A stretch of 64,000 bases of DNA from Thermoanaerobaculia bacterium. Its GTDB lineage: Bacteria; Acidobacteriota; Thermoanaerobaculia; Multivoradales; Multivoraceae. Shown here one piece after another: positions 1 through 64,000 of the stretch. Location of the stretch: assembly GCA_963664405.1 (NCBI GenBank), contig OY761158.1, positions 5,984,001 through 6,048,000 on the forward strand, given 5' to 3'. Positions within the stretch are counted from its first letter, which is position 1. Every line of letters starts with the position of its first letter. The position numbers were made by a program, and so were the translations under genes. The notes beneath the pieces were generated by a model. That model had not been told where the DNA came from. It saw nothing but the letters and a program-made list of their open reading frames with translations, and searched no databases.

Positions 1-572
1 GGCTGAGCCCATTCGGCTTCGAGACCACGCGCGATAAGCGCATCGAGCTCACGACCGAGGTCAATGCCGAGCGCCTCTTCGAACCCTTCGACATTCAGGA
101 GGGGATAGTGGTACCCCCTGGACGCTACGAATTCCATCGCTGGGAGCTCGACGGCCGCACCCGTTCGAGTGCCCCTCTCTCCGTGCGCGGGAAGGTGTCG
201 GTGGGCGAGTTCTTCGATGGCGACAGGCTGAGCACGAGCGCCTCGCTCGACGCCCGGGTCTCACGCTTCTTCGGTGCCCGCACCAGCTTCAACTACGACG
301 ACGTCGATCTTCCGGGAGGAGACTTCATTACTCGCCTCTTTAGCCAGCGTCTGGACTTCGCCTTCACCCCCGACCTCGTCGCCAACGCTTTCGCTCAGTT
401 CAACGAAGCGGCAGAGCTGGTGTCGATGAATCTGCGCTTCAACTGGATCTATCGGCCCGGGGCCGACCTCTTCGTGGTCTACAACGAGAACTGGAACGCT
501 CCGACCTTCAGCTCCCGCGACACCCTTGGGCGCACACTCACCGTCAAGTTCACGTATCTGTGGCAGAGCTAG
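1..572 (+). CDS. 3' part of a probable outer-membrane beta-barrel protein (DUF5916/CBM9-associated type), runs off window
   Basis: Alternating aromatic beta-strand pattern, C-terminus NLRFNWIYRPGADLFVVYNE...VKFTYLWQS; TAG 570-572 lies in the CTAG that starts the repeat. Confidence 0.55.
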   Translation, partial: LSPFGFETTRDKRIELTTEVNAERLFEPFDIQEGIVVPPGRYEFHRWELDGRTRSSAPLSVRGKVSVGEFFDGDRLSTSASLDARVSRFFGARTSFNYDDVDLPGGDFITRLFSQRLDFAFTPDLVANAFAQFNEAAELVSMNLRFNWIYRPGADLFVVYNENWNAPTFSSRDTLGRTLTVKFTYLWQS

Positions 573-689
573 CTTTCAGAAATGATGAATATCATTTCCG
601 AAAGCTAGTTTCTGTTTGGCGCCGAGGACGGCGCACTTAGGCGTTGCTTCTTATTCGCTCTGGGAAACGGCTCTGGCCGAATACTCGGA
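569..689 (+). repeat. Left part of modular CTAG-bounded repeat, interrupted by IS110
   Basis: Matches the intact copies at 56633-56764 and 60105-60364 up to GAATACTCGGA; the rest (CACGCTCCTAG) resumes at 42845. Confidence 0.9.
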
Positions 690-921
690 TGATGAAATGG
701 ACTCCCTGGCGACTTCGATCGGCATCTGTGTGCCGCGGGTCGCCCAAACCGAAACTCTAGTACTGGAAGGGAGCCCCATGAAGCATACCGTTATCGGTGT
801 CGACCTGGCCAAGGATGTGTTCGAGATCGCCGTGTCGCATGAGCCGGGAAAGGTGGCGGACCGGCATCGAGTCCGAAGAGCTGGCTTTTTGTCTTTCTTC
901 GCACAACGCAAGCCCACGACG
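690..921 (+). mobile_element. IS110-family (IS1111-type) copy 1, left segment with first 48 codons of transposase (ATG 778)
   Basis: Identical to 42931-43162; sub-terminal IR ATGGACTCCC 7 nt from the end; GVDLAK motif. Confidence 0.95.
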
Positions 922-1593
922 ATTGAGCTACCGGTGCCGTTTGGCCCCAAGGCCCGCCTAGTACAGATCCACCTCGATACCGAAGCCATACGAACCCAGT
1001 GCCCCGAAATCGAAGTTGAAGACAGCATGACAGCCTTCGCTTCAAGCATTCTGGGATACGAACCCAACGGTCGGGAGCTTCGCGCCCTGAAAACACAGCT
1101 TGGTTCCCTTTCAGCCGCCACCATTCGCATAGCCAACACCGGGGATAAGCCGTTCCAGATCCAAACACACATCGTCTCAGCTTTCGACATCTGGTTTCCG
1201 AAGGACGCGAACCAGCGTGTTCTATGGCCCTCCGTGATCAAGCTCAGCTCTGACTACTACCAAACACTGATTGACCACGCCGTACCGCTCGATCCTCGCG
1301 CCGTTGCTGCTCTTTCCCACAGCGCAATGGGTCTCAGCATCTATTCGTGGCTGGCGCAGCGCCTGTGCCGCGTCAACCACAAACGCTCCTCTTTCGTTGC
1401 ATGGGCCAACCTTTGGGAGCAGTTCGGCCCGAACTACAAGAAGATCTTTAAGTTCCGCCAGGTCTTCAACGTCGCCCTGAAACAAGTGCTCAGCCAGTAC
1501 CCGCACGCAGAAGTCACTGTCAACGCGCACCGGGGCCTCACCCTTCATCATTCGCGGCCACCGATCGAGCGCGTTGCCTTGGTCCGTCAATAA
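922..1593 (+). pseudogene. repA: Plasmid replication initiator RepA, C-terminal ~223 aa, fused in frame to the IS110 N-terminus
   Basis: PFGPKARL, LWPSVIKLS..YY..L..HAVPLD, S...L.IYSWLAQRL and W..L..QFG motifs of the plasmid-encoded RepA family. Confidence 0.85.
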
Positions 1594-1617
1594 GCCCTAA
1601 TGAACACAGGCTTTTTC

Positions 1618-1806
1618 CACGGGCACTTTGGTAGACCCCCTGTGGCCAAGCCTGTGAATACACGCTTTTTTCCACGGGCACTTTGGTAGATCGCGCACGG
1701 GCACTTTGGTATAAGTTCGCCCTTTGTTCACGGGCACTTTGGTAGACAAACCTTTATCTAATCCCTATAGCTCTTTCCTGTAGTAGCCTCCCCCCCCTGT
1801 GGATAA
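1618..1806 (+). promoter_or_regulatory. Plasmid oriV: four 16-bp iterons plus a DnaA box
   Basis: CACGGGCACTTTGGTA at 1618, 1673, 1696 and 1729; TGTGGATAA (perfect DnaA box on minus strand) at 1798-1806; directly downstream of repA. Confidence 0.85.
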
Positions 1807-2374
1807 TTCCCACTCCAACCACCCAAACGAACCTACCCTTCCGCTCGCAAGCTCGCTGCGCCCCACACCCGAGGCGTGGCCTTTCAATGGAGGACGGCAC
1901 AGAATCCGTTGACTTTTCTTCCTGAACCTTATCGCCGCTATTCGCGACGAACGCTTCCATTGCTCGGCAGAGGGGTTGCTGAACGGCAAGATTACAGAAG
2001 AAGAAACCCGAAGCCACGTAAGGCCGGAAAGACGCAAGATCTGTGCCAAGGTCCAACCTAAACGACAATCGGAAAGATCAAACCCACGACCACCGGAGAA
2101 GTGGGGGAGCCGGAGAAGACGAGTTTCTCCTTGTTCCGGTTCCGCCACCGTGTCACCAATAGATCATGACCGACCAGATCACCATTACCTTCCGGTCCTT
2201 GAAGAAGCGCGAGAAGAAGGATTTTTCGATCCGTGCCGGTCCCTCCAGAAGTATCTGGACGGCCTCGACATGCTCCACGGCATCAGGGAAGCCCAGAAGA
2301 AGCGCAACCAGCAGGAGGAGCAGCCCCCGCTATGAAACTGGTCACGCTCGACAGCAGCACGCCGGATCAAAGAC

Positions 2375-2583
2375 GTGATGCTCGCCGCCGATCTTCCACC
2401 AGGACCACACCGCACCGCCAAGGGCTTGCGGCACGGCTACGGCATTGCAGCGATCAGCAAAGGTGTACCCCTGAACAATACTGCAGGAGTGCCTTGGACA
2501 CGCCAACATAGAAACCACAGCTATCTACGCCAACACAACGGGAAAAGGAGCGATACGCGATCGTCGCCCGAATGTGGGAATGA
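2375..2583 (+). pseudogene. Tyrosine recombinase C-terminal remnant
   Basis: PHRTAKGLRHGYGIAAISKGVPLN followed out of frame by LGHANIETTAIYA. Confidence 0.65.
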
Positions 2584-2806
2584 TCCGGTCCTACCGTCCC
2601 AACGCTCTCTTGGCCACGGCAACCACTTCCTCACAATCGGCAGGCAGAGCAACCCGCACCCCGTAGACCTGTTTGCCGCTTGTATCCTCCAGCTCCACAA
2701 TACACAGAGCCTTCTTCGGCCCCGACACGATCAAGCATGATCCTCAGATCGGCAAACACTGCGGCGAAAGCGTCCCCTACGTCCATAGCATCCTGATCCA
2801 CCGCAC

Positions 2807-3144
2807 CTACCCCTTGTCGATCAGAAAATCTTCGCGCTTCTTACCCGCCGCCTCCTGATCCACCAGCCAGCGCGGGGATTTTCCCCGACCAGACCAGGTT
2901 TCCTCCGCATTCGCCGGGTTGCGATATTTAGCAGCCACAGTTTTACGCGAACTTGGGTGCTTCGCAGGCGAGCCAAACAGATCAGCGAGCGTATAACCAT
3001 ACTTCGCCGCTACAGTCCTAAGCTATTTTCTTCGCGTTCTTCCTGTTCTCGTTCTCTACCGCCTTCTTTTGTTTGTCGATGTCCTTTTTCAGATCATCGA
3101 GTTCGGTGTAACTCAGGGAAGAAGTAAATATCCGGCTTGGCCAT
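2807..3144 (-). pseudogene. hns: H-NS family DNA-binding protein, frameshifted
   Basis: Manual translation gives ...VAAKYRNPANAEETWSGRGKSPRWL..., the H-NS core motif; two frameshifts in the N-terminal half. Confidence 0.8.
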
Positions 3145-3743
3145 TTTCGCTACCTCCGCTCAAGTGAAACGAGAAAATCTCGCGTACCGCGCGATCCTAA
3201 CACCTTCTTTTCCCCGGATTTCAAGCCCGACACGGACGGCCTACCCGGACGCGGAAGTGCAGCCCAGCACACCGCGCGAAATCCGCGCTCACCTTGTACG
3301 CCTGAAAAACACCAATCACCACCCCCCAAGGTCCAAAAATCGCCGCGATGAAAGCCCCCCTCCAGAACTCTCCAAACGGGATCTACCGAGCCAGGAAGAC
3401 GAGTAGCGGAAGAGCTCACCTGCGCTCCCCCTTATATGCAAAGAACTGAACAACTCCCAACCGAACAACTCTCTCGGGGTCTCTTGTTCGGAAAACGCGC
3501 CGTTCAGGATGCGTCGAGAATCATCGGTCAGTGCAAGGAAAGTTGAGCGTCGCTGACCGGTCCGGGCTTGTCTCGGGTGAAGTCTCACGGTTATGGGCGC
3601 GTAGAGACGCGACACAATTATGAACATTCCGAATGCAGCGAAGACGGTGCCCGGCCCCAATCGTCTCAGCACGATTTTCGCGTTGTTCCACTCTGCTTCC
3701 ATCGTGCCTCCATCCTCGGGAAAGATCCCCCGCAATAAGAAGG

Positions 3744-5107
3744 GGATCCGTCCCGAATGCTGTGGAAATTGAGAATGGCGTAACCTCCTAGTGGTCAAAC
3801 ACATCGCCGGTTAGGGCGAACGGAGGATTACGCCATGGTGGAGAATATCAACGAGGAAGGGGAAGCTGCACGCTTCCGTCAGGACATTCGTTCGTTGTTA
3901 CGCGAGCGTGTTCGTGCGGCGATCGAGATCACACTCGAGGAAGAGCTGTCCGAGGCGCTGGGCTGCAGCGCCTACGAGCGTTCAGGCGAGCGTGCGGGCT
4001 ATCGCAACGGCAAGCAGCGTCGTCTGATCACGACGGCGTGTGGGTCGAAGGAACTGGACATTCCACGAGGACGGCTAGTCGGCGAGGATGGGGCCAGCGT
4101 AGAGTTTCGCAGTGCGATCGTGCCGCGTTACGCTCGTCGTACGCAGGAGGTCGATGACGCGATCCTGGGTGCGTATCTGGCTGGCGCTAACAGCCGCCGG
4201 ATCAAGAAGGCATTGGCTCCGCTGCTGGGTGAGGAGCACCTGTCCAAGAGCGCAGTTTCGCGTGTGGTGTCTCGGCTGAAGGAGCTTTTTGCTCGCTGGA
4301 GTGAGCGCGATCTGTCGGAGGAGTCCTACGTGCTTCTGTTTCTCGATGGCTTTCACCTGAAGGTCCGCTTGGCCCGTCGAGTGGTCTCGGTACCGGTGCT
4401 GGTGGTGCTGGGTGTGACTCCGGACGGCACCAAGGTGCTGGTGGCCTTACGTTTAGCCGCGAGCGAGGCCGCCGAGCACTGGAAGTGGCTGATCGAGGAT
4501 CTGAAGGCCCGAGGTCTTCAGGCTCCGCGCTACCTGGTCACGGATGGCCACAAAGGGCTGGCCGCGGCGCTGAAGGCTTGGCCTGAGGTCAAAGTCCAGC
4601 GCTGCGTCCAACACAAGTGGGAGAATCTGAAGAAACACTGCCCGGTGCACGCACACGACGAGCTGCGGCGTGACTGGCACTCGATCGTACGAGCCGAGGA
4701 CGCGGCACAGGCCCGCAAGGCCTACGCGGCGTTCGTCACCAAGTGGTCGCGACTAGTCCCGGCGGTGGCTCGCAGCCTTGAGGAGGCAGGGTTCCAGCTA
4801 CTGACCTTCTACGAGCTCCCCAAATCGCTGTGGAGTTCGGTGCGCACGACCAACGCTCTGGAGAACCTGAACCGCGAGTTTCGTCGCCGCACTAAAACCC
4901 AGGGCTCCTTTGCCACCGAGGCTGCCGGCGTCACGCTCCTCTGGGGGCTCGTCGCCTTCGGGCAGATACACCTGCGAAGGATTAACGGCTACCGGGCGCT
5001 TCAGCTCCTGCTCGAGGTTGAGAGGGCCGCGTAAACGGTAGGATTTAGCAAAAGACGACTCGGAGGACTACGCCTGAACCCATTTCCACAAAAAACGGGA
5101 CACATCC
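3744..5107 (+). mobile_element. IS256-family element, copy 1 (1364 bp)
   Basis: Ends GGATCCGTCCCG / CGGGACACATCC; 8-bp TSD TAAGAAGG (3736-3743, 5108-5115); same element as 40187-41550. Confidence 0.95.
3835..5034 (+). CDS. IS256-family transposase (399 aa)
   Basis: YRNG, LFLDG, VTDGHKGL, QRCVQHK and RTTNALENLNREFRRR motifs. Confidence 0.95.
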   Translation: MVENINEEGEAARFRQDIRSLLRERVRAAIEITLEEELSEALGCSAYERSGERAGYRNGKQRRLITTACGSKELDIPRGRLVGEDGASVEFRSAIVPRYARRTQEVDDAILGAYLAGANSRRIKKALAPLLGEEHLSKSAVSRVVSRLKELFARWSERDLSEESYVLLFLDGFHLKVRLARRVVSVPVLVVLGVTPDGTKVLVALRLAASEAAEHWKWLIEDLKARGLQAPRYLVTDGHKGLAAALKAWPEVKVQRCVQHKWENLKKHCPVHAHDELRRDWHSIVRAEDAAQARKAYAAFVTKWSRLVPAVARSLEEAGFQLLTFYELPKSLWSSVRTTNALENLNREFRRRTKTQGSFATEAAGVTLLWGLVAFGQIHLRRINGYRALQLLLEVERAA

Positions 5108-5465
5108 TAAGAAGGCGGTAGCCCATGAAGCCGAAGCTCAGGCCAACGGCGAGGACAGCGAGGACAGCTACTCTTTCGAGCACGATGATGGCAAGGTCTG
5201 ACATTCCCCCTACGCTGCCGCCTTGAGCACTCGGCGCACGTACTCGAACCGCCACGGTGAGCCGTTGCGGGTGGTGAAGCCCTGCTGGTTGAGCTCGGCG
5301 GCGATGGTGCGCCGGGCGTGACCTTGGCCTCGGAGCAGAGGCGGCGGGGGATCCGCCGCCGATCCAGGCCGATCCCTTCAAAAAAAATTGGGCCTTGTTA
5401 ACAAATCCGGATAAGTATATTAGTGTGACTCGCAGGTTTTGTTAAAAGAACATTAGGAGAGCATC

Positions 5466-8450
5466 ATGCGGAAAATCGTCACCATGGGCATTGTGTTGCT
5501 ATTGAGCGTGTCGGCCAGTGTATTGGCCCAGGAAAACTCCACCTTGAGCGGGGTCGTGATCGACACCACCGGGGCCTTCATCCCCGGCGCCGAAGTCACG
5601 GCGGTCCAGGACGCCACCGGGATGGCCACAACACGGGTAACGGATGGAATCGGCAGGTACGAGTTCGCCCTGCAACCCGGGCTCTACACCCTCACAGCGG
5701 TGACGCCCGGTTTTCAAGCGGACATCCGCAACAATGTTGAATTGATGCCAGGCCAACCGGTCCAGATGAATTTCACCCTTGAGATCAGCGCGGTCGACAT
5801 GACTCTCGTCGTCGTCGGCAGCCGCGCGAAGCCGCGATCGGTCACCAAGTCGGCCGTGCCGGTCGATGTCATCCGGGCTGAGGACTTCACCCGCCAGGGC
5901 AGTACCGACCTGGCAAATCAGTTGCGGGCCGTCGTTCCCTCCTTCAGCGTGAGCATTCAGCCGATCAGCGACGCGGCGACCATCGTCCGGCCGGCGAACC
6001 TGCGCAACCTGGCGCCCGATCACACGCTGATCCTGGTCAACGGCAAGCGCCGTCACCGCGCGGCGGTCATCACTTGGCTCGGCAACGGTATCGCGGACGG
6101 CTCGCAGGGACCGGACCTCTCCGTCATTCCCTCGATTGCAATCCGGCAGGCCGAGGTGCTGCGCGACGGGGCGGCGGCGCAGTACGGCTCGGACGCCATC
6201 GCCGGCGTCATAAACTTCCAGCTCAAGGATTCCCGATCGGGCGGCAGCCTGGAGTTCCGCACGGGAGCCTACCGCAATGCGAACCCGGGCAGCCCGTCAA
6301 CGTGCGGGGCGGGCATCAGCGGTGACATCCAGCATTCCTGCAACGGGATCGGCGGACATGGGCAGGCGTTCACCTTCGCCGGGAATGTTGGGCTGCCGCT
6401 CGGCTCGGCTGGGTTCGTGAACCTCAGCATGGAGGCCGGCAGCGCCAACCCGACCAATCGCAGCATTCAGCGTGAGGATGCGCAGGCCATCATCATGGCT
6501 GGCAATACGAACCTGCGCAACCCGGCGCAGATCTGGGGAGCGCCCAAACTCGACGGCGACCTGAAGCTCTTCGGCAACTTCGGCTATCCGTTCGAGAACG
6601 GATTGCAGGTCTACGCCCACACCAACTTCGCGAAACGCACAGTAACCGGCGGCTTCTACTTCCGGAATCCGCATACCCGCGGCGGGGTCTTCCGGGGCAA
6701 CAGACTCCACCCCATCTCTCGCCTCAACGTATACGACAAAGACGGCAAGTTCACGAACTTCCCCGACCCCAAAGACCGTGACGCCATCGTATACGATGCA
6801 AACGGCCAAGTTGCACACCTCCCGGGGCAGGCCGGCATCCCGTCGCTCCTCGTGGGCGACCGGGTCTGGGCTGAGACCGACGTTCAGGAAGCTGGCGGCT
6901 GCGCCACGATTCCGGTCATCAACCACGTCCCCGATGCAGCCGCCCTGCAGCAGGTCGCGGCCGACCCGAACTGCTTCACACTCTACAGCCGGTTCCCCGG
7001 CGGTTTCACGCCGCAATTCGGCGGCGACCTCATCGATTATTCGGTGGTCAGCGGACTGCGCGGGTTCATGAGCAACGGCCTCATCTGGGACGCCAGCATC
7101 AACTTCGGCACCAGCAAGGTCGATCAGTTCATCTTCGATACGGTCAACGCGTCGGTCGGCTACGACACACCGACGTCGTTCGATCCCGGCATCTACCAGC
7201 AGGACGAACTCAACCTCAACTTCGACGTCTCCTACCAGGTCAACGATATCCTGCACGCCGCGGGGGGCACCGAGTGGCGCCAGGAAGAATTCACGATCGG
7301 CGCGGGCGGTCAACCGTCGTGGGAGATCGGGCCCTATGCCGCACAGGGCTTCAGTTCCGGTTCGAACGGCTTCAACGGCTACCGGGCCGACACGACGGCG
7401 GGCAGTTGGAGCCGCAGCAACGTTGCGGCCTACGGCGACCTCGAGTTCAGCGCCCCGGATGGCCAGTGGACGCTCGGCACGGCTCTCCGGCTCGAGAGAT
7501 TCAGTGACTTCGGCCTGACGACGAACGGCAAGGTCTCGGCGCGCGTCGAGTTGACCGACACGCTCGCGCTGCGCGGCGCAGTGAGCAGCGGGTTCCGCGC
7601 GCCGACCCCGGGACAGCAGAACGCGTTCAACGTGACGACCGCGTTCGTCGGCGGGCAGTTGGTCAACCAGGGCGTCGTCCCGTCCACATCCGCGGTGGCC
7701 GTCGCGAGAGGCGGCGAGGCGCTCCAGCCGGAAAAATCAATCAACTACAGCGGGGGAGCGGTCATCGAGCGGGGCCCGTTCACTTTCACCGTCGACTACT
7801 TCCGAATCGACATCGCCGATCGTGTCGCCCTGGCGCAGGAAATCAAACTGACGGAGCCAGAGATTCTGACGCTGCTCGCGGAAGGAATCCCCGAGGCGCG
7901 GAATTTTCCGGTGTTCCGGTTCTTCCTGAACGACTTCTCGACCACTACCCAGGGCATCGACCTGATTTCGACCCTGGTGGTCGGGCGCACAACATTCAGC
8001 GGGGTCTTCAACTACACGGACACGGCGCTCAAGAACGTCGAATCCTCCGTGATCGATGAATTCCGCATCAATACACTGGAACGGGGACTGCCGACGACCC
8101 GCTGGAACTTCACCGTCAACCATGACGCCGACCGGTGGAGCCTGATGGGCCGGGTAAACTACTACGGCTCATACTGGGACAGCGAGGATGGACGGAATGC
8201 GAAAGATGTGGGCTTCGCGACCGAGTCCTGGCTGTATCCGGCCTACGGCGGCAAGGCGCTGCTCGACGTCGAGCTCGGCATTCCATTCGGAGAGAATATC
8301 ACGCTGGCGGTCGGTGCTGAAAACCTGCTCAACACGTACCCCGACGTGAACATGTTCGGCGCCAATACGGTCGGCAATCAGTACGGCCAGTTCTCGCCGT
8401 TCGGCTTCAATGGCGCCTACTACTACACCCGTCTCGGCTATTCCTTCTGA
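5466..8450 (+). CDS. TonB-dependent receptor with N-terminal carboxypeptidase-regulatory-like domain
   Basis: Signal peptide, plug motifs LILVNGKRRH and EVLRDGAAAQYGSDAIAGVIN, C-terminal F; RBS AGGAG. Confidence 0.92.
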   Translation: MRKIVTMGIVLLLSVSASVLAQENSTLSGVVIDTTGAFIPGAEVTAVQDATGMATTRVTDGIGRYEFALQPGLYTLTAVTPGFQADIRNNVELMPGQPVQMNFTLEISAVDMTLVVVGSRAKPRSVTKSAVPVDVIRAEDFTRQGSTDLANQLRAVVPSFSVSIQPISDAATIVRPANLRNLAPDHTLILVNGKRRHRAAVITWLGNGIADGSQGPDLSVIPSIAIRQAEVLRDGAAAQYGSDAIAGVINFQLKDSRSGGSLEFRTGAYRNANPGSPSTCGAGISGDIQHSCNGIGGHGQAFTFAGNVGLPLGSAGFVNLSMEAGSANPTNRSIQREDAQAIIMAGNTNLRNPAQIWGAPKLDGDLKLFGNFGYPFENGLQVYAHTNFAKRTVTGGFYFRNPHTRGGVFRGNRLHPISRLNVYDKDGKFTNFPDPKDRDAIVYDANGQVAHLPGQAGIPSLLVGDRVWAETDVQEAGGCATIPVINHVPDAAALQQVAADPNCFTLYSRFPGGFTPQFGGDLIDYSVVSGLRGFMSNGLIWDASINFGTSKVDQFIFDTVNASVGYDTPTSFDPGIYQQDELNLNFDVSYQVNDILHAAGGTEWRQEEFTIGAGGQPSWEIGPYAAQGFSSGSNGFNGYRADTTAGSWSRSNVAAYGDLEFSAPDGQWTLGTALRLERFSDFGLTTNGKVSARVELTDTLALRGAVSSGFRAPTPGQQNAFNVTTAFVGGQLVNQGVVPSTSAVAVARGGEALQPEKSINYSGGAVIERGPFTFTVDYFRIDIADRVALAQEIKLTEPEILTLLAEGIPEARNFPVFRFFLNDFSTTTQGIDLISTLVVGRTTFSGVFNYTDTALKNVESSVIDEFRINTLERGLPTTRWNFTVNHDADRWSLMGRVNYYGSYWDSEDGRNAKDVGFATESWLYPAYGGKALLDVELGIPFGENITLAVGAENLLNTYPDVNMFGANTVGNQYGQFSPFGFNGAYYYTRLGYSF

Positions 8451-9425
8451 GCGGAGGATTGCCTGAAGATATGTTGGGGATTATGGCATTGTCACGTTAA
8501 GGAGAAGGATCTCGCAGAGTCCCGCGAGGCAGGAGGTTCGTCGTCGCGCGGATCTACCCGAGCGGGATTCTGCTAGACCTGGCTTGAGCGGAGGCCGCCA
8601 GGCAGGCGTTCGTGTATGGGGATCTCAGCGTCGTAGGCAGGCTGTGCTGCGCGCGATGGGCCACAGTGAGGGGATGGTGCGGCGTTTTTTCGGTGCCCAT
8701 AGTCTACGGCCCGGCGCCAGCTTCTGGTTTCGACAGCGGCAGTCGCCGACATCAAGTTCACCCGGCTCTCTGAGAACCGCTTCATTGTCAACCATCGCAA
8801 GCAGTCAATGCTCGGCGCCGAGGCTAAGGCGATGAAGACCCTGTACAGCGAGGGTTGCATCCATCTGCATCGCTGCTGGCTACTCGCACTTCGAACTTGT
8901 GACCCAAGACGTGCAAGAGCGCAGCCATGGCGGCCTGTGGGGTGGTGGCCGCGGTGCCTCTGGCACCGTTGATGTAAAGATGCGCAACGAGGCAGGCGAG
9001 GACCACATCGAGTGTGCCCCGCTGGCCGACCCAAAGAAGGTAGGGGTGGCCAAGAAGAAGCTGGCGAACGGCGAGTTGGGGTGATCGCAGCCGTGACCGG
9101 AGTGGCAGGGGGCGCGCCGCGAACTGAGGATTGGGCGCCGGGATAGTGCAGTGTCGCCTTGCGTATCGCTTTGGCCGCCGCCGCCGGCACGACGATCCAA
9201 CCGCGCTTGCCGTCCCGGTCCACGGCCTCTGTGTCCAGAATCACGACGCTCGCCGCGTCCGCCGACTTGTGCCAGGCGAGGGTTAGCCTGATACCCTGGT
9301 TACGCCTCACCGGCCTGGTTACGGGTGTTGCGCCTCACCGGGGGTGGTTGCAGGTTGCCCGAGCCCCTATCTGTCCGCGCGAATCGTCGCTTTGACCGGG
9401 CAGGGGTTCCCACGGCCAGCGAGCA

Positions 9426-9459
9426 TATCTTGATTGATAATTACCTTTATGCTTCATAC
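9426..9459 (+). other. lox-like recombination site L (hybrid; right arm overlaps the integrase ATG)
   Basis: TATCTTGATTGAT + spacer AATTACCT; 21 bp are the exact reverse complement of 13096-13116. Confidence 0.65.
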
Positions 9460-10414
9460 AACACCGACCGAACCCGCCGCCCTCGCCCGACGCCCCGACA
9501 CGGTGGGGCCGCTGGCCGGCGCCACGCCGACCACGCGCCGGCTCGCCGACGCCTCTATCAGCCTCAACACCCGACGGGCCTACCTCGGCGCGCTGCGGCG
9601 CTTGGACGCATGGCGCGGGGCCGCCCCGGTTGACGACGCCTCGCTGGCCGTCTACCTCGGCGAGCTCTTCGAGGCGGGCCGCGCGCCCGCCACCGCCGCC
9701 CTTGCCGTCGCCGCCGTCCGGTTTCGGGCCAAGCTCGCCGGCCAGCCGGACCCCGCCGGGGAAGCGACCGCCCGCGTGTTGGGCGGCTACCGTCGCACGG
9801 CCGCCGACCGGGGCCGGGGCCAGGCCGCCCCGCTGAGCGCGGACGGGCTCGCCGCGATTCTCGCCACCGCCGAACGTCCCCGCACCGACGGCCGGGGCGT
9901 CGAATCCCACACCACGGCGCAACGCCGGGGCCGACTCGACGCCGTGATCGCCTCGCTGTTGTTCATGGGCGGGTTGCGCCGCTCAGAAGTGAGCGCGCTT
10001 GAATGGCGTGACGTGTCGGACGCCCGCGACGGCGACGGCGTGCTTATCACCGTGCGGACCTCGAAAACGAATCAAGAGGGGGACGCCGCCGACGTGCGGT
10101 ATCTCAAAAACGGCGCGGCGAAAGCGATCCGCACCCTTCGCGCCGCCGCCGCCGCCGCCGCACCCACGGATCGGGTGATCGGGTTGTCCCCGCTACAGAT
10201 TCAGAGAAGGTTCACCGCCGCCGCCCGCGCCGCCGGCATCGAGGCGCGCTTGACGGCGCACAGTGGCCGGGTCGGGCTCGCGTCCGAACTGACGGCGCGC
10301 GGCGCGTCGACAACCGAAGTCATGCTGGCCGGCAACTGGAAAACCGCCCGCATGGTCGCTCACTACTCGGCCGGCGCGACCGCCGAACGCGGGGCCGTCC
10401 GAAAGTATCTGTAG
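9449..10414 (+). CDS. Cre-like tyrosine recombinase
   Basis: GLRRSEV, TVRTSKTNQ, AHSGRVG and GNWKTARMVAHY catalytic set with W in place of the second H, as in Cre. Confidence 0.88.
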   Translation: MLHTTPTEPAALARRPDTVGPLAGATPTTRRLADASISLNTRRAYLGALRRLDAWRGAAPVDDASLAVYLGELFEAGRAPATAALAVAAVRFRAKLAGQPDPAGEATARVLGGYRRTAADRGRGQAAPLSADGLAAILATAERPRTDGRGVESHTTAQRRGRLDAVIASLLFMGGLRRSEVSALEWRDVSDARDGDGVLITVRTSKTNQEGDAADVRYLKNGAAKAIRTLRAAAAAAAPTDRVIGLSPLQIQRRFTAAARAAGIEARLTAHSGRVGLASELTARGASTTEVMLAGNWKTARMVAHYSAGATAERGAVRKYL

Positions 10415-10427
10415 GGAGGGAGTCACG

Positions 10428-10673
10428 ATGTTCGACACGCACACCATCGCCCGCACGTTGACCGACGCGGGTATCGACCCGAAGCACGCCGACGCCATCA
10501 CCGACGCCGTGCGCCAAGCCGCCGAGCATAGCGAACACGTTACGCCAGAGCACCTTGATGCGGCCCTGGCCGCCATTGAAGCTCGCCTGACGTGGCGCTT
10601 CGCTGGCGCGATACTGGCGCAGACCATCGCCATGCTCGGTGGGATGGTCGCCATCCTGCGGTTGCTCGGCTGA
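10428..10673 (+). CDS. Small DUF1640/CCDC90-like protein with C-terminal TM helix
   Basis: MFDTH...L..AG.....A.AI..A start motif; strong RBS GGAGG. Confidence 0.65.
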   Translation: MFDTHTIARTLTDAGIDPKHADAITDAVRQAAEHSEHVTPEHLDAALAAIEARLTWRFAGAILAQTIAMLGGMVAILRLLG

Positions 10674-10734
10674 TCCTTGCAGGTCCGGACGGTGTGGTCG
10701 AAGTCAGGTGGCCACGCTCGACTAGACTCTCGCC

Positions 10735-10941
10735 ATGAACATTTCTCAGTTGCCCAAGAATGACCGCGTGACGCTCGTCAAGAAGGACGGGCAACGGTTC
10801 GAGGATCTGTCCGCGTCAGTTCAAACCGGTCTGATATTGACGTACAACCAGGAAATCCCGATTGAGGATGGCGACCAGTTTGAGCGACAACTGCCGAGCG
10901 GGATTGTTGACGTTTACACCGTGGTGGACTCTTGCGAATGA
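10735..10941 (+). pseudogene. Truncated hypothetical protein
   Basis: Protein-like 66 aa ending abruptly. Confidence 0.35.
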
Positions 10942-11052
10942 AACAGGAGAACCTCATAAAGTTTCAGGTTTCTGGACTGGCACTGGCGATGGCGATGGAG
11001 TGTGGGTGAGAATCGGGATCGATGGCAAGGTGTTGACCCTCCGGGCAGGCGG

Positions 11053-11317
11053 CACGGCTTGCCACTACTCGAGGCGATGGCGTGCGGTGTGCCGGTCATC
11101 ACGTCGAACACGTCGTCCATGCCCGAAGTGGTGGGTGGTGCCGCAATACTCGTCGATCCGCACGACGTCGATGAGATGGCTGCCGCGATCACCAGGGTGT
11201 TGTCCGACGAGGCGCTGCGCGACCGCCATGCGAGGCGAGGGCATCGCCCGCGCTGGACAGTTCTCGTGGAAAACGGCAGCGCGTCAGACGTTGAACGCGT
11301 ACGCGTCTCTCGGCTAG
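11053..11317 (+). pseudogene. GT4 glycosyltransferase C-terminal fragment
   Basis: GLPLLEAMACGVPVITSNTSSMPEVVG...FSWKTAA across a frameshift; no N-terminal part. Confidence 0.8.
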
Positions 11318-11388
11318 CGGTGATAGTTGCGTCGTATCGGGAACATCTGAATTTGTGACGGCTGGAACTCTAGGGACGGCACCGACAG

Positions 11389-11555
11389 CAAAACCACATC
11401 AACACCACATCAACACCACATCACTCAGGAATTAACGCCACGGTCACACCACGGTCACGCCACGGTCTCAGGAGGAAGTAACAGCGGCGGTCGGACGCGA
11501 CGAACAGGGCACGCAAAAGGACATTCAAAACCACATCACTCAGGAATTAACGCCA
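11389..11555 (+). repeat. Cluster of 11-bp tandem repeats and a ~27-bp direct repeat
   Basis: ACCACATCA x3 and CCACGGTC x3 at 11-bp period; ACCACATCACTCAGGAATTAACGCCA occurs twice. Confidence 0.7.
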
Positions 11556-11659
11556 GCAACGTCTCAAGCGGGCTGATCACGGTCATGTCACGCGCCGATT
11601 TTCCTGTTGGTGAACGCTACCCGGCGGGTTCAGTTGGGCAGTTGAAGAGCTGCCAGTTC

Positions 11660-12832
11660 TCAGGGAACGGGCGACGGCTTCTCGACGTATCTCATCTCGG
11701 GATAGTCGTAGTCAGCCGGCAAGGTGAGCCCTTGCTCGGGCATCACGCTCAAGAAGTTGTCGTGTGCGACCTTGATCGCGGTCTCCGGTTGGAGCCTCTC
11801 GAACAGCTCTTCGAATCTTCGGATCTCCTGCTTGTATCCTCCGAACCTACCGACGACGTCGGAGCCGACCATAAAATTGCCCGGGTACTTCTCGATTAGA
11901 GAGGCCCAGCCCTCCAGGTCGCTCAAGACATAGTCGGAGAACACGACCCAAGACAAGTCGATGTAAACGTGGTCCGCGTGCGCTTCCAGAATTGCGGCGA
12001 GAAGATCGGTAAGACCTTCGACCACGATACGCCTGCTGATACCACCATGGCAGAGGATGAATCTGGTATCTGCGAAAACGTTGAAGGTGTTGAGCAACTC
12101 CGGTAGATAGACGGGCTGCTTCGGTTCTCCATTCGGAGAGATCGCGGCAATGTTGTGATGGATGCTCACCGGAATGTCGAACTGCCCCGCAAAATCGAAG
12201 ATCCGGAACAAGGCTGGATGGTTGGCTCTTGGTCTGGTTCCGATGGTGAGGTTCGTGAGGTCATCGTGCCGAGACATGAGCTCTCCGATACCCTGAAATA
12301 GGCCGGGGAACTCCTTCATCCGTTTGACAATCATGTCGACGGCGCCAAGATCCGTAGTATCCACACCGGCAACGAAAGGATGCAGCCGCTCGAGTTGTGC
12401 TCCGGCTTCCCCACCGTGCGACAGCCTGTAGTCCTCAATCGCAAGGGCGACCGTGTAGTCCGTATCGCGCGCGGGGACCACTCTCGAACTGCTGTCGAGA
12501 TAGTAGGCGGGCCGAATCGGGTCGTTTTCCGACCACTTCTTCAGAAATGCCAATCCGCTGACCATGGCGTGCTGGACCCCAGCCCTGTCCATCGCCCAAA
12601 GCAGGGCTTCGATCCGCTTGCCGCGCTGGCCAACAGTAAGCGTGGCCTGCGGAGAGCTTGCCACCAACTCGCCGTTCTCCAGGAAGTCACCGTTCTGCAG
12701 GAAGTCGACCAGATGAACATGGGCGTCGTTGATAGGCAGCTCACGAGCCTCCTGGGGGGCGACGGGACTCCCTGGCACTAGTGCGGCGGCCAAAGCCGCA
12801 ACAGCTACTTCCACCCTTCCTAGTCTTCGCAT
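11660..12832 (-). CDS. Secreted amidohydrolase-family protein
   Basis: Signal peptide, DAHVH, GIGE, IHH, CHGG and GSD metal-binding motifs. Confidence 0.85.
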   Translation of the reverse strand: MRRLGRVEVAVAALAAALVPGSPVAPQEARELPINDAHVHLVDFLQNGDFLENGELVASSPQATLTVGQRGKRIEALLWAMDRAGVQHAMVSGLAFLKKWSENDPIRPAYYLDSSSRVVPARDTDYTVALAIEDYRLSHGGEAGAQLERLHPFVAGVDTTDLGAVDMIVKRMKEFPGLFQGIGELMSRHDDLTNLTIGTRPRANHPALFRIFDFAGQFDIPVSIHHNIAAISPNGEPKQPVYLPELLNTFNVFADTRFILCHGGISRRIVVEGLTDLLAAILEAHADHVYIDLSWVVFSDYVLSDLEGWASLIEKYPGNFMVGSDVVGRFGGYKQEIRRFEELFERLQPETAIKVAHDNFLSVMPEQGLTLPADYDYPEMRYVEKPSPVP

Positions 12833-13082
12833 AGCTTCTTCCGTCCGGGGTTGGTGGGATTCTACCGGGAGAACCGCTCGGGTACGCTAGAATCAATTAG
12901 ACCCTTTCCCAACAGGCAGGTGACCTATGAGGTTCCCGCACCGGGCGCAGGCTTTCCTGCGCTCTGGGCGGGCGGGAAAGATGGAGATCTATCTCGGAAA
13001 CCTACGCGCAGTCGATGACACCTCCGTGCCTCTCGAAGGGGAGATCTAACGCAAGGGCCGGACACGCTACGGAGCGACGAGC

Positions 13083-13116
13083 TATCTTGATTGATAGGTA
13101 ATTATCAATCAAGATA
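13083..13116. other. lox-like recombination site R, perfect 13-8-13 palindrome
   Basis: TATCTTGATTGAT-AGGTAATT-ATCAATCAAGATA. Confidence 0.75.
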
Positions 13117-13130
13117 GGCGGACGTGTCAA
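13101..13130 (-). promoter_or_regulatory. Sigma70-like promoter overlapping site R, pointing left
   Basis: Minus strand TTGACA (13130-13125), 18 nt, GATAAT (13106-13101). Confidence 0.6.
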
Positions 13131-13179
13131 GCGGTGATTTTGACTTTTAATAGGCTGGGCTGTCTTATAGGGTATTGCT

Positions 13180-13413
13180 ATGTCTACACCTACAGAACGG
13201 CGATACCGACGTGAGGCGCGCTACTCGAAACAACTGCGCGTGACAGTGGAACCGGCGACGGCGGCGGCACTGGAAGCGGAAGCGGACGCGGCGGGCGTGT
13301 CCGTCTCGGCGGTGATTCGTGACGCGGTTGCGCGCGGGTTGCCGCTGGTAAAAGACGCCCGGCGGAAACAGCGGCAACGCGACCGGCACGCGGCCGGCGC
13401 GGGTGAGGCGTGA
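13180..13413 (+). CDS. CopG/ribbon-helix-helix DNA-binding protein
   Basis: QLRVTV...L...A...GVSVSAVIRDAV pattern. Confidence 0.7.
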   Translation: MSTPTERRYRREARYSKQLRVTVEPATAAALEAEADAAGVSVSAVIRDAVARGLPLVKDARRKQRQRDRHAAGAGEA

Positions 13414-14050
13414 TCGCCTGGACCGACGTGGAAGCGGCGTTACAGGGGCGGCCGGGCTGGCGGCGCGTCGGGCGCGAATATCACGGGCCGTGTCCGGTGT
13501 CCGGCGCGGGCCGTGATTGTTGCTTCGCGTCGGAAGGGCGAGCGGGGGACGTGGCACTCGGGTGCCGGAAGTGCGGCGGGAACGGCGGGAAACTCGATAG
13601 CGAGTCGTTCCTGGCACACCTGGCCGCGCTGGTAGGCGAGACGGCGCGCCACGTGGCCGCACACGCGACGAACGACCGCGCGGCCATAGCAAAAAACCGT
13701 CCGCGCTGCCGGGGCGCGCCTGGCGGGCGTCTGAGCCCGTTGACGGCACACCCGGCGCGCGCTATGTGACGCGGCGCGGCGCGTGGCCGGCCGGTGAACG
13801 GTTCCCCGCGTCGGTGCGCTGGCTGCTTGCCTACATCGATCCGGGCCACGCGACGGATACCGAACTCTACTCGTGGGGAGCCGCGCATGGGCCGCTTTGG
13901 GATGCGCTCCGCAAGAAGGGGCAATTGCGGTTGAAAATGCCACCCTGGACCGGACGGCGCGGGTGCTTGAAGCATGGGCGGCGGCGGACCCAGGGACAAG
14001 CGATGAAGGGCTTGACGCCGAGGCAGTAAATCAACGCCATCCGAGCCGCG
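13410..14050 (+). pseudogene. Primase-like protein with N-terminal Zn-binding domain, frameshifted or truncated
   Basis: GREYHGPCPV...GCRKCG; GTGA overlap with the RHH gene; 3' limit approximate. Confidence 0.55.
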
Positions 14051-14159
14051 ATGACTCAAAAAGACCGGGAGTTTCTAGCTCGCTACGGTGGCTGGTTTGC
14101 GGATCGAGATGAGGTCGGATGAGAGAGGGTCTAAATCCGTGGGTTTTCATGTAACAGGG

Positions 14160-14379
14160 GACCGCTGTTGGTGCGAGGCAGGCTGCACAGCGCCATCGTT
14201 CGCGCCATAAAGCCTAGATCGGCGTCCGCTTCGCTGGCCGAAACAAGCTGGTTCACCTGGTCGAAGCGGGTGAAGTGGTGTAGCGCCTGGGGCGAGGCAT
14301 CGCGGATCGCCTTCACCGGCCCGTTCAAACCAGATACGACTTCCGCAACGGGAACCAAGCTGCCGCGTTGACGCTGCAT
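14160..14379 (-). pseudogene. repA: Second RepA-family gene, N-terminal fragment only
   Basis: DADLGFMARTMALCSLPRTN motif, then abrupt loss of similarity. Confidence 0.7.
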
Positions 14380-14452
14380 GCCTTTATTCTCCCATGTTCC
14401 ACTGCTATGTTCGCCGGTTGATCCCGTCTTCGTCACGGCTTCGGAACTCACG

Positions 14453-14719
14453 TCAAGCCGCGTCCTCCCGCTTCCGCGCCAGCGCCAGTTCGTAGGCCGC
14501 CTGAACGCGCATCCAGTGATCCGCATCTCCCCAACCAATGCGCTCCATCGCCAGCGCCAGCCGGGGAGAGATTCCGATATGGCCATTGAGCAGCCGTGAA
14601 AGCGTGTTCCTCGCCATGCCGAGACGCTGGGCGCACTCGGTCACGGTCCAGCCCACATCTTCATCCTCCAGGATGTCTCGGATCATTTCGCCGGGGTGCG
14701 GCGGTGCGTACATAGGCAT
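14453..14719 (-). CDS. higA: HigA-family antitoxin (HTH)
   Basis: PPHPGEMI...A..LGM.R..LS.LLNG..GIS...W...Q..Y.L. Confidence 0.9.
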   Translation of the reverse strand: MPMYAPPHPGEMIRDILEDEDVGWTVTECAQRLGMARNTLSRLLNGHIGISPRLALAMERIGWGDADHWMRVQAAYELALARKREDAA

Positions 14720-14730
14720 GGGCTCCCTCC

Positions 14731-15003
14731 TCAGTGGTAGTCGATCAAATCCACGTCCACCGCCTCGCCATCGGCAAAGCGAAAGACGATTCTCCAGTTC
14801 CCCGAGACGCGCACGCTCCAATCGCCGCGCCTGTCTCCCTGCAACCGATGCAGGCGATAGCCGGGCCGGTCCATCTCTGTCGGTGAAAACGCCACGTCCA
14901 AGTCAATCAGGATGCGTCGGATGCGCCGCACATGGGCCGGGTTCAGCCGCCGGGCATTGTCTTGCTCATACAAGCGCTTCAATCCCGCGTGCTTAATCCT
15001 CAT
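14731..15003 (-). CDS. higB: HigB/RelE-family toxin
   Basis: IKHAGLKRLY...PGYRLHRLQGDR...WSVRVSGNWRIVFRF...DLIDYH; toxin-first order. Confidence 0.9.
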   Translation of the reverse strand: MRIKHAGLKRLYEQDNARRLNPAHVRRIRRILIDLDVAFSPTEMDRPGYRLHRLQGDRRGDWSVRVSGNWRIVFRFADGEAVDVDLIDYH

Positions 15004-15376
15004 TCATAGGCCCGATTGCTCCATGATACATTACAGGGTTCACCTCGGTTACGGTCCATTCCTCCGCGTCATCGCGTCCCGGAGGCTTTCGCCTCCACCG
15101 CGCATCGGTAACGCTTGACGACCCCGACCCTGCGGCTCAGAGGCAATCGGCCCATGCTCCCACGTCCCCCAGACAAGAACCACAAGAGAACCCGCCAACC
15201 CTTCAAGGCTCAGACCAACTTGCCCGCTTCCGATCTGGTCCTTAGCGGGCGCTGGCCGATCTGACGCCCTATGATCGAGGGAGACGTCGCCACCCTGCGA
15301 ACCACCAAGGACCTCTTCCAGATGGAGCTCCACGCCTACACCATCACCCAGTTATTGAAGCGGAATCGTGCGGGGT

Positions 15377-15621
15377 ATGGCCAGAGAAGTGCTGTGGCGA
15401 CAGTTGTTTTGCCGAGGTTGCGGGGTGATGTTTTACATCTGCCGTTCCTGTTATCGGGGGGCAGGTCTACTGCGGGGATGAGTGCCGCCGCCGGATGCGG
15501 CGCAAACAGAGGCGGCGGGCCAACCGCCGCTACCAGCAGGACCCGGAGATTCGGGCCGATCATTGCCAACGCCAGCGGGAATACCGGGAACGGTGCCACT
15601 GGCGACGCTGGGATCTTTGCC
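15377..15621 (+). pseudogene. Third homologue of the IS21-associated Zn-finger ORF, frameshifted and cut by IS256
   Basis: Manual translation MAREVLWRQLFCRGCGVMFYICRSCYRG/QVYCGDECR...ANRRYQQ...H..RQREYRER, with an extra G in a G6 run. Confidence 0.7.
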
Positions 15622-16295
15622 GGCGATGTCCTACTGACTGTTGAAAAGTGACGGTGATCCGTCCCCGATGAGAGATCATCGGGGTGTCATCCAAAACACA
15701 AGGAGGATCACCGTCATGAGTAAGAGTGCCAGAAGGTCGACGAAGAAGAAAGCCGAAGACGAATCCAGCGAAGTTCGGTCTCGAGGTGGGCTGATGGAAG
15801 TCCTGCGAGACTCCCGACTCGCCCTGCGAGAGCTGGTATTGGAAGCGGGCCTTGGAGTGTTCCAGGAGCTGCTTGAGGAGGACCGGGAGCGGCTGTGTGG
15901 CCGTCGCCATGAGCGCTTTGCCGATCGTGAGGCCTACCGTCACGGGCACGACGCAGGGCGGCTGGTGATGGGCGGTCGCCAGGTGCGGATCCGCCGTCCT
16001 CGGGTGCGGAGCAAAGACGGGGTGGAGCTGCGCTTGCCCACGTGGGAGGTGTCAACGGCGCTTAAGAAGCGCGCGATCCCGGCTTTCTGACCGCGTTTCC
16101 TGCTGAGAGTCTCTTCAGCATCATCGTCGCGCGCGAGCGCGCGAGCAGCGTGGCAGGTGGGAGTATGGGGAGACCGGCGGGGGCGACTCCAAGCAAGGTG
16201 ACCGCCCACCGCCGGAAGGCCTGGGGTATGACGCCCCAGAAGAGGGAGTATTCCGCCTGCGGGTGGCGAAGTCCAGGCCGAAGGAGGCCTGGGCC

Positions 16296-16787
16296 GTGCG
16301 CCGCCGTCCCGATTGTCGCCGTTTCGTTTGCGATCGTTGCCGGCAAGCTGTCTACATTTGCTCTTGGTGCGATCGCGGCCATCGTTATTGCACGCCGGAG
16401 TGCCGGGATGAGGCTCGGCGCCACAGCCTTCGCGGGGCCGGGCGTCGCTATCAGCAGACGCCGCGAGGGCGCCGCTTGCATGCTCGTCGTCAGCAGGCCT
16501 ATCGAGATCGCAAGCAGCAAGGCTCAAAGAAAGTGACGCATCACAGTTGCCGCACCGGGGGCTGCCCTGCGACGGTGGCGTCATGGCCCACCGCGCCGCT
16601 TCCGTTGTTTTTGCAAGGCTTGTCCGTTGGAGGTCGGAACGAGGAGCTTCTCTGCAGGCTGTGCCGCCATCCTTGCGAGCCGATTGTCCGCCACGACTTC
16701 TTGCGATCGCGCCGAGTACGCCCGGTGCGCAGGCGGGCGCGGGATGATCTCTCCCGAGCTCGCCGCCGAGATCCGCCGTCTCTATGA
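16296..16787 (+). CDS. Cys-rich Zn-finger/basic accessory protein of IS21-like element A
   Basis: CDRC-x6-CSWCDRGHRYC..EC, RYQQ, VTHH, C-terminal CRLC; RBS AAGGAGG; homologous to 27804-28199. Confidence 0.7.
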   Translation: MRRRPDCRRFVCDRCRQAVYICSWCDRGHRYCTPECRDEARRHSLRGAGRRYQQTPRGRRLHARRQQAYRDRKQQGSKKVTHHSCRTGGCPATVASWPTAPLPLFLQGLSVGGRNEELLCRLCRHPCEPIVRHDFLRSRRVRPVRRRARDDLSRARRRDPPSL

Positions 16788-18243
16788 GTCGGAGGGCTGG
16801 CGGCGCAACACGATCGCCCGCCATCTGGGAATCCATCACTCGACGGTCACTCGAGTCCTTCGACGCGAAGGGCTGAGCCGGCCTCGATCGCCGCGACGAG
16901 CGTCCATGGTCGATCGCTTCGTCCCCTTCATCCAGGAAGTCTTTGAGCGCTACCCGGAGCTGCCGGCGAGCGTGCTCTACGAGATGGTCAAGAAGCGTGA
17001 CTATCCCGGTGGGGAGGATCACTTCCGCCACTGCATTGCCGAGCTCGGCCTGCGCCCCCGCAAGGCGCCTGAGGCTTTCTTTGTGCTCCGTACGCTTGCC
17101 GGCGAACAGGCCCAGGTGGACTGGGCTCACTTCGGCACCCGAAAGGTCGATGGCGGAGAGCGCCGTCTCTACGCCTTCGTCATGGTGCTGAGCTACTCGC
17201 GAGCTCTCTTTCTGCACTTCTTCTACGACGCTCGTCTGCCGAGCTTCCTGACCGGGCATGTCCTCGCCTTCTCCTTCTTTGAGGGTCTGGCCAAGATCCA
17301 CCTCTACGACAATCTGCGCAGCGCTGTGCTCGAGCGGCGCCGCAGCGCCATTCGCTTTCATCCACGGCTTCTCGAGCTCGCCGACTTCTACGGCTTTGAT
17401 CCAAGGCCCGTTGCTCCCAGACGAGGAAATGAAAAAGGTCGCGTCGAACGAGCCATTCGTTTTGTCAGAACTTCCTTCTTTCCGCTGCGTCGCACCTGGG
17501 ACAGAGAAGCGCTGAACCGGGACGCTCTGGAGTGGTGTCGCGACCGAGCGATGAAGCGCCCGTGGCCCCAGGACCGGCGTCGCACCGTCGAGCAGGCCTA
17601 TCTCGAGGAGCGCTCTCATCTCGTGAGCCTTCCGGCGCAGCCTTTCCCCTGCCACGAATGGGTCGAGCGGATCACGCGGCGCACTCCTTACCTGAGCTTC
17701 GATGCGAATCGCTACTCGATCCCGCATGATCGCATCGCCCGCTCGCTACAGATCGCCGCAGACCCGGAGCGTGTGCGCATCTTCGATCGCGAGCAGCTCA
17801 TCGCCGAGCACACAAGGTCCTGGGACAAGGGCCAGATCATCGAAGACCCCCGTCACCTAGAAGAGCTGGAACGACAGAAACGCGAGGCACGTACACAGCG
17901 CGGCCAGGACTACCTGCTGCGTACGGTGCCCCAGGCCGAAGAGCTCCTGCGGGAGCTGGCCCGACGGCAGAGACGACTCTCGAGTGCCGTCGCCAGACTC
18001 CTCGAGCTCCTTGCCGAGAGTGGACCCAGGGAGCTTGCAGTGGCGATCGACGAGGCCCTCGAAAAAGGATCCCCGCATCCCGAAGCGGTGCGACTCATCC
18101 TCGATCGTCGGCGCCACGAGCGGGGACTCCTACCCGCGCTGCCTGTCCAGCTCCCCGACGATCCCAGGATCCGGGAGCTCACGGTCACTCCCCATGCACT
18201 GGCCGACTACGACAACCCCAACGACGAGGAGGACGACGAATGA
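16744..18243 (+). CDS. istA: IS21-family transposase IstA
   Basis: HTH, GEQAQVDW, LYDN and EKGRVER (DDE triad). Confidence 0.93.
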   Translation: MISPELAAEIRRLYESEGWRRNTIARHLGIHHSTVTRVLRREGLSRPRSPRRASMVDRFVPFIQEVFERYPELPASVLYEMVKKRDYPGGEDHFRHCIAELGLRPRKAPEAFFVLRTLAGEQAQVDWAHFGTRKVDGGERRLYAFVMVLSYSRALFLHFFYDARLPSFLTGHVLAFSFFEGLAKIHLYDNLRSAVLERRRSAIRFHPRLLELADFYGFDPRPVAPRRGNEKGRVERAIRFVRTSFFPLRRTWDREALNRDALEWCRDRAMKRPWPQDRRRTVEQAYLEERSHLVSLPAQPFPCHEWVERITRRTPYLSFDANRYSIPHDRIARSLQIAADPERVRIFDREQLIAEHTRSWDKGQIIEDPRHLEELERQKREARTQRGQDYLLRTVPQAEELLRELARRQRRLSSAVARLLELLAESGPRELAVAIDEALEKGSPHPEAVRLILDRRRHERGLLPALPVQLPDDPRIRELTVTPHALADYDNPNDEEDDE

Positions 18244-19013
18244 ACAACACCGACCAAGAGCGTGCCACAGCCCTGAAACTCCATGGCCTCCTAGCCCACT
18301 GGGATGAGGTCGCCAACCAACCCTGGCTCCCCGACCTGCTCGACTGGGAAGAGCAGGAGCGAGCCCGTCGCGGACTGGAGCGACGCCTGGGTCGGGCCCG
18401 GCTCGGCACCTTCAAGCCGCTGGCCGACTTCGACTGGAATTGGCCCAAGAAGATCGACCGCGAGCAGATCGAAGATCTCTTTCGGCTCGAGTGGCTCGCC
18501 CGAGGGCACAACGCTGTCTTGATAGGGCCAAACGGCATCGGCAAGACGCTCATTGCCAAGAATCTCGCCCATCAAGCCGTACTACGTGGAGCCACCGCCC
18601 GATTCCTCACCGCCTCGGAGCTGCTCAACACCCTCGCCGAACAAGACTCCTCGACCAGCCTTCAGCGCAAGCTCGCGCTCTTTGCGCGCCCATCCCTGCT
18701 CTGCATTGACGAGCTCGGATATCTGTCCTACGACACGCGCCACGCCGATCTACTTTTCGAGGTCGTTTCCCGCAGGTACGAAAATAAGTCCCTTCTCATC
18801 ACCACAAACAAGTCCTTTGGAGAATGGGGAGAGGTCTTCCCCAACGCTACTACCGTCGTCACCATCGTCGATCGCCTCGTCCATCGCTGCGAGCTCGTCA
18901 ACATCGAGGGCGATTCCTATCGGCTCAAGGAGTCCAAGGAGCACGCCAAGAAGCGCGCTTCGGCCCGCCGAAGCGGCACTCGCCCTCGACGGCGCAGTGC
19001 GAAGACCTCGTGA
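18240..19013 (+). CDS. istB: IS21-family AAA+ helper IstB
   Basis: GPNGIGKT, LLCIDELGY, TTNK, DRLVH and GDSYR. Confidence 0.95.
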   Translation: MNNTDQERATALKLHGLLAHWDEVANQPWLPDLLDWEEQERARRGLERRLGRARLGTFKPLADFDWNWPKKIDREQIEDLFRLEWLARGHNAVLIGPNGIGKTLIAKNLAHQAVLRGATARFLTASELLNTLAEQDSSTSLQRKLALFARPSLLCIDELGYLSYDTRHADLLFEVVSRRYENKSLLITTNKSFGEWGEVFPNATTVVTIVDRLVHRCELVNIEGDSYRLKESKEHAKKRASARRSGTRPRRRSAKTS

Positions 19014-19363
19014 TCCGACAGGAGTATCGCGCCGAGCTCATCCGCCTCTACCTCGACGCTCCTAAAACCCCGCCTAGACCTCGGCGCCGAGACTGGGCCA
19101 TCGCCGACAAGCTCTATCAAGCCAACGTCCCCCTCGAAGAGCTTGCCCATGCCATTCGACTCGCCACCTTGCGACGGCGCCTCAGCACCGATCCGCTGCC
19201 GCAGATTCACTCACTTGCCTACTACCGCTCCGTACATCGAGCCCTGACCAACGACGAGCTCGACCCTCAATACGTCCGCTACATCCTCCTTCGGCACCGG
19301 TCCCTTCTCGAGGAGGATGAAACCAAAAGCGCCACTACACAGCCGGAATCCCGCACTTTATGA
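19010..19363 (+). CDS. Conserved accessory ORF downstream of istB (element A)
   Basis: GTGA overlap with istB; Y...L.RLY...P.TP, LPQIHSLAYY and Y..Y shared with 30469-30825. Confidence 0.72.
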   Translation: MIRQEYRAELIRLYLDAPKTPPRPRRRDWAIADKLYQANVPLEELAHAIRLATLRRRLSTDPLPQIHSLAYYRSVHRALTNDELDPQYVRYILLRHRSLLEEDETKSATTQPESRTL

Positions 19364-20538
19364 CCGCCGATAACAGGAGGAGATGCGGGATGAGGATCCC
19401 CTGGAGGAGCGAGCGCTCGAGCAGATGCTTTGCGGGGTAAGCACTCGCAAGTTCGAGCGAAGCCTGGAGCCCCTGCCGGAGTCGGTCGAGTCGGTCGGTA
19501 CGAGCAAGTCGAGCGTGTCTCGTCGCTTCGTGGCCCGCACGCGCCGCCAAGTGGAATCGTTCCTCTCTCGCCCGCTTGGGGATCTGGACCTGCCGGTGCT
19601 GATGTTCGACGGAGTGCATATGGGCAAGCAGCTGTTGATCGTGGGGCTGGGAATCGCCAGCGATGGGACGAAACACGTGCTGGGTGTCGTGCAGGGCGCC
19701 ACGGAGAGCCACCGAGTGTGCCAGGGCCTGCTCAGGCAGCTGATCGAGCGAGGTCTTGTCGTCGAGCGTCGTCGCCTGGTGGTGATCGACGGCAGCAAGG
19801 GCCTGAGCAAGGCGATCTCGAAGACCTTCGGAGCCTGGAGCGTCATCCAGCGTTGTCGAGTCCACAAGATGAGGAACATCATGGACCACCTTCCGAAGCA
19901 CCTGCGTCCGTGGTTCCAGACCAAGATCCGCAGGGCCTGGGAGGCCGACTCACCGAAGAAGGCGGAGGCTCAGCTCCTCGCTCTCGCCCCGCGAGCTCGA
20001 GGAGCAGCACCCGGGCGCAGCCGGCTCTCTGCGCGAGGGCCTCAAGGAGACACTGACCGTGAACCGACTCGGTCTCTCGGGTGCTTTGCTTAAGACTCTG
20101 CGTTCCACCAACCCGATCGAGAACCTGAACGGCTCCCTCCAGCGTGTTGCCAAGAACGTGAAGCGCTGGCGCGGAGGCTCGATGGCATTACGATGGGCCG
20201 TCACGGCTCTCATCGAGGCCGAGCCTCGCTTTCGACGTATTCGCGGCTACCGGGATCTCCACACTCTCGAGCGGGGTCTCTCGGCTCTCATCCAACCGGA
20301 GGTGGACAAGATCGCTGTCAGTGCCTGAGAATCAAACCTGGGTCCCGTCGCTTTTCAACGACGCCTGGGACAACGCCTCTTTGCCAGCCTACCTTTTCAC
20401 CCCATGTTTTCGGGGGTCCCCAATGTGGACTATGTTCTCTCCGGCGCTAACACTTGCAGGTCGATTTGCCCCAGATCGGTGGCGAGGCAGGTACCATTGG
20501 TGGGTTCGTAGGACCCACCCCAAAGGAGGCCAATACCA

Positions 20539-20733
20539 GTGGAAAACGTTAAATTCGAAGTGGTGGATGATAACCGTTTGGTGATTCATGTTGACCTGAA
20601 CCACCGCGGCGACATCAGCGCCTCTGGAAAAACCAGAAGGGTGGCGTCGACTCAGGGTAATATCGGCGTTAAAGATGCGAATGGCGTGGAGGTCAAAATA
20701 GGGCTCAACGTTTACGTCAAACCTAACGTTTGA
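20539..20733 (+). CDS. Small conserved hypothetical protein
   Basis: RBS AAGGAGG; I.VDL....SASGKT..VAST.GN...IGLNVY pattern. Confidence 0.65.
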   Translation: MENVKFEVVDDNRLVIHVDLNHRGDISASGKTRRVASTQGNIGVKDANGVEVKIGLNVYVKPNV

Positions 20734-20982
20734 CAGCGTTCAACTAACCCCTGCAAGACTCCTGACCTCCCCTGGGTGATGACCGGGTAAGGTTCCGGCC
20801 ATCACCAGGAGCGAGGTCGGGCCGGCCGTCCGAAGTGCGCGGTGGAGCTGACCGGTCCATCTCGGCGGCGGGGCTCGGTATCGCGACGAGGAGGAAGGCC
20901 AGACCCACCATCAGGACGGCGAATCCCGTCGCGGCTCTGATCCCTTTCTGCCAATGCATCAACAACCCCCTTGCCGTTGGGC

Positions 20983-22636
20983 CTACTGCCCGTCAACCGA
21001 GAACGCAAGCAGCACGTTGCCCGTCATGTAGCTGCTGTAGCCCGAGTGCACGTAGAGCATGCCGTCGACGACGGTCGCGCCGGGGCCATTGAGCGAACCG
21101 CCCCGCGCCTTCACCCCGTTCACCGTCTCGTAGTCGCCCACGGTGTCGACATCCCAGATGATCTTGCCCGTGTCGGCGGCATAGGCCCGCAAGTGGCCGT
21201 CGAGGCTGCCCGAGAAGACGACGCCGGGAATGAGGGCCACGGCCGCCGGCTGCGCGCTGTGACATCGCTTCCGCCCGCTGCAGATCCCCTGGACCGGAGG
21301 TGCGTGCCAGACCACCTCGCCGTCGTCGACGCGCAGCGCGACAAGACCGCCCGCCGCGCCGGGCTCCTTCTCCGTGGCGTCGGAGACGGCTACGTAGACG
21401 AGCTCGCCGTCGGTGGCGAAGCCCCACTCGATGCCGCCCAAGGTGCCGCCGGCGGCGACGCGGGTCTGCCAGCGGATCTCGCCGGTGCGCGGATCGAGCC
21501 CGTGCATGAGGCCCGACTTCTGGCCGGCGATGAGGATCGGCTCTCCGCCGGAGGTCGTGGTGAGGACCGGCGAGCTGCCGAAGTCGAAGTCGGGCCCGAC
21601 GTCGGCGGGGCAGTTGGCGCGTACCGCCTCACCGGCGAGACCGCAGGCCTTGTTCCATGCGTCTCCGGCAGTCCTCTGGGTGACCCAGCGCACCGCGCCG
21701 GTGCCCATCTCGAGCGCGATCAACGCGTCGCTCTCTGGAGCCGGCGGATTGGAATAGGAGTTCCCGGTGCCGACGAAGAGGGTGTTGTTTTCGGGGTCGA
21801 GCGTCGGCGCCGACCACACCGCGGCGCGGGCCCCAGCTCCTGGTGCCGACGCGGTTGCGACCGGTAGGCTTCGGCTCTTCGGCGAAGGTGTAGGTCTTCC
21901 AGATCCGCTCGCCCGTCGCCGCGTCGAGGGCGACGACGCTGCCGCGAAAGGTGCAGCACTCGTAGCTCGGGTCGGCCGCCGTTCCCGACTCGATCGAAGA
22001 GACGCCGACGTAGAGGCGCCCGCCGAAAACAGCGGGCGCACCGGTGATCTTGGCGTCGGGATGTTTCTCGATCACCGTTCTCCAGCGCCGCTCGCCGCTG
22101 GCGAAGTCGACGGCGTAGATCGAGGCGGTATCGTCACCGAAGTAGGCGTGGAAGGCGCCTTCGGGTCCGGACGCCACCGAGATCGCCGTGCGCACGCCGC
22201 CCTCCGCCTGGTGGATCCAGTGGATGCACCCGCTCTCGGCGTCGAGCGCGGTAACGAGGCCAGTGCGGCTGCCGACCAGGATGCGGCCCCCGACCACCGT
22301 TGGCTGCGATCCCGCGCGTCCGACGCCAGGGAACCCGAACGCCCACTTCAACCTGAGCTTCGGAACGTCGTCCGCTGCGAGCCCGGCCGCTGCGGCGGGC
22401 TGGAAGCGGGTGTTCTCTAGATCGACACCCCAGCCGTTCCAGCCCGGCCCGCCAAGTGGGTCGCGGGGTATTGCCTCCGCGGCGCAGGTAGCATTCTCGG
22501 GCAGGGGCTCGAGCGACAGCTCGCTCGCGCTCCCCTCCCCATAGAGGCGCTCGCCATCGAGCACGGCCTCTTGCGCAGGGGCCACGGCCGCCAACGCCGG
22601 GACGAAGATGGCCGCGATGGGAATGCGGAGCTTCAT
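20983..22636 (-). pseudogene. PQQ-dependent (polyvinyl-alcohol dehydrogenase-like) enzyme, frameshifted near 21830
   Basis: LKWAFGFPG, YECCTFRGS, GPDFDFGSSP and GGIEWG motifs; heme-c motif absent after DGERLY. Confidence 0.8.
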
Positions 22637-22659
22637 TCGGCATCTCCCCTCTGAGTCAT

Positions 22660-23410
22660 CGGCCTCTTCAACTTTATGAGGGCCACCTTTCTCATGGAGC
22701 ACGAACCACGCGCGGTGTCCCTGGGTGTAGTAGTCCTTGACGCGCATTGCCACCACGGCGCCGACACGAGCAAACGAGTAAAAATCATCACGCCGATCAT
22801 TGCGCGATCGCGTAAACCGACAACATGCGACGTGTCGATCGCTTCGAAGAGTTTCCGTGCATCGTCCTCAAACAGGACGGGGGTCTTGCCGACCTTGACG
22901 ACGTGCTTTGGCCCACGCACCGCGGCGGCCGGATTGAAGGGGAGCACCTGGCCCACCACGAGGTAGTCCATGAGCATCCGAATGGCGGCGAGGTTTTGTT
23001 TCACCGTCGTCGGCGATCGCCGTTGACCGAGCTCCTCGATGTAGGCGGCGATGATGATGGGCTCGAGCGTGTGGAGCTCGAGTTTCCGACTCTCACACCA
23101 CTCGAGGAATTGCGAGATCGCGCGCGCGTATGCGCGCCGCGTGTTCGGGTTGCGGATGTTGGCGGTGAAGAATTCCAGAAAGCGTCTCCACGGTCGTAGT
23201 TGCGATTCTGGACGGGATTGAAGGGGAGCACCTGACCCACCACGAGGTAGTCCATGAGCATCCGAATGGCGGCGAGATTCTGCTTCACCGTTGTCGGCGA
23301 TCGCTTGCCACCGAGCTCTTCGATGTAGGCGGCGATGATGATGGGCTCGAGCGTGTGGAGCTCGAGCTTCCGGCTCTCACACCACTCGAGGAACTGCGAG
23401 ATCGCGCTGG
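22660..23410 (-). pseudogene. Tyrosine recombinase remnant with internal ~190-bp duplication
   Basis: TVKQNLAAIRML.DYLVVGQVLPFNP occurs twice (about 22931-23123 and 23215-23407); GKTPVL and LRDRA. Confidence 0.8.
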
Positions 23411-23676
23411 CGATATAGAGACTGATAACGACGAGCACTAGGTGTCCTTCGCATGGCCGCCTTGGCCTTCGGCCTGTCCGCGCACTCGCGGTACCCAAAA
23501 AGGCGAGCGAGCAGGGTAGGGAAAGAAGCGGCCCGTCCTCGGCCTTTCTTATGACCGGCGTCAATAGACGAGACGGGATTCTCTGATAGGCTATCCTGCG
23601 TCGTAAAGTGACCACTCGAGGAGGGGTCGAATGTCAGTCTGGTTGCCTTCGAGTGGTCCAACCCAGGAGAAGGTTA

Positions 23677-26367
23677 ATGCACAGATTGATGTTAGCTCTC
23701 GGAATCTCGATTCTTCTTGCTCCTCCGCTCTTAGCCGACGGCACCCTGACCGGGACCATCCAGGGAACGATCACCAGCTCGGACGGGGAGGCGCTCCCCG
23801 GCACCAGCGTGACGCTCGGGAGCGAGCAAGGCTCCCACGACACCAGGACCGATGCCCAGGGGCAGTACCGCTTCGGTCTTCTCGCACCCGGGCCGTACAC
23901 CGTGACGGCGGAGCTCGAGGGCCTGGGGATGGCCGAGGCCGAGCTGCGGGTCGGGACTGGCCAGCGCCGCACCGTCGACCTCACGCTGCGACTCGCCACC
24001 GCCGGCGAGACCATTCAGGTCGTCTCCGAGGTGCCGCTGGTCAACAAGTACGACGTCTCGACGACGACATCGATGGCGGCCGAGGTCACCGAAACCCTCG
24101 CCTTCGCTTCGCGCAGCTGGCAGTCGGTGCTGACCTCCATGCCGGGGGTGTATCAAAACGCCCGATCCCAGTACTGGTACGACCACCGCGCGGGGGTGAA
24201 CGGCCAATCCTGGCAGGATCTTGGCGGCTTCATCGACGGCGTCGACACTTCGTTCTCCCGCCTCGGCGGCAGCTCCCAGCTGTTTTTGCCCTCCACCGTC
24301 ATATCCGAGGTGCGGATCGAGGGCTCGGGGTATACCGCAGAGTACGGCAGGGTCACCGGAGGGATCGCCAACGCGATGGTGAAGTCGGGCACCAACCGCT
24401 TCCACGGCGACTTCCGCTACATCCCCCAGAGCCAGAAGTGGCGCGCCGAGTACGACGCGGTGCCGCTCCCCCGGAACGACGAGATCCAGAACAGCTACGA
24501 GACCGCCCTCGGGGGACCGATGGCGCGGGACAAGGCGTGGTTCTTCGTCTCCTACTCCGAGGACACGGAAAACGTACTCGCCGCCACGGGTGACCAAACC
24601 CCCGTGGACAGTAGCAACCAGGGCGAAGTGGCCTTGGCGAAGCTGAACTTCCAGCCCGGCTCGAGTCACAGCTTCTACGTCATGGGAATCAACGCTCCCC
24701 ACACCTTTCGCAGCCTTTCCAACCCAAACCGCTTCGATGTCTTCTCGGTTCCGCACCAGGAGGTCGACCAGGAGCTCGCGATGGCGAACTGGAACTGGAC
24801 CGTGAGCTCCAACATGTTCCTCGAGACCCGCGCCGCCGCACACAGGGCCGTCTTCGACCGCAGCCAGCTCGTGACCAGGACCGCCGACCCGAATGCCAGC
24901 CCCGATGATACGGCGGGGAACGTCGGCGCCTACTGGGACCTGAACTCCGGCTTTCGGCGCCTGGCCATCGCCAGTCCGCTCGGCACCGGTCAGCGCTATT
25001 ATCCTCGTAATCAGGCGAACTCGGCCTTCAGCCTGTTCGCCGGCGTGCACGAGCTCAAGTTCGGAGCCGACTGGCAGGTGGTGAACTGGGAGACGCTCAA
25101 CAACGTGCCCGACCGCTACCAGGGCAGGAACTTCGACGCCAACGCACCTGGGGGGTTCGAGGTCCCCGTGCGGAAGCGGGTGTACCTGCCGTCCGCGGGG
25201 CTCATCGAGACCGAGTCAACCGCCATCGCCCTCTTCGTCCAGGACCGTCTCTCCTGGGGCGATCACTGGTCGATGACGGTGGGTCTGCGGGTGGAGGACC
25301 AGGAGCAGAAGAATGACATCGGGGACGTCGCGGCCTCCTCGACCGACCTCGCCCCCCGGCTGGCGGCGGTCTACGACGCCAGCGGCAACGGACGGCTCCT
25401 CTTCAAAGGGACGGTGGGCCGCTACTACCATCACATCGCGCAGGAGGTCGTGAACGACGAGTTCACACGAAAGCCCAACGGCGTCAACGCCTACAACGAG
25501 TTCGGGTGGAACTCTGCGACCGGGCTGTACGACATATTCCGGCGCACGCAGATACCGGCGCTCGATACCCTGATCACCGACATCAATCCCTACTACAAGG
25601 ACGAGGTCACCCTGGGCGTAGAGTGGCAGTTCTCTGACCTGTGGGCGTTCAAGGCCCGGGGCATCTTCTGGGACCATGACGACCTGATGTGGCCGAACGA
25701 CCAATTCGCCCCGGACGGCAGCGTCTTCCGGCTGGTCGCCAACTACCCGGAGGGCCAGCGCGAGTACCAGGGGCTGCAGCTCGAGCTCAACCGGAGCTTT
25801 CGCAACAACTGGGTGGTCCGGTCGAACTACACCCTGGGCCGTTCCGAAGGCAACCTGTGCTGCCGCAACGACGACGACAACCCCTTCCTCGAGGGCAAAA
25901 CGGTCGTCGATCCGGTGAGCGGCATCCCGCTGACCGCGATCAACTACTTTGGCCGCACCGGCGACGACCGCGAGCACGTGCTGAACCTCTCCGCCAGCCG
26001 CACCTTCCAGCTCGGCAACCATTCGCTGAACCTCGGCGGTTTCTTCTGGTTTCGCAGCGGCGAGTGGTGGGGTAGGACGGAGAGCACGACACTTCGCCAT
26101 CCTTCCGGGAGCAGCATCCGCTCCACCACCCGTCCCGAGCCCCGCGACGCCAACCAGATGCCCGACCTCATGTCCCTCAACATGACGCTGGGGTGGCACT
26201 TCCCCCTCGGCAGCGTGCTCGAAGGATCGCTACGGGTCGAGGCCGCGAACCTCACCAACGAGCAGGAGTCGATCAGGATCAGCACCTCCAGCGGGCGAAT
26301 AACCCCAGTTCCGACGAGCTACCAGGTGACGAGGGAGTACCGCTTCGTGGCCGGGATCCGGTTCTAG
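23677..26367 (+). CDS. TonB-dependent receptor (Oar-like, carboxypeptidase-regulatory domain)
   Basis: Signal peptide, YTAEYGR.TGG...KSGTN.FHG, LGGP...DKAWFF, C-terminal F; RBS AGGAG. Confidence 0.9.
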   Translation: MHRLMLALGISILLAPPLLADGTLTGTIQGTITSSDGEALPGTSVTLGSEQGSHDTRTDAQGQYRFGLLAPGPYTVTAELEGLGMAEAELRVGTGQRRTVDLTLRLATAGETIQVVSEVPLVNKYDVSTTTSMAAEVTETLAFASRSWQSVLTSMPGVYQNARSQYWYDHRAGVNGQSWQDLGGFIDGVDTSFSRLGGSSQLFLPSTVISEVRIEGSGYTAEYGRVTGGIANAMVKSGTNRFHGDFRYIPQSQKWRAEYDAVPLPRNDEIQNSYETALGGPMARDKAWFFVSYSEDTENVLAATGDQTPVDSSNQGEVALAKLNFQPGSSHSFYVMGINAPHTFRSLSNPNRFDVFSVPHQEVDQELAMANWNWTVSSNMFLETRAAAHRAVFDRSQLVTRTADPNASPDDTAGNVGAYWDLNSGFRRLAIASPLGTGQRYYPRNQANSAFSLFAGVHELKFGADWQVVNWETLNNVPDRYQGRNFDANAPGGFEVPVRKRVYLPSAGLIETESTAIALFVQDRLSWGDHWSMTVGLRVEDQEQKNDIGDVAASSTDLAPRLAAVYDASGNGRLLFKGTVGRYYHHIAQEVVNDEFTRKPNGVNAYNEFGWNSATGLYDIFRRTQIPALDTLITDINPYYKDEVTLGVEWQFSDLWAFKARGIFWDHDDLMWPNDQFAPDGSVFRLVANYPEGQREYQGLQLELNRSFRNNWVVRSNYTLGRSEGNLCCRNDDDNPFLEGKTVVDPVSGIPLTAINYFGRTGDDREHVLNLSASRTFQLGNHSLNLGGFFWFRSGEWWGRTESTTLRHPSGSSIRSTTRPEPRDANQMPDLMSLNMTLGWHFPLGSVLEGSLRVEAANLTNEQESIRISTSSGRITPVPTSYQVTREYRFVAGIRF

Positions 26368-27803
26368 GTCTTAGAGGAGCCAGCCGCCAGTCTCGAAAGG
26401 AGGACGAGAAGCTCGGGGTCTCCGAACGACTAGCGCGACCCGAGTGCGAGCGCTTCTCGCCGGTCTCGCAATCGACCGCCACCAGGCTCTCCGCAAAGAG
26501 GTTGTCGCCGAGGAGTTATTGTCAAATGTTGGGTACGGGGGCATCAGGCGGCGATGGTTGATGGATGTTCTCCGTCGACGAACTGGACTCCCCCGACAAC
26601 TTCAGCGAGATGGTGGAACCCTCTGAGTCGTCGCCATCGTTTCTCGGCACTCTGAGTGAGCTTGAAGACCATGGTGAGCATGGTCTCTCGCGACAGACAT
26701 CCCCTGGTCTTGGCAGTGCGAAGACGGACGGTGGCGAACGTCGATTCGATGGGATTGGTCGTTCGGAGATGAGGCCACTGCTGGCTGGGAAAGTCGTAGA
26801 AGGCGAGGAGCTCGTCCCGGTCTTTAGTCAGGCACTCGGCGGCTCGCGGGTACTTCGCTTCGTAGGTCTCTACGAAGGCATCGAACGCCTCATAGGCTTT
26901 CGCCCTCGTCTCCGCCTGCCAGATCTCGTGCAAGGCCTTCTTCGCCTTGGGCTGCGTCGACTTCGGCAGGGAGTTCAGGACATTCCCGGTCTTGTGCATC
27001 CAGCAACGCTGGGTGCGGGTGTCGCCGAATACCTTCGTGATCGCCTTCCAGAAGCCCAGGGCACCATCCGCGACCGCCAACTTGGGCGAGACGGCTACGC
27101 CGCGGTGCTTGAGATCCATCAAGATCTCCCGCCAAGACTGCTCGCTCTCGCGATAGCCCTCCTGAACCGCCAAGAGTCGCTTCTTGCCCGTTTCGTCAGC
27201 GCCGATCAGCACCAGGAGGCATAGCCGGGCGTCGTCGAAGCGGACGTTGCAGTAGATCCCGTCGGCCCACAGGTAGACAATCTGCTGGCGACCCAGGTCG
27301 CGCTTGGACCAGCTCTCGAATTCCTGGAGCCAGTCCTTCTTCAGCCGGCTGATCGTGGAGGCCGACAGACCCTTCGCGTTGGGCCCAAGCAGAGCGCTGA
27401 GTGCCTCACCGAAGTCGCCCGTCGAGATGCCGCGCAAGTACAGCTGTTGATGGCTGCGAGAAAGCGCATCCCGTTGGCTGCGAGCGCAGTTTCCGGGATG
27501 GAGTGAGCTGAGGGCTTCGCGACCGCGGGAAAGCTAGGCCTTCTTCAGGAAGGGCGGCATCATCCCGCCGGAACGGCGGTCCGGGTGCGTGGTCCCGGCG
27601 GCGTGTTTGCGGTCGGAAGAGATGCGTGAGTCGGTGTAGGGCTTTGCAGTGCGGGCTCTGCTCTGATAGAGCAGGCCGACCAGAGACGGCGAGAGCCCGG
27701 GAAAGCGAAGTAGAAAACGCCCCGGGCTCTGCCCCAAACCGCAGCATTAGCTGCGCTTGCAGTATGGCAGAGAGTCGGGGTCGTCGTCGAATGGGAGGCG
27801 ACG

Positions 27804-28199
27804 ATGCGACCGGACTACCGACTCTTCGACTGTGCTCGATGCCGTCGGCGTATCTCGCTGTGCTCGCACTGTGACCGTGGCCAGCGTTACTGCCGGGCTT
27901 GTGCTCTGGTGGCTCGTCGGGAATCGACTCGGGCGGCCGGCCATCGGTACCAGCGAAGCCTCCGAGGTCGGCATTGTCATGCCGCCCGTCAGGCCCGCTA
28001 CCGTCGGCGCCAGCGCGAGCGGGCAGAGAAAGTGACGCATCAGGGTACCCCAGGCGGTACTTCGGGGAGGACACTGTGTCGGATCGAGACTCCGAGGCGC
28101 GAAGTGCGCTACGACCCGAGGAATCCGCGATGCATGCAGTGTGGAGAGGCCTGCCGAGAGTTTGTGCGAACGAGCTTTCGTCGTTGCCGACGGAGATAG
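27804..28199 (+). CDS. Cys-rich Zn-finger/basic accessory protein of IS21-like element B
   Basis: CARC-x6-CSHCDRGQRYC..C, RYQ, VTHQG, CMQC; RBS GGAGG. Confidence 0.72.
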   Translation: MRPDYRLFDCARCRRRISLCSHCDRGQRYCRACALVARRESTRAAGHRYQRSLRGRHCHAARQARYRRRQRERAEKVTHQGTPGGTSGRTLCRIETPRREVRYDPRNPRCMQCGEACREFVRTSFRRCRRR

Positions 28200-28203
28200 G
28201 GGC

Positions 28204-29712
28204 GTGATCGACGCACAGCTGCGCGGGGAGATCCGTCGTCTGTTCCTGGTCGAGAAGTGGAAAGTCGGCACGATCGCTCGACAGCTACAGCTGCACCCCT
28301 CAACCGTGCGCCGGGCGCTGGAGAAGTCCGGCGTGCTACCCCAGCAGCGACGAGGGAGGATGATCGATCCTTACCTGCCGTTCATCGAGCAGGTGCTCGG
28401 GACCTACCCACGACTGCCGGCGAGCCGTCTCTACACCATGGTGGTGGAGCGCGGCTATCCAGGAGGCCCGGATCAGTTTCGCCACCTGGTGGCCTCGATG
28501 CGACCGAAGCCCCAGCGCGAGGCGTTTCTCTCGCTGCGCATGCTGCCAGGAGAGCAGGCGCAGGTCGACTGGGGCCACTTCGGTCGGCTCCGCGTCGGCC
28601 GGGCACATCGTCGGCTCTATGCCTTCGTCTTCGTGCTGTCGTTCTCGCGCACGGTCTTCGTGCACTTCACCCTCGACACTCGTCTCGAAACCTTCTTGCA
28701 CGCTCACCAGCTGGCCTTCCACTACGTCGACGGCGTCGTCAGGACCGTTCTGTACGACAACCTGCGAACCGCGGTGATCGAGCGGCAGGGAACCGCGGTG
28801 CGCTTCCATCCCGTGCTGCTCGATTTCGCCAGCCACTACGGCTTCCTTCCCACCGTCGCCGCGGTGGCTCGGGGAAATGAGAAAGGCCGCGTCGAGCGCG
28901 CAATCCGCTTCCTGCGAAGCTCGTTCTTCGGCGCCCGAACGGTGAGCGATTTGGATCGTCTGAATCGGCAGGTCCTGGAATGGTGCCAGAGGTCGCAGCG
29001 CAGACCCTGGCCGCAGGACCGACAGCGAACCGTGAAAAGCGCCCTGGCCCAGGAACGACCTCGACTGCTTGAGCTTCCCGGAGACGACTTCGAAACCGAC
29101 CTGCGACTGGAGATCAAGGTCAGAAAGACGCCGATCGTGCGCTTCGACCTCAACGACTACTCGGTGCCGCACAGTCATGTGCAGAGGACCGTCACGCTCC
29201 TCGCCAGCGAGCATCGGGTGCGGATCCTCGATGGCCAGGAGCTCCTCGCCGAGCACCCTCGCTCGTACTCCCGGGGCGAGCAGATCCTCGATCCTCAACA
29301 CCTCGAGGAGCTCCTCGCTCACAAACGCAGGGCCCGACGACACCGGGGCTTCCATCGGCTGTTTTCCGCTGTGCCTCGATGCGAAGAGCTGATGCAGCAG
29401 CTCGCCGAGCGAGGCGAGAACCTCGGAACGCAGACCGCCGGCCTGCTCCGACTCCTGCGCCAGTACGGCCCCCAGCGACTCGACAAAGCCGTGCGCGAAG
29501 CGCTCCTGAACCACGCACCGCGATTCCAGTCCGTCCGGCTCCTACTCGAACGGCACCAGCGCGGCCTCGGTCAGCCCCCGGCTTTACCGGTGCCGCTCAG
29601 CCAGGAGCTCCAACAGCGAGATCTCTCCGTGAGACCGCACAACCTCGAGGACTACGACCAACTTGGAGGCAACGACGATGGCCCGACCCAGGAAGAGTCC
29701 AACGATCCCTGA
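28204..29712 (+). CDS. istA: IS21-family transposase IstA
   Basis: PGEQAQVDW, LYDN and EKGRVER. Confidence 0.93.
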   Translation: MIDAQLRGEIRRLFLVEKWKVGTIARQLQLHPSTVRRALEKSGVLPQQRRGRMIDPYLPFIEQVLGTYPRLPASRLYTMVVERGYPGGPDQFRHLVASMRPKPQREAFLSLRMLPGEQAQVDWGHFGRLRVGRAHRRLYAFVFVLSFSRTVFVHFTLDTRLETFLHAHQLAFHYVDGVVRTVLYDNLRTAVIERQGTAVRFHPVLLDFASHYGFLPTVAAVARGNEKGRVERAIRFLRSSFFGARTVSDLDRLNRQVLEWCQRSQRRPWPQDRQRTVKSALAQERPRLLELPGDDFETDLRLEIKVRKTPIVRFDLNDYSVPHSHVQRTVTLLASEHRVRILDGQELLAEHPRSYSRGEQILDPQHLEELLAHKRRARRHRGFHRLFSAVPRCEELMQQLAERGENLGTQTAGLLRLLRQYGPQRLDKAVREALLNHAPRFQSVRLLLERHQRGLGQPPALPVPLSQELQQRDLSVRPHNLEDYDQLGGNDDGPTQEESNDP

Positions 29713-30472
29713 CGAACCACTACGAGAGCTCGCCCGATCCCTCGGCTTCTACGCCCTCGTCGACGACTGGGGCACCTACCGAGAACAGCCCTGGCTCGAA
29801 CAGCTGCTGCGCAAAGAAGAGGCCGAGCGCAAACGGCGCAGCCTCGAACGGCGCATCCGCACCAGCCGCGTCGGGCTCTTCAAGAGCATCGCCGACTTCG
29901 ACTTCTCCTGGCCCCAGCGCATCGACCGCGAGCAGATCCAGGATCTGCTCACCCTCCAATTCCTCGACGACATCACCAACGTCATCCTCCTCGGACCCAA
30001 CGGTGTCGGCAAGACCATGATTGCCAAGAACCTCCTCTACCAGGCGCTGCAACGAGGGGCCACCGCCAGCTTCGTCACCGCCTCCGACATGCTCAACGAT
30101 CTCGCCGTCCAGGAAACCCCCTCGGCGCTCCAGAGAAGGCTCTCCAAATACACCCGACCCTCGCTTTTGGCAATCGATGAGCTCGGCTATCTCTCCTACG
30201 ACCACCGCCACGCGGATCTCCTCTTCGAGGTCGTCTCCAGGAGATACGGCAACAAGCCCATTCTTCTCACCACCAACAAGCCCTTCGCCGAATGGGCCGA
30301 GGTCTTTCCCAACGCCTCCTGCGTCGTCACTCTCGTCGATCGACTCACCCACCACGCCGAGATCGTCAAGATCGAGGCTAACTCCTATCGCCGCAAGGAG
30401 GCCAAGGAGGCTGCTGAAAAAAAGGCCAAGGACCGCGCCAAAAGGCGGAGCGCAGCACGACGACGCTCATGA
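29678..30472 (+). CDS. istB: IS21-family AAA+ helper IstB
   Basis: GPNGVGKT, IDELGY, TTNK and DRLTH. Confidence 0.95.
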   Translation: MARPRKSPTIPDEPLRELARSLGFYALVDDWGTYREQPWLEQLLRKEEAERKRRSLERRIRTSRVGLFKSIADFDFSWPQRIDREQIQDLLTLQFLDDITNVILLGPNGVGKTMIAKNLLYQALQRGATASFVTASDMLNDLAVQETPSALQRRLSKYTRPSLLAIDELGYLSYDHRHADLLFEVVSRRYGNKPILLTTNKPFAEWAEVFPNASCVVTLVDRLTHHAEIVKIEANSYRRKEAKEAAEKKAKDRAKRRSAARRRS

Positions 30473-30825
30473 CCCGAAGCCACTATCGGCGCCAGCTCCT
30501 CCGCCTCTATCGACTCCTTCCCGACACCCCGCACCGCTTCCACCACGGCGACCGCGTCATCGTCGACCAGCTCTTCGACCAAGACCTGCCTCTCACCGTC
30601 CTCCAGGCCGCCCTCCTCCTCGGCTCCGCCCGACGCGCATGCCGAGATCCGCGCCTACCAAAGCTCCAGCCCATCCGATCCCTCGCCTACTTTCTCCCCA
30701 TCCTCCGAGAACTCCCCACGACGCCACCCCCCGAGGGGTACCTCGACTATCTGCGCCACACCCTGAGTCACGCCTCGCGGGGACAAAAAACCGACTCGCA
30801 GCCAACTAAGTGCGCTTTCTCGTAG
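30469..30825 (+). CDS. Conserved accessory ORF downstream of istB (element B)
   Basis: ATGA overlap; LQPIRSLAYFLP and YLDYL; homologous to 19010-19363. Confidence 0.72.
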   Translation: MTRSHYRRQLLRLYRLLPDTPHRFHHGDRVIVDQLFDQDLPLTVLQAALLLGSARRACRDPRLPKLQPIRSLAYFLPILRELPTTPPPEGYLDYLRHTLSHASRGQKTDSQPTKCAFS

Positions 30826-32250
30826 CCGGTAACAACAGCAGCGGAAGCAGCTCCTCGATGCTCTTGGACTTGCGAAGGTAGCGCGGCACCAGTTTCGACT
30901 CGAAGCGGATCGGCTCCTCTGTCTCACCCCGGTCCCGCACTCGCGGGACTCGCACCGGGACGTCGCCGATTCCAGTCTGAATCGACCGCTCCGGCAGATG
31001 CCCGTTGCGCACCAGCCTCTGTCTACCGGCTGAGTCGCGCTCCTCTGCGTAGTGCTCGAGCAGCTCGCCCACTTCCGCCTCGACCGCCACCCGGAGCAGC
31101 TCCTGGGCTCCTTGTCGCAGCACCTCGGTCAAGGCGTCATCCACACTCGCTGTACCTGGCTCTCTGAAGCGCTCTGCGTTACCCTGAACCACGGCGTATC
31201 CTCCTTCTCCGGAAGGTCCCAAGGTCGTTGAACAACCTCAGGATACGCCGCCTTCAAACCTCCTCATACACAACTTTCGACCATAGCTCGTCGCCGAGTC
31301 GGTGGCCGCCGTAAAGGTCGTTGGTCGGTGTGCTGATCGGCAGATAGGCGAGGCCGAGCTCTTCGTCGACAGCGATCATCGACCACACACATTGGTATTA
31401 CCCGTGTACTTCCAGGACTCGTTCTCCCAGGTCTCGCTGCCCTCCTCTCCCTGCTGCGGATGGTGTGAAAGACCCACGCCAGGGCGCCGCTCTCGGCATC
31501 GTAGGCACGCACGAAGCTCGGCGGCCCCCCCTGGTGGGTGACGCCATCGGAAACGATCGAGCCCACGATCACCGTGTCGCGGCAGATCGCCGCCGGCGAG
31601 CTGTGCGTCGTTCGGGACTCGAGGATCTTGCGGCCCAGGTCTTTGGTCATCTCCACCGCGCCGTGCTTGCCGAAAGTGGGGTCGGGCCTGCCGGTCATGG
31701 TGTCGAGAGAGAGCAGGCGACGGTCATGTGTGGCCATCATCACGCGTTGTTTTGTGCCCCTGTGCCAAACCGCCACGCCGCGATGCTGAAAGCCCTCATT
31801 CGCTGGCCGCCCCGCCTCCCAGCTCTGCGGGTCGTAGCTCCACAGCGGCTTGCCCGAGGTGGCGTCGATCGCCGCCACCTGACCGAGGGGCGTGCTCACG
31901 TACATGCGCCCGTCGATCACCACGGGAACCGCCTTGAACTTGAAGGACCCCAGGCGTATCGCTTCCGGCAGGTTCGGAATCTGGCCGTCGACCGACTCCC
32001 AGGTCCAGGCCACCTCTAGCGGGTCGAAGTTGCCGGCATCGATCTGGTCGAGAGGCGAATACTTCGCGTTGCCGGGGTTGTTGCCGAAGTTCGGCCAGTC
32101 GGTGCTCTGCGCGGCCGAGGCCGCTGCGAGGAGCAGCGGTGCCGCAGCCATGGTGAGGAGCAGGGTCTTTGGGTTGGTCAAGACGAGAGAACAGCGTGTT
32201 CAAGATCACGATTCGTCCGCCCGAGATGCCGGTGGGGCCGACTGCGGAGA

Positions 32251-34587
32251 TCACGGGGGGAGTCGCGGGGATGCGGTCGTGAAGCTCCACAGCGGACCGG
32301 TACGTGACTTGCCGATCGTGTTGGTCACGGTGACGTACCACTCGTGCTCCGCCAGCTCCTCCAGACCCGGCCAGGAAACGGACGTTTTCGAACCGCTCGG
32401 CACTGCGGTCGCGGTCCCGAGGTTCGAGAACTCCCGCATGGAGAAGTCGAGCGAGAACTCGCTGTTGACGTCGGTCTCGTACCGATCGAGCCACGGCGAG
32501 TAGGTCTCGACATAGACCTTGTTCTCCGCGGGTACGAAGCGCAGAAGGCGGAGCCACCCGTCCCCGCCGTTGGGGCGGCGCTGGTAGTCCGCGAGCAACT
32601 GATGGACCTCGCGCCCGTTGACGACATCGGTCCGCCGAGACTCTCCGTTGATGTGCCCACAGAATACGAAATAGACGTTCGGGTTCGGGACGACGAGGTC
32701 ATCCCATATGTAGCTTGTTTCGGGGCAAAGACTACCGGCGCGGCGTTTGGCGTCGCGGTCAATGTACCCGTGGGTGGTGACCATTCCCGTGCGCTTCGGA
32801 TGTGCCTTGAACACCGAGTCCGCCCAGGTGATCGCTCCGGCGGGAGGGCAGAACTCGAGGTGGACGATGATGAAATCCATGCCGCCGGCCGAGAAGAGCT
32901 GGTAGTTGTTGTCGTTGTTGTCGGAGTAGTGCCCGCCATACCAGGACTCCGCCTCGTACCGGGCATAGGGGAAGTACACGTTGTAGAGCGTCGTTGGCTG
33001 TTCGTGGTTCCCCGGCCCCATCCCGTAGGGGACGACTGAGTCGAGCAGCGTCATGCTCGCGTTCGCACGGTCCCACTCGATCGTCTGATCCCAGTTGTGG
33101 ACGATGTCCCCTTCGTGCGTTACGAAGACAATATTCTCGGTCAACACGTTGTCGACGATCCACTGCGTTTGCGAGGTGTAGATCCCTGCGTTGGCGGCGG
33201 AGTCAGCGTAGTGTTGCGTGTCGGGCAACACGACGATCGTAAACTCTGGCACGGCGGTCTTGGGGCGACCGAAAAAGGTGACGTCGAGCGCGTCTCCGTT
33301 CGGGTCCCTGACGTCGACCTCCAGGACGGGCGACGTGAAAACTCCGGTGGCCCCATCCGCCAGGGCGATCGCGCTGGGCTCGTCTGGGGCGTTCCTGTCG
33401 ACGCTGACGACGGAATCGGGCCGGGCGTAGGACTGCTCTCCGAGCATGTTTGTGACAAGACAGTTCCACAGATAGTCCTGGTCATCGGGCAGAGTCGTGG
33501 TGAACGAAAGCGTGGCGCTGTTCCCGGAGATGCTCTTCGTGTCGATCGGTCGCCAGTCAGGCCTGAAGGTGACGGTCAGAACGGGAGGGCTCGCCGACTC
33601 GCTGCTGTCGAAATCGATGGTTTCCTCACCCGTGTCAATGAACAGAATGCCGTAGCTCGCGGAACCGAGGCTCCAGTTCTGGACGATCTCCGTGACGTCG
33701 ATCGACCGCAACTCGGTCGACGTGCAATCGGCCGGGTACGAGGCGGCGCCCCGAGAGTGGGCGCCGTCCGCTCCGGGCGAGGTCCACGACACTCCGGCCA
33801 GACGCTCGTTCCAGGTCACTTCGTCCTCGTCCCAGTCCTCCGTCAATGGGTAGATCTCCATGTCGGCGCGGTGGTTGGCACATTTCACCTCCAGGACCGC
33901 CGACGAGATGAGTGCTCCGGGCGGTACCTGACTCTCGTTGGACCCGATCATGTTCGGGAACTTCATCACGGCGTGCGCGTGAGCGGCAGGGTTGTCGTCG
34001 TCGATGCGTGGGTCGCTGCCGAAGTTCGCATCCGGCGTCTCGGCGGTGAAGTACGCGTCGTCGGTTTCTGTCGGTCCGCTGAAGGCGACCTTCGTGGAGC
34101 TGCTGCTGAGGTAGAGGGTCGTGTCCTGAAGCCCGGCGGAATCCGTCGCGGTGCACGTGAACGAGACCGTAGAGTCGTTGACCACGGCAGCATCAGCGGG
34201 AGAGTCGAGGGTCACGTCCGGCACGAGTACCTTCTGAGTGACTAGCTCGACCTGCGATGGCGGGTTTTGCCCGGCAGCTGTCTCATTGACCTTCGCGACG
34301 GGCTCAAGGTTGCTGCACCCCAGCACCAAGAGGGCAGCTGTGGTCGAGCTTCGACCGATCGTGACTGCTTTCCTCACCGGGTAGCTGTCTGCTCGACTAT
34401 CGGAGCGATCTAGAGAGTGCCTGGCTACTAGCACGTCGGTACGGTGGCAGAGATGGCATTTTGTTGAGAACTTGAAGGTAGGATATCGCTTTCCTGAGCA
34501 GATGTGCTCTTGGGTTTGGATCGACGTTTTGGAGGCCGAGCCAGGGGACCTGAGCCTGTCCGGCAAGGGAGACCTTCTGATTGTCAC
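32251..34587 (-). CDS. Secreted calcineurin-like metallophosphoesterase with DNRLRE-like domain (true start probably near 34360)
   Basis: LPDTQHY, HEGDIV, GNHE, TTHGY and CGH motifs. Confidence 0.75.
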   Translation of the reverse strand: MTIRRSPLPDRLRSPGSASKTSIQTQEHICSGKRYPTFKFSTKCHLCHRTDVLVARHSLDRSDSRADSYPVRKAVTIGRSSTTAALLVLGCSNLEPVAKVNETAAGQNPPSQVELVTQKVLVPDVTLDSPADAAVVNDSTVSFTCTATDSAGLQDTTLYLSSSSTKVAFSGPTETDDAYFTAETPDANFGSDPRIDDDNPAAHAHAVMKFPNMIGSNESQVPPGALISSAVLEVKCANHRADMEIYPLTEDWDEDEVTWNERLAGVSWTSPGADGAHSRGAASYPADCTSTELRSIDVTEIVQNWSLGSASYGILFIDTGEETIDFDSSESASPPVLTVTFRPDWRPIDTKSISGNSATLSFTTTLPDDQDYLWNCLVTNMLGEQSYARPDSVVSVDRNAPDEPSAIALADGATGVFTSPVLEVDVRDPNGDALDVTFFGRPKTAVPEFTIVVLPDTQHYADSAANAGIYTSQTQWIVDNVLTENIVFVTHEGDIVHNWDQTIEWDRANASMTLLDSVVPYGMGPGNHEQPTTLYNVYFPYARYEAESWYGGHYSDNNDNNYQLFSAGGMDFIIVHLEFCPPAGAITWADSVFKAHPKRTGMVTTHGYIDRDAKRRAGSLCPETSYIWDDLVVPNPNVYFVFCGHINGESRRTDVVNGREVHQLLADYQRRPNGGDGWLRLLRFVPAENKVYVETYSPWLDRYETDVNSEFSLDFSMREFSNLGTATAVPSGSKTSVSWPGLEELAEHEWYVTVTNTIGKSRTGPLWSFTTASPRLPP

Positions 34588-34979
34588 GGGGAAGGCACAG
34601 AAGCTGCTAGTTGAGGGCGAAAACAGGCTTCCGAGGGCAATCGAAGGCTGGCCTTGGTACGCTCAGCAGGTATTTTGGTGCCTTCGTCGCCCTCCTGACA
34701 TCGCTTCTGATAGGGCGTCACACGGCTGGACATCGGTCGCGTTAGGTGAAGGCTGGCACCTTTTGGAGTGGAAGGTGCAATCGGGAACGTCGGCCAGTGT
34801 CACGAGCCCGGGCTCGACGACTCCCCGTAGTCGCGTGCTGTGGTACATGCTAAGAAGGATCTCATTTTTAGCCACCATAACAACGCCTCGCAAGAATGCA
34901 GGCGAGGAGGCCGCTCGTCTCCGACCCAACGCGGCCGAGCCTGTGGCGTTTTCTACCTTGGAAGGTGCCACAGTGTACG

Positions 34980-35095
34980 TCATGACGGGGTGCGGAGCAC
35001 GTCGAGGTACTCGCGGACCACGTTTGTGAGGCCCTCGAACACCGCGTGGCCGATGAGCGCGTGGCCGATGGAGACCTCGTCGAGATGCGGCAGCC
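34980..35095 (-). pseudogene. pdxJ: Isolated C-terminal fragment of pyridoxine 5'-phosphate synthase
   Basis: [28 protein letters not shown]-stop. Confidence 0.6.
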
Positions 35096-35138
35096 TACCG
35101 TCATCGGTAGGCACAGTTGTGTTTGTTACCAACACTAG

Positions 35139-36615
35139 CCCCAATTCGCGAATAAATCAGGCGGCTCGGAGGGCTTTAGCGACTCTTTGGAAGTCTTGTT
35201 GAGCGGCGGCTGAAGTGCCGAGGTCGAGGGTGATTCGGCCAGCAGGGTGAAGGAGGACGCCGGCTCGGCCGAGGAGTTTGAATCGCAGGGTGTGGATGGT
35301 TTCGAAGCGATGCAGAGTTCTCCGTTTGCGAGTCCGTGAGCGGGGCTGCGGGCGTGCCGCGACCTGAAACGACCGGGCGAGGTTGAAGGCGAGGACGCTG
35401 AGCACTTGCCAGGCAGCATTGGCCGCTGCCTTGAGACTGGGGACACAGTTGAACGCGAAGCCGTTGCGTAACTCAGCGTAGGCCTTCTCGTGGGTCCCTC
35501 GACCGTTGAGGAAGTGCCACAGATTCCGGCCGTTCAGCTGTTTGTTGGTGGTGATCGCCGAGTACTCGTAGTGGCCGTCGTCGGGGTCGAACAGGTCGAG
35601 CTGGAAGTTCTTGCGCGTCTCGTGAGCCACCCGCTTGCGGTAGAGCACGATGCGGCGCACCTGGTTCCAGGCGGCCACCCGAGTGCGGGTCTCACAAAAG
35701 CTCACCGTGTCGTCGATGCGGATCCACTTCGCAGCCTGAGCCACCGCCGTCTTCAGGTGCAGCCAGGGGTAGAACGGGACCTTGATCGCGTACTCCGCCC
35801 TCGCCGAGTCCAGGAACTCCAAGACATCCCGGCGAAAGAACGCCCCGTCCATGCGGAACTCCAGGCGTACGCCACGATCGACCGTGGCGCGAATCTGGTC
35901 GAGAAGCGCTGAGAGAAAGTTAAGAGACGCTTTTCCATCGTGCACGTTGCCTGGGCGGTTCTCGACCCGCAGGATCTGACCCGACTGCGCCTCGTAGGCG
36001 GTGATCGGGTAGTAGCTCGGAACCTTCCGGTGGTGAGGGTTGAAGCCACGCTTCGCTCCTTCGACCGTCTGTCCGGTCGACACCACCGAGCCGTCGACAT
36101 CGATCGTCAAACGCGCCAGTCTCGCCTTCTGAAGAGCCTCGCCCACCACCTCAGAGTTCAGCCGCACCAAACGCGCCACGTGACTCTCAGACAGTTGCGC
36201 CAGCCACCCGCTCACGGTCCTCGGCGACGGCAGTCGGCGGAGTCCGGCGAACCGGGCCAAGATCGGATCCGACTGCACGTAGCGAAGGTGCCAGATCCGC
36301 CGACCGCCGACCATCAGAAGGCCAAGCAGCACAAGGAGCATCGGAACGGTGCCGAAGTCGCTCGCGAAACCTCCGCCTCTGAAGGAAGTCCCGGAACAGC
36401 TCCAATCCGGCGTGCGAAGTAACTTGCTGCAGGCCGCACCGGTACCCGACCCGACCGTTGACCCGACCCCTGAGATCTGCTCTGCTTAACCGCACTGAGA
36501 GTGCCCTTTCGTTGTGGTGACTTCTTTCGGCTTTGACACCCGAAGTACACCACAGCGGAGGGCCCTTTCGCTTCTTAGACCACCAGATCAGACCGCTCTT
36601 TTTCGCGAATTGGGG
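35139..36615 (-). mobile_element. IS1380-family element; transposase about 36495-35157 with N-terminal frameshift or deletion
   Basis: TIR CCCCAATTCGCGAA / TTCGCGAATTGGGG; IDVDGS, GFNPH, RMDGAFF and N.RG..E motifs; flanks CTAG and CTAA do not match exactly. Confidence 0.85.
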
Positions 36616-36989
36616 CTAAGCAAGGAGCAAGCCTGTCTTTGCGTTAGTAGCCCGGGGCGTTTTCCACAAGATCTTTGAGATCTTGGGAACGCTGACGCGG
36701 CAGTAGCGAGTCTGGGGTGCGGGTGGATACCGAAATAACCTCCGCCAGCCGGGCGCGGTCACAGCGCCGCCGGGCCTCCGCGCCGGCCCTCCAGGTCCGC
36801 TCCGAGACATCCGCCACGCGCTGAATCGGCGGGAAGTGCAAGCTGAGCGCCCGAGCCGCCCCCGGAGAAAGTTCGGACCATCATTCGCCGTCAGAAACCC
36901 ATGCGCCCGCGTGGTGAGCGCCAGTTTGCACGCCGTCACGTTCGACACGATCTGGTCGTCCGAGGTGCGAGCGATCCATTCGTCCTGAC

Positions 36990-37142
36990 TTCGGGCCCAG
37001 ATGACGCAGTTTTGACATGGTGTTGACGGGCGGCCTCACGGACGGATCGGCGCGCGCCGAGGGCGACGTAGGCGAGGAAGGCCGCGTAGGATTTAGTGGT
37101 TTCGTCGGCGCGGCGGTCCCAGAGTCGCGGGGTGTCGGTCAT
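36990..37142 (-). pseudogene. Fragment resembling a phage terminase small-subunit N-terminus
   Basis: WDRRADET.KSYAAF..Y..LG..RS pattern. Confidence 0.4.
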
Positions 37143-37426
37143 TCGGCGTGCCTCTAGCTTGCTAGTAAACCACGGCTACAAATACTTTCTGACGGCCCCG
37201 CGTTCGGCGGTCGCGCCCGCCGAGTAGTGAGCGACCATGCGGGCGCTTCCCCTTCCCCGCTGACCGGGAATACGCGAGCGCCGATTCCAACCCGGCCAAC
37301 GTGCGATTCAGCCCGGATTGAAACCCCGCCGCGCCGCCCGATCCCCGGTGGCTATCGAAGCGCGGCCCGAACACCGCGCCGGCCACCTACCCCGCCGAGC
37401 CACAATCGTTGACCCCAAACCTCCTG

Positions 37427-37470
37427 CATGCTAGCATGACTGCATGCAAGCATGTTCGCATGTTTTCATG
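37427..37470. repeat. Centromere-like CATG array (6 units, 8-bp period) upstream of parA
   Basis: CATG at 37427, 35, 43, 51, 59 and 67. Confidence 0.75.
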
Positions 37471-37536
37471 CTACTCCCTTCAAGGCCCGGATCGGCCTCC
37501 CCTCTCTCGGTATCAACAGCAACAGGAGTTTTCATC

Positions 37537-38193
37537 ATGGCTATCAAAGTAGCCGTCGTTTCCCAGAAAGGCGGTGTCGGAAAAAGCACCATCGCCCGTC
37601 TGATTGGCCGCGAGTTTGCCCACAATGGCTGGCTTGTCAAGATCGCGGACATGGACGTGCAGCAAGGAACCAGCTACCACTGGTACAAACGCCGAGCTGC
37701 CAATCAGGTAGTACCGGAGATCCGCACCGAAACCTTTACGAGCGTCAACATAGCCCTGACCGAAGCGGACAATTTCGATCTGTTCATCTTTGACGGTGCG
37801 CCCCACGCCACTGCTGCTACCCGAGACATGGCCCTTGCCTCCGATCTGGTGATCCTGCCTACGGGCCTTGCTGTTGATGATCTGCACCCGCAAATAGGGC
37901 TTGCTCACGAACTAACCCACCAGCACGGCCTGGAACCGGACAAGCTCGCCTTTGTCCTCTGGCGGGTAGGTGACAGCGAAATCGAGATACGGCACGCAAG
38001 GGAGTACATCGAGACAGCAGGCTACAGCGCCCTTGCCGGTGACGTGCCGGAACGCACCGCCTATCGTCGTGCAAGCGACGCCGGACGCACTGCCACCGAA
38101 ACGCAGTACAAAACCCTCAACCACCGCGCCGACATAACCGCACAGAGCATCATCGACGCAATCACCAAGATTGCCAACAGAAAGGCCGCTTAA
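37537..38193 (+). CDS. parA: Short ParA (type Ib) partition ATPase
   Basis: SQKGGVGKST, DMDVQ and IFDGAP; RBS AGGAG. Confidence 0.92.
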   Translation: MAIKVAVVSQKGGVGKSTIARLIGREFAHNGWLVKIADMDVQQGTSYHWYKRRAANQVVPEIRTETFTSVNIALTEADNFDLFIFDGAPHATAATRDMALASDLVILPTGLAVDDLHPQIGLAHELTHQHGLEPDKLAFVLWRVGDSEIEIRHAREYIETAGYSALAGDVPERTAYRRASDAGRTATETQYKTLNHRADITAQSIIDAITKIANRKAA

Positions 38194-38430
38194 ATGAGCA
38201 AGATAGATGGACTTAAAAAGCCCACAAACAACCCCAAGGGAGCGCCACCCGGACCAGCCGAGGCACCGGCGAACCTTCTGCGACCCCCGATAGGGGAGAG
38301 CGTACCGTTTCAGGTCCGAATACCCGCCACCTACAAGCGCGACTTCAAGACAGATGCAGCAGCCAGCGAAATCACTTCCAGTCAACTGTTCTTAAAGGTG
38401 TACGACTTCTACAAAGAACACCATGCATGA
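38194..38430 (+). CDS. Small ParA partner (probable centromere-binding RHH protein)
   Basis: Directly follows parA; flexible N-terminus then PFQVRIP...K..FK..A. Confidence 0.7.
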   Translation: MSKIDGLKKPTNNPKGAPPGPAEAPANLLRPPIGESVPFQVRIPATYKRDFKTDAAASEITSSQLFLKVYDFYKEHHA

Positions 38431-38461
38431 CAGCATGCTTGCATGCAATCATGCTTGCATG
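38426..38461. repeat. Second CATG array (5 units, 8-bp period)
   Basis: CATG at 38426, 34, 42, 50 and 58. Confidence 0.7.
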
Positions 38462-38852
38462 ATACAACATGGAAATGGTTTGTTAAGACTTTTCCTGTAT
38501 CAATGAAGGGGAAACACAGTCTCGTTGTGAACAGTGGAGAAGGGGAGCACATGGCGGATTTGGAAGACTTCTACTACGACCAAAAAGCTACAGAGCTGGC
38601 AGAGAAGCTAGTACGGACGCTCCAACAGGACCGCGACGAACTCGGCAACGAAGCGCGAGCCAATCTCAGCCGCGAACCGAATCGAAGAAACATCCATCAT
38701 CCCAAAGACACGGCCAAAATCGCCCTTCAACTTGGCTGCTGATACATCTGCCACTGAAGTCCTCCAACCCCCGCCAGCCCTCAAGCCGGAGCCGCCTGGA
38801 CCCACAGGACCGTGATTTACCGAATCCAGACGGTAAAGGAGAACCGAAAATC

Positions 38853-39338
38853 ATGAAACATAATCCATTCCTCCTAGCTCCCATCATGCTTCTCTTTCTT
38901 GTCAATCCTGCCAATGCTGCCATTTCAGGGTCTAGCTACATGAACGACTTAGACGATGTGCAGCGCGAAGCGTTTCTGTTTGGTGCCCTAGAAATGGCCA
39001 TCTCCATCTATTCCAAAGAGGAGAGAGGTGAGAAGGCGGTTTGTGTGGGCCAGTGGTTTTCCAGTTCGAGAGAGGACGCTGAGAAGGAGATAATGGATTT
39101 CATGTCCAATCCCAACAATGGAAAATACACCGCATCAGGTCTTATAGGAATTAATTGTGGTGGATCGGCATTGCCCCGACGATCCGAAAACCACAGCGCA
39201 GCCGAGTGGGGGAGGGGAGTACAACAATTTGACCCACTGCAAGGCGATCATCAAACTAAACAGCATGCAAGCATGAATACATGCAACCATGCTGGTTTGT
39301 GGACACCTGCACGTTGTCGGTTGACGGGTTTAGAGTAA
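38853..39338 (+). CDS. Secreted hypothetical protein (3' end probably frameshifted)
   Basis: RBS AAGGAG, signal peptide ending ANA-A. Confidence 0.5.
   Translation: MKHNPFLLAPIMLLFLVNPANAAISGSSYMNDLDDVQREAFLFGALEMAISIYSKEERGEKAVCVGQWFSSSREDAEKEIMDFMSNPNNGKYTASGLIGINCGGSALPRRSENHSAAEWGRGVQQFDPLQGDHQTKQHASMNTCNHAGLWTPARCRLTGLE
39264..39291. repeat. Third CATG array (4 units, 8-bp period)
   Basis: CATG at 39264, 72, 80 and 88. Confidence 0.65.
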
Positions 39339-39486
39339 CCCTGCACGATCGAGCAGTAGAAAATACGGATATGCACGCATTAGGCGTGGTTTAGATCTGT
39401 GAACAACTAGAAGTTGAGTATTGACGAGCGCAGAAGAAGCATGCCACCATCGCATCTGATACAACGCCAAGCGGGAAGAACAAGGT

Positions 39487-39783
39487 ATGACCAAACAGAG
39501 GGATCGGGGAGAAGGGTTTCAAGAGATCGGCGGACTGATTCAGAACGTTGTGAAGGAGTACAAGGAGTACAAGCCTCTTAGTCTGGTGGAGAAGCGGCTA
39601 ATCAAGAATTCCACCGAGATCAGGACATTTCCACCCGAAGAAGTAAACTTCCTGCACTCGCTCTTCTGCCAAACTATCTTGCCCTATCGCAGCCTCCCTG
39701 AGCGCGTTTGGGAACATGCCAATGGCCGAGCAAATGTCCGCGTCGAAGCGGGGAGCGCCTATCACCCGGACAGCGACAAATTC
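39487..39783 (+). pseudogene. repA: RepA N-terminal 99 aa, fused in frame to IS110 codons
   Basis: FLHSLFCQTILPYR, W...NG...RVEAG..Y.P; continues logically into IELPVPFGPKARL at 922. Confidence 0.85.
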
Positions 39784-39837
39784 GTGGTCATGGAGGCCTG
39801 TGGCTCCGCGCACTACTGGGGCCGGGAAATAGGAGAG
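39784..39837 (+). mobile_element. IS110 copy 1, middle segment (VVMEACGSAHYWGREIGE)
   Basis: Identical to 43163-43216. Confidence 0.95.
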
Positions 39838-40186
39838 TGAGAGTGAGCACGATAATCGATGGCGGTCCGATCACGATAAGTGATGGTCGCGTAGCCTTTT
39901 GAAGGACTTAGCCGAAGCTGCGTTTCGCTGCCACTTGCCTCAGACGGTCTTGTTCACAGTATTTGATGGCGATTCGAGGAAACCCGATCACGTTGTCTGG
40001 TGGGAATGGGTGTTCCGTTCAAGGTATCTGAGGGCGCAACCAGGGGCCCAAGCGCGATGGAAGCTCGGCGAACCGCCTCGATCGCCCATCAGATAGCGTG
40101 CCGTTCATCCCATCGCTGCGTGTCAGCCCTCGTTCAGCGTGATCAGCGAAAGAACAAGTATGGACTGCGCGTCAGGCCCCGACGGC

Positions 40187-41550
40187 GGATGTGTCCCGTT
40201 TTTTGTGGAAATGGGTTCAGGCGTAGTCCTCCGAGTCGTCTTTTGCTAAATCCTACCGTTTACGCGGCCCTCTCAACCTCGAGCAGGAGCTGAAGCGCCC
40301 GGTAGCCGTTAATCCTTCGCAGGTGTATCTGCCCGAAGGCGACGAGCCCCCAGAGGAGCGTGACGCCGGCAGCCTCGGTGGCAAAGGAGCCCTGGGTTTT
40401 AGTGCGGCGACGAAACTCGCGGTTCAGGTTCTCCAGAGCGTTGGTCGTGCGCACCGAACTCCACAGCGATTTGGGGAGCTCGTAGAAGGTCAGTAGCTGG
40501 AACCCTGCCTCCTCAAGGCTGCGAGCCACCGCCGGGACTAGTCGCGACCACTTGGTGACGAACGCCGCGTAGGCCTTGCGGGCCTGTGCCGCGTCCTCGG
40601 CTCGTACGATCGAGTGCCAGTCACGCCGCAGCTCGTCGTGTGCGTGCACCGGGCAGTGTTTCTTCAGATTCTCCCACTTGTGTTGGACGCAGCGCTGGAC
40701 TTTGACCTCAGGCCAAGCCTTCAGCGCCGCGGCCAGCCCTTTGTGGCCATCCGTGACCAGGTAGCGCGGAGCCTGAAGACCTCGGGCCTTCAGATCCTCG
40801 ATCAGCCACTTCCAGTGCTCGGCGGCCTCGCTCGCGGCTAAACGTAAGGCCACCAGCACCTTGGTGCCGTCCGGAGTCACACCCAGCACCACCAGCACCG
40901 GTACCGAGACCACTCGACGGGCCAAGCGGACCTTCAGGTGAAAGCCATCGAGAAACAGAAGCACGTAGGACTCCTCCGACAGATCGCGCTCACTCCAGCG
41001 AGCAAAAAGCTCCTTCAGCCGAGACACCACACGCGAAACTGCGCTCTTGGACAGGTGCTCCTCACCCAGCAGCGGAGCCAATGCCTTCTTGATCCGGCGG
41101 CTGTTAGCGCCAGCCAGATACGCACCCAGGATCGCGTCATCGACCTCCTGCGTACGACGAGCGTAACGCGGCACGATCGCACTGCGAAACTCTACGCTGG
41201 CCCCATCCTCGCCGACTAGCCGTCCTCGTGGAATGTCCAGTTCCTTCGACCCACACGCCGTCGTGATCAGACGACGCTGCTTGCCGTTGCGATAGCCCGC
41301 ACGCTCGCCTGAACGCTCGTAGGCGCTGCAGCCCAGCGCCTCGGACAGCTCTTCCTCGAGTGTGATCTCGATCGCCGCACGAACACGCTCGCGTAACAAC
41401 GAACGAATGTCCTGACGGAAGCGTGCAGCTTCCCCTTCCTCGTTGATATTCTCCACCATGGCGTAATCCTCCGTTCGCCCTAACCGGCGATGTGTTTGAC
41501 CACTAGGAGGTTACGCCATTCTCAATTTCCACAGCATTCGGGACGGATCC
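40187..41550 (-). mobile_element. IS256-family element, copy 2
   Basis: Reverse complement of 3744-5107; own 8-bp TSD CCGACGGC. Confidence 0.95.
40260..41459 (-). CDS. IS256-family transposase (same protein as 3835-5034)
   Basis: Identical translation in the ORF track. Confidence 0.95.
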   Translation of the reverse strand: MVENINEEGEAARFRQDIRSLLRERVRAAIEITLEEELSEALGCSAYERSGERAGYRNGKQRRLITTACGSKELDIPRGRLVGEDGASVEFRSAIVPRYARRTQEVDDAILGAYLAGANSRRIKKALAPLLGEEHLSKSAVSRVVSRLKELFARWSERDLSEESYVLLFLDGFHLKVRLARRVVSVPVLVVLGVTPDGTKVLVALRLAASEAAEHWKWLIEDLKARGLQAPRYLVTDGHKGLAAALKAWPEVKVQRCVQHKWENLKKHCPVHAHDELRRDWHSIVRAEDAAQARKAYAAFVTKWSRLVPAVARSLEEAGFQLLTFYELPKSLWSSVRTTNALENLNREFRRRTKTQGSFATEAAGVTLLWGLVAFGQIHLRRINGYRALQLLLEVERAA

Positions 41551-41691
41551 CCGACGGCCCGCCTTCGGCGGGGATGATGCCGACGGACCTAGTCTTGAGC
41601 ACACTACTTGAGGGACCAAACACCCTTCCCTCACCTACCGTGCTCAGAATGGCCAACATTCCCATCGATTATCGTGCTCACTCTCAGAGAG

Positions 41692-42844
41692 CTCGGCCAC
41701 TCGGTCGTCCTGCTGCCACCCCACCTGACCCACCGCTATGTCGGCGCCCACAAGACCGATCGAACCGACACCAAAGGCATGCTCGAGGCGTATCGCAACG
41801 AAGACATCCTGCCTGTCCCTGTCAAGTCGCTCGAGCAACAAACGCTCACCACTCTGCATCGGATGCGCGCGGCCTACATCGGCGATCGTACGGCTCACTG
41901 CAACGCTCTACGCGGGCACTTGCGAGAATTCGGACACTTCATCCCTCTAGGACGTGCGCGCGTCGTGCCGAGGGTCCGAGAGCTGATCGCCGACGCCGAG
42001 ACGGACATCCCCATGGCATTGCGCCCTCACTTCGCAGCGCAATGCGATCAGATCGAGCAGTTCCACGAGCGTATCGCGGAGATCGACAACCACATCCAAG
42101 CGCTCGCCAAACAGCTCGAAGCCGTGCAGCTGCTGATGACCATTCCTGGCATCGGGGTCCTGACCGCCACGGCCCTGGTGGCCTGGATCGGAGATGTCTC
42201 TCGCTTCAAGAGCGGACGCCATCTTGCCAGCTATCTCGGGCTCACGCCGCGCGAACACTCCAGTGGCGCACGACGCTGGCTCGGACGCATCAGCAAACGC
42301 GGCGACGGCTATCTGCGCACGCTCCTGATCCACGGGGCCCGCTCCGTGCTGTCGTGGGCGAAGAGAAAACAACCCCAAGGCCGCCTCCAACAGTGGGCGC
42401 TGCACGTCGATACCCGCCGAGGACCCAACAAAGCCGCCGTTGCCCTCGCCAACAAGTTGGCCCGCATTGTCTGGGCCGTGTGGACCCGTAAGCGCGCCTT
42501 CGAGCCCAAGCCGTTGCTCGCTGCTGCCTAAGACGACCGAACGACCACAACCTACTCGTAACCCCCATCCACTCACAGCTCGATCCAAGGACTTTGATGG
42601 TTTCCAGTCAGACTGGCGTGAGGGCACAAGCCGCTAGGAGCGTTGGCCCTCGAGGCCGTTTTCTCGGACGATTCGGCTCCCTCACGCGCACTTTTCCATC
42701 ATGGCCCGGCGTGCACACATCGTCACGCCAATCTGAGGCCGGAGATACGTCTGCTGTCTGACCTACCACTCTCAGCCCGAAGACCGAGAAAACCAGAATC
42801 TCTCTATGAGTTGAAATCAACTACTTGACACGGGAGTCCAGATA
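41692..42844 (+). mobile_element. IS110 copy 1, right segment including 3' non-coding region
   Basis: Matches 43217-44369 (one SNP seen); the three segments sum to 1439 bp, the length of copy 2. Confidence 0.95.
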
Positions 42845-42930
42845 CACGCTCCTAGCCCCAGAAAACGCGCCTTCGGCCCGTTTTCCGGCCCATCCCCGCC
42901 TGAGAACTACTCGCCTGTCCGATACTCGGA
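42845..42930 (+). repeat. Repeat-cluster spacer between the two IS110 copies
   Basis: Starts CACGCTCCTAG (right half of target 1) and ends GATACTCGGA (left half of target 2). Confidence 0.8.
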
Positions 42931-43018
42931 TGATGAAATGGACTCCCTGGCGACTTCGATCGGCATCTGTGTGCCGCGGGTCGCCCAAACCGAAACTCTA
43001 GTACTGGAAGGGAGCCCC

Positions 43019-44056
43019 ATGAAGCATACCGTTATCGGTGTCGACCTGGCCAAGGATGTGTTCGAGATCGCCGTGTCGCATGAGCCGGGAAAGGTGGCGG
43101 ACCGGCATCGAGTCCGAAGAGCTGGCTTTTTGTCTTTCTTCGCACAACGCAAGCCCACGACGGTGGTCATGGAGGCCTGTGGCTCCGCGCACTACTGGGG
43201 CCGGGAAATAGGAGAGCTCGGCCACTCGGTCGTCCTGCTGCCACCCCACCTGACCCACCGCTATGTCGGCGCCCACAAGACCGATCGAACCGACACCAAA
43301 GGCATGCTCGAGGCGTATCGCAACGAAGACATCCTGCCTGTCCCTGTCAAGTCGCTCGAGCAACAAACGCTCACCACTCTGCATCGGATGCGCGCGGCCT
43401 ACATCGGCGATCGTACGGCTCACTGCAACGCTCTACGCGGGCACTTGCGAGAATTCGGACACTTCATCCCTCTAGGACGTGCGCGCGTCGTGCCGAGGGT
43501 CCGAGAGCTGATCGCCGACGCCGAGACGGACATCCCCATGGCATTGCGCCCTCACTTCGCAGCGCAATGCGATCAGATCGAGCAGTTCCACGAGCGTATC
43601 GCGGAGATCGACAACCACATCCAAGCGCTCGCCAAACAGCTCGAAGCCGTGCAGCTGCTGATGACCATTCCTGGCATCGGGGTCCTGACCGCCACGGCCC
43701 TGGTGGCCTGGATCGGAGATGTCTCTCGCTTCAAGAGCGGACGCCATCTTGCCAGCTATCTCGGGCTCACGCCGCGCGAACACTCCAGTGGCGCACGACG
43801 CTGGCTCGGACGCATCAGCAAACGCGGCGACGGCTATCTGCGCACGCTCCTGATCCACGGGGCCCGCTCCGTGCTGTCGTGGGCGAAGAGAAAACAACCC
43901 CAAGGCCGCCTCCAACAGTGGGCGCTGCACGTCGATACCCGCCGAGGACCCAACAAAGCCGCCGTTGCCCTCGCCAACAAGTTGGCCCGCATTGTCTGGG
44001 CCGTGTGGACCCGTAAGCGCGCCTTCGAGCCCAAGCCGTTGCTCGCTGCTGCCTAA
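43019..44056 (+). CDS. IS110-family recombinase/transposase (345 aa)
   Basis: DEDD (GVDLAK, VMEA, KTDRTD), TIPGIG, GLTPREHSSG and ALANKLAR. Confidence 0.95.
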   Translation: MKHTVIGVDLAKDVFEIAVSHEPGKVADRHRVRRAGFLSFFAQRKPTTVVMEACGSAHYWGREIGELGHSVVLLPPHLTHRYVGAHKTDRTDTKGMLEAYRNEDILPVPVKSLEQQTLTTLHRMRAAYIGDRTAHCNALRGHLREFGHFIPLGRARVVPRVRELIADAETDIPMALRPHFAAQCDQIEQFHERIAEIDNHIQALAKQLEAVQLLMTIPGIGVLTATALVAWIGDVSRFKSGRHLASYLGLTPREHSSGARRWLGRISKRGDGYLRTLLIHGARSVLSWAKRKQPQGRLQQWALHVDTRRGPNKAAVALANKLARIVWAVWTRKRAFEPKPLLAAA

Positions 44057-44119
44057 GACGACCGAACGACCACAACCTACTCGTAACCCCCATCCACTCA
44101 CAGCTCGATCCAAGGACTT

Positions 44120-44300
44120 TGATGGTTTCCAGTCAGACTGGCGTGAGGGCACAAGCCGCTAGGAGCGTTGGCCCTCGAGGCCGTTTTCTCGGACGATTCG
44201 GCTCCCTCACGCGCACTTTTCCATCATGGCCCGGCGTGCACACATCGTCACGCCAATCTGAGGCCGGAGATACGTCTGCTGTCTGACCTACCACTCTCAG
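44120..44300 (+). ncRNA. Predicted bridge/seek RNA of the IS1111-type element (second copy about 42595-42775); ends approximate
   Basis: Stem GCGTGAGGG/CCCTCACGC encloses CTAGGAGCGT and CTCGGAC (target matches); second loop has CATCAT and AGATA (donor-end matches). Confidence 0.75.
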
Positions 44301-44369
44301 CCCGAAGACCGAGAAAACTAGAATCTCTCTATGAGTTGAAATCAACTACTTGACACGGGAGTCCAGATA

Positions 44370-44500
44370 CACGCTCCTAGGTTGGGTAGGTCTGGGAATG
44401 GTGATTGCCATTCCCAGACCTACTGATGCCGTTTGGCGCCGCGGACGGCGCGCGTCGCCCATCCGGAGGACCGGATGGCCTCCCTGCTTCGGAAGGGGTG
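44370..44500 (+). repeat. Remainder of repeat cluster (target right half, 40-nt hairpin, GCGCCG hairpin, type-B tail)
   Basis: GTAGGTCTGGGAATGG/CCATTCCCAGACCTAC stem; TTTGGCGCCGCGGACGGCGC; CCATCCGG-AGGA-CCGGATGG. Confidence 0.8.
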
Positions 44501-44553
44501 CCTCTTGCGGATTGAGCATTTCCAGGCTCCTGGGATATATGCTCCGGTGATCC

Positions 44554-45258
44554 GTGAGCTGGATTTCCGATCCCAATGCCTGGATCGCCCTGGCGGCGCT
44601 GACGTCGATCGAGATCGTTCTCGGTATCGACAACATCATCTTCATCACGATTCTCGTCGGCCGCCTGCCCGAGGCCGAGCGGGGTCGTGCGCGCACGTTT
44701 GGGCTACTGCTGGCGATGCTGACCAGGATTGCCCTGCTCTTCTCACTGACCTTCTTCATGGGCCTCACCGAGCCGCTGCTGGTGGTCCTGGGGCACGAGA
44801 TCTCGTGGCGTGATGTCATCTTGATTGCTGGGGGTCTCTTCCTTTTGGGCAAGAGCACCTTCGAGATTCACGCCAAGCTCGAGGGCGGTCACGGGGCTCC
44901 ATCGTCGGGCTCGCGTGGTGGCTTCTTGATGGTGATGGGCCAGATCGCCCTTCTCGACATCGTGTTCTCCATCGACTCGGTGATCACTGCCATCGGTTTG
45001 GCCGACCAGGTGGTGATCATGGTCATCGCCGTTGTTGCGGCAGTGCTCGTCATGCTAGTTTCGGCAAGACCCATTGGAGATTTCGTCGAGCGGCACCCGA
45101 CCTTGAAGATGCTCGCGTTGAGCTTCTTGCTCTTGATCGGAACAACGCTCGTGGCGGATGGCCTCGGGTTTCACTTCCCGAAAGGCTATGTCTATTTCGC
45201 GATGGCGTTCTCGGTGTTTGTCGAAATGCTCAATCTGCGCTTGCGCAGAGTGTCGTAA
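44554..45258 (+). CDS. TerC-family membrane protein
   Basis: EIVLGIDNIIFI, DIVFSIDSVITA and HPTLKMLALSFL. Confidence 0.93.
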   Translation: MSWISDPNAWIALAALTSIEIVLGIDNIIFITILVGRLPEAERGRARTFGLLLAMLTRIALLFSLTFFMGLTEPLLVVLGHEISWRDVILIAGGLFLLGKSTFEIHAKLEGGHGAPSSGSRGGFLMVMGQIALLDIVFSIDSVITAIGLADQVVIMVIAVVAAVLVMLVSARPIGDFVERHPTLKMLALSFLLLIGTTLVADGLGFHFPKGYVYFAMAFSVFVEMLNLRLRRVS

Positions 45259-45300
45259 GCTCCACACCAGCGAAGAAATTTTTAGAAGAGGAGAGCAGGT

Positions 45301-46335
45301 ATGAAGGTCCTATCTAGAATCGGTGCAGGTGCGTTCAGCCTCTTGACTCTGGCGACCTCGGTGCCGGGTCCCGCCCGGGCGCAGAACGTCGGGCTTTGCG
45401 TGGCGAATGCATTTGCGGATCAAGTGGCTGACTTGATTGAGGAGCACGACGGTGCGACCCTGATCCGCTTTGGCAACCTGCCGGACTTGGTGGAAAAGGT
45501 CGGGGGTTGTGACGCCGTTATCGCCGTCCCAGGTGGAGGCACCGACCAGGTTCTCCGCGCCGGGTCCCGCTTACAGTGGCTACAAACCGCGAGCGCTGGG
45601 GTCGAGACCCTACTCCGCTCCGACGAGCTCGTTGCTTCGGACGTGACACTGACCAACGCAAAGATCCTGCAGGGCCCGGAGATCGCCGATCACGCTTTCG
45701 GACTGCTGTTGACGCTCACCCGTGACATCCGTTTCTTCAACGCGCAGACCTCATGGAACCGCGCAAACTCTCTTCCAATCATCGAGCTGCGCGGCAAGAC
45801 CGCTCTCATTATCGGCCTAGGGGGCATCGGTACTCAGATCGCGCAGCGTGCGGCGGCGTTCGAGATGCGCGTCATCGCTGTCGATCCCAAGGACATTCCG
45901 CTCAGTAGGGATGTAGCCTATGTCGGCAAACCGGACCAGCTCGACGAGCTCTTGCCGCAGGCCGACGTCGTCTTTAGCAGCGTCCCGCATACCCCCGCTT
46001 CTCGCGGCATGCTCGGCAAGGAGCAGTTTGCGCGGATGAAGGAAGGTGTCTATGTGGTCAACGTGTCGCGCGGCCCGATCATTGACACCGACGCTCTGGT
46101 TGCCGCGCTGCGCTCCGGCAAAGTGCGTGCAGCGGGTCTCGACGTCACCGACCCCGAGCCATTACCCGACGGTCATCCTCTGTGGTCGATGCACAACGTC
46201 GTCATCACGCCGCACATAGCGACTGTGTCTGACCATTCCATCGAGCGGCGAGTCGAACTGTTCCGCGACAATATCGGGCGTTTCCTCGATAACCGTCCCT
46301 TGCGCAACGTGGTCGACAAGAAGAAGGGGTACTGA
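45301..46335 (+). CDS. D-2-hydroxyacid dehydrogenase family protein
   Basis: GLGGIG, NVSRG, LDVTDPEPLP and ITPH. Confidence 0.9.
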   Translation: MKVLSRIGAGAFSLLTLATSVPGPARAQNVGLCVANAFADQVADLIEEHDGATLIRFGNLPDLVEKVGGCDAVIAVPGGGTDQVLRAGSRLQWLQTASAGVETLLRSDELVASDVTLTNAKILQGPEIADHAFGLLLTLTRDIRFFNAQTSWNRANSLPIIELRGKTALIIGLGGIGTQIAQRAAAFEMRVIAVDPKDIPLSRDVAYVGKPDQLDELLPQADVVFSSVPHTPASRGMLGKEQFARMKEGVYVVNVSRGPIIDTDALVAALRSGKVRAAGLDVTDPEPLPDGHPLWSMHNVVITPHIATVSDHSIERRVELFRDNIGRFLDNRPLRNVVDKKKGY

Positions 46336-46544
46336 GTCTGAGAGTGGTGAATACCACTCTCAGACTCAGTTTGTTGTTTGGCGCCGCGGACGGCGCGTGT
46401 TGGCCATCCGGAGGACCGGATGGCCAACTGGCTTCGGAGCAGGCGATCTTCGGAAGACCTGCTGTTTGGCGCTGCGGTGGCGCGCGTTGCTGATCAGGCG
46501 GACCGGTGGGACCCCTGGCTTCGAAGGAGCGATCTCCTTCCTAG
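46331..46544 (+). repeat. Repeat cluster between convergent genes (18-bp stem hairpin plus two type-B units); may act as terminator
   Basis: ACTGAGTCTGAGAGTGGT-GAAT-ACCACTCTCAGACTCAGT then TTTGGCGCCGCGGACGGCGC; ends at CTAG, the stop of the EamA gene. Confidence 0.8.
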
Positions 46545-47473
46545 CGGGCCTTGCTGGTTGAGGCCTGGGAGGCCGTTGCTCGAGAGGGCCCGGATCGGGC
46601 TTCGCGGTAGGTGATGTAGGTGGTGCTGGCGAAGATGATGGCGCCTCCGATCCAGGTCGGGAGCTCTGGGACCTCGCCAAAGATGAAGAACCCCAGCAGG
46701 CTGGCCCATACCAGTCGGGTGAAGTCGACCGGAAGCACCGCGCTGGCGTCGGCCTGAACGAAGGCCTCGGCCATGCACAGGTGGGCGAGGGTTCCTACGG
46801 CTCCCATCAGGACCAGCCAGGGGTAGTCACCTGGCGCGGGCCAGGTCCATACGAATGCGGCAGGGATCAGGGAGAGAGGCGCCATGAAGATGCCCATCCA
46901 CAGCCCGAGAGTGAGGCTGGAGTCTGTGCTCGAGATCGTCTTGATGACCAGGAGTGCGATTGCCCACCCGGCGGAGGAGAGGAGCACGAGGAATAGACCC
47001 GTGTCAATTTCGGCGCCCGGCTGCAGCACGATCATGGCACCGGCGAAGCCGAGAGCGAGCGCTGCGATGCGGCGCCTGTGGAGGGCTTCGCCAAGAAAGA
47101 GGACAGCTCCGATCGTGGCGAAGAGAGGCGCTGTGAAGCCCATCGCCGAGACTCTGGCAATGGGAGTCAGGGTGAGCGCGGTGAAGAAGAGCAGCATCGA
47201 TCCCATCTGGAGCACAGAGCGTAGAGCGTGCAACGGCAGGCGGGTCGTGTGAAGAGGGGCGATTCCCCTGCGTACAAGCACTGGGGCAAGAACCAAGAGT
47301 CCGAAGAAGTTGCGGAAGAAGGCGATCTCGAAGGGATGGAGATCTGCAGAGAGAATGCGGATCAGGGCGTGCATGGTGGAGAAGCCAACGGCGGCAATAG
47401 CGACGAGGAGCATTCCGCGCACTTGGTTCGGAGCGCGCACAGACCCCTGTGCCTGCGGAGGAAGCGTGCTCAT
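46541..47473 (-). CDS. DMT/EamA-family transporter
   Basis: Ten hydrophobic segments, AFFRN, FTAPLF, LGE and GE.P motifs. Confidence 0.9.
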   Translation of the reverse strand: MSTLPPQAQGSVRAPNQVRGMLLVAIAAVGFSTMHALIRILSADLHPFEIAFFRNFFGLLVLAPVLVRRGIAPLHTTRLPLHALRSVLQMGSMLLFFTALTLTPIARVSAMGFTAPLFATIGAVLFLGEALHRRRIAALALGFAGAMIVLQPGAEIDTGLFLVLLSSAGWAIALLVIKTISSTDSSLTLGLWMGIFMAPLSLIPAAFVWTWPAPGDYPWLVLMGAVGTLAHLCMAEAFVQADASAVLPVDFTRLVWASLLGFFIFGEVPELPTWIGGAIIFASTTYITYREARSGPSRATASQASTSKAR

Positions 47474-47495
47474 TTTCTGGAGGGACGACAGGATC

Positions 47496-48458
47496 TCAGA
47501 CGAGAGCTTCGAGGAGGGCCTCGAGAGATCGGAGACGCTCGGTGCTTTGCGCGCCGGGAACGGAGCCGCGCACGATAAGGTGTGTCATGCCGAGCTCCTC
47601 GCGGTAGCGCGCGACCTCATCGGTGACCTGGGCCGGCGAGCCGACCAGGGCCCAATCCTCGACGGCGAGCTCGGCCCTGCGTCGGAGAATCGTAGACGTT
47701 GATGCCCTGAGCTCCTGAAGCTGAGCCTCGAGGGCCTCTCTCACTCGGCGCAAGGAGTCCGAGCTGGGACTGATGAAAAGGGTGCGCATGATCGGGACCG
47801 GAAGGTCGACGGCGTTGCCGTGCTCGACCAGCATCTCGCGGTGCAACTGGTAGTTCGAGGAGAGTCGGTCGAAGGACTCCATCGGGGAGGCGAGGTAGGG
47901 GAGTCCCAGTCTCCCGGCCTGGGTCAGAGCTTTGGGTCCGAAGGCCGCAACCCAGAGAGGCGGATGAGGCTGCTGAACCGGTAGGGGGGAAAGGTGCTTG
48001 GGCTCGTCGCCGTTGGTTGGGAGGGCCGCCCCCGACCAAGCTTGCTTCATCACCCTCAGAGCCGCTTCGAAGCGATCCCGCTTCTCGGCCGGCGGGACCT
48101 CGAAAGCCTCGAAGAGAGCGCGACGAAAACCGCGACCGAGGCCCAGAATCACCCGTCCCCCGGAGATGCGGTCGAGAATGGCGACGTCCTCTGCCACTTG
48201 CAGGGCGTTGCGGATCGGTAGCAGGTAGGACGTGGTGCCCAGGCCCAGGGTCGAGGTACGAGCCGCCGCGGCGGCGAGGATGAGGAGGGGGTTGGGGCAG
48301 GAGCCCTTTGCAACGAAGTGGCTTTCCGGTAGCCAGAGCGACTCGTAGCCCATGCTCTCGGCCGTTGCCGCCTGATCGGGGATGAGGTCTGCGGCGCCGG
48401 CGAGATCGCCGACCCACGGTGTGAGACCGAGGTGAAGGGGAGGAGGGTTATCAGACAT
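47496..48458 (-). CDS. LLM-class flavin-dependent oxidoreductase
   Basis: WLPESHF, AED.A.LD.ISGGR..LGLGRG and PVQQPHPP. Confidence 0.9.
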   Translation of the reverse strand: MSDNPPPLHLGLTPWVGDLAGAADLIPDQAATAESMGYESLWLPESHFVAKGSCPNPLLILAAAAARTSTLGLGTTSYLLPIRNALQVAEDVAILDRISGGRVILGLGRGFRRALFEAFEVPPAEKRDRFEAALRVMKQAWSGAALPTNGDEPKHLSPLPVQQPHPPLWVAAFGPKALTQAGRLGLPYLASPMESFDRLSSNYQLHREMLVEHGNAVDLPVPIMRTLFISPSSDSLRRVREALEAQLQELRASTSTILRRRAELAVEDWALVGSPAQVTDEVARYREELGMTHLIVRGSVPGAQSTERLRSLEALLEALV

Positions 48459-48720
48459 CGTTTTCGTGCCGGCCCTCCGACCTTACTCTACCCGGCCGCC
48501 TCGTCGAGAGCTTGCTGCCACCACCACTTTCACGGCAGACTCGTTAAATGATGTTGTTGCGGAGGGTAGCGCTGGCACGGTCTCGTATCGAGCGAGCCAG
48601 GGGGAAGGACATTTGAGCTTCGACGTCGACGCCCTCCGCGCCCTTCTGTTGGTAGCTGTCGTTGCCGCCACAGTGTTCTTCGCGCTCTACAGGCACAAAG
48701 CGCGCCACTTCGAGTCCTTA

Positions 48721-50725
48721 GGGTCGGCGCGGAAATAAGTTTCCAGTATCTGGGGTGACCATACCACTGCCCCCTTCTTCAGCCACCGCATAATCCTCCG
48801 GTACGCGCCTTGTTTGCAAGGTTTAGAGCTAGCATAGCCCTGCCCGCATTTGGTATAGTTTTCCCTGTCACCTCTTTTGGAAGGGGAACTATACCAAATG
48901 GTACGAGCCGAAGATCGTGATGCAACAGTGCGCGAGCTCTTGATGAGCGAACAGATGGCCACCATGGATGAGCTCAAGGACGCCATGGGAACCCGAGCCA
49001 CCATGACGGTCTACCGTTCGCTGTCTCGATTGGGCTATTTGGCCAGCTACTCGGATCGAGGGCGGTTCTATACCTTGAACGAGATTCCCGATTTCGACGA
49101 TCTGGGTTTGTGGTCGTGCGGTTCGGCGAGGTTCAGTCGGCATGGCAGCCTCCTCGAAACTGCGGTGGCTGCCGTGGACCGGTCCGCTGCCGGCTATACG
49201 GCTTCTGAACTCGAGCTCCTGCTGCAGGTCGAGGTCAAGCACGCGATGTTGCACCTCGTTCGTCGCAAGAGAATCGTACGATCCAGAGTTGGGAAGAGGT
49301 TCGTATACTTGTGCTCGGAAACAGGGCGCCGTCGTCAGCAGAAGCTGATGCGCAACGAACGGCAGGCTCTCCAGGATGTAGCTGCCAGCCTCGTTCCAGA
49401 AGTGCTCCCCGAGGAGCTCAGGGCTGCCATCGTTTTATTCTTCAGCCTGCTAGACGAACGCCAGCGGCGGCTCTTCGCTGGCCTGGAAGCGACCAAGCTC
49501 GGGCATGGCGGCGACCGGAAGATCGCCGATCTTCTGGACCTGGACCCTCATACAGTCGCAAAAGGACGTCGCGAGCTCTTCGGCGGCTCCGTGGAGCGCG
49601 GAAGAGTTCGAAGAGCAGGCGGTGGCAACCAACGAGTGGAAAAAAAACGCCCGAGATAGTCGATGGAATCCATTCCATACTCGAGGCCGATATAGCTGGT
49701 GATCCCATGTCATCAAAAAGATGGACGCACGAGACCGCTGCAAAGGTGGCCCAATGCCTTGCCGAACGCCTTGACATCATCGTATCGGCTACGGTGGTGC
49801 GTCGATTGCTCGCAGACCTGAACTATTCCCTCAAGAGCAATAGGAAATGTCTGTCTTCGGGGAACTCCCCAGATCGTGATGCACAGTTCAAGGCCATCAA
49901 GCGACTGCGCGAGGATTTCACAAGCGCTGGCGACCCGATCATCAGCGTCGATACGAAGAAGAAGGAGCTGATCGGTCGGTTCAAGAACCAGGGACAGACA
50001 TGGTGCCGCGAGGCCAAGCGGGTCAAGGATCACGACTTCCGGTCCGAAGCTCTCGCCATCGCCTCCCCCTATGGGATCTACGATCTTCAGAGGAACTTCG
50101 GCGTTCTCGTCCTCGGACAGTCGTCGGACACGCCGGAGTTCGCTGTCAACAGCATCGCGACCTGGTGGCTCAAATACGGTCGATCTCACTATCCGGCGTC
50201 TCAGCGTCTCCTCATTCTTGCCGACAGCGGCGCAAGCAACGGCGCACGGCTTCGAGCCTGGAAGAAGTACCTCCAGGAGAAGCTCGTAGACAAGTGCGGC
50301 CTCATCATCACCGTCGCCCACTATCCAACTGGCACCAGTAAATGGAATCCCATCGAGCACAGGATGTTCAGCGAGATCAGCAAGAACTGGGCCGGAGTTC
50401 CTCTCGAGAGTTTCGAGATCCTCGTCAACCTCGTCCGCAACACGACGACATCCACCGGACTGCGCGTCGAGCCGTGCCGTGATCAACGCCAATACCAGAA
50501 AGGAGTCAGGGTATCGGACAAGGAAATGCTGCAGCTCGCGGTGGCCAGGAGCGACTTCCTAGGAAAGTGGAACTACACCCTCTCGCCGAGACCGCGAACC
50601 GAGCAGGAAGAGCTTGCCCCACAGCCTGGGCTCAGCTCACCACCACCTCCAATGCAGCGACCGCCCTGTGGCGCCTCGGCCTCACACGCTCCGGCGATAA
50701 TGTGAAGTTATTTCCGCGCCGACCC
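48721..50725 (+). mobile_element. ISAzo13-family element
   Basis: TIR GGGTCGGCGCGGAAATAA / TTATTTCCGCGCCGACCC; 3-bp TSD TTA. Confidence 0.92.
48898..50705 (+). CDS. ISAzo13 transposase, two ORFs joined by a probable -1 frameshift at A8 (49640-49647)
   Basis: LDERQRR, GDPMS, DRDAQF, ISVDTKKKE, DHDF and SKWNPIEHR. Confidence 0.85.
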
Positions 50726-51195
50726 TTAGTCGCTCGTTTCGAGGGTGGGGTCTCGGAAGCCGCCGCTCGACGGGGCATGGAGCTTTTCGACGAATGGAAG
50801 GAAACGGAGATGGCCAGGCTCCAGAGCGAGCTCGGCAGCCTGGAGAGGCAGCGGGCAGGGAATGAGCTCGAGGCCCACAAACGGGAGTTCGAGAGCGAGA
50901 TCCGGCGAGACGCAGTAGCTCGCAGCGATGCCGGCACCCGCGGAAGGATGTCGGAGAGCCTGGCGCCCTACCTACCAGGGTTCGAGTTCGAAGTCAGAGA
51001 CGCCAGGTTCCTCGGCTCGCCGATCGACTTCGTGGTCTTTGACGGCCTTCATCGAGATCGGTGTGATCGCGTGGTCCTGGTCGAGGTGAAGAGTGGGCGC
51101 TCCACTCTCAGCACCCGAGAACGACGGGTTCGTGATGCGGTTCTGGAGGGGAGGGTCGAGTGGAGGGAGCTTCACGTCGAGTTGGAGGAGCCGGA

Positions 51196-51705
51196 GTGAC
51201 GGCGAGAAGATGGAGCGCCTCGGTCGCACTTCTGGCCCTGATCTGTCTGGGCTGCGCGACGCCGATTGCGATTGAGACGGTGTCGTCCGCGGGGCCGAGA
51301 CTGGCGCGGGCGAGAGGGGTTTTTGTGGATGGCGCCGTGCTATCTTACAAGGGCGAGTCCTCGACAACCGAGGCAGAACTTTGGAGCGCGCTCGAGCGCG
51401 AGCTAGGCCGCAAAAAGAAGCCGGTCAGATTGATGCCTGAGCGCGAGCAGTCCGATCTCGGCCTCTATTTCGAGCAGGCCGACTACCTCGCCTGCTTCAG
51501 CTGTCCTCAGTCAGACCAACGCTGGTACTGGTGGGGCCTGATTCTCGACGGCCGAGGACGCGAGCTTGCGTCTCTTCACGGCGAGGTGGGCAAGGAGGGG
51601 CGAGCGCCGTATCTGAGCTTTGTCAAAGAGGTGCGGCGGTTGGTTCGGCGCAGCCGACGGAGTTTCCCCGAGGCCGGTCACAGCAATCGCGAAGAGAGGC
51701 CCTAA
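51196..51705 (+). CDS. Hypothetical lipoprotein
   Basis: Lipobox-like LGC, GTGA overlap with the upstream gene. Confidence 0.6.
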   Translation: MTARRWSASVALLALICLGCATPIAIETVSSAGPRLARARGVFVDGAVLSYKGESSTTEAELWSALERELGRKKKPVRLMPEREQSDLGLYFEQADYLACFSCPQSDQRWYWWGLILDGRGRELASLHGEVGKEGRAPYLSFVKEVRRLVRRSRRSFPEAGHSNREERP

Positions 51706-51721
51706 TGAGTTAGGCTAGCCT

Positions 51722-52201
51722 TTGGATATGACGATCACCAAACATCGAAGGCGGTTTGTCGCTTTAGCCGTCGCCGCCCTCTCCACCAGTTTTCTGGTTT
51801 CTTATGCGCTTGCTGCCGTGGCCGGGGAGATGAGGTTCGAGGACGTTCGTCGTCAGACGGCCGAGTTCATCGGTTTTCACAAGAGCATCAGGCTCTCAGC
51901 GGCCCAACAGGCGATCTATCAAGAGGCGCTGGAAGCTCTCCCGGCTCCGTGCTGCAGCGACAACTCCGCCTATACCTGCTGTTGCCCCTGCAATGCAGCT
52001 CGTGCTTGGTGGGGTCTTTCCAAGCACTTGATCGCCGACCTTGACTACGATGTCGAACAGGTAAAGGAGAAGGTCAACGAATGGTTCGTCTTCACCAACC
52101 CCAAAGGCTACAGCGGTGACATCTGCTACACCGGGGGCTGCGGCCGCTCTTTTGCGAACAACGGCTGTGGCGGTATGAGCGAATCCAGCCTGGTGTTCTG
52201 A
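51722..52201 (+). CDS. Secreted Cys-rich hypothetical protein
   Basis: Signal peptide, APCC..CCCPCN and CYTGGC..GCGGM. Confidence 0.65.
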   Translation: MDMTITKHRRRFVALAVAALSTSFLVSYALAAVAGEMRFEDVRRQTAEFIGFHKSIRLSAAQQAIYQEALEALPAPCCSDNSAYTCCCPCNAARAWWGLSKHLIADLDYDVEQVKEKVNEWFVFTNPKGYSGDICYTGGCGRSFANNGCGGMSESSLVF

Positions 52202-52269
52202 ATGCCGCTGATCGGTGGGTTCGAGAGTCTCGCTGCTGTCCAAGGTCCAGTGATCGTGGTGGGGGGGCC

Positions 52270-53178
52270 TTGATGTTCCGGGTGCTGGTAGCCGACGACT
52301 CGAGCGCCGATAAAGAGATGATCGGCGGCCTCCTAGCCGAGGGGGGCGAGATCGAAGTCAGTTATGTGGGAGACGGAAAGGAAGCGCTGCATCATCTCGA
52401 GCAGGCGACCGTCGATCTGGTCATCACCGATCTGGTGATGCCCGATCTCAGCGGTCTCGAGCTCGTGTCCGAGGTCCGCGAGCGCTTTCCATTGGTGCCG
52501 GTGATCATCTGCACAGCCAAAGGTAGCGAGGAGTCGGCGGTTGAGGCTCTCCAACATGGCGCCGCGAGCTACGTTCCGAAGCGGGCCCTCGCTAGCGATC
52601 TACTCGACACCGTCGACACAGTACTGTCGTCGGCAGCCCAGCAGCAGTGCAGGAGCGAGGCGATGGAAGCGATGGCGAGCTGCACGACCTCTTGGCAGCT
52701 CAAGAACGATCGCAGACTGTTTACGCCACTGATCAGCTATCTTCAGGAGAGCCTGGGTAACCTCGGCCTGCTGGACAACGCGGACCGTACACGGGTCGGT
52801 GTGGCGCTAGAGGAGGCCCTGGTCAATGCTGCCGAGCATGGCAACCTCGACCTCGACTCGAAGTTGCGGGCCACCGATCGTCGGGCTTATCTCGAGCTGG
52901 CCGAAGAACGAAGGTCTCTCGAGCCGTTCAAAGATCGTAGGGTCCACCTGCAGGCCTTGCTTTCACGCGATGAAGCCGTCTTCGTTGTCCGCGACGAAGG
53001 CAGCGGCTTCGACCCGTCGTCATTGCCTGATCCGACGGACCCGGAGAATCTGCTCAGAGTGAGTGGGCGAGGGGTGCTGATCATGCGGACGTTCATGGAC
53101 GAGCTCCGCTACAACGATAGTGGTAACGAGGTCACCATGGTCAAGCGTGCTCCCGCACGCGAAGGAGGTTCCACATGA
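52270..53178 (+). CDS. Response regulator with HATPase (anti-sigma kinase-like) output
   Basis: VADDS, TDLVMP, EALVNA..HGN, DEGSGF, GRG and GNEV. Confidence 0.88.
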
Positions 53179-53822
53179 GTTTTCTCAGTGCCAAGCAGCA
53201 TGTGATCAGTCCCGAAGCGGCCCTCCCGGGTCGCGAACAGACGATGCCGGTGGCCTCTCGCCACTATGTGCTTGACGCTCGCCTTGCCCCGCCATACCCC
53301 GACACGACCGAGCTCGCTGTCTTCGGGCTTGGCTGTTTTTGGGGGGCGGAAAGGAAGTTCTGGGAGGCTTCCGGTGTTTACAGCACTTCTGTTGGTTATG
53401 CGGGAGGCTTCACTCCGAATCCGACCTATGAAGAGGTGTGCTCCGGGCGCACTGGCCATACCGAGGCGGTGCAGGTGGTGTTCTGGCCGGAGAGGACCTC
53501 TTATCAGGAGCTGTTGCGAGTATTCTGGGAGACCCACGATCCGACCCAGGGTATGCGCCAGGGTAATGACATGGGAACCCAGTACCGCTCGGCGATCTAT
53601 ACCTTTGGAGAGGGCCAGCTCGAGGCTGCTCGCGTATCCGAGGCGATCTTCGAGGAGAGTCTGCGCGCAGCGGGGTACGGTGAGATCACCACTGAGATTC
53701 GATCGGCGACGGAGTACTTTTTCGCCGAGGATTATCATCAACAGTATTTGGCGAAGAACCCGATGGGGTATTGCGGGCTCGGCGGTACCGGAGTCAGTTG
53801 CCCGGTCAGTGTCGAGGTCTGA
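53175..53822 (+). CDS. msrA: Peptide-methionine (S)-S-oxide reductase
   Basis: GCFWG, GHTEAV and AEDYHQQYL. Confidence 0.97.
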
Positions 53823-53876
53823 TTCCCCGCTGAGGCCGAGCAGTCGAGTTGCCGGGCGGGTAAGGATCATCGCAGG

Positions 53877-54650
53877 ATGCGTATCGCTAGCTGGAACGTC
53901 AACGGGCTCCGCTCGCGCATCGACTTCGTCTTGCATTGGCTCCGGGCTAGGCAGCCTGACGTCGTGGGTATCCAAGAGCTCAAGCTCGAAGATGAGCACT
54001 TCCCTCATGCTGAGCTCGCGGCTGTCGGCTATCAGGCCCTGACCCATGGGCAGAAAAGCTGGAACGGCGTTGCCATTCTCAGCCGTCATCCGATCGAAGT
54101 CGTACAGCGAGGTCTTCCAGGCCAGGAGGAGATGGGCGCCCGCCTGATCACGGCGCGCACCGGCGACATCCTGTTTACGACCGTGTACTGCCCCAACGGT
54201 AAGAGCCTCAGCCATGAAGACTACGCGCGTAAGCTGCTCTGGTACGAAGATCTGCGCAGCCATCTCGAGCAGAATCAAGATCCGGCCGGTTCCGCCGTTC
54301 TATGTGGAGATTTCAACATCTGTCCAGAGCCTCTGGACAGCTGGAACGAAGACGCGCTGGTAGGGCATATCTTCCACACCGAGGCCGAGCGAGAGCGATT
54401 CCAAGCTGTTCTCGACTGGGGGCTGACTGATCTCTTCCGACGCCTCGAGCCCGAGCTACAGGCCTTTTCGTGGTGGGACTATCGTGCGGGTGCTTTTCAC
54501 AAGAACATGGGGCTGCGTATCGATTTCCTGCTTGCAACCGCAGCGCTCGCCGAGCGGGTCCAGGCGGTCGAGATCGATCGCGAATATCGCAAAAAGAAAG
54601 ACGGTCTCACCGCTTCGGATCACGCTCCCGTGATAGCGGACTTGGGCTAA
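53877..54650 (+). CDS. xth: Exodeoxyribonuclease III
   Basis: SWNVNG, QELK, GDFN, GLRID and SDHAP. Confidence 0.95.
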   Translation: MRIASWNVNGLRSRIDFVLHWLRARQPDVVGIQELKLEDEHFPHAELAAVGYQALTHGQKSWNGVAILSRHPIEVVQRGLPGQEEMGARLITARTGDILFTTVYCPNGKSLSHEDYARKLLWYEDLRSHLEQNQDPAGSAVLCGDFNICPEPLDSWNEDALVGHIFHTEAERERFQAVLDWGLTDLFRRLEPELQAFSWWDYRAGAFHKNMGLRIDFLLATAALAERVQAVEIDREYRKKKDGLTASDHAPVIADLG

Positions 54651-54684
54651 ACAACGTGGCACCGAGGACGACGCACCCGGACCG

Positions 54685-54846
54685 AGTGTCCTGTACCAGT
54701 AGTTCGTCACATAACTCGCTGGCCCTTTTGCGTCCTGCCGTCGTTGCACCTCCTCGAAATATTCCCAATATGACTTCGTCGGCGCGCCTTGGCAGCCCAC
54801 AAAATGACTGCGCGATTTATGCAACGAACCACTGATACAGGACACT
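54685..54846. mobile_element. MITE (~160 bp) next to a degenerate repeat hairpin
   Basis: Imperfect 30-bp TIR AGTGTCCTGTACCAGTAGTTCGTCACATAA / TTATGCAACGAACCACTGATACAGGACACT; right flank CTAG. Confidence 0.8.
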
Positions 54847-54851
54847 AGGAA

Positions 54852-55580
54852 ATGATCGCCGAGCCTGAGGCCTCCGACCTATTGAGCGTGGCTCGCACTC
54901 TGCGGTCGCATCGCGTCTATCTCTTCTACAAGCACGCCGCCCACTTCTGCAACCCGCTGGTGCCGGTGGAGTGGAAGGCGCTGCAGGACGATCCTGTGCT
55001 GGTCGACGAGCAGGTCCGGAGGGTGGTGCTCGAGCTTCTTCCCGAGCAGCTCCCGAGCCTGGAGGCAGGCATCTACTCTCCGGTTCCTATCGCCAGAGGG
55101 CTGGCGGAGGGGCGCTCACTCGGGTCGCTCTTGGCAGACTTTCGTTACGAGATGATTCAGGTCGACGAGGATCAGCGCTGGACCTGGCAGGGTCGACCGG
55201 TTGCGACCAAGGTTCGAGCCTTTCTTCTCGAGAACCTCGCCTACGAGCCGGCGCTCGAGCTCTACTACTTCGAGTACAAGGTCAATGCGGACTGGTGGGA
55301 CAAGAGCTATCTCGAGACTGCGACGACACCACTGACTGCAAGGACCCTGGGGCTGGTCGAGAGCGGAGCTCGGGTCGATCTCGACAACCTCCGCTCGGAC
55401 CTGTTGGTGCTGGAAACCTTTCGCCTCGACGACAGAGAACGTCTCTACTGTGAGACGGCAGAGCACGGGGAGGTGATGCTCAGCGATTCTGTGCGCTTCT
55501 CGCTGCTGAGCACGGTCAACGAGGCTTGTGATGCTTTGCAGGTGGGTGAAGCGTGGTACCCACTACGCTGGCCTGAATGA
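54852..55580 (+). CDS. Hypothetical protein
   Basis: Long ORF with host-like codon pattern, no recognised motif. Confidence 0.6.
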   Translation: MIAEPEASDLLSVARTLRSHRVYLFYKHAAHFCNPLVPVEWKALQDDPVLVDEQVRRVVLELLPEQLPSLEAGIYSPVPIARGLAEGRSLGSLLADFRYEMIQVDEDQRWTWQGRPVATKVRAFLLENLAYEPALELYYFEYKVNADWWDKSYLETATTPLTARTLGLVESGARVDLDNLRSDLLVLETFRLDDRERLYCETAEHGEVMLSDSVRFSLLSTVNEACDALQVGEAWYPLRWPE

Positions 55581-55612
55581 CGACGAAGGAGTCGTCGTGG
55601 AGCGAGGAGGTC

Positions 55613-56566
55613 TCAGCCGCTTCCCAGGTAGGCTCGATTGAGGATCTCCGCGAGGGGATCCGGAGAGCTGCGGCCGCTCAGACGGCGCATCGCCTGGAAG
55701 TATGGCGGCTGGTATCGCAGCCGCTTAGGCAAGTGCGGTAGGACGCGGCGGATCACGTCGGTGGCTCTGGCCGCTGCTCGACGCTCCTTCTCGCCGTAGG
55801 CGAAGCCGAATTTGTCACGAACAGCGGCCGGCAAGAGGCCGATGGTCAAGGTGCGCAGGCCAACCATGAGTGGAGCGAAGAGCGGGTCGGAGGGCACGAA
55901 GAGGTAGGCCGCGATCTCTCGTGCTGCCTTGCCGATGGCCAGCTCCTCGGAGTTCCACATTTCTTGGTTGTAGGCCTGAAAGTCGGACCAAGAGTGCGGT
56001 ACATCCCCGTCCGCCAGGCCGAAAAGCCGGGCAAATACCCGGGTCTCTTGGTAGTAGCTCTCCTTGGTCTCGTCGGAGAGCGGTGCATAAAAGGTTTCGT
56101 ACATGGCGATCGAGCTCTCCCAGAGGGTGGCGTGCACCCAGACGAGACCGCGCCGATCGTTGGCGTCGTAGCGATCGCCAGGTGAGTAGGCGCCGACAGT
56201 CTCGTCGAAGGTGCCGTGGATTGCCTGATGGACTCGGTGCACATGGCGGGCTGCATTGAGGGCCGAGTCGAGGTCGCCCCAAACCATCGGAAAGATCTGT
56301 CTGAAGGTGCGCTGAAATCGGCCACGAGGATCTGTCTTGGTTCTTGAGTGCTCCGCGATGCCCTGCGCGACCTGCGGGTGTGCGATCTGGAGAAGGGCGG
56401 CCCGACCGGAGCCGAGGAAAATCGCCGCGTGTCGATTGACTTTCCACATCTCGGATGCGGAGCCGAAGATTCCCTCGACGGGCTCGTGCACTCCTGCAGC
56501 GACGATCTCGAGTTGTCGCTCTAGCTCGTCGGTTCGGACGAGGTGGGGGTGTTCTGGTGTCGCCAT
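55613..56566 (-). CDS. Oxygenase MpaB/DUF2236 family protein
   Basis: G.GRA.LLQ.AHP.VA.G..EHS, Y.AND and WVHATL. Confidence 0.85.
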   Translation of the reverse strand: MATPEHPHLVRTDELERQLEIVAAGVHEPVEGIFGSASEMWKVNRHAAIFLGSGRAALLQIAHPQVAQGIAEHSRTKTDPRGRFQRTFRQIFPMVWGDLDSALNAARHVHRVHQAIHGTFDETVGAYSPGDRYDANDRRGLVWVHATLWESSIAMYETFYAPLSDETKESYYQETRVFARLFGLADGDVPHSWSDFQAYNQEMWNSEELAIGKAAREIAAYLFVPSDPLFAPLMVGLRTLTIGLLPAAVRDKFGFAYGEKERRAAARATDVIRRVLPHLPKRLRYQPPYFQAMRRLSGRSSPDPLAEILNRAYLGSG

Positions 56567-56632
56567 CGGGTGAGGCCTCCAATTCAGCGGCTTGCGCGGT
56601 AGCTGAGCGGATCGTTCGCTGGGTCATGTTAC

Positions 56633-56764
56633 CTAGGCTCCAGAAATGATGGCTATCATTTCCTCCGCCTAGTTGTCTTTTGGCGCCGAGGACGGCGCAC
56701 TCAGGCGTTGCTTCCTATTCGCTCCGGGAAACGGCTCTGGCCGAATACTCGGACACGCTCCTAG
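56633..56764 (+). repeat. Intact 132-bp CTAG-bounded repeat with empty IS110 target
   Basis: Near-identical to 60105-60236; ends GAATACTCGGACACGCTCCTAG. Confidence 0.92.
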
Positions 56765-57003
56765 CCTGGATTATTCATGAAGCTCCTACTACGGTGCCGC
56801 AGCTGCCTGAATCTACTGCGTTGCGCTCTGACTGGGCGTCCCCGTCGCGCCCCTCGACGTATTGCCCAATACGCCTGCGGTGCTCTCGGTCGCGACGCCT
56901 TGTATCTTCAGGCATCTGCGGCACCTTGCTACGGACCTCATGAATAGTCCAGGCTAGAGAACGCGATAGCATCGACCTTCTCGCCCCGAGGAGGTCCGAT
57001 CGA

Positions 57004-57903
57004 ATGCGTTTCTCTTTTTGGCCCACGCCCACTCAATCGTGGAGCGAAGTTCTCTTTCTCGCGAAGCATGTCGAGAAGACCGGCTGGGACGGCTTCTGGT
57101 ATGCCGATCACTTCATGCCGAACAGCACCGATCTCGACGTTCCGATCAACGAATGTTGGACTGTTCTGGCCGGAATTGCTGCTGCCGTGCCGCGTCTCCG
57201 TTTGGGCCCGCTGGTCACCGGCAACACTTACCGGCATCCTGCTGTACTGGCGAAGATGGCGGCGACGGTGGACCAGATCAGCGGCGGAAGAGTGGTGCTC
57301 GGCCTCGGCTCAGGCTGGCAGGAGAACGAGCACAAGGCTTACGGGATCGAGTTCTCGACCATTCCCGGTCGGCTGGCCCGCTTGGACGAGGCATGTCAGG
57401 TGATCAGAGGTCTCTTCAGCGGGGATCGGACCGACTTCGACGGTAAGTATTACCAACTGAGAGGGGCGCCGCTCTCCCCCAAGCCGGTTCAGAGCCCCCT
57501 GCCGCTGCTTGTTGGCGGCGGCGGCGAGAAGGTCACCTTGCGGATTACCGCCAACTATGCCGATGAGTGGAACGTTTGGGCCGACGTCGAGACGTTGAAG
57601 CACAAGATGGCCGTCCTCGACGCGCATTGTGAGGATTTAGGTAGGGATCCAGCCGAGATCAAGCGCTCCGCGCAGGCTATGGTTTTCCTCAGTGACGACC
57701 CAGCCGAGGTCGAGAAAGCGAGCTCGCGCCCGGGCCTTCCGGTGATGGCGGGAAATGTGGAGGAGGTGCGCGACACAGTTGCGGCATATGCCGCTACGGG
57801 TCTCGACGAACTGATCGTTCCCGACTTCGTCATGGGGCCGCGAGAGCGGAAGCTGCCGATGTTGGATCAGTTCATCGAAGAGGTGGCCTCAGTTGCCCGT
57901 TGA
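57004..57903 (+). CDS. LLM-class (F420-type) oxidoreductase
   Basis: W.ADHF, NTYRHPAVLAKMAATVD.ISGGR and VGGGGEK. Confidence 0.9.
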   Translation: MRFSFWPTPTQSWSEVLFLAKHVEKTGWDGFWYADHFMPNSTDLDVPINECWTVLAGIAAAVPRLRLGPLVTGNTYRHPAVLAKMAATVDQISGGRVVLGLGSGWQENEHKAYGIEFSTIPGRLARLDEACQVIRGLFSGDRTDFDGKYYQLRGAPLSPKPVQSPLPLLVGGGGEKVTLRITANYADEWNVWADVETLKHKMAVLDAHCEDLGRDPAEIKRSAQAMVFLSDDPAEVEKASSRPGLPVMAGNVEEVRDTVAAYAATGLDELIVPDFVMGPRERKLPMLDQFIEEVASVAR

Positions 57904-57910
57904 AAGGGTG

Positions 57911-58582
57911 ATGAAGGTGGCTGTCGGCGGTAGCGCTCTCTTTCTCGCTCTGGCGGCGTCGAGCCCCGCTGCAGAGCAGCCTCGGCGGGTTTCCTTCGAC
58001 ACCACCGACGGCGGGGTCATCGTTGCCGATCTCTACCCGGGAGGAGCGCACGGCGTCGTGCTCGCCCACGGTGCAGTTTTCGATAAAGAGAGCTGGAGCA
58101 AGCAGGCCGTCGCGTTGGTGGCCGAGGGCCTGACCGTGCTGGCCATCGACTTCAGGGGCTACGGCAAATCACAGGGCGGAAGCGCGAGGGATGATCTTTC
58201 GTTGGACGTGCTCGGCGCAGTCGCCTATCTCCGCGAGCAGGGCGCCGAGCAGGTCTCTGTGCTGGGTGGAAGCATGGGCGCCGCGGCTTCCGCTTCAGCC
58301 GCACGCCGGGCCGATGTGGGCTCGATTCACAAGCTCATTCTTCTGGCTCCGCCTCCCTTTGGCGGCGCCGAGAATCTGCGCGCAACGGCGACGCTTTTCG
58401 TTGTGAGTCGAGGCGACGGTCTCAGGTCGTCGGTAGAGAAGCACTTCGAAGCGGCGCCGGAGCCAAAGAGGCTCGTCGTTCTGAAGGGAAGCGCCCACGC
58501 CCAACATATCTTCAAGACCGGTCGAGGCGCCGAGCTGATGAGCCTCCTGGTCGAGTTCCTCGTCGAAGAACCGACTCAATAG
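57911..58582 (+). CDS. Secreted alpha/beta hydrolase
   Basis: LAHG, DFRGYG, GGSMG and C-terminal His. Confidence 0.85.
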   Translation: MKVAVGGSALFLALAASSPAAEQPRRVSFDTTDGGVIVADLYPGGAHGVVLAHGAVFDKESWSKQAVALVAEGLTVLAIDFRGYGKSQGGSARDDLSLDVLGAVAYLREQGAEQVSVLGGSMGAAASASAARRADVGSIHKLILLAPPPFGGAENLRATATLFVVSRGDGLRSSVEKHFEAAPEPKRLVVLKGSAHAQHIFKTGRGAELMSLLVEFLVEEPTQ

Positions 58583-58665
58583 TTGCAGATCGTGTCCTGG
58601 CTTTGCTTGGAGGTGATGAGCTAGAACTGCGCCTCTCATGTTGGGTGATCGCGGGTGTGAGCCGT

Positions 58666-60090
58666 TCAGAAGGGGGTCCTTTCGGCCCAGGGGCGTGCCT
58701 TCTCGAGCTGGGCCGCCAGTCGAAAGAGAGAAGCTTCGTCGCCGAAGGGGGCGGCGAATTGAATGCCGATCGGGAGACCGGCGGCGCTCCAGGCGAGGGG
58801 AACCGACATCGCCGGATTGCCCGCCACGTTCATGAGCTGGGTGAAGGCGATGGTCTGGAAGAGGTGAATCATGGTGTCGTCGACATCATCGGTGGAGAGA
58901 GACAGCAGACCCAGCTTCTTCGGCGGAGTCGCCATGGTGGGGGAGAGTAGGACGTCCCAATTGTCGAAGAATTGGGCCACCTGGCGGCCTACTCGGTGCA
59001 CGACCCTGATGGCGAGCGCGTAGTCGGCACTGGTAGCCTGCTTCGCGTTCTCCGCCATGGAATAGGTGACCGGCTCGACATCATCCTCGGTGTATGCCCT
59101 CCCGACCACTTTCGCGCGCTCTTCGAGATTGGCGCGGATGTTGGCGCCGACGATGGTGCCGGCGGCTCTGGATAGGTCCTCTCGATCGAGCTCGGGCGCC
59201 GCCTCTTCGACTTCGTGTCCGAGCTCTTGGCATAGGCGGGCGACTTCCTCAGCGGCGGCAATGCACTCCGGGTCGACCTGCGAGTTGTTGAAGGCGCGGG
59301 TAGTGAGAGCGATGCGTAGTTTGCCGGGAGGGCGGGAAAGCTCTCCCAGGTAGGGGCGAGTGGGAGGCGGCGCCCAATACGGATCGCCGGGTTCGGGTCC
59401 GGCGGCGATGTCGAGCAGGGCGGCGCTGTCGCGAACCGAGCGACTGACTACGTGCGCCGTGCTCAGGCCACTCCAACCTTCGCCCAGGTCGGGCCCGGAG
59501 GAGACGCGGGCGCGGCTGGGCTTGAGACCGAAGAGTCCGCAGCACGATGCCGGAATACGGATCGAGCCCCCGCCGTCACTGGCGTGTGCTGCCGGGAGGA
59601 TGCCGGCCGCGACCGCGGCGGCGGCGCCGCCCGACGAACCTCCCGCGACGTGCTCCAGGTTCCATGGATTGCGGGTTACGCCGAAGAGGACCGATTCTGT
59701 GGAAGTCGTGAGCCCGAACTCGGGAGATGCGCTCTTGCCGAAGACCACCAGGCCCGCGTTCTTGTAGCGGCGCACCAGGTAGCTGTCGTGATCGGCGACC
59801 TGGTCGGCGTAGAAGCGACATCCGTGGGTGGTGATGGCGCCCTTGTAGTAGACACCCAGATCCTTGAGCAGGAAGGGGACCCCTCGCAGTGGACCCGCGG
59901 GCAGATCTCCGCGCGTCCGCGCTCTTGCCTCATCGAACATGGGGATTGCAATGGAGTTGAGATCCGTGCCGACTTCCTCCGCCCGGGCAATGGCGGCTTC
60001 GAGGATCTCGGTGGTCTCGAAATCCCCCGCGGCGATATGCGAGGCAAGGGCTAGGGCATCGAGCTTTGCGTACTCTTCGAACGACAACAT
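58666..60090 (-). CDS. Amidase signature family protein
   Basis: GVPFLLKD, GGSSGG and SDGGGSIRIPA. Confidence 0.93.
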   Translation of the reverse strand: MLSFEEYAKLDALALASHIAAGDFETTEILEAAIARAEEVGTDLNSIAIPMFDEARARTRGDLPAGPLRGVPFLLKDLGVYYKGAITTHGCRFYADQVADHDSYLVRRYKNAGLVVFGKSASPEFGLTTSTESVLFGVTRNPWNLEHVAGGSSGGAAAAVAAGILPAAHASDGGGSIRIPASCCGLFGLKPSRARVSSGPDLGEGWSGLSTAHVVSRSVRDSAALLDIAAGPEPGDPYWAPPPTRPYLGELSRPPGKLRIALTTRAFNNSQVDPECIAAAEEVARLCQELGHEVEEAAPELDREDLSRAAGTIVGANIRANLEERAKVVGRAYTEDDVEPVTYSMAENAKQATSADYALAIRVVHRVGRQVAQFFDNWDVLLSPTMATPPKKLGLLSLSTDDVDDTMIHLFQTIAFTQLMNVAGNPAMSVPLAWSAAGLPIGIQFAAPFGDEASLFRLAAQLEKARPWAERTPF

Positions 60091-60104
60091 GAGGTTCTCT
60101 CCTT

Positions 60105-60415
60105 CTAGGCTCCAGAAATGATGGCTATCATTTCCTCCGCCTAGTTGTCTCTTGGCGCCGAGGACGGCGCACTCAGGCGTAGCTTCTTATTCGCTCCGGG
60201 AAACGGCTCAGGCCGAATACTCGGACACGCTCCTAGCCTCCAGAAATGATTGATATCATTTCCTCCGGCTAGTTGCCCTTTGGCGCCGAGGACGGCGCAC
60301 TCGGGCGTAGCTTCCTATTCGCTCCGGGAAACGGCTCAGGAGGAATACTCGGACACGCTCCTAGCCTCCGGGAGTGATCGCTATCTAGTTTCTGTTTGGC
60401 GCCGAGGACGGCCCA
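60105..60415 (+). repeat. Two tandem repeat units (128-bp period, shared CTAG) plus a partial third; two empty IS110 targets
   Basis: Units 60105-60236 and 60233-60364; partial unit from 60361. Confidence 0.92.
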
Positions 60416-61212
60416 TTCGGAGTCCTCTGACCTGGACTCCGGCGCTCGCCGAGGCGACCGATGATGGCGCGTAGGGCCTCCAGACCTTCGACGAGTCGCG
60501 GGGAGGGGCGACCGAGGATCGCTTCAGGGACCACGAAGACCCTTTTCTTGCGCAACGCCGCGAGATCCTTCCACGCTGGGTTCTCGTAGATCAACTCGGG
60601 ACGGATCTTGTCGGTCTTGATGCCGCACCAGGAGAGCACGATGGCGTCGGGGTCGAGCTCTCGGACCTCGTTATCGGTCAGCGGGCGACTCTTTACTTCC
60701 TCGTTAGCGAGCGGATTGCTGCCTCCGGCGGCGACGATCAAGTCGTGGGTCCAGCTGCGGCGACCCGGTGCAATTACCGGTTTGGGCCACCATTGGACCA
60801 GGACGGAGGGTGGATTCTCGTAGGGGTGGCTGCCGGGTTCCAAAGCGTCGCGCAAGCGAGCAATCAGGGCAGCCCCCTCCGCTGGGTGCCCAAGATGCTC
60901 GGCGATCTGGGTAATGCTCTCGAGCACATCTCCGATCGATGTGGGCTCTGGCGCAAGGAAAGGGAGCGCGGCGGCTTGAAGCTTCTCGATGACCACTTCG
61001 TGACCGGGGACGGTGAGCGAGGCCAGGACCAGGTCGGGCTCGAGGGCGGCGACCTTCTCGATGTCGGGGCTCAGATCAGGGCCGACGCGGGGGAGCCCGT
61101 CTACGACCTCGGCGGGGAAGTCACTATGGTCGTCAACACCGACGAGGCAACTAGCGAGCCCGAGCTCACAGAGGATCTCGGTGTTCGAGCAGGCCAGAGA
61201 AACAACGCGCAT
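60385..61212 (-). CDS. Cobalamin/Fe periplasmic-binding protein (BtuF-like)
   Basis: RVVSL..S.TE, VGVD..SDFP and RPSPRL; stop codon supplied by the repeat CTAG. Confidence 0.85.
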   Translation of the reverse strand: MRVVSLACSNTEILCELGLASCLVGVDDHSDFPAEVVDGLPRVGPDLSPDIEKVAALEPDLVLASLTVPGHEVVIEKLQAAALPFLAPEPTSIGDVLESITQIAEHLGHPAEGAALIARLRDALEPGSHPYENPPSVLVQWWPKPVIAPGRRSWTHDLIVAAGGSNPLANEEVKSRPLTDNEVRELDPDAIVLSWCGIKTDKIRPELIYENPAWKDLAALRKKRVFVVPEAILGRPSPRLVEGLEALRAIIGRLGERRSPGQRTPNGPSSAPNRN

Positions 61213-61255
61213 CGAGACTTACTGTATCGTCGAGGGGAGAGCTTTCGATTTGGCG

Positions 61256-62008
61256 ATGCGATTGGCGGGTTTGCGCTGGGTGCTTGGTAAGACGTTCTGG
61301 GGAGCCGTCTTACTCGTTGGCGTGTCCTGGTATTTCAAGGGTTCGCCGGTTCCCCCGGAGGCCGTCGACCCTCGGCTGCTCGAGCCGCCTCGGCAGCTCG
61401 CCACCGACCGTGCGGCTTTCGACTTCGAGTACAAGGGGAAGCAGTGCCGTGTGCGCCCGGTCGCTGATTACGAGATTCACGGCCTGGTTGTCAGCCACAA
61501 CAATATCGAGAGCCTTGCCGACATCTACCATGACAGCACCTCGGTCGACACCAAGGATCTGTGTGTGCTGTGGGGAAACAACCTGCGCAGTGATGATTTT
61601 CACCAAGTGCGTTTTTCGAGCGGTCCTTTCACTTGCTACTTTCGCTACCCGGCCGCAGTCTCCTTTGATCATGAAGGGCTCTCCAATAACCACCTCATTA
61701 CCGACGATCTCCTAGTGCGACAGCGTATCGGGCAGGTCAATGTGGGTGACCAGGTTCGCCTCAGAGGCTTCCTGGCGAACTATCAGATGGAGGACTGGGA
61801 GTCGTTCTGGAGGGAGACGAGCACGACCAGGAAGGATTCTGATTGTGAGGTGATGTTTGTCGAAGAGGTGGAGATCCTACGGCGAGGAACGCCGGGGTGG
61901 TACGCCGCATACAGGCTCGGTTGGGTTCTACTCGCCGCGATTCCGGTGCTCTTTGTGATCGCACTGTGGCTGGAGTCGGCCCCTCCGTCGGCGGCCACGC
62001 GCGGTTGA
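61256..62008 (+). CDS. Hypothetical membrane-anchored protein
   Basis: N- and C-terminal TM segments, DLC..WG.N and SNNHLI. Confidence 0.6.
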   Translation: MRLAGLRWVLGKTFWGAVLLVGVSWYFKGSPVPPEAVDPRLLEPPRQLATDRAAFDFEYKGKQCRVRPVADYEIHGLVVSHNNIESLADIYHDSTSVDTKDLCVLWGNNLRSDDFHQVRFSSGPFTCYFRYPAAVSFDHEGLSNNHLITDDLLVRQRIGQVNVGDQVRLRGFLANYQMEDWESFWRETSTTRKDSDCEVMFVEEVEILRRGTPGWYAAYRLGWVLLAAIPVLFVIALWLESAPPSAATRG

Positions 62009-62013
62009 CGCTC

Positions 62014-62532
62014 TCAGCTCACCACGAAAGTCTGCGCGGCACGATCCTTCTTGGGGCCGGGGAAGGCGAGGGCGCGGCCGTGGGCGACGACCCAGACTCC
62101 CGGTTGCAGAGTGCCGGTCGCGAAGATCGCTTCAGTGAGGTTCTGTAGGGCGTCGGAGCGCTTCATCTCGAAGGGGCGGATGGCCCCGGTGAGAATGACC
62201 GGAATCTCGATGGGGTTCAGGCCACCGCGGAGTAGCTCTCCGGTCTGGGTGAGGGTGTCGGTGCCGTGAAGGATGACGACACCATCGCTGCCAGTGCTCC
62301 TGTTTTCGGCGCCGGCGAGTCGTGCGGCTTCCAGGATTCGTTGGCGATCGGTATCGGTCATCTCCAGGGAGTCCTTGGACATCAGTTCGATTACCGAGAT
62401 CTCAGTGTTCTCGAGGCGAAGCTCGGCCAACATTCGGCGGACCTGACTGGAAAGGTTGACCAATTCGCCGCTGTTCTCGTCGTAGGTCTTCTCTATGGTG
62501 CCACCCGTGGTGATGATAGTGATCCGCCTCAT
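62014..62532 (-). CDS. Short asparaginase-domain protein
   Basis: TTGGTIEK, KDSL, HGTDT, LTGA and SDA. Confidence 0.9.
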   Translation of the reverse strand: MRRITIITTGGTIEKTYDENSGELVNLSSQVRRMLAELRLENTEISVIELMSKDSLEMTDTDRQRILEAARLAGAENRSTGSDGVVILHGTDTLTQTGELLRGGLNPIEIPVILTGAIRPFEMKRSDALQNLTEAIFATGTLQPGVWVVAHGRALAFPGPKKDRAAQTFVVS

Positions 62533-62580
62533 CTCGAGATCCTATCGGAGGCGGGGCCCTTCGCCAGGACGGCTTGGTCT

Positions 62581-64000
62581 CTACCGGAAGTCGTGGCTCG
62601 GGATCTCGGCCAGGCTCTCGAGAGGCCACAGACGATCGGCTCGGATGGAGAGAGAGCCGTCCCGCTTTTGTAGTAGCCCCTCGATGATGAGAGCCGACGA
62701 CCCAACGATGGTCTTGCGGTACTTTTGGAGCAGTTGAGGGCTCACCATCGCCTGCACCATTCCGGTCTCGTCTTCTACAGTGACGAAGAGAAGGCCTTTT
62801 GCTGTCCCCGGGCGTTGACGCACGATTACCGACCCTGCTGTGCGCACCTGTAGATTCGCCGGTAGTTTGTCGAGACTTGCGGCACTGCGGATTCCCTTCT
62901 GATCGAGACTCTTTCTCCAGTACTCCATGGGATGTGGACCGACGGTTACATCGGTTGTGACGAAGTCGGCCACGGTCTCTTCCAGCTTCGACATCTCCGG
63001 CAGGGGAGAGGGGCTGCGGTCGGCAGAGTCGTCAAAGAGAGGGCCGGTGGCGCGTGAGACTCGGGCGACCTGCCACAGGGCCTTTCGCCGGGTCAGCTGC
63101 AGTGAAGCCATAGCGCCGGCATGAGCGAGAGCGACCAGCTCGTTCTCTCGCAGCCCGCAACGCCGGGCGAGATCCTCGGGATTGTCGAAAGGGGCTCGGT
63201 GGCGTTCCTTCTCGATCGTCTGTCCCGCTACTTTACGCAGGCCCTTGATAAAGCGGAGGCCGAGTCGGAGAGCTCCCTTTGCTTGTCGTTGCCTGCCTCC
63301 GGACTCTGTGCCGTTGACATTCGGCTCCCAAGTGCATTTCCACCCTGACAGGTTGACGTCGATGGGTCGAGCTTCGACACCGCGACGCTGGGCATCCTTG
63401 ATCAGGGTTGCGGGGTGGTAGAAGCCCATCGGCCAGGCATTGAGTAGCGATACATAGAAGGCGGTGGGGTGGTACACCTTGAGGAAGGCGCTGGCGTAGG
63501 CGATGAGGGCGAAGCTGGCCGAATGGGATTCGGGAAAGCCGTATAGAGCGAAGGAAGTGATCTGCTGGACGACCTCGTCTTGGGCTTTGCCGGTAATCCC
63601 TCGTTCCGTCATCCCTACTCTCAGTCGATTCTCGATCTTTTCCATCCGCTCCATGGAGCGTTTGAACCCCATCGCGCGGCGCAACTCTTCGGCTTCACCG
63701 CCGGAGAAGCCGGCGGCGACCATGGCGATCTTGAGGATCTGCTCTTGAAAGATGGGCACGCCGAGAGTGCGTCGGAGAATGGGCTCCAGGCTGGGGTGTG
63801 GGTAGCGCACCTCCTCTCGGCCCATGCGGCGTTCGAAATAGGGGTGGGCCATCTTGCCGACGATGGGTCCGGGGCGGATGATGGCGATCTGGATGACCAG
63901 ATCGTAGAAGCGGCGGGGATCATTGCGGGGAAGAGAGGCCATCTGAGCACGGCTCTCGACTTGGAAGAGGCCGACGGTGTCGGCTTGACGGAGAAGGCGG
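62581..64000 (-). CDS. dnaE2: Error-prone DNA polymerase (DnaE2), 3' part
   Basis: IRPGPI, GVPIFQEQ, YGFPESHSASFA, PMGFY and RQRPGTAKG. Confidence 0.93.
   Translation of the reverse strand, partial: RLLRQADTVGLFQVESRAQMASLPRNDPRRFYDLVIQIAIIRPGPIVGKMAHPYFERRMGREEVRYPHPSLEPILRRTLGVPIFQEQILKIAMVAAGFSGGEAEELRRAMGFKRSMERMEKIENRLRVGMTERGITGKAQDEVVQQITSFALYGFPESHSASFALIAYASAFLKVYHPTAFYVSLLNAWPMGFYHPATLIKDAQRRGVEARPIDVNLSGWKCTWEPNVNGTESGGRQRQAKGALRLGLRFIKGLRKVAGQTIEKERHRAPFDNPEDLARRCGLRENELVALAHAGAMASLQLTRRKALWQVARVSRATGPLFDDSADRSPSPLPEMSKLEETVADFVTTDVTVGPHPMEYWRKSLDQKGIRSAASLDKLPANLQVRTAGSVIVRQRPGTAKGLLFVTVEDETGMVQAMVSPQLLQKYRKTIVGSSALIIEGLLQKRDGSLSIRADRLWPLESLAEIPSHDFR

What the first reader, a model, noticed from the sequence alone, without database searches (positions are those of the whole stretch)
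778..39840. A 38.9-kb plasmid integrated by a precise, homology-free reciprocal exchange between repA and an IS110 gene
Seen: the left junction is CCCACGACG|ATTGAGCTA (921/922) and the right junction is GACAAATTC|GTGGTCATG (39783/39784). Removing the insert restores the IS110 base for base (compare 43162/43163). Circularising it restores an in-frame repA (PDSDKF|IELPVPFGPKARL) preceded by par and followed by iterons. There is no TSD, no shared core and no lost IS base. Both junctions make in-frame chimeras (IS110-N/RepA-C and RepA-N/IS110). Known: tyrosine, serine and IS110 recombinases need a shared core, and DDE enzymes leave TSDs. Inference: this is blunt illegitimate (topoisomerase- or end-joining-like) integration or an unknown site-specific route. 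Splitting repA silences the replicon and would stabilise the integrant, like integrase-splitting att sites. The same IS256 inside and outside the insert suggests both DNAs shared a cell.
Basis: partly seen in the sequence, partly recalled or inferred. Interest (0 to 1): 0.8.

Follow-up and report, generated by a model that had tools for sequence, protein, structure and literature searches.

The report
Plasmid seamlessly spliced into the chromosome
A 38.9-kb plasmid has been joined into a bacterial chromosome by one clean cut-and-swap between its replication gene and a transposase gene, with no shared sequence and no base lost or gained, which is a rare, well-resolved natural example of recombination without homology.

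Summary
An IS110-family transposase gene is interrupted after codon 48 (window 921|922) by 38,862 bp that end at 39783|39784. Removing the insert restores the IS110 exactly. The two ends of the insert are the two halves of a RepA_C replication gene, and they abut with no gap or overlap on 58 of 59 homologues. A parA gene lies upstream and four exact iterons lie downstream. The junction is not an assembly artefact. The window lies inside a single 6.78-Mb contig, and k-mer contigs from three runs (two samples, two studies) run from IS110 into repA-C. A fourth run, from a third sample, carries repA unsplit and lacks one IS256 copy, so the parental plasmid form exists in nature. The two crossover sites share no homology or core, resemble neither the IS110 target nor its donor, and match no CRISPR spacer. 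A genome-wide scan found this to be the only seamless split by non-IS DNA. It is therefore a real, one-off, conservative, homology-independent reciprocal exchange. The mechanism is inferred: type II topoisomerase partner-swapping is most likely. Ku–LigD joining of two blunt breaks is the main rival, and both genes are present. This is a new member of a known kind, of moderate interest.

The parts
615..689 (+). REP-like genome-wide repeat unit; left half of the target into which IS110 copy A inserted
   Evidence: 132 blastn-short hits in the genome. Contigs of other copies continue after 689 with CACGCTCCTAG, which is the empty target (loose ends).
690..921 (+). IS110-family element, copy A, first 232 bp; transposase codons 1-48 at 778-921
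   Evidence: Pfam DEDD_Tnp_IS110 and Transposase_20 match the intact copy B.
922..1593 (+). repA 3' part (residues 100-322 and stop), fused in frame to IS110 codons 1-48
   Evidence: Pfam RepA_C PF04796, E 4e-12. Its start maps to residue i+1 of 58 of 59 homologues.
1618..1744 (+). Four exact 16-bp iterons (CACGGGCACTTTGGTA); presumed origin of replication
   Evidence: 4 matches against 0.02 expected.
3744..5107 (+). IS256-family IS (1,364 bp, Transposase_mut) with an 8-bp duplication TAAGAAGG; absent from the plasmid form in run X9
   Evidence: One search shows the joint 3734>5108 in X9.
9434..10414 (+). Tyrosine recombinase (Phage_integrase domain), 8.5 kb from the nearest junction
16050..19375 (+). 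IS21-family element (istA 16627-18243, istB 18240-19013), six or more near-identical chromosomal copies
27445..30834 (+). Second IS21-family element (about 20 full-length copies in the genome), nested with a 5-bp overlap in an IS256-family copy (26508-27444 plus 30835-31293)
35135..36362 (-). DDE_Tnp_1_4 IS, three further full-length chromosomal copies
37444..38193 (+). parA (P-loop partition ATPase)
   Evidence: CbiA/ParA/MipZ families.
37427..39291 (.). Three clusters of the palindromic 12-mer CATGCAAGCATG (37427-37454, 38434-38461, 39264-39291), lying before parA, before a 99-aa ORF and before repA; likely par or regulatory sites
   Evidence: 8 matches against 0.21 expected.
39487..39783 (+). 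repA 5' part (residues 1-99), fused in frame to 18 IS110 codons
   Evidence: In run X9 the last 30 nt of this piece directly precede 922.
39784..39837 (+). IS110 copy A, next 54 bp (transposase codons 49-66)
   Evidence: copy B positions 264-317 at 100% identity.
39838..41686 (-). 1,849-bp composite (IS256-family element nested in a MITE-like element) inserted in IS110 A with a 5-bp duplication GAGAG
41687..42844 (+). Rest of IS110 copy A; its first 5 bp are the duplicated GAGAG
42845..42930 (+). 86 bp of REP-like units between copies A and B (right half of A's target plus left half of B's target)
   Evidence: (76 genome hits for the 67-nt unit).
42931..44369 (+). IS110 copy B, intact (1,439 bp; ORF 43019-44056); reference for the uninterrupted site at 43162/43163

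Best explanation
Shown: a plasmid with an iteron-type RepA_C replicon now sits in the chromosome because of one conservative, reciprocal, homology-independent break-and-rejoin. The break fell between repA codons 99 and 100 on the plasmid and between transposase codons 48 and 49 of an IS110-family element on the chromosome. The event split repA, leaving the iterons without an intact initiator. The integrated form is carried by bacteria in at least two samples, while a close variant with unsplit repA persists in a third. Inferred: the chemistry was most likely that of a type IIA topoisomerase (gyrase or topo IV). Two cleavage complexes, one on each DNA, would swap halves and religate. Because the enzyme holds the ends covalently, no base is lost. 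The 4-nt mismatched stagger is then resolved at the next replication, which leaves what looks like a blunt, seamless, reciprocal crossover. Selection then kept an integrant in which both interrupted genes were dispensable and the plasmid origin was disabled.
For: Structure: (exact complementarity of both junctions in both partners; 58 of 59 homologues collinear). Reality: the window is internal to a single 6.78-Mb contig whose start is not at dnaA. Contigs 892-3771 (X6, X7) and 892-2429 (X8) start 30 nt inside the IS110 and run into repA-C. X6 holds 0.99 of the sampled words of window 1-3700. Parental form: in X9 the sequence before 922 is the last 30 nt of repA-N, with 4 SNPs and an empty IS256 site nearby. 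No homology or core. No likeness to the IS110 target or donor: 1-7 of 24 positions, and shift scans of 6-8 of 16 against a null mode of 8. One-off: a genome-wide scan of 48 split repeat copies found this as the only seamless split by non-IS DNA, and clean nested IS insertions show 3-14-bp overlaps. Topoisomerase reading: the exchange is conservative and reciprocal, as the partner-swap model predicts (passages of PMC11164529 read, which cite Ikeda 1981-2004). The IS110 site is a perfect dyad, CCAC-GACG|GTGG, with the crossover at one of the two 4-bp-staggered positions; 1.1% of random junctions show this.
Against: No direct evidence names the enzyme. The dyad was noticed after the fact, is present at only one of the two sites, and about 2% of site pairs would show it by chance. 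The eLife paper itself says the older gyrase experiments used crude extracts and that subunit exchange was never proven. The contigs crossing 921|922 have 30 letters on the IS110 side, not 31, which is one short of the tool's bridging rule. That is the k-1 overlap expected at a repeat branch, but it is still short of the rule. All four runs were laid as contigs, so I could not count reads or measure the ratio of integrated to free forms. X9 contigs break at 921 and 922, so X9 may hold both forms.
Confidence: 0.42

Rival explanations
1. Ku-LigD non-homologous end joining. The plasmid was linearised by a blunt double-strand break inside repA and was captured in a blunt chromosomal break inside the IS110 gene. 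Both joints were ligated faithfully.
For: The genome encodes Ku (162.8 bits, intact 298-aa frame). Next to it is an 857-aa ATP-dependent ligase frame consistent with LigD. NHEJ repair with capture of 30 bp to 18.8 kb of DNA at break sites is documented in Streptomyces (PMC5869714, passages read).
Against: It needs two simultaneous clean blunt breaks and four untouched ends. Bacterial NHEJ commonly trims or adds bases (recalled, not from a call), yet none of the four ends shows any change. No source of blunt breaks was found: the genome has no Cas1, and no spacer-like match exists to either site.
Confidence: 0.3
2. A recombinase acting on non-cognate sites. Candidates are the plasmid's own tyrosine recombinase, a Xer-type enzyme or an undescribed system. 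It would exchange one pair of strands, with the junction resolved by replication, so no shared overlap would be needed.
For: A tyrosine recombinase gene lies in the insert (9434-10414). Single-strand exchange with replicative resolution is known for some tyrosine recombinase reactions (recalled). The crossover is exact on both partners.
Against: The two sites share no arm or core similarity. The recombinase gene is 8.5 kb from the junction. All 160 other listed RepA loci are unbroken across this codon, though the list is biased to best scores. No second such event was found in this genome.
Confidence: 0.1
3. Off-target bridge-RNA recombination by the IS110 recombinase itself or a relative.
For: One partner is an IS110 element, and three copies plus a related 85%-identical family are in the genome.
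Against: The crossover is 232 bp inside the element, not at its ends. There is no shared core dinucleotide, which bridge recombination base-pairs in all four guide interactions (PMC11208160, passages read). Likeness of either site to the natural target or donor is at chance level. No bridge-RNA family was detected, although such RNAs may not be in Rfam.
Confidence: 0.03
4. Assembly or record artefact: a chimeric contig, or two circular replicons linearised at arbitrary points and concatenated.
For: Concatenating two arbitrarily opened circles would give exactly this seamless, reciprocal, homology-free pattern.
Against: The window is 0.8 Mb from the end of a one-contig assembly that is not rotated to dnaA. 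Junction-spanning 31-mers are present in contigs built independently from three runs of two samples and two studies.
Confidence: 0.03

Closest known systems
[quoted passage not shown]
   Same: Reciprocal joining of two unrelated duplexes with no homology and, by its chemistry, no loss of bases. One site here has the twofold symmetry around a 4-bp stagger expected of a type IIA cleavage site.
   Different: That system was described in extracts and with quinolones between lambda and a plasmid. Here the event is a natural plasmid-chromosome fusion fixed in a wild population, and no enzyme has been shown.
Ku-LigD NHEJ capture of DNA at double-strand breaks (e.g. Streptomyces, PMC5869714)
   Same: Homology-free insertion of kilobases of DNA at a break. 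The host has both genes.
   Different: The junctions here carry no trimming, fill-in or added bases at any of the four ends.
IS-mediated or integrase-mediated plasmid integration (Hfr-type cointegrates, integrative plasmids)
   Same: The outcome is the same: a whole plasmid colinear in the chromosome, rich in the host's IS elements.
   Different: There is no repeat, IS end, att core or TSD at either junction, although the plasmid shares at least six IS families or segments with the chromosome that could have served for homologous recombination.
Bridge-RNA (IS110/IS621) recombination
   Same: It is seamless, leaves no TSD and can fuse whole replicons. An IS110 element is one partner.
   Different: It requires a shared core dinucleotide and guide-matched flanks at the element's ends. 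Here the crossover is internal to the IS and the cores differ.

Membership tests
Iteron-type theta plasmid replicon with RepA_C initiator (PF04796) | RepA_C domain in the initiator | tested here: met
   E 4.1e-12, 47.1 bits against a cut-off of 26, on the 3' piece.
Iteron-type theta plasmid replicon with RepA_C initiator (PF04796) | Full-length initiator once the insert's ends are joined | tested here: met
   58 of 59 homologues show the N piece ending at i and the C piece starting at i+1. The pieces were never joined.
Iteron-type theta plasmid replicon with RepA_C initiator (PF04796) | Directly repeated iterons next to rep, and a partition ATPase | tested here: met
   four exact 16-mers; ParA-type ATPase.
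Iteron-type theta plasmid replicon with RepA_C initiator (PF04796) | Exists as an autonomous circle | tested here: inconclusive
   X9 holds repA unsplit, but contigs cannot show a closed circle or a copy number.
IS110 family | DEDD N-terminal domain plus Transposase_20 C-terminal domain | tested here: met
   copy B: PF01548 at 9.6e-14 and PF02371 at 8.6e-29.
IS110 family | Site-specific insertion without a TSD, often into repeated extragenic sequences | tested here: met
   copies A and B each sit between ...TACTCGGA and CACGCTCCTAG of REP-like units.
IS110 family | Bridge RNA encoded in a non-coding end | tested here: inconclusive
   no Rfam match. A 313-nt non-coding right end exists.
Bridge-RNA recombination product | Shared core dinucleotide and guide-matched flanks at both partner sites | tested here: not met
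   the bases flanking the crossover differ (G|G against C|A), and likeness to the target or donor is 1-7 of 24.
Tyrosine or serine recombinase integration | Identical overlap or core at attP and attB | tested here: not met
   no shared run at the junction.
DDE transposition | Target-site duplication and defined element ends | tested here: not met
   0-bp overlap. The insert's ends are two halves of a gene. Nested ISs in the same genome show 3-14 bp overlaps.
Homologous (IS-mediated) cointegration | The same repeat at both junctions | tested here: not met
   the junction flanks are unique plasmid sequence.
Ku-LigD NHEJ | Host encodes Ku and LigD | tested here: met
Ku-LigD NHEJ | The event depends on Ku/LigD | not testable with these tools
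   This needs genetics in a tractable host.
Type IIA topoisomerase-mediated illegitimate recombination | Conservative reciprocal exchange without homology | tested here: met
Type IIA topoisomerase-mediated illegitimate recombination | Enzyme cleavage with a 4-bp stagger at both crossover sites | not testable with these tools
   The only hint is the 4-4-4 dyad at the IS110 site. The plasmid site has none.

The most novel reading that the evidence does not exclude
The exchange was made by an undescribed recombination system that can fuse two replicons at sites sharing no core at all. It could be a guided or structure-recognising enzyme. The repA codon and the IS110 position would then be chosen rather than accidental, and repA-splitting would be a regular way for this plasmid family to become chromosomal.
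Probability: 0.07. Interest if true: 0.85.

Novelty: new member of a known kind. Interest (0 to 1): 0.45.

Why it matters
Plasmid-to-chromosome capture is normally explained by shared IS elements or dedicated integrases. Here both were available or nearby and neither was used. The event is resolved to the base, and both parental sequences are known: an intact IS110 copy in the same genome and an unsplit repA in another natural sample. Both parental forms and the product could therefore be recovered from public runs. That makes it a usable natural test case for a long-debated question: whether topoisomerase partner-swapping or bacterial end joining moves genes between replicons in the wild. In practice, it also shows that a complete plasmid maintenance module inside a chromosome-sized contig need not be a binning or assembly error.

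Tried and rejected
1. Record-boundary or concatenation artefact. Rejected: the window is C1:5984001-6048000 of a one-contig genome, and dnaA lies at 3.42 Mb.

2. My own model: an IS110 circle crossed into repA, then homologous recombination with a chromosomal IS110 gave [A-left][plasmid][A-right][B]. It predicts that A's right end abuts B's left end directly. Rejected: 86 bp of genome-wide REP-like repeats lie between them (76 and 132 hits), so A and B are separate insertions.

3. CRISPR or other guided blunt breaks. The genome has no Cas1, and no sequence elsewhere matches across either site beyond chance 13-17-mers.

4. Off-target IS110 bridge recombination. The sites do not resemble the target or donor. 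Rfam gave only a sub-threshold, unrelated sRNA hit.

5. Recurrent repA splitting elsewhere. The best 80 loci from genome contigs (of 328 confirmed) and the best 80 from metagenome contigs (of 529) all cover the split point. Only the best scores are listed, so split copies could have been missed. This is a weak negative.

6. Relatives. 0 of 40 other genomes of the same family or order hold window 922-3700, apart from one 41-bp hit.

7. Genome-wide scan for other seamless splits. The first version was too noisy and missed the known event because the 54-bp piece fell below threshold. The refined version found 48 split copies. Only two clean ones had zero overlap: this one and a 1,325-bp IS-like insert. 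The scan sees only splits of repeated sequences.

8. Second RepA_C gene at C1:5772163-5772615. No IS copies lie within 45 kb, and no boundaries were found. My ORF pick showed no significant likeness to the split RepA and may not have been the right frame. Left open.

10. Depth figures are one value per contig, so I draw no copy-number conclusion from them.

11. Literature. The search 'illegitimate recombination + topoisomerase + plasmid + integrated into the chromosome' gave one unrelated paper. I did not find a natural base-resolved case in print, but three to four searches of an open-access library cannot show there is none. Supplements were not consulted. Table S3 of PMC5869714 (junction scars) might bear on how often NHEJ joints are scarless.

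Full report
WHAT IS THERE. The window is positions 5,984,001-6,048,000 of a single 6.78-Mb contig.
- From the left it starts with the end of a chromosomal gene (to 572) and a REP-like repeat unit (615-689).
- Next come the first 232 bp of an IS110-family element (690-921, transposase codons 1-48), followed by 38,862 bp of foreign DNA (922-39783).
- The IS110 then resumes with its next 54 bp (39784-39837). A 1,849-bp nested MITE/IS256 composite follows, with a 5-bp duplication (39838-41686), and then the rest of the IS110 (to 42844).
- After 86 bp of REP-like units comes a second, intact IS110 copy (42931-44369), and then chromosome.
- A third intact IS110 copy lies 0.5 Mb away.

BLAST of the intact copy places its positions 16-263 on 673-921 and 264-317 on 39784-39837. 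The IS110 is therefore cut between two adjacent bases, with nothing lost or duplicated.

The insert ends are two pieces of one gene. The 3' piece (922-1590) carries Pfam RepA_C. I aligned the two pieces separately to 59 database homologues. In 58 of them the 5' piece ends at residue i and the 3' piece begins at i+1. The remaining homologue is an N-terminally truncated fragment. Both chimeric reading frames are open, which only requires equal codon phase at the two sites, a 1-in-3 chance.

Around the restored gene lie parA and three clusters of a palindromic 12-mer (8 matches against 0.21 expected). Immediately downstream are four exact 16-bp iterons (4 against 0.02 expected).

The rest of the insert carries two TonB-dependent receptor genes, a tyrosine recombinase, PQQ-propeller and CBM96 proteins, and at least six IS copies identical to chromosomal ones. 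No transfer genes were seen among the frames scanned.

IS IT REAL? Seamless, reciprocal, homology-free junctions are exactly what concatenating two arbitrarily opened circles would give, so I tested that first. The window is internal to the only contig, and the contig is not rotated to dnaA.

Six public runs from three samples and two studies hold 0.88-0.99 of the sampled words of window 1-3700. I laid four of them on window 1-6000; all are kept as k-mer contigs.
- In X6 and X7 (one sample) and in X8 (another sample, another study), a contig starts at 892 and runs to 3771 or 2429. It begins 30 nt inside the IS110 and continues into repA-C.
- Thirty letters is one short of the tool's own bridging rule. 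It is the k-1 overlap expected where a three-copy repeat branches, and it still means that 31-mers containing IS110 sequence followed by repA-C bases are in those reads.
- One of these samples may be the source of the assembly, so at most one other is independent.

THE PARENTAL PLASMID FORM EXISTS. In X9, from a third sample, the contig covering 922-1087 is preceded by a loose end whose last 30 letters are exactly window 39754-39783, the end of repA-N. The median length of that loose part is 255 nt. So repA is unsplit there.

The same run shows four substitutions between 1019 and 1647. A contig in it also joins 3734 to 5108, which is an empty site for the IS256 copy at 3744-5107. This is a close but distinct lineage of the plasmid, not a revertant. 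X9 contigs break at 921 and at 922, so X9 may hold the integrated form as well; contigs cannot settle that.

WHAT MECHANISM? Four routes were excluded by test.
- Homologous recombination: the junction flanks are unique, although the plasmid shares many ISs and 97-99% identical segments with the chromosome that could have been used.
- DDE transposition: there is no duplication here, whereas clean nested IS insertions in this genome show 3-14-bp overlaps.
- Tyrosine or serine recombinases and bridge-RNA recombination: the bases flanking the crossover differ (G|G against C|A). The longest shared run in 100 bp is 5-6 nt and lies away from the junction. Neither site resembles the IS110's own target (...TACTCGGA|CACGCTCC...) or its donor ends; matches are 1-7 of 24 positions, at chance level. 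The bridge recombination paper states that the core dinucleotide takes part in all four guide pairings (PMC11208160, passages).
- Guided blunt cutting by a CRISPR system: the genome has no Cas1 and no spacer-like match to either site.

I also rejected my own two-step idea of a permuted IS110 circle in repA followed by homologous recombination. It requires the two IS110 copies to abut directly, yet 86 bp of genome-wide REP-like repeats separate them.

What remains is a single conservative, reciprocal, homology-independent break-and-rejoin. Two known chemistries can do that.

The first is a type IIA topoisomerase. Two cleavage complexes swap halves and religate, so the covalently held ends cannot lose bases. 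The 4-nt heteroduplex segregates at the next replication into products that look like a blunt reciprocal crossover at one of the two staggered positions. This second step is my derivation from the known 4-bp stagger; it does not come from a call. The model and its uncertain standing are described in PMC11164529 (passages). One post hoc hint fits it. The IS110 site is a perfect dyad, CCAC-GACG|GTGG, with the crossover at a stagger position. That is seen at 1.1% of random junctions, but the plasmid site has no such symmetry.

The second is Ku-LigD end joining of a blunt-broken plasmid into a blunt chromosomal break. The genome has Ku and an adjacent 857-aa ATP-ligase frame. DNA capture at NHEJ-healed breaks is documented (PMC5869714, passages). 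Four untouched ends from two simultaneous clean blunt breaks is a demanding requirement, however.

I put the topoisomerase route at about 0.4, end joining at about 0.3, a recombinase acting on non-cognate sites with replicative resolution at about 0.1, and artefact and bridge recombination at about 0.03 each.

WHY THESE TWO GENES? There is no sign of site choice. All 160 listed RepA loci from other genomes and metagenomes are unbroken at this codon, though the lists keep only the best scores. None of 40 relatives carries the plasmid. A genome-wide scan found no second seamless split by non-IS DNA. The simplest reading is selection after a random event: an integrant survives best when the chromosomal gene hit is dispensable (an IS) and the plasmid initiator is disabled. 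This is inference.

COMPARISON AND VERDICT. The element is a member of the RepA_C iteron-plasmid kind and the host gene is a member of the IS110 family, both by domain tests. The event works like topoisomerase- or NHEJ-type illegitimate recombination and fails the defining tests for transposition, site-specific integration, bridge recombination and homologous cointegration. It is a new, unusually well-resolved natural member of a known kind, not a new system. Its value is that both parental forms and the product could be recovered from public samples, which makes the mechanism testable.

TOOLS THAT WERE CLOSED. The search of earlier findings and the listing of cluster members were unavailable, and the 1982 junction-structure paper was not held.

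Noticed in passing
window 615-689, 42845-42930 and genome-wide: Two families of short REP-like repeats (about 75 nt and 67 nt, with 132 and 76 genome hits) both end in ...TACTCGGA followed by CACGCTCCTAG. IS110 copies A and B sit exactly between these two motifs, so this IS targets a REP-like unit, and the two window copies occupy adjacent units. Copy C has the variant ...TTCTCGGA on its left and a different right flank.
   Followed up: partly
window 39838-41686 and about 8 other genome sites: The apparent IS256 is a nested pair: a 1,364-bp IS256-family element inside a ~485-bp MITE-like element with its own inverted ends. The MITE alone, the IS alone and the 1,849-bp composite all occur as separate mobile units in the genome. 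The composite makes 5-bp duplications and the IS alone makes 8-bp ones.
   Followed up: partly
G000:C1:5772163-5772615 (minus strand): A second RepA_C-family gene (91.4 bits, open frame intact) lies in the chromosome 212 kb from the window. It has no IS copies within 45 kb and no obvious boundaries, so it may be an older captured replicon.
   Followed up: partly
window 8721-10931: This stretch is 97-98% identical to chromosome C1:1284745-1285849, except that 9189-10428, which holds the tyrosine recombinase gene, is replaced there by about 42 bp. It could be a ~1.24-kb recombinase-only mobile unit or a deletion in the chromosomal copy.
   Followed up: no
window 22681-26367 and 31798-34496: The plasmid's TonB-dependent receptor and CBM96 protein genes are 99.4% and 97.1% identical to a chromosomal block at C1:894524-902098, so plasmid and chromosome have exchanged several kb of non-IS DNA.
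   Followed up: no
G000:C1:2891273-2892599: This is the only other clean zero-overlap split of a repeat in the genome. The 1,325-bp IS-like insert (278-aa frame, partial relatives elsewhere) evidently inserts without a target duplication.
   Followed up: partly
window 778-1593: The left chimera fuses 48 transposase residues to RepA residues 100-322 directly upstream of the intact iterons. If expressed from the IS110 promoter, it might bind iterons and interfere with incoming related plasmids. This is pure speculation.
   Followed up: no
loci L027, L029, L048, L049, L058: Intact RepA_C genes lie in Mb-sized contigs or complete chromosomes of several Planctomycetota (for example a complete 9.4-Mb chromosome), so chromosomal copies of this initiator family are not rare there.
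   Followed up: no

Follow-up and report, generated by a model that had tools for sequence, protein, structure and literature searches.

Cre-type recombinases whose target sites lie next to their genes are described in PMC10250229 for Cre/loxP of phage P1, Vika/vox, Nigri/nox, Panto/pox and the YR series. The locus analyzed here resembles these systems in its two-domain fold, its R-E-K-H-R-W-Y residues including the tryptophan that marks Cre-type enzymes, its 34-bp palindromic 13-8-13 target less than 1 kb from the gene, and an asymmetric spacer that sets orientation, so that inverted sites lead to inversion. Unlike in Cre, the putative native site overlaps the −10 element and start codon of the gene, which makes its right arm a degenerate coding sequence; a second palindrome, kilobases distant, serves as the partner site; and the gene resides in a sponge-associated bacterium, with metagenomes holding hundreds of near-identical copies of an enzyme whose activity is predicted.

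A recombinase gene inside an invertible segment is known from the Hin/hix H-segment of Salmonella, mentioned in PMC5903667. Here, too, the recombinase gene lies within the inverted segment, and inversion would change the gene served by a promoter; however, Hin is a serine recombinase whose segment carries the promoter, whereas here the promoter stays out of the segment and what is joined to it or cut from it is the tyrosine-recombinase gene. Switches of the FimB/FimE-fimS type rely on short inverted repeats and a tyrosine recombinase, with ON/OFF control by promoter orientation, a logic that our locus would share. They invert a few hundred bp with the promoter of a surface structure, and their recombinase genes lie outside, while here 3.65 kb of genes are inverted and it is the recombinase that would be regulated. 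In the yeast 2-micron plasmid, the FLP/FRT system has a tyrosine recombinase gene between inverted sites with 13-8-13 cores, as we find here, but our locus has no plasmid, no long inverted repeats and no origin enclosed by its repeats. In TnpI/IRS of Tn4430 and Tn5401 and in Tn3 res, the recombination site overlaps the recombinase promoter, which allows autorepression through binding to the site; these are resolution sites in direct repeat that act on cointegrates. The overlap seen here is similar but includes the start codon as well, and inversion is the outcome documented.

The recombinase and its lox-like sites

The window (the whole stretch of 64,000 nucleotides that was analyzed) contains the following features:

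9189..9425, plus strand: U region, on the left side of the left lox-like site, missing from a paralogous locus
9426..9459, plus strand: left lox-like site, arm TATCTTGATTGAT, spacer AATTACCT, then TTATGCTTCATAC, the recombinase start
9449..10414, plus strand: Cre-type tyrosine recombinase, 321 aa, reading frame intact (PF00589, E 1.1e-12)
10428-10673, plus strand: gene of 81 aa inside the inverted segment
10735-10941, plus strand: gene of 68 aa inside the inverted segment
11002..11358, plus strand: C-terminal fragment of a group-1 glycosyltransferase, a pseudogene piece (PF00534 positions 106-169 of 172 only)
11380..11555, plus strand: iteron-like repeats, including arrays with a period of 11 bp (11380-11423, 11438-11467)
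11660..12832, minus strand: amidohydrolase-like gene, 390 aa (PF04909, E 1.5e-7)
13083..13116, no strand: right lox-like site, perfect 13-8-13 palindrome TATCTTGATTGAT AGGTAATT ATCAATCAAGATA
13101..13130, minus strand: promoter TTGACA-18-GATAAT, 11/12 positions matched, −10 formed by arm end and spacer
13180..13413, plus strand: ribbon-helix-helix (RHH) protein, CopG/NikA/TraJ-like, 77 aa (PF01402, E 3.1e-6; PF21983, 3.4e-4)
13410..13873, plus strand: remnant of a primase-like gene (DUF7146 + Toprim family), residues 1-138 only, frameshift near 13688
14821-14453, minus strand: HTH antitoxin (HTH_3)
15003-14731, minus strand: HigB-like toxin (PF05015, E 6.3e-18)
16050..19375, plus strand: IS21-family insertion (IstA/IstB; PF22483, PF01695), beyond which the right part of the element is no longer readable
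37100..37248, minus strand: second-copy remnant, the last ~24 recombinase codons and the start of the gene that comes next after the recombinase in the related contig L044

The first-pass annotation called the recombinase Cre-like, and its catalytic residues and modeled fold agree in predicting a Cre-type enzyme. Cre is the only PDB family matched by the sequence; R177, E180, K206, H271, R274, W297 and Y306 are invariant across 28 sequences; and the structure model (pLDDT 82) retrieves only Cre/Tre at Foldseek ranks 1-30 (TM 0.63-0.74, best E 1.7e-11), with XerA as the next family (1.2e-7). Sequence identity to Cre is only 19-22%.

The perfect site at 13083-13116 and the hybrid site at 9426-9459 with its opposite spacer, both reported previously, are read directly in the sequence. 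The left spacer AATTACCT is the exact reverse complement of the right spacer AGGTAATT, the left site matches the reverse complement of the right site at 96% over 24 nt, and the recombinase ATG at 9449 falls within TTATGCTTCATAC. Chance is excluded as the origin of the arm copies, because with up to 2 mismatches the window holds 5 matches to TATCTTGATTGAT, including 3 perfect ones, whereas 100 shuffles gave 0.39 on average and never reached 5, and because the whole 6,780,313-base genome has only 3 copies with up to 1 mismatch, all in this locus (the reversed control pattern gave 0 matches in the same genome). Relatives have a lox-like site of the same kind at the same place, which supports the lox-like reading of the sites, and arm sequences vary between lineages.

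The two sites differ in register. In the recombinase-proximal sites of relatives, a spacing of 8 nt gave the best arm complementarity in 7/8 cases (7-13 of 13). At the right site the arms remain complementary over 15 nt, leaving 6 nt in the middle, and 6 nt separate the ATA/TAT arm ends, compared with 8 nt in 8/8 measured relatives. One contig from metagenome X9 has an additional AG after 13096, restoring the 8 nt; a 2-bp deletion in the right site is read from the register comparison and this one contig (depth 11.4 out of 16.7). In the family register the left site is ATCTTGATTGATA-ATTACCTT-TATGCTTCATACA with a degenerate right arm (6/13), so that three, not four, good arms would be available to support synapsis.

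Probable inversion relative to the recombinase promoter

The sigma-70-like promoter beside the right site, directed away from the recombinase, is the only strong one in 9000-13500 (shuffles give a mean of 0.7), and the search of this interval called no promoter-like site upstream of the ATG at 9449. As noted previously, the gene in its present state has kept the −10 but lost the conserved −35. The first gene downstream of the right-site promoter is now the amidohydrolase-like gene, which has single-copy depth in metagenome contigs and was not found in the genomes of 40 relatives.

Inverting the segment in silico creates CGAGC(A)-arm-spacer-arm'-GCTCG at the left junction and, at the right junction, the promoter followed after 7 nt by the recombinase ATG, a distance that suggests a leaderless transcript. 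These junctions are as the first-pass annotation described them, but its claim that inversion repairs both ends does not hold, since in either orientation a single site is a full palindrome and the other has the 5' coding end of the recombinase as its second arm. The 5 nt outside both arms (CGAGC) would lengthen the rebuilt palindrome, and both reciprocal junctions are found in the window.

The un-inverted layout occurs naturally in L044, a plasmid-like MAG contig, in which a 90%-identical recombinase adjoins, divergently, an RHH gene, and TTGACA-18-GATAAT-7-ATG is unbroken before the recombinase. The order is RHH start, TTGACA agcccccc TATCATGATTGAT AATTACCA TT ATG; the RHH protein of the window (NF010451 at 1.8e-4) is 85% identical in aa to this neighbor. 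Window positions 9426-10414 match L044 5978-6969 on the plus strand and 13097-13409 match 5997-5692 in reverse; on L044 the two blocks thus share only arm and spacer, and homology changes strand there. Break points at the site are seen in three lineages, with L043 versus L044 and L026 versus L013 breaking at the spacer/right-arm edge. The TTGACA-18-GATAAT geometry upstream of the recombinase recurs in L044, L055, L013, L012 and L015, and the promoter-in-site geometry in 5/28 relatives' loci, some with only about 39-41% identity. The divergent arrangement of recombinase and RHH gene, which had been expected of homologous elements, is present at L044 only, and tblastn found no RHH gene in the other relatives' loci examined.

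We consider it probable that an inversion between the two lox-like sites cut the recombinase from its own promoter and that this state is now fixed. The native site would have been built into the expression signals of the recombinase, its left arm and spacer holding the −10 of TTGACA-18-GATAAT and its right arm being the first codons of the gene. A conservative, reciprocal exchange with a second site of the same arm in opposite orientation would then have turned 3.65 kb, leaving the recombinase behind the promoter-less U region and the promoter beside the RHH gene, now facing the amidohydrolase-like gene. The recombinase itself presumably made the exchange, and the present state would be transcriptionally OFF. 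We think the state fixed because the right site lost 2 bp of arm spacing and the element is decaying, as indicated by the truncated primase-like gene, the IS21 insertion (6 more full-length genome copies with at least 94.9% identity, plus partial copies), the pseudogene piece and the second remnant copy. The toxin-antitoxin pair at 14453..15003 matches phrog_3066 and phrog_1381.

Which way the segment turned in this lineage is uncertain because a paralogous locus resembles the present order. At this locus (genome 1284745-1285849) blocks 8721-9188 and 10429-10931 are collinear and 43 bp apart, hence in the present and not the pre-inversion order, and exactly 9189-10428 is missing. The 81-aa and 68-aa genes, which match phrog_17872 and phrog_16834, have copies there with 96% and 86% aa identity; a relative of the 81-aa gene also follows the recombinase of L043.

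Alternative readings of the locus

Could the locus be a live, reversible autoregulatory switch? The recombinase, once facing the promoter, would be expressed and flip itself away, a reading that we find unlikely; equally unlikely is its return leg, in which it is turned back by occasional expression or by a partner copy and the promoter alternates between the recombinase and the amidohydrolase-like gene. The intact recombinase frame, 97% identical to a metagenomic cluster with 200 members, the three perfect arms and the natural occurrence of both layouts (window and L044) agree with a switch, as does G401:C11, where another promoter-bearing site lies in inverted orientation 7.4 kb downstream of the recombinase. 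In a distant clade two sites flank the recombinase in 9/11 loci, with spacers that are reverse complements within a locus and differ between loci (6 spacer types); however, all 9/9 two-site loci have one orientation relative to a conserved flank, and therefore no flipping is documented there. Both orientations were expected for a switch, but among the joints listed for contigs of four sponge-metagenome runs, all except two, none is an opposite-strand joint at 9446/13096; as contigs drop rare variants, this is a weak test. In Cre-type enzymes, unequal spacer lengths are expected to block exchange, and the spacing in the family register is 6 nt on the right versus 8 nt on the left. The surrounding element has also decayed. 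Of the ON/OFF switch proposed earlier, the un-inverted layout is seen in L044, while the arm spacing and the decay of the element speak against it.

The same four runs have no contig at chromosomal depth bridging either site, and long contigs end at about 11596 and about 12951-12965, as an assembly artefact or chance similarity might predict. At these breaks there are repeats and a 116-bp indel variant, whereas the sites lie elsewhere; the shared sequence of 21-24 nt is too short for a misjoin in a closed 6.78-Mb assembly, and the arm is unique to these places. An artefact is therefore highly improbable.

Copy numbers and joints bear on a reading without any inversion. In X12, contig depth is about 5x10^5 for the recombinase, about 6x10^4 for RHH and about 60 for single-copy DNA, so the recombinase is far more multi-copy than its neighbors. 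In other element copies the iteron-like repeats, which here include a 31-nt repeat at 11410-11440 and 11525-11555, directly follow the recombinase stop (metagenome joint 10412->11373; L043), and homology with relatives ends at most 14 nt from that stop codon. One contig of depth 10, in X13 only, joins 11508 back to 9402, which suggests that U-arm-spacer-recombinase is possibly a native arrangement elsewhere; together the two joints suggest a circular or tandem unit of ~1.2 kb. U-arm-spacer-recombinase could accordingly be a compact mobile unit (recombinase, iteron-like repeats and U), an improbable reading to us despite its fit with the segment missing from the paralogue. Similarly improbable are its corollaries, that the unit landed near the native palindromic site of an RHH-primase element and that the G401 promoter-recombinase layout is a recombinant form. 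The U region has two GTTACGCCTCACC-type repeats (9299-9313 and 9327-9341), and the second site of G401:C11 has a similar double-repeat module at the same distance from the same arm. The opposite spacer orientation excludes simple integration between these two sites, the back-joint is one contig from one run, and the CGAGC flanks are consistent with an earlier, longer palindrome. Moreover, relatives down to about 39% identity have conserved TTGACA-17/18-(G/T)ATAAT immediately before the gene, which makes the promoter-site-gene layout old.

The idea of 2-micron-like flip amplification by a small primase-encoding replicon, also put forward earlier, is contradicted by the locus and has a very low probability. 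The likeness is formal only, a recombinase between inverted sites with a primase-like gene adjacent. The locus sits in a single-contig 6.78-Mb chromosome, and neither the interval bounded by the sites nor its surroundings contain a Rep gene or a replication origin. In the related plasmid-like contig, RepA_C and ParA are encoded ~7 kb from the site pair and have no connection with it. A frameshift interrupts the primase-like gene, which retains 138 of about 328 residues without the Toprim domain, whereas full-length relatives (322-331 aa) have PF13362 and PF23639; tblastn of P0121/P0125 aligns in two frames ending at 13825, and the fused variant P0141 aligns to 13873.

We return to inversion as the preferred reading. 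The recombinase family belongs to a plasmid-like mobile element that is very abundant in sponge-associated bacteria. In this chromosome the state is probably fixed, and the arrangement resembles a self-made off-switch that is probably frozen by now.

Inverted lox-like sites in a decaying mobile-element region

The recombinase gene is encoded at the same locus as two inverted lox-like sites, which bound a 3.65-kb segment of the chromosome. The features at and around this segment are as follows.

Features of the window around the recombinase gene
3835-5034: IS256/Mutator-family transposase
9426-9459: left lox-like site, the right-site arm followed by AATTACCT and then TTATGCTTCATAC, overlapping the recombinase start
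9449-10414, plus strand: recombinase gene (321 aa)
11380-11555: iteron-like repeats (11-bp period) plus a repeat of 31 nt
13083-13116: right lox-like site, TATCTTGATTGAT AGGTAATT ATCAATCAAGATA, perfect 13-8-13
Right of the right site: ribbon-helix-helix (RHH) protein, 77 aa, with RHH_1, NikA-like and TraJ-like matches
Right of the RHH gene: start of a primase-like gene, residues 1-138 only, split over two frames by a frameshift near 13688
14453-15003, minus strand: HigB-like toxin/HTH antitoxin (HigB/HigA) pair
16050-19375: complete IS21-family element (3326 bp), with six more full-length copies in the genome and partial ones
19383-20093: truncated Mutator transposase
37100-37248, minus strand: second recombinase remnant, the last ~24 codons and the start of the following gene

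From the recombinase stop codon it is 2.7 kb downstream to the perfect palindrome, whose complementarity, in a comparison of inverted pairs, extends to 15-nt arms with 6 nt between them. The left site, with its 8-bp spacer, overlaps the start codon: its spacer AATTACCT is the exact reverse complement of the right spacer AGGTAATT, and its TTATGCTTCATAC stretch holds the ATG (9449) of the 321-codon frame. It matches the reverse complement of the right site at 96% across 24 nt. The arm is no chance word, as it has five matches in the window at up to two mismatches, three of them perfect (mean of 100 shuffles, 0.39, with none reaching five), and only three copies at up to one mismatch in the whole genome, a single contig of 6,780,313 bases in which the reversed control pattern has none. 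The sole sigma-70-like site in 9000-13500 is TTGACA-18-GATAAT on the minus strand (13130-13101; 11 of 12 positions; shuffle mean, 0.7). It sits outside the segment, and the same scan called no promoter-like site upstream of the ATG at 9449. Direct reading, shuffles, genome-wide count and promoter scan thus confirm the pair of sites, the arm and the promoter that the first-pass annotation had described from the sequence alone. Its further statement that inversion repairs both ends needs correction: each orientation has one full palindrome and one site in which the 5' end of the gene stands as the second arm, and the 5 nt outside both exchanged arms (CGAGC) would lengthen the rebuilt palindrome. 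Simple integration of a circular element between the two sites, as attL and attR, is ruled out by the opposite orientation of their spacers.

Besides the recombinase, the segment contains two small phage-like genes (81 and 68 aa), the tail of a glycosyltransferase gene, the iteron-like 11-bp repeats, which could be binding sites of accessory-protein or arm type, and an amidohydrolase-like gene on the minus strand. The G+C content is 71% in the recombinase kilobase, 67% over the RHH gene and primase start, and 58 to 59% over 11 to 13 kb. Full-length relatives of the primase-like gene encode 322 to 331 aa with DUF7146 and Toprim_3; in the window the Toprim part is wholly missing. The locus is a decaying mobile-element region within the chromosome. 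We find no support for the earlier, more speculative proposal of a 2-micron-like flip amplification device: the locus is chromosomal in a single-contig genome, it carries no origin or Rep gene, and its primase-like gene is broken. In the plasmid-like relative L044, the replication genes lie elsewhere on the contig.

Other observations concern the surroundings. The genome is very rich in IS elements, with more than 20 copies of a further IS21-like family. A 170-bp repeat (8495-8666) with at least six other genome copies at 85 to 93% identity is perhaps the end of an IS or a small non-autonomous element. The 245-aa frame at 8573-9310 has no Pfam, NCBIfam or PHROGs match and equal G+C across codon positions, and is probably not a gene; in 8000-16500, there were no Rfam matches at E up to 0.1. 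Relatives of both HigB and the HTH antitoxin lie about 3.5 kb from a recombinase of the family in genome G334 (locus L036). Immediately left of the right site, the 116-bp stretch 12966-13081 is skipped in one contig (depth 18.6) of the sponge-metagenome run X12, and long chromosomal contigs from three runs all stop at 12951-12965; this gap is an indel polymorphism adjoining the site.

A Cre-type recombinase and a site joined to its promoter and start codon

The first-pass annotation called the protein Cre-like, and its Pfam domain, invariant catalytic residues and nearest folds justify the predicted assignment to the Cre-type tyrosine recombinases. The domain is Phage_integrase (PF00589; E 1.1e-12; 48.5 bits, cutoff 27.1). 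Among solved structures, a sequence search matches Cre and Tre, an enzyme engineered from it, and no others (17 distinct sequences, best E 3.2e-4). The matches cover the C-terminal HSxRVG...W...Y block, and an HMMER alignment with Cre pairs HSGRVG with HSARVG, GNW with GGW and AHY with MNY. R177, E180, K206, H271, R274, W297 and Y306 are invariant in all 28 sequences of an alignment of the window protein, 21 proteins translated from related loci and six from a protein search. These seven are the equivalents of Cre R173, E176, K201, H289, R292, W315 and Y324, the Cre-type diagnostic residues given in PMC10250229. In an AlphaFold model built on this alignment (mean pLDDT, 82.2), the full-length predicted fold is nearest to Cre, ahead of the Xer, integron and lambda integrases: Foldseek ranks 1 to 30 against the PDB are all Cre or Tre (E 1.7e-11 to 6.9e-8, TM 0.63 to 0.74, 19 to 22% identity), followed by XerA (1.2e-7), the integron integrase IntI (3.9e-7) and lambda Int. 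The protein search returned 1868 proteins at E <= 1e-10 among 8000 candidates, and the 120 matches listed are 87 to 97% identical.

A scan of species-representative genomes gave 11 loci, among them L044. Its contig, 52 kb long and part of a metagenome-assembled genome (MAG; G401), further carries genes for RepA_C, ParA, a PIN toxin and transposases. The L044 recombinase is 90% identical to that of the window, and the RHH protein beside it has 85% amino acid identity. By blastn, window 9426-10414 corresponds to L044 5978-6969 in plus orientation and window 13097-13409 to L044 5997-5692 in reverse, and the two blocks overlap solely in the arm and spacer. L044 reads, from the RHH start, ...caagtcaaaaacacccc TTGACA agcccccc TATCATGATTGAT AATTACCA TT ATG CTT CAT. 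The junction of promoter, site and gene is the same in L055, another copy within this MAG. Because the strand switches inside the arm and spacer, the window would differ from its natural relative by a reciprocal exchange there, with both products present in the window. The layout that the first-pass annotation had obtained by inverting the segment in silico is exactly that of L044, in which the recombinase and RHH genes are divergent and the site lies over the start codon. Window 11600-13082 occurs in none of 40 relatives' genomes, so that the state before the event cannot be read from a sister genome, and L044 5700-6300 was absent from 300 more genomes of the order of G401. Scans for relatives gave none in viral contigs and two distant loci only in metagenome contigs.

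The site recurs in the family. We anchored recombinase-proximal sites at the -10-like hexamer and scored arm complementarity for spacings of 4 to 12 nt; the 8-nt spacing was best in seven of the eight measured.

Arm matches of recombinase-proximal sites at 8-nt spacing
L015: 13/13
L013: 11/13
L044: 8/13
L007: 8/13
L045: 8/13
L046: 8/13
L012: 7/13
Window, left site: 6/13

Arm sequences vary by lineage yet stay inverted repeats, and this speaks for a genuine binding site. In L013 (ATAACTCTCTATA ATTACACT TATGGTGAGTTAT), the left arm and spacer carry the -10 of TTGACA-18-TATAAT, the right arm holds the ATG and first codons, and the -10 lies 7 nt from the ATG, as in the window-type junction. The perfect or near-perfect sites of relatives lie at -22 to -68 from the start. 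Among the 28 relatives' loci chosen for a long recombinase match, TTGAC(A/C/T)-16..19-(G/T/C)ATAAT occurs within 150 nt of the start in 5 (the other 23 are without it), and an A+T-rich 13-8-13 palindrome with up to three mismatches occurs within the same distance in 4 (24 without).

Other relatives lack the upstream part. Starting at the last spacer base, L043 is 90.5% identical to L044, and L026 is 83.5% identical to L013 starting 2 nt before the ATG; neither pair has any identity upstream. The gene thus appears to have been severed from its promoter at the predicted exchange point in three lineages, those of the window, L043 and L026. These break points and the reciprocal junctions of the window suggest, indirectly, that the protein may recombine the pair of sites. 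Two further peculiarities were seen in this group. In L043 (5968-7773; a Terriglobia MAG), the recombinase stop codon is lost, a 590-aa frame runs into iteron-like sequence, and about 3 kb is inserted between the recombinase gene and its usual downstream neighbor. In L045 and L046 (a Candidatus Aldehydirespirator MAG), a 70%-identical recombinase precedes tandem repeats (period, ~73 to 75 bp) that extend over more than 5.8 kb, from 7038 to the locus end, and may be CRISPR-like or a satellite.

Direction of the event and present state of the locus

Which of the two layouts came first? The chief reason to take the promoter-connected state as the older, expression-competent design is that relatives down to ~39 to 41% identity keep the promoter-site-ATG geometry. 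Less probably, the U region (9189-9425, left of the left site) would be the native left neighbor of a compact recombinase unit, a reading to which a paralogous locus, contig depths and joints lend some support and which the same conserved geometry opposes. At the paralogous locus (genome 1284745-1285849), blocks 8721-9188 and 10429-10931 are collinear and 43 bp apart, without the recombinase, and this resembles the present order, not the pre-inversion order. About 45 nt downstream stands an arm-like CTTGATTGAT, followed by 807 bp related to a third locus, a degenerate one at 2.63 Mb that contains a recombinase fragment. In contigs of the four sponge-metagenome runs (X1, X9, X12 and X13), window 9462-10539 and 13158-13600 are two hugely multi-copy modules of the community; in X12, the summed contig depth is ~5x10^5 for the recombinase, ~6x10^4 for the RHH gene and ~60 for single-copy (amidohydrolase) DNA. 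The recombinase is therefore far more multi-copy than its neighbors. A joint from 10412 to 11373 reflects that elsewhere iteron-like repeats directly follow the recombinase, beginning within 15 nt after its stop codon in other copies of the element, as in L043, and in one metagenome contig they run back to 9402.

The present locus could be a live, working switch or the frozen product of a past inversion. The first-pass annotation favored an autoregulatory ON/OFF switch. The inverted sites around a segment that encodes a recombinase agree with it, as does an intact recombinase frame (97% identity to a metagenomic cluster with 200 members). The consensus promoter, whose geometry recurs in relatives, may let orientation decide expression. 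In G401:C11, a further promoter-bearing site stands in inverted orientation 7.4 kb beyond the recombinase, on its downstream side, and the outer flank of this site has the GTTACGCCTCA double repeat of the window U region. The two sites of the window, however, differ in spacer length in the family register: the ATA/TAT arm ends are 6 nt apart in the right site and 8 nt apart in the left, and 8 nt is also the spacing of the 8 relatives' sites measured and of the sites listed for the second G401 locus position and for the distant clade. In the register of the first-pass annotation the two 8-nt spacers complement each other exactly, but this leaves the left site with no right arm. One X9 contig has an additional AG after 13096, which gives 8 nt again (depth 11.4 of 16.7). 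Loss of 2 bp in the spacer region of a Cre-type site is expected to stop exchange, as for Cre itself. As to the presence of both orientations, opposite-strand joints of the sites (9446/13096) were absent from the joints listed for contigs of X9, X12, X13 and X1 at 90% likeness, in which a minority state is invisible, and none of the contigs of the four runs bridges either site at chromosomal depth.

A distant clade (~31 to 33% identity) bears on both readings. In 9 of the 11 loci examined, namely seven of nine long-match loci and two G334 copies, the gene lies between two perfect or near-perfect sites 1.1 to 1.35 kb apart (L083 has one site and L072 none). The sites read TTTxCTCGCGATA-N8-TATCGCGAGxAAA (13-8-13). 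Spacers within a locus are exact reverse complements in eight of the nine two-site loci and match at 7 of 8 nt in the ninth, with six different spacer sequences between loci, and this favors a working switch. The same nine loci all have one orientation relative to a conserved flank, which points the other way. The units are multi-copy (L036/L037 in G334; L066-L071 and L084 in G466, G428, G480, G448, G431 and G447), and their right flank is conserved and their left flank variable. Each would be one of two things: an IS-like element whose terminal inverted repeats are 34 bp long, or a cassette that inverts itself. An inversion polymorphism was dismissed for this clade, as flank matches among the nine loci are all left-to-left or right-to-right, and so was the promoter logic: L065 and L068 have no convincing sigma-70-like site, and L084 has one 9-of-12 match. 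Taken together, the contig result, the 6-nt right site, the spacing rule of Cre and the uniform orientation in the distant clade make a frozen product more likely than a live switch.

A broader reading would make these loci members of a widespread but undescribed class of self-limiting "flip-off" cassettes in which a lox-like site doubles as leaderless promoter and start codon of the recombinase, expression inverts the gene off its promoter, the promoter passes to neighboring cargo, and the 1.1- to 1.35-kb units of the distant clade with their co-varying spacers are the minimal form. We regard this combination, taken as one claim, as improbable.

Known systems and significance

In Tn3-family resolution systems, recombination sites overlap the recombinase promoters, and a recombination site fused to both the promoter and the start codon of its own recombinase is a design found in synthetic circuits. 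The full-text literature searched, with most subscription journals lying outside it, yielded no natural tyrosine recombinase whose site forms a leaderless promoter plus start codon and is uncoupled by inversion. For Hin, a recombinase gene inside the invertible segment is described in PMC5903667, and according to PMC10250229 enzymes of the Cre type that have a palindromic 13-8-13 site next to their gene are already known and are being actively mined.

Provided that the enzyme is active, several new pairs of Cre-type recombinase and site, differing in their arms and spacers, could be read directly from the sequences of the window, L044, L013, L015, L009 and the distant two-site clade. Such pairs are in demand as starting material for orthogonal genome engineering (PMC10250229). 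A site fused to the promoter and start codon of its recombinase would give built-in autoregulation and one-step silencing after action. If the broader reading is true, the minimal units would be genetic toggles that work autonomously, or mobile elements of a new tyrosine-recombinase type, at very high copy in sponge symbionts. The very high copy number of the recombinase in sponge metagenomes itself suggests that it shapes genome rearrangement in these symbionts.
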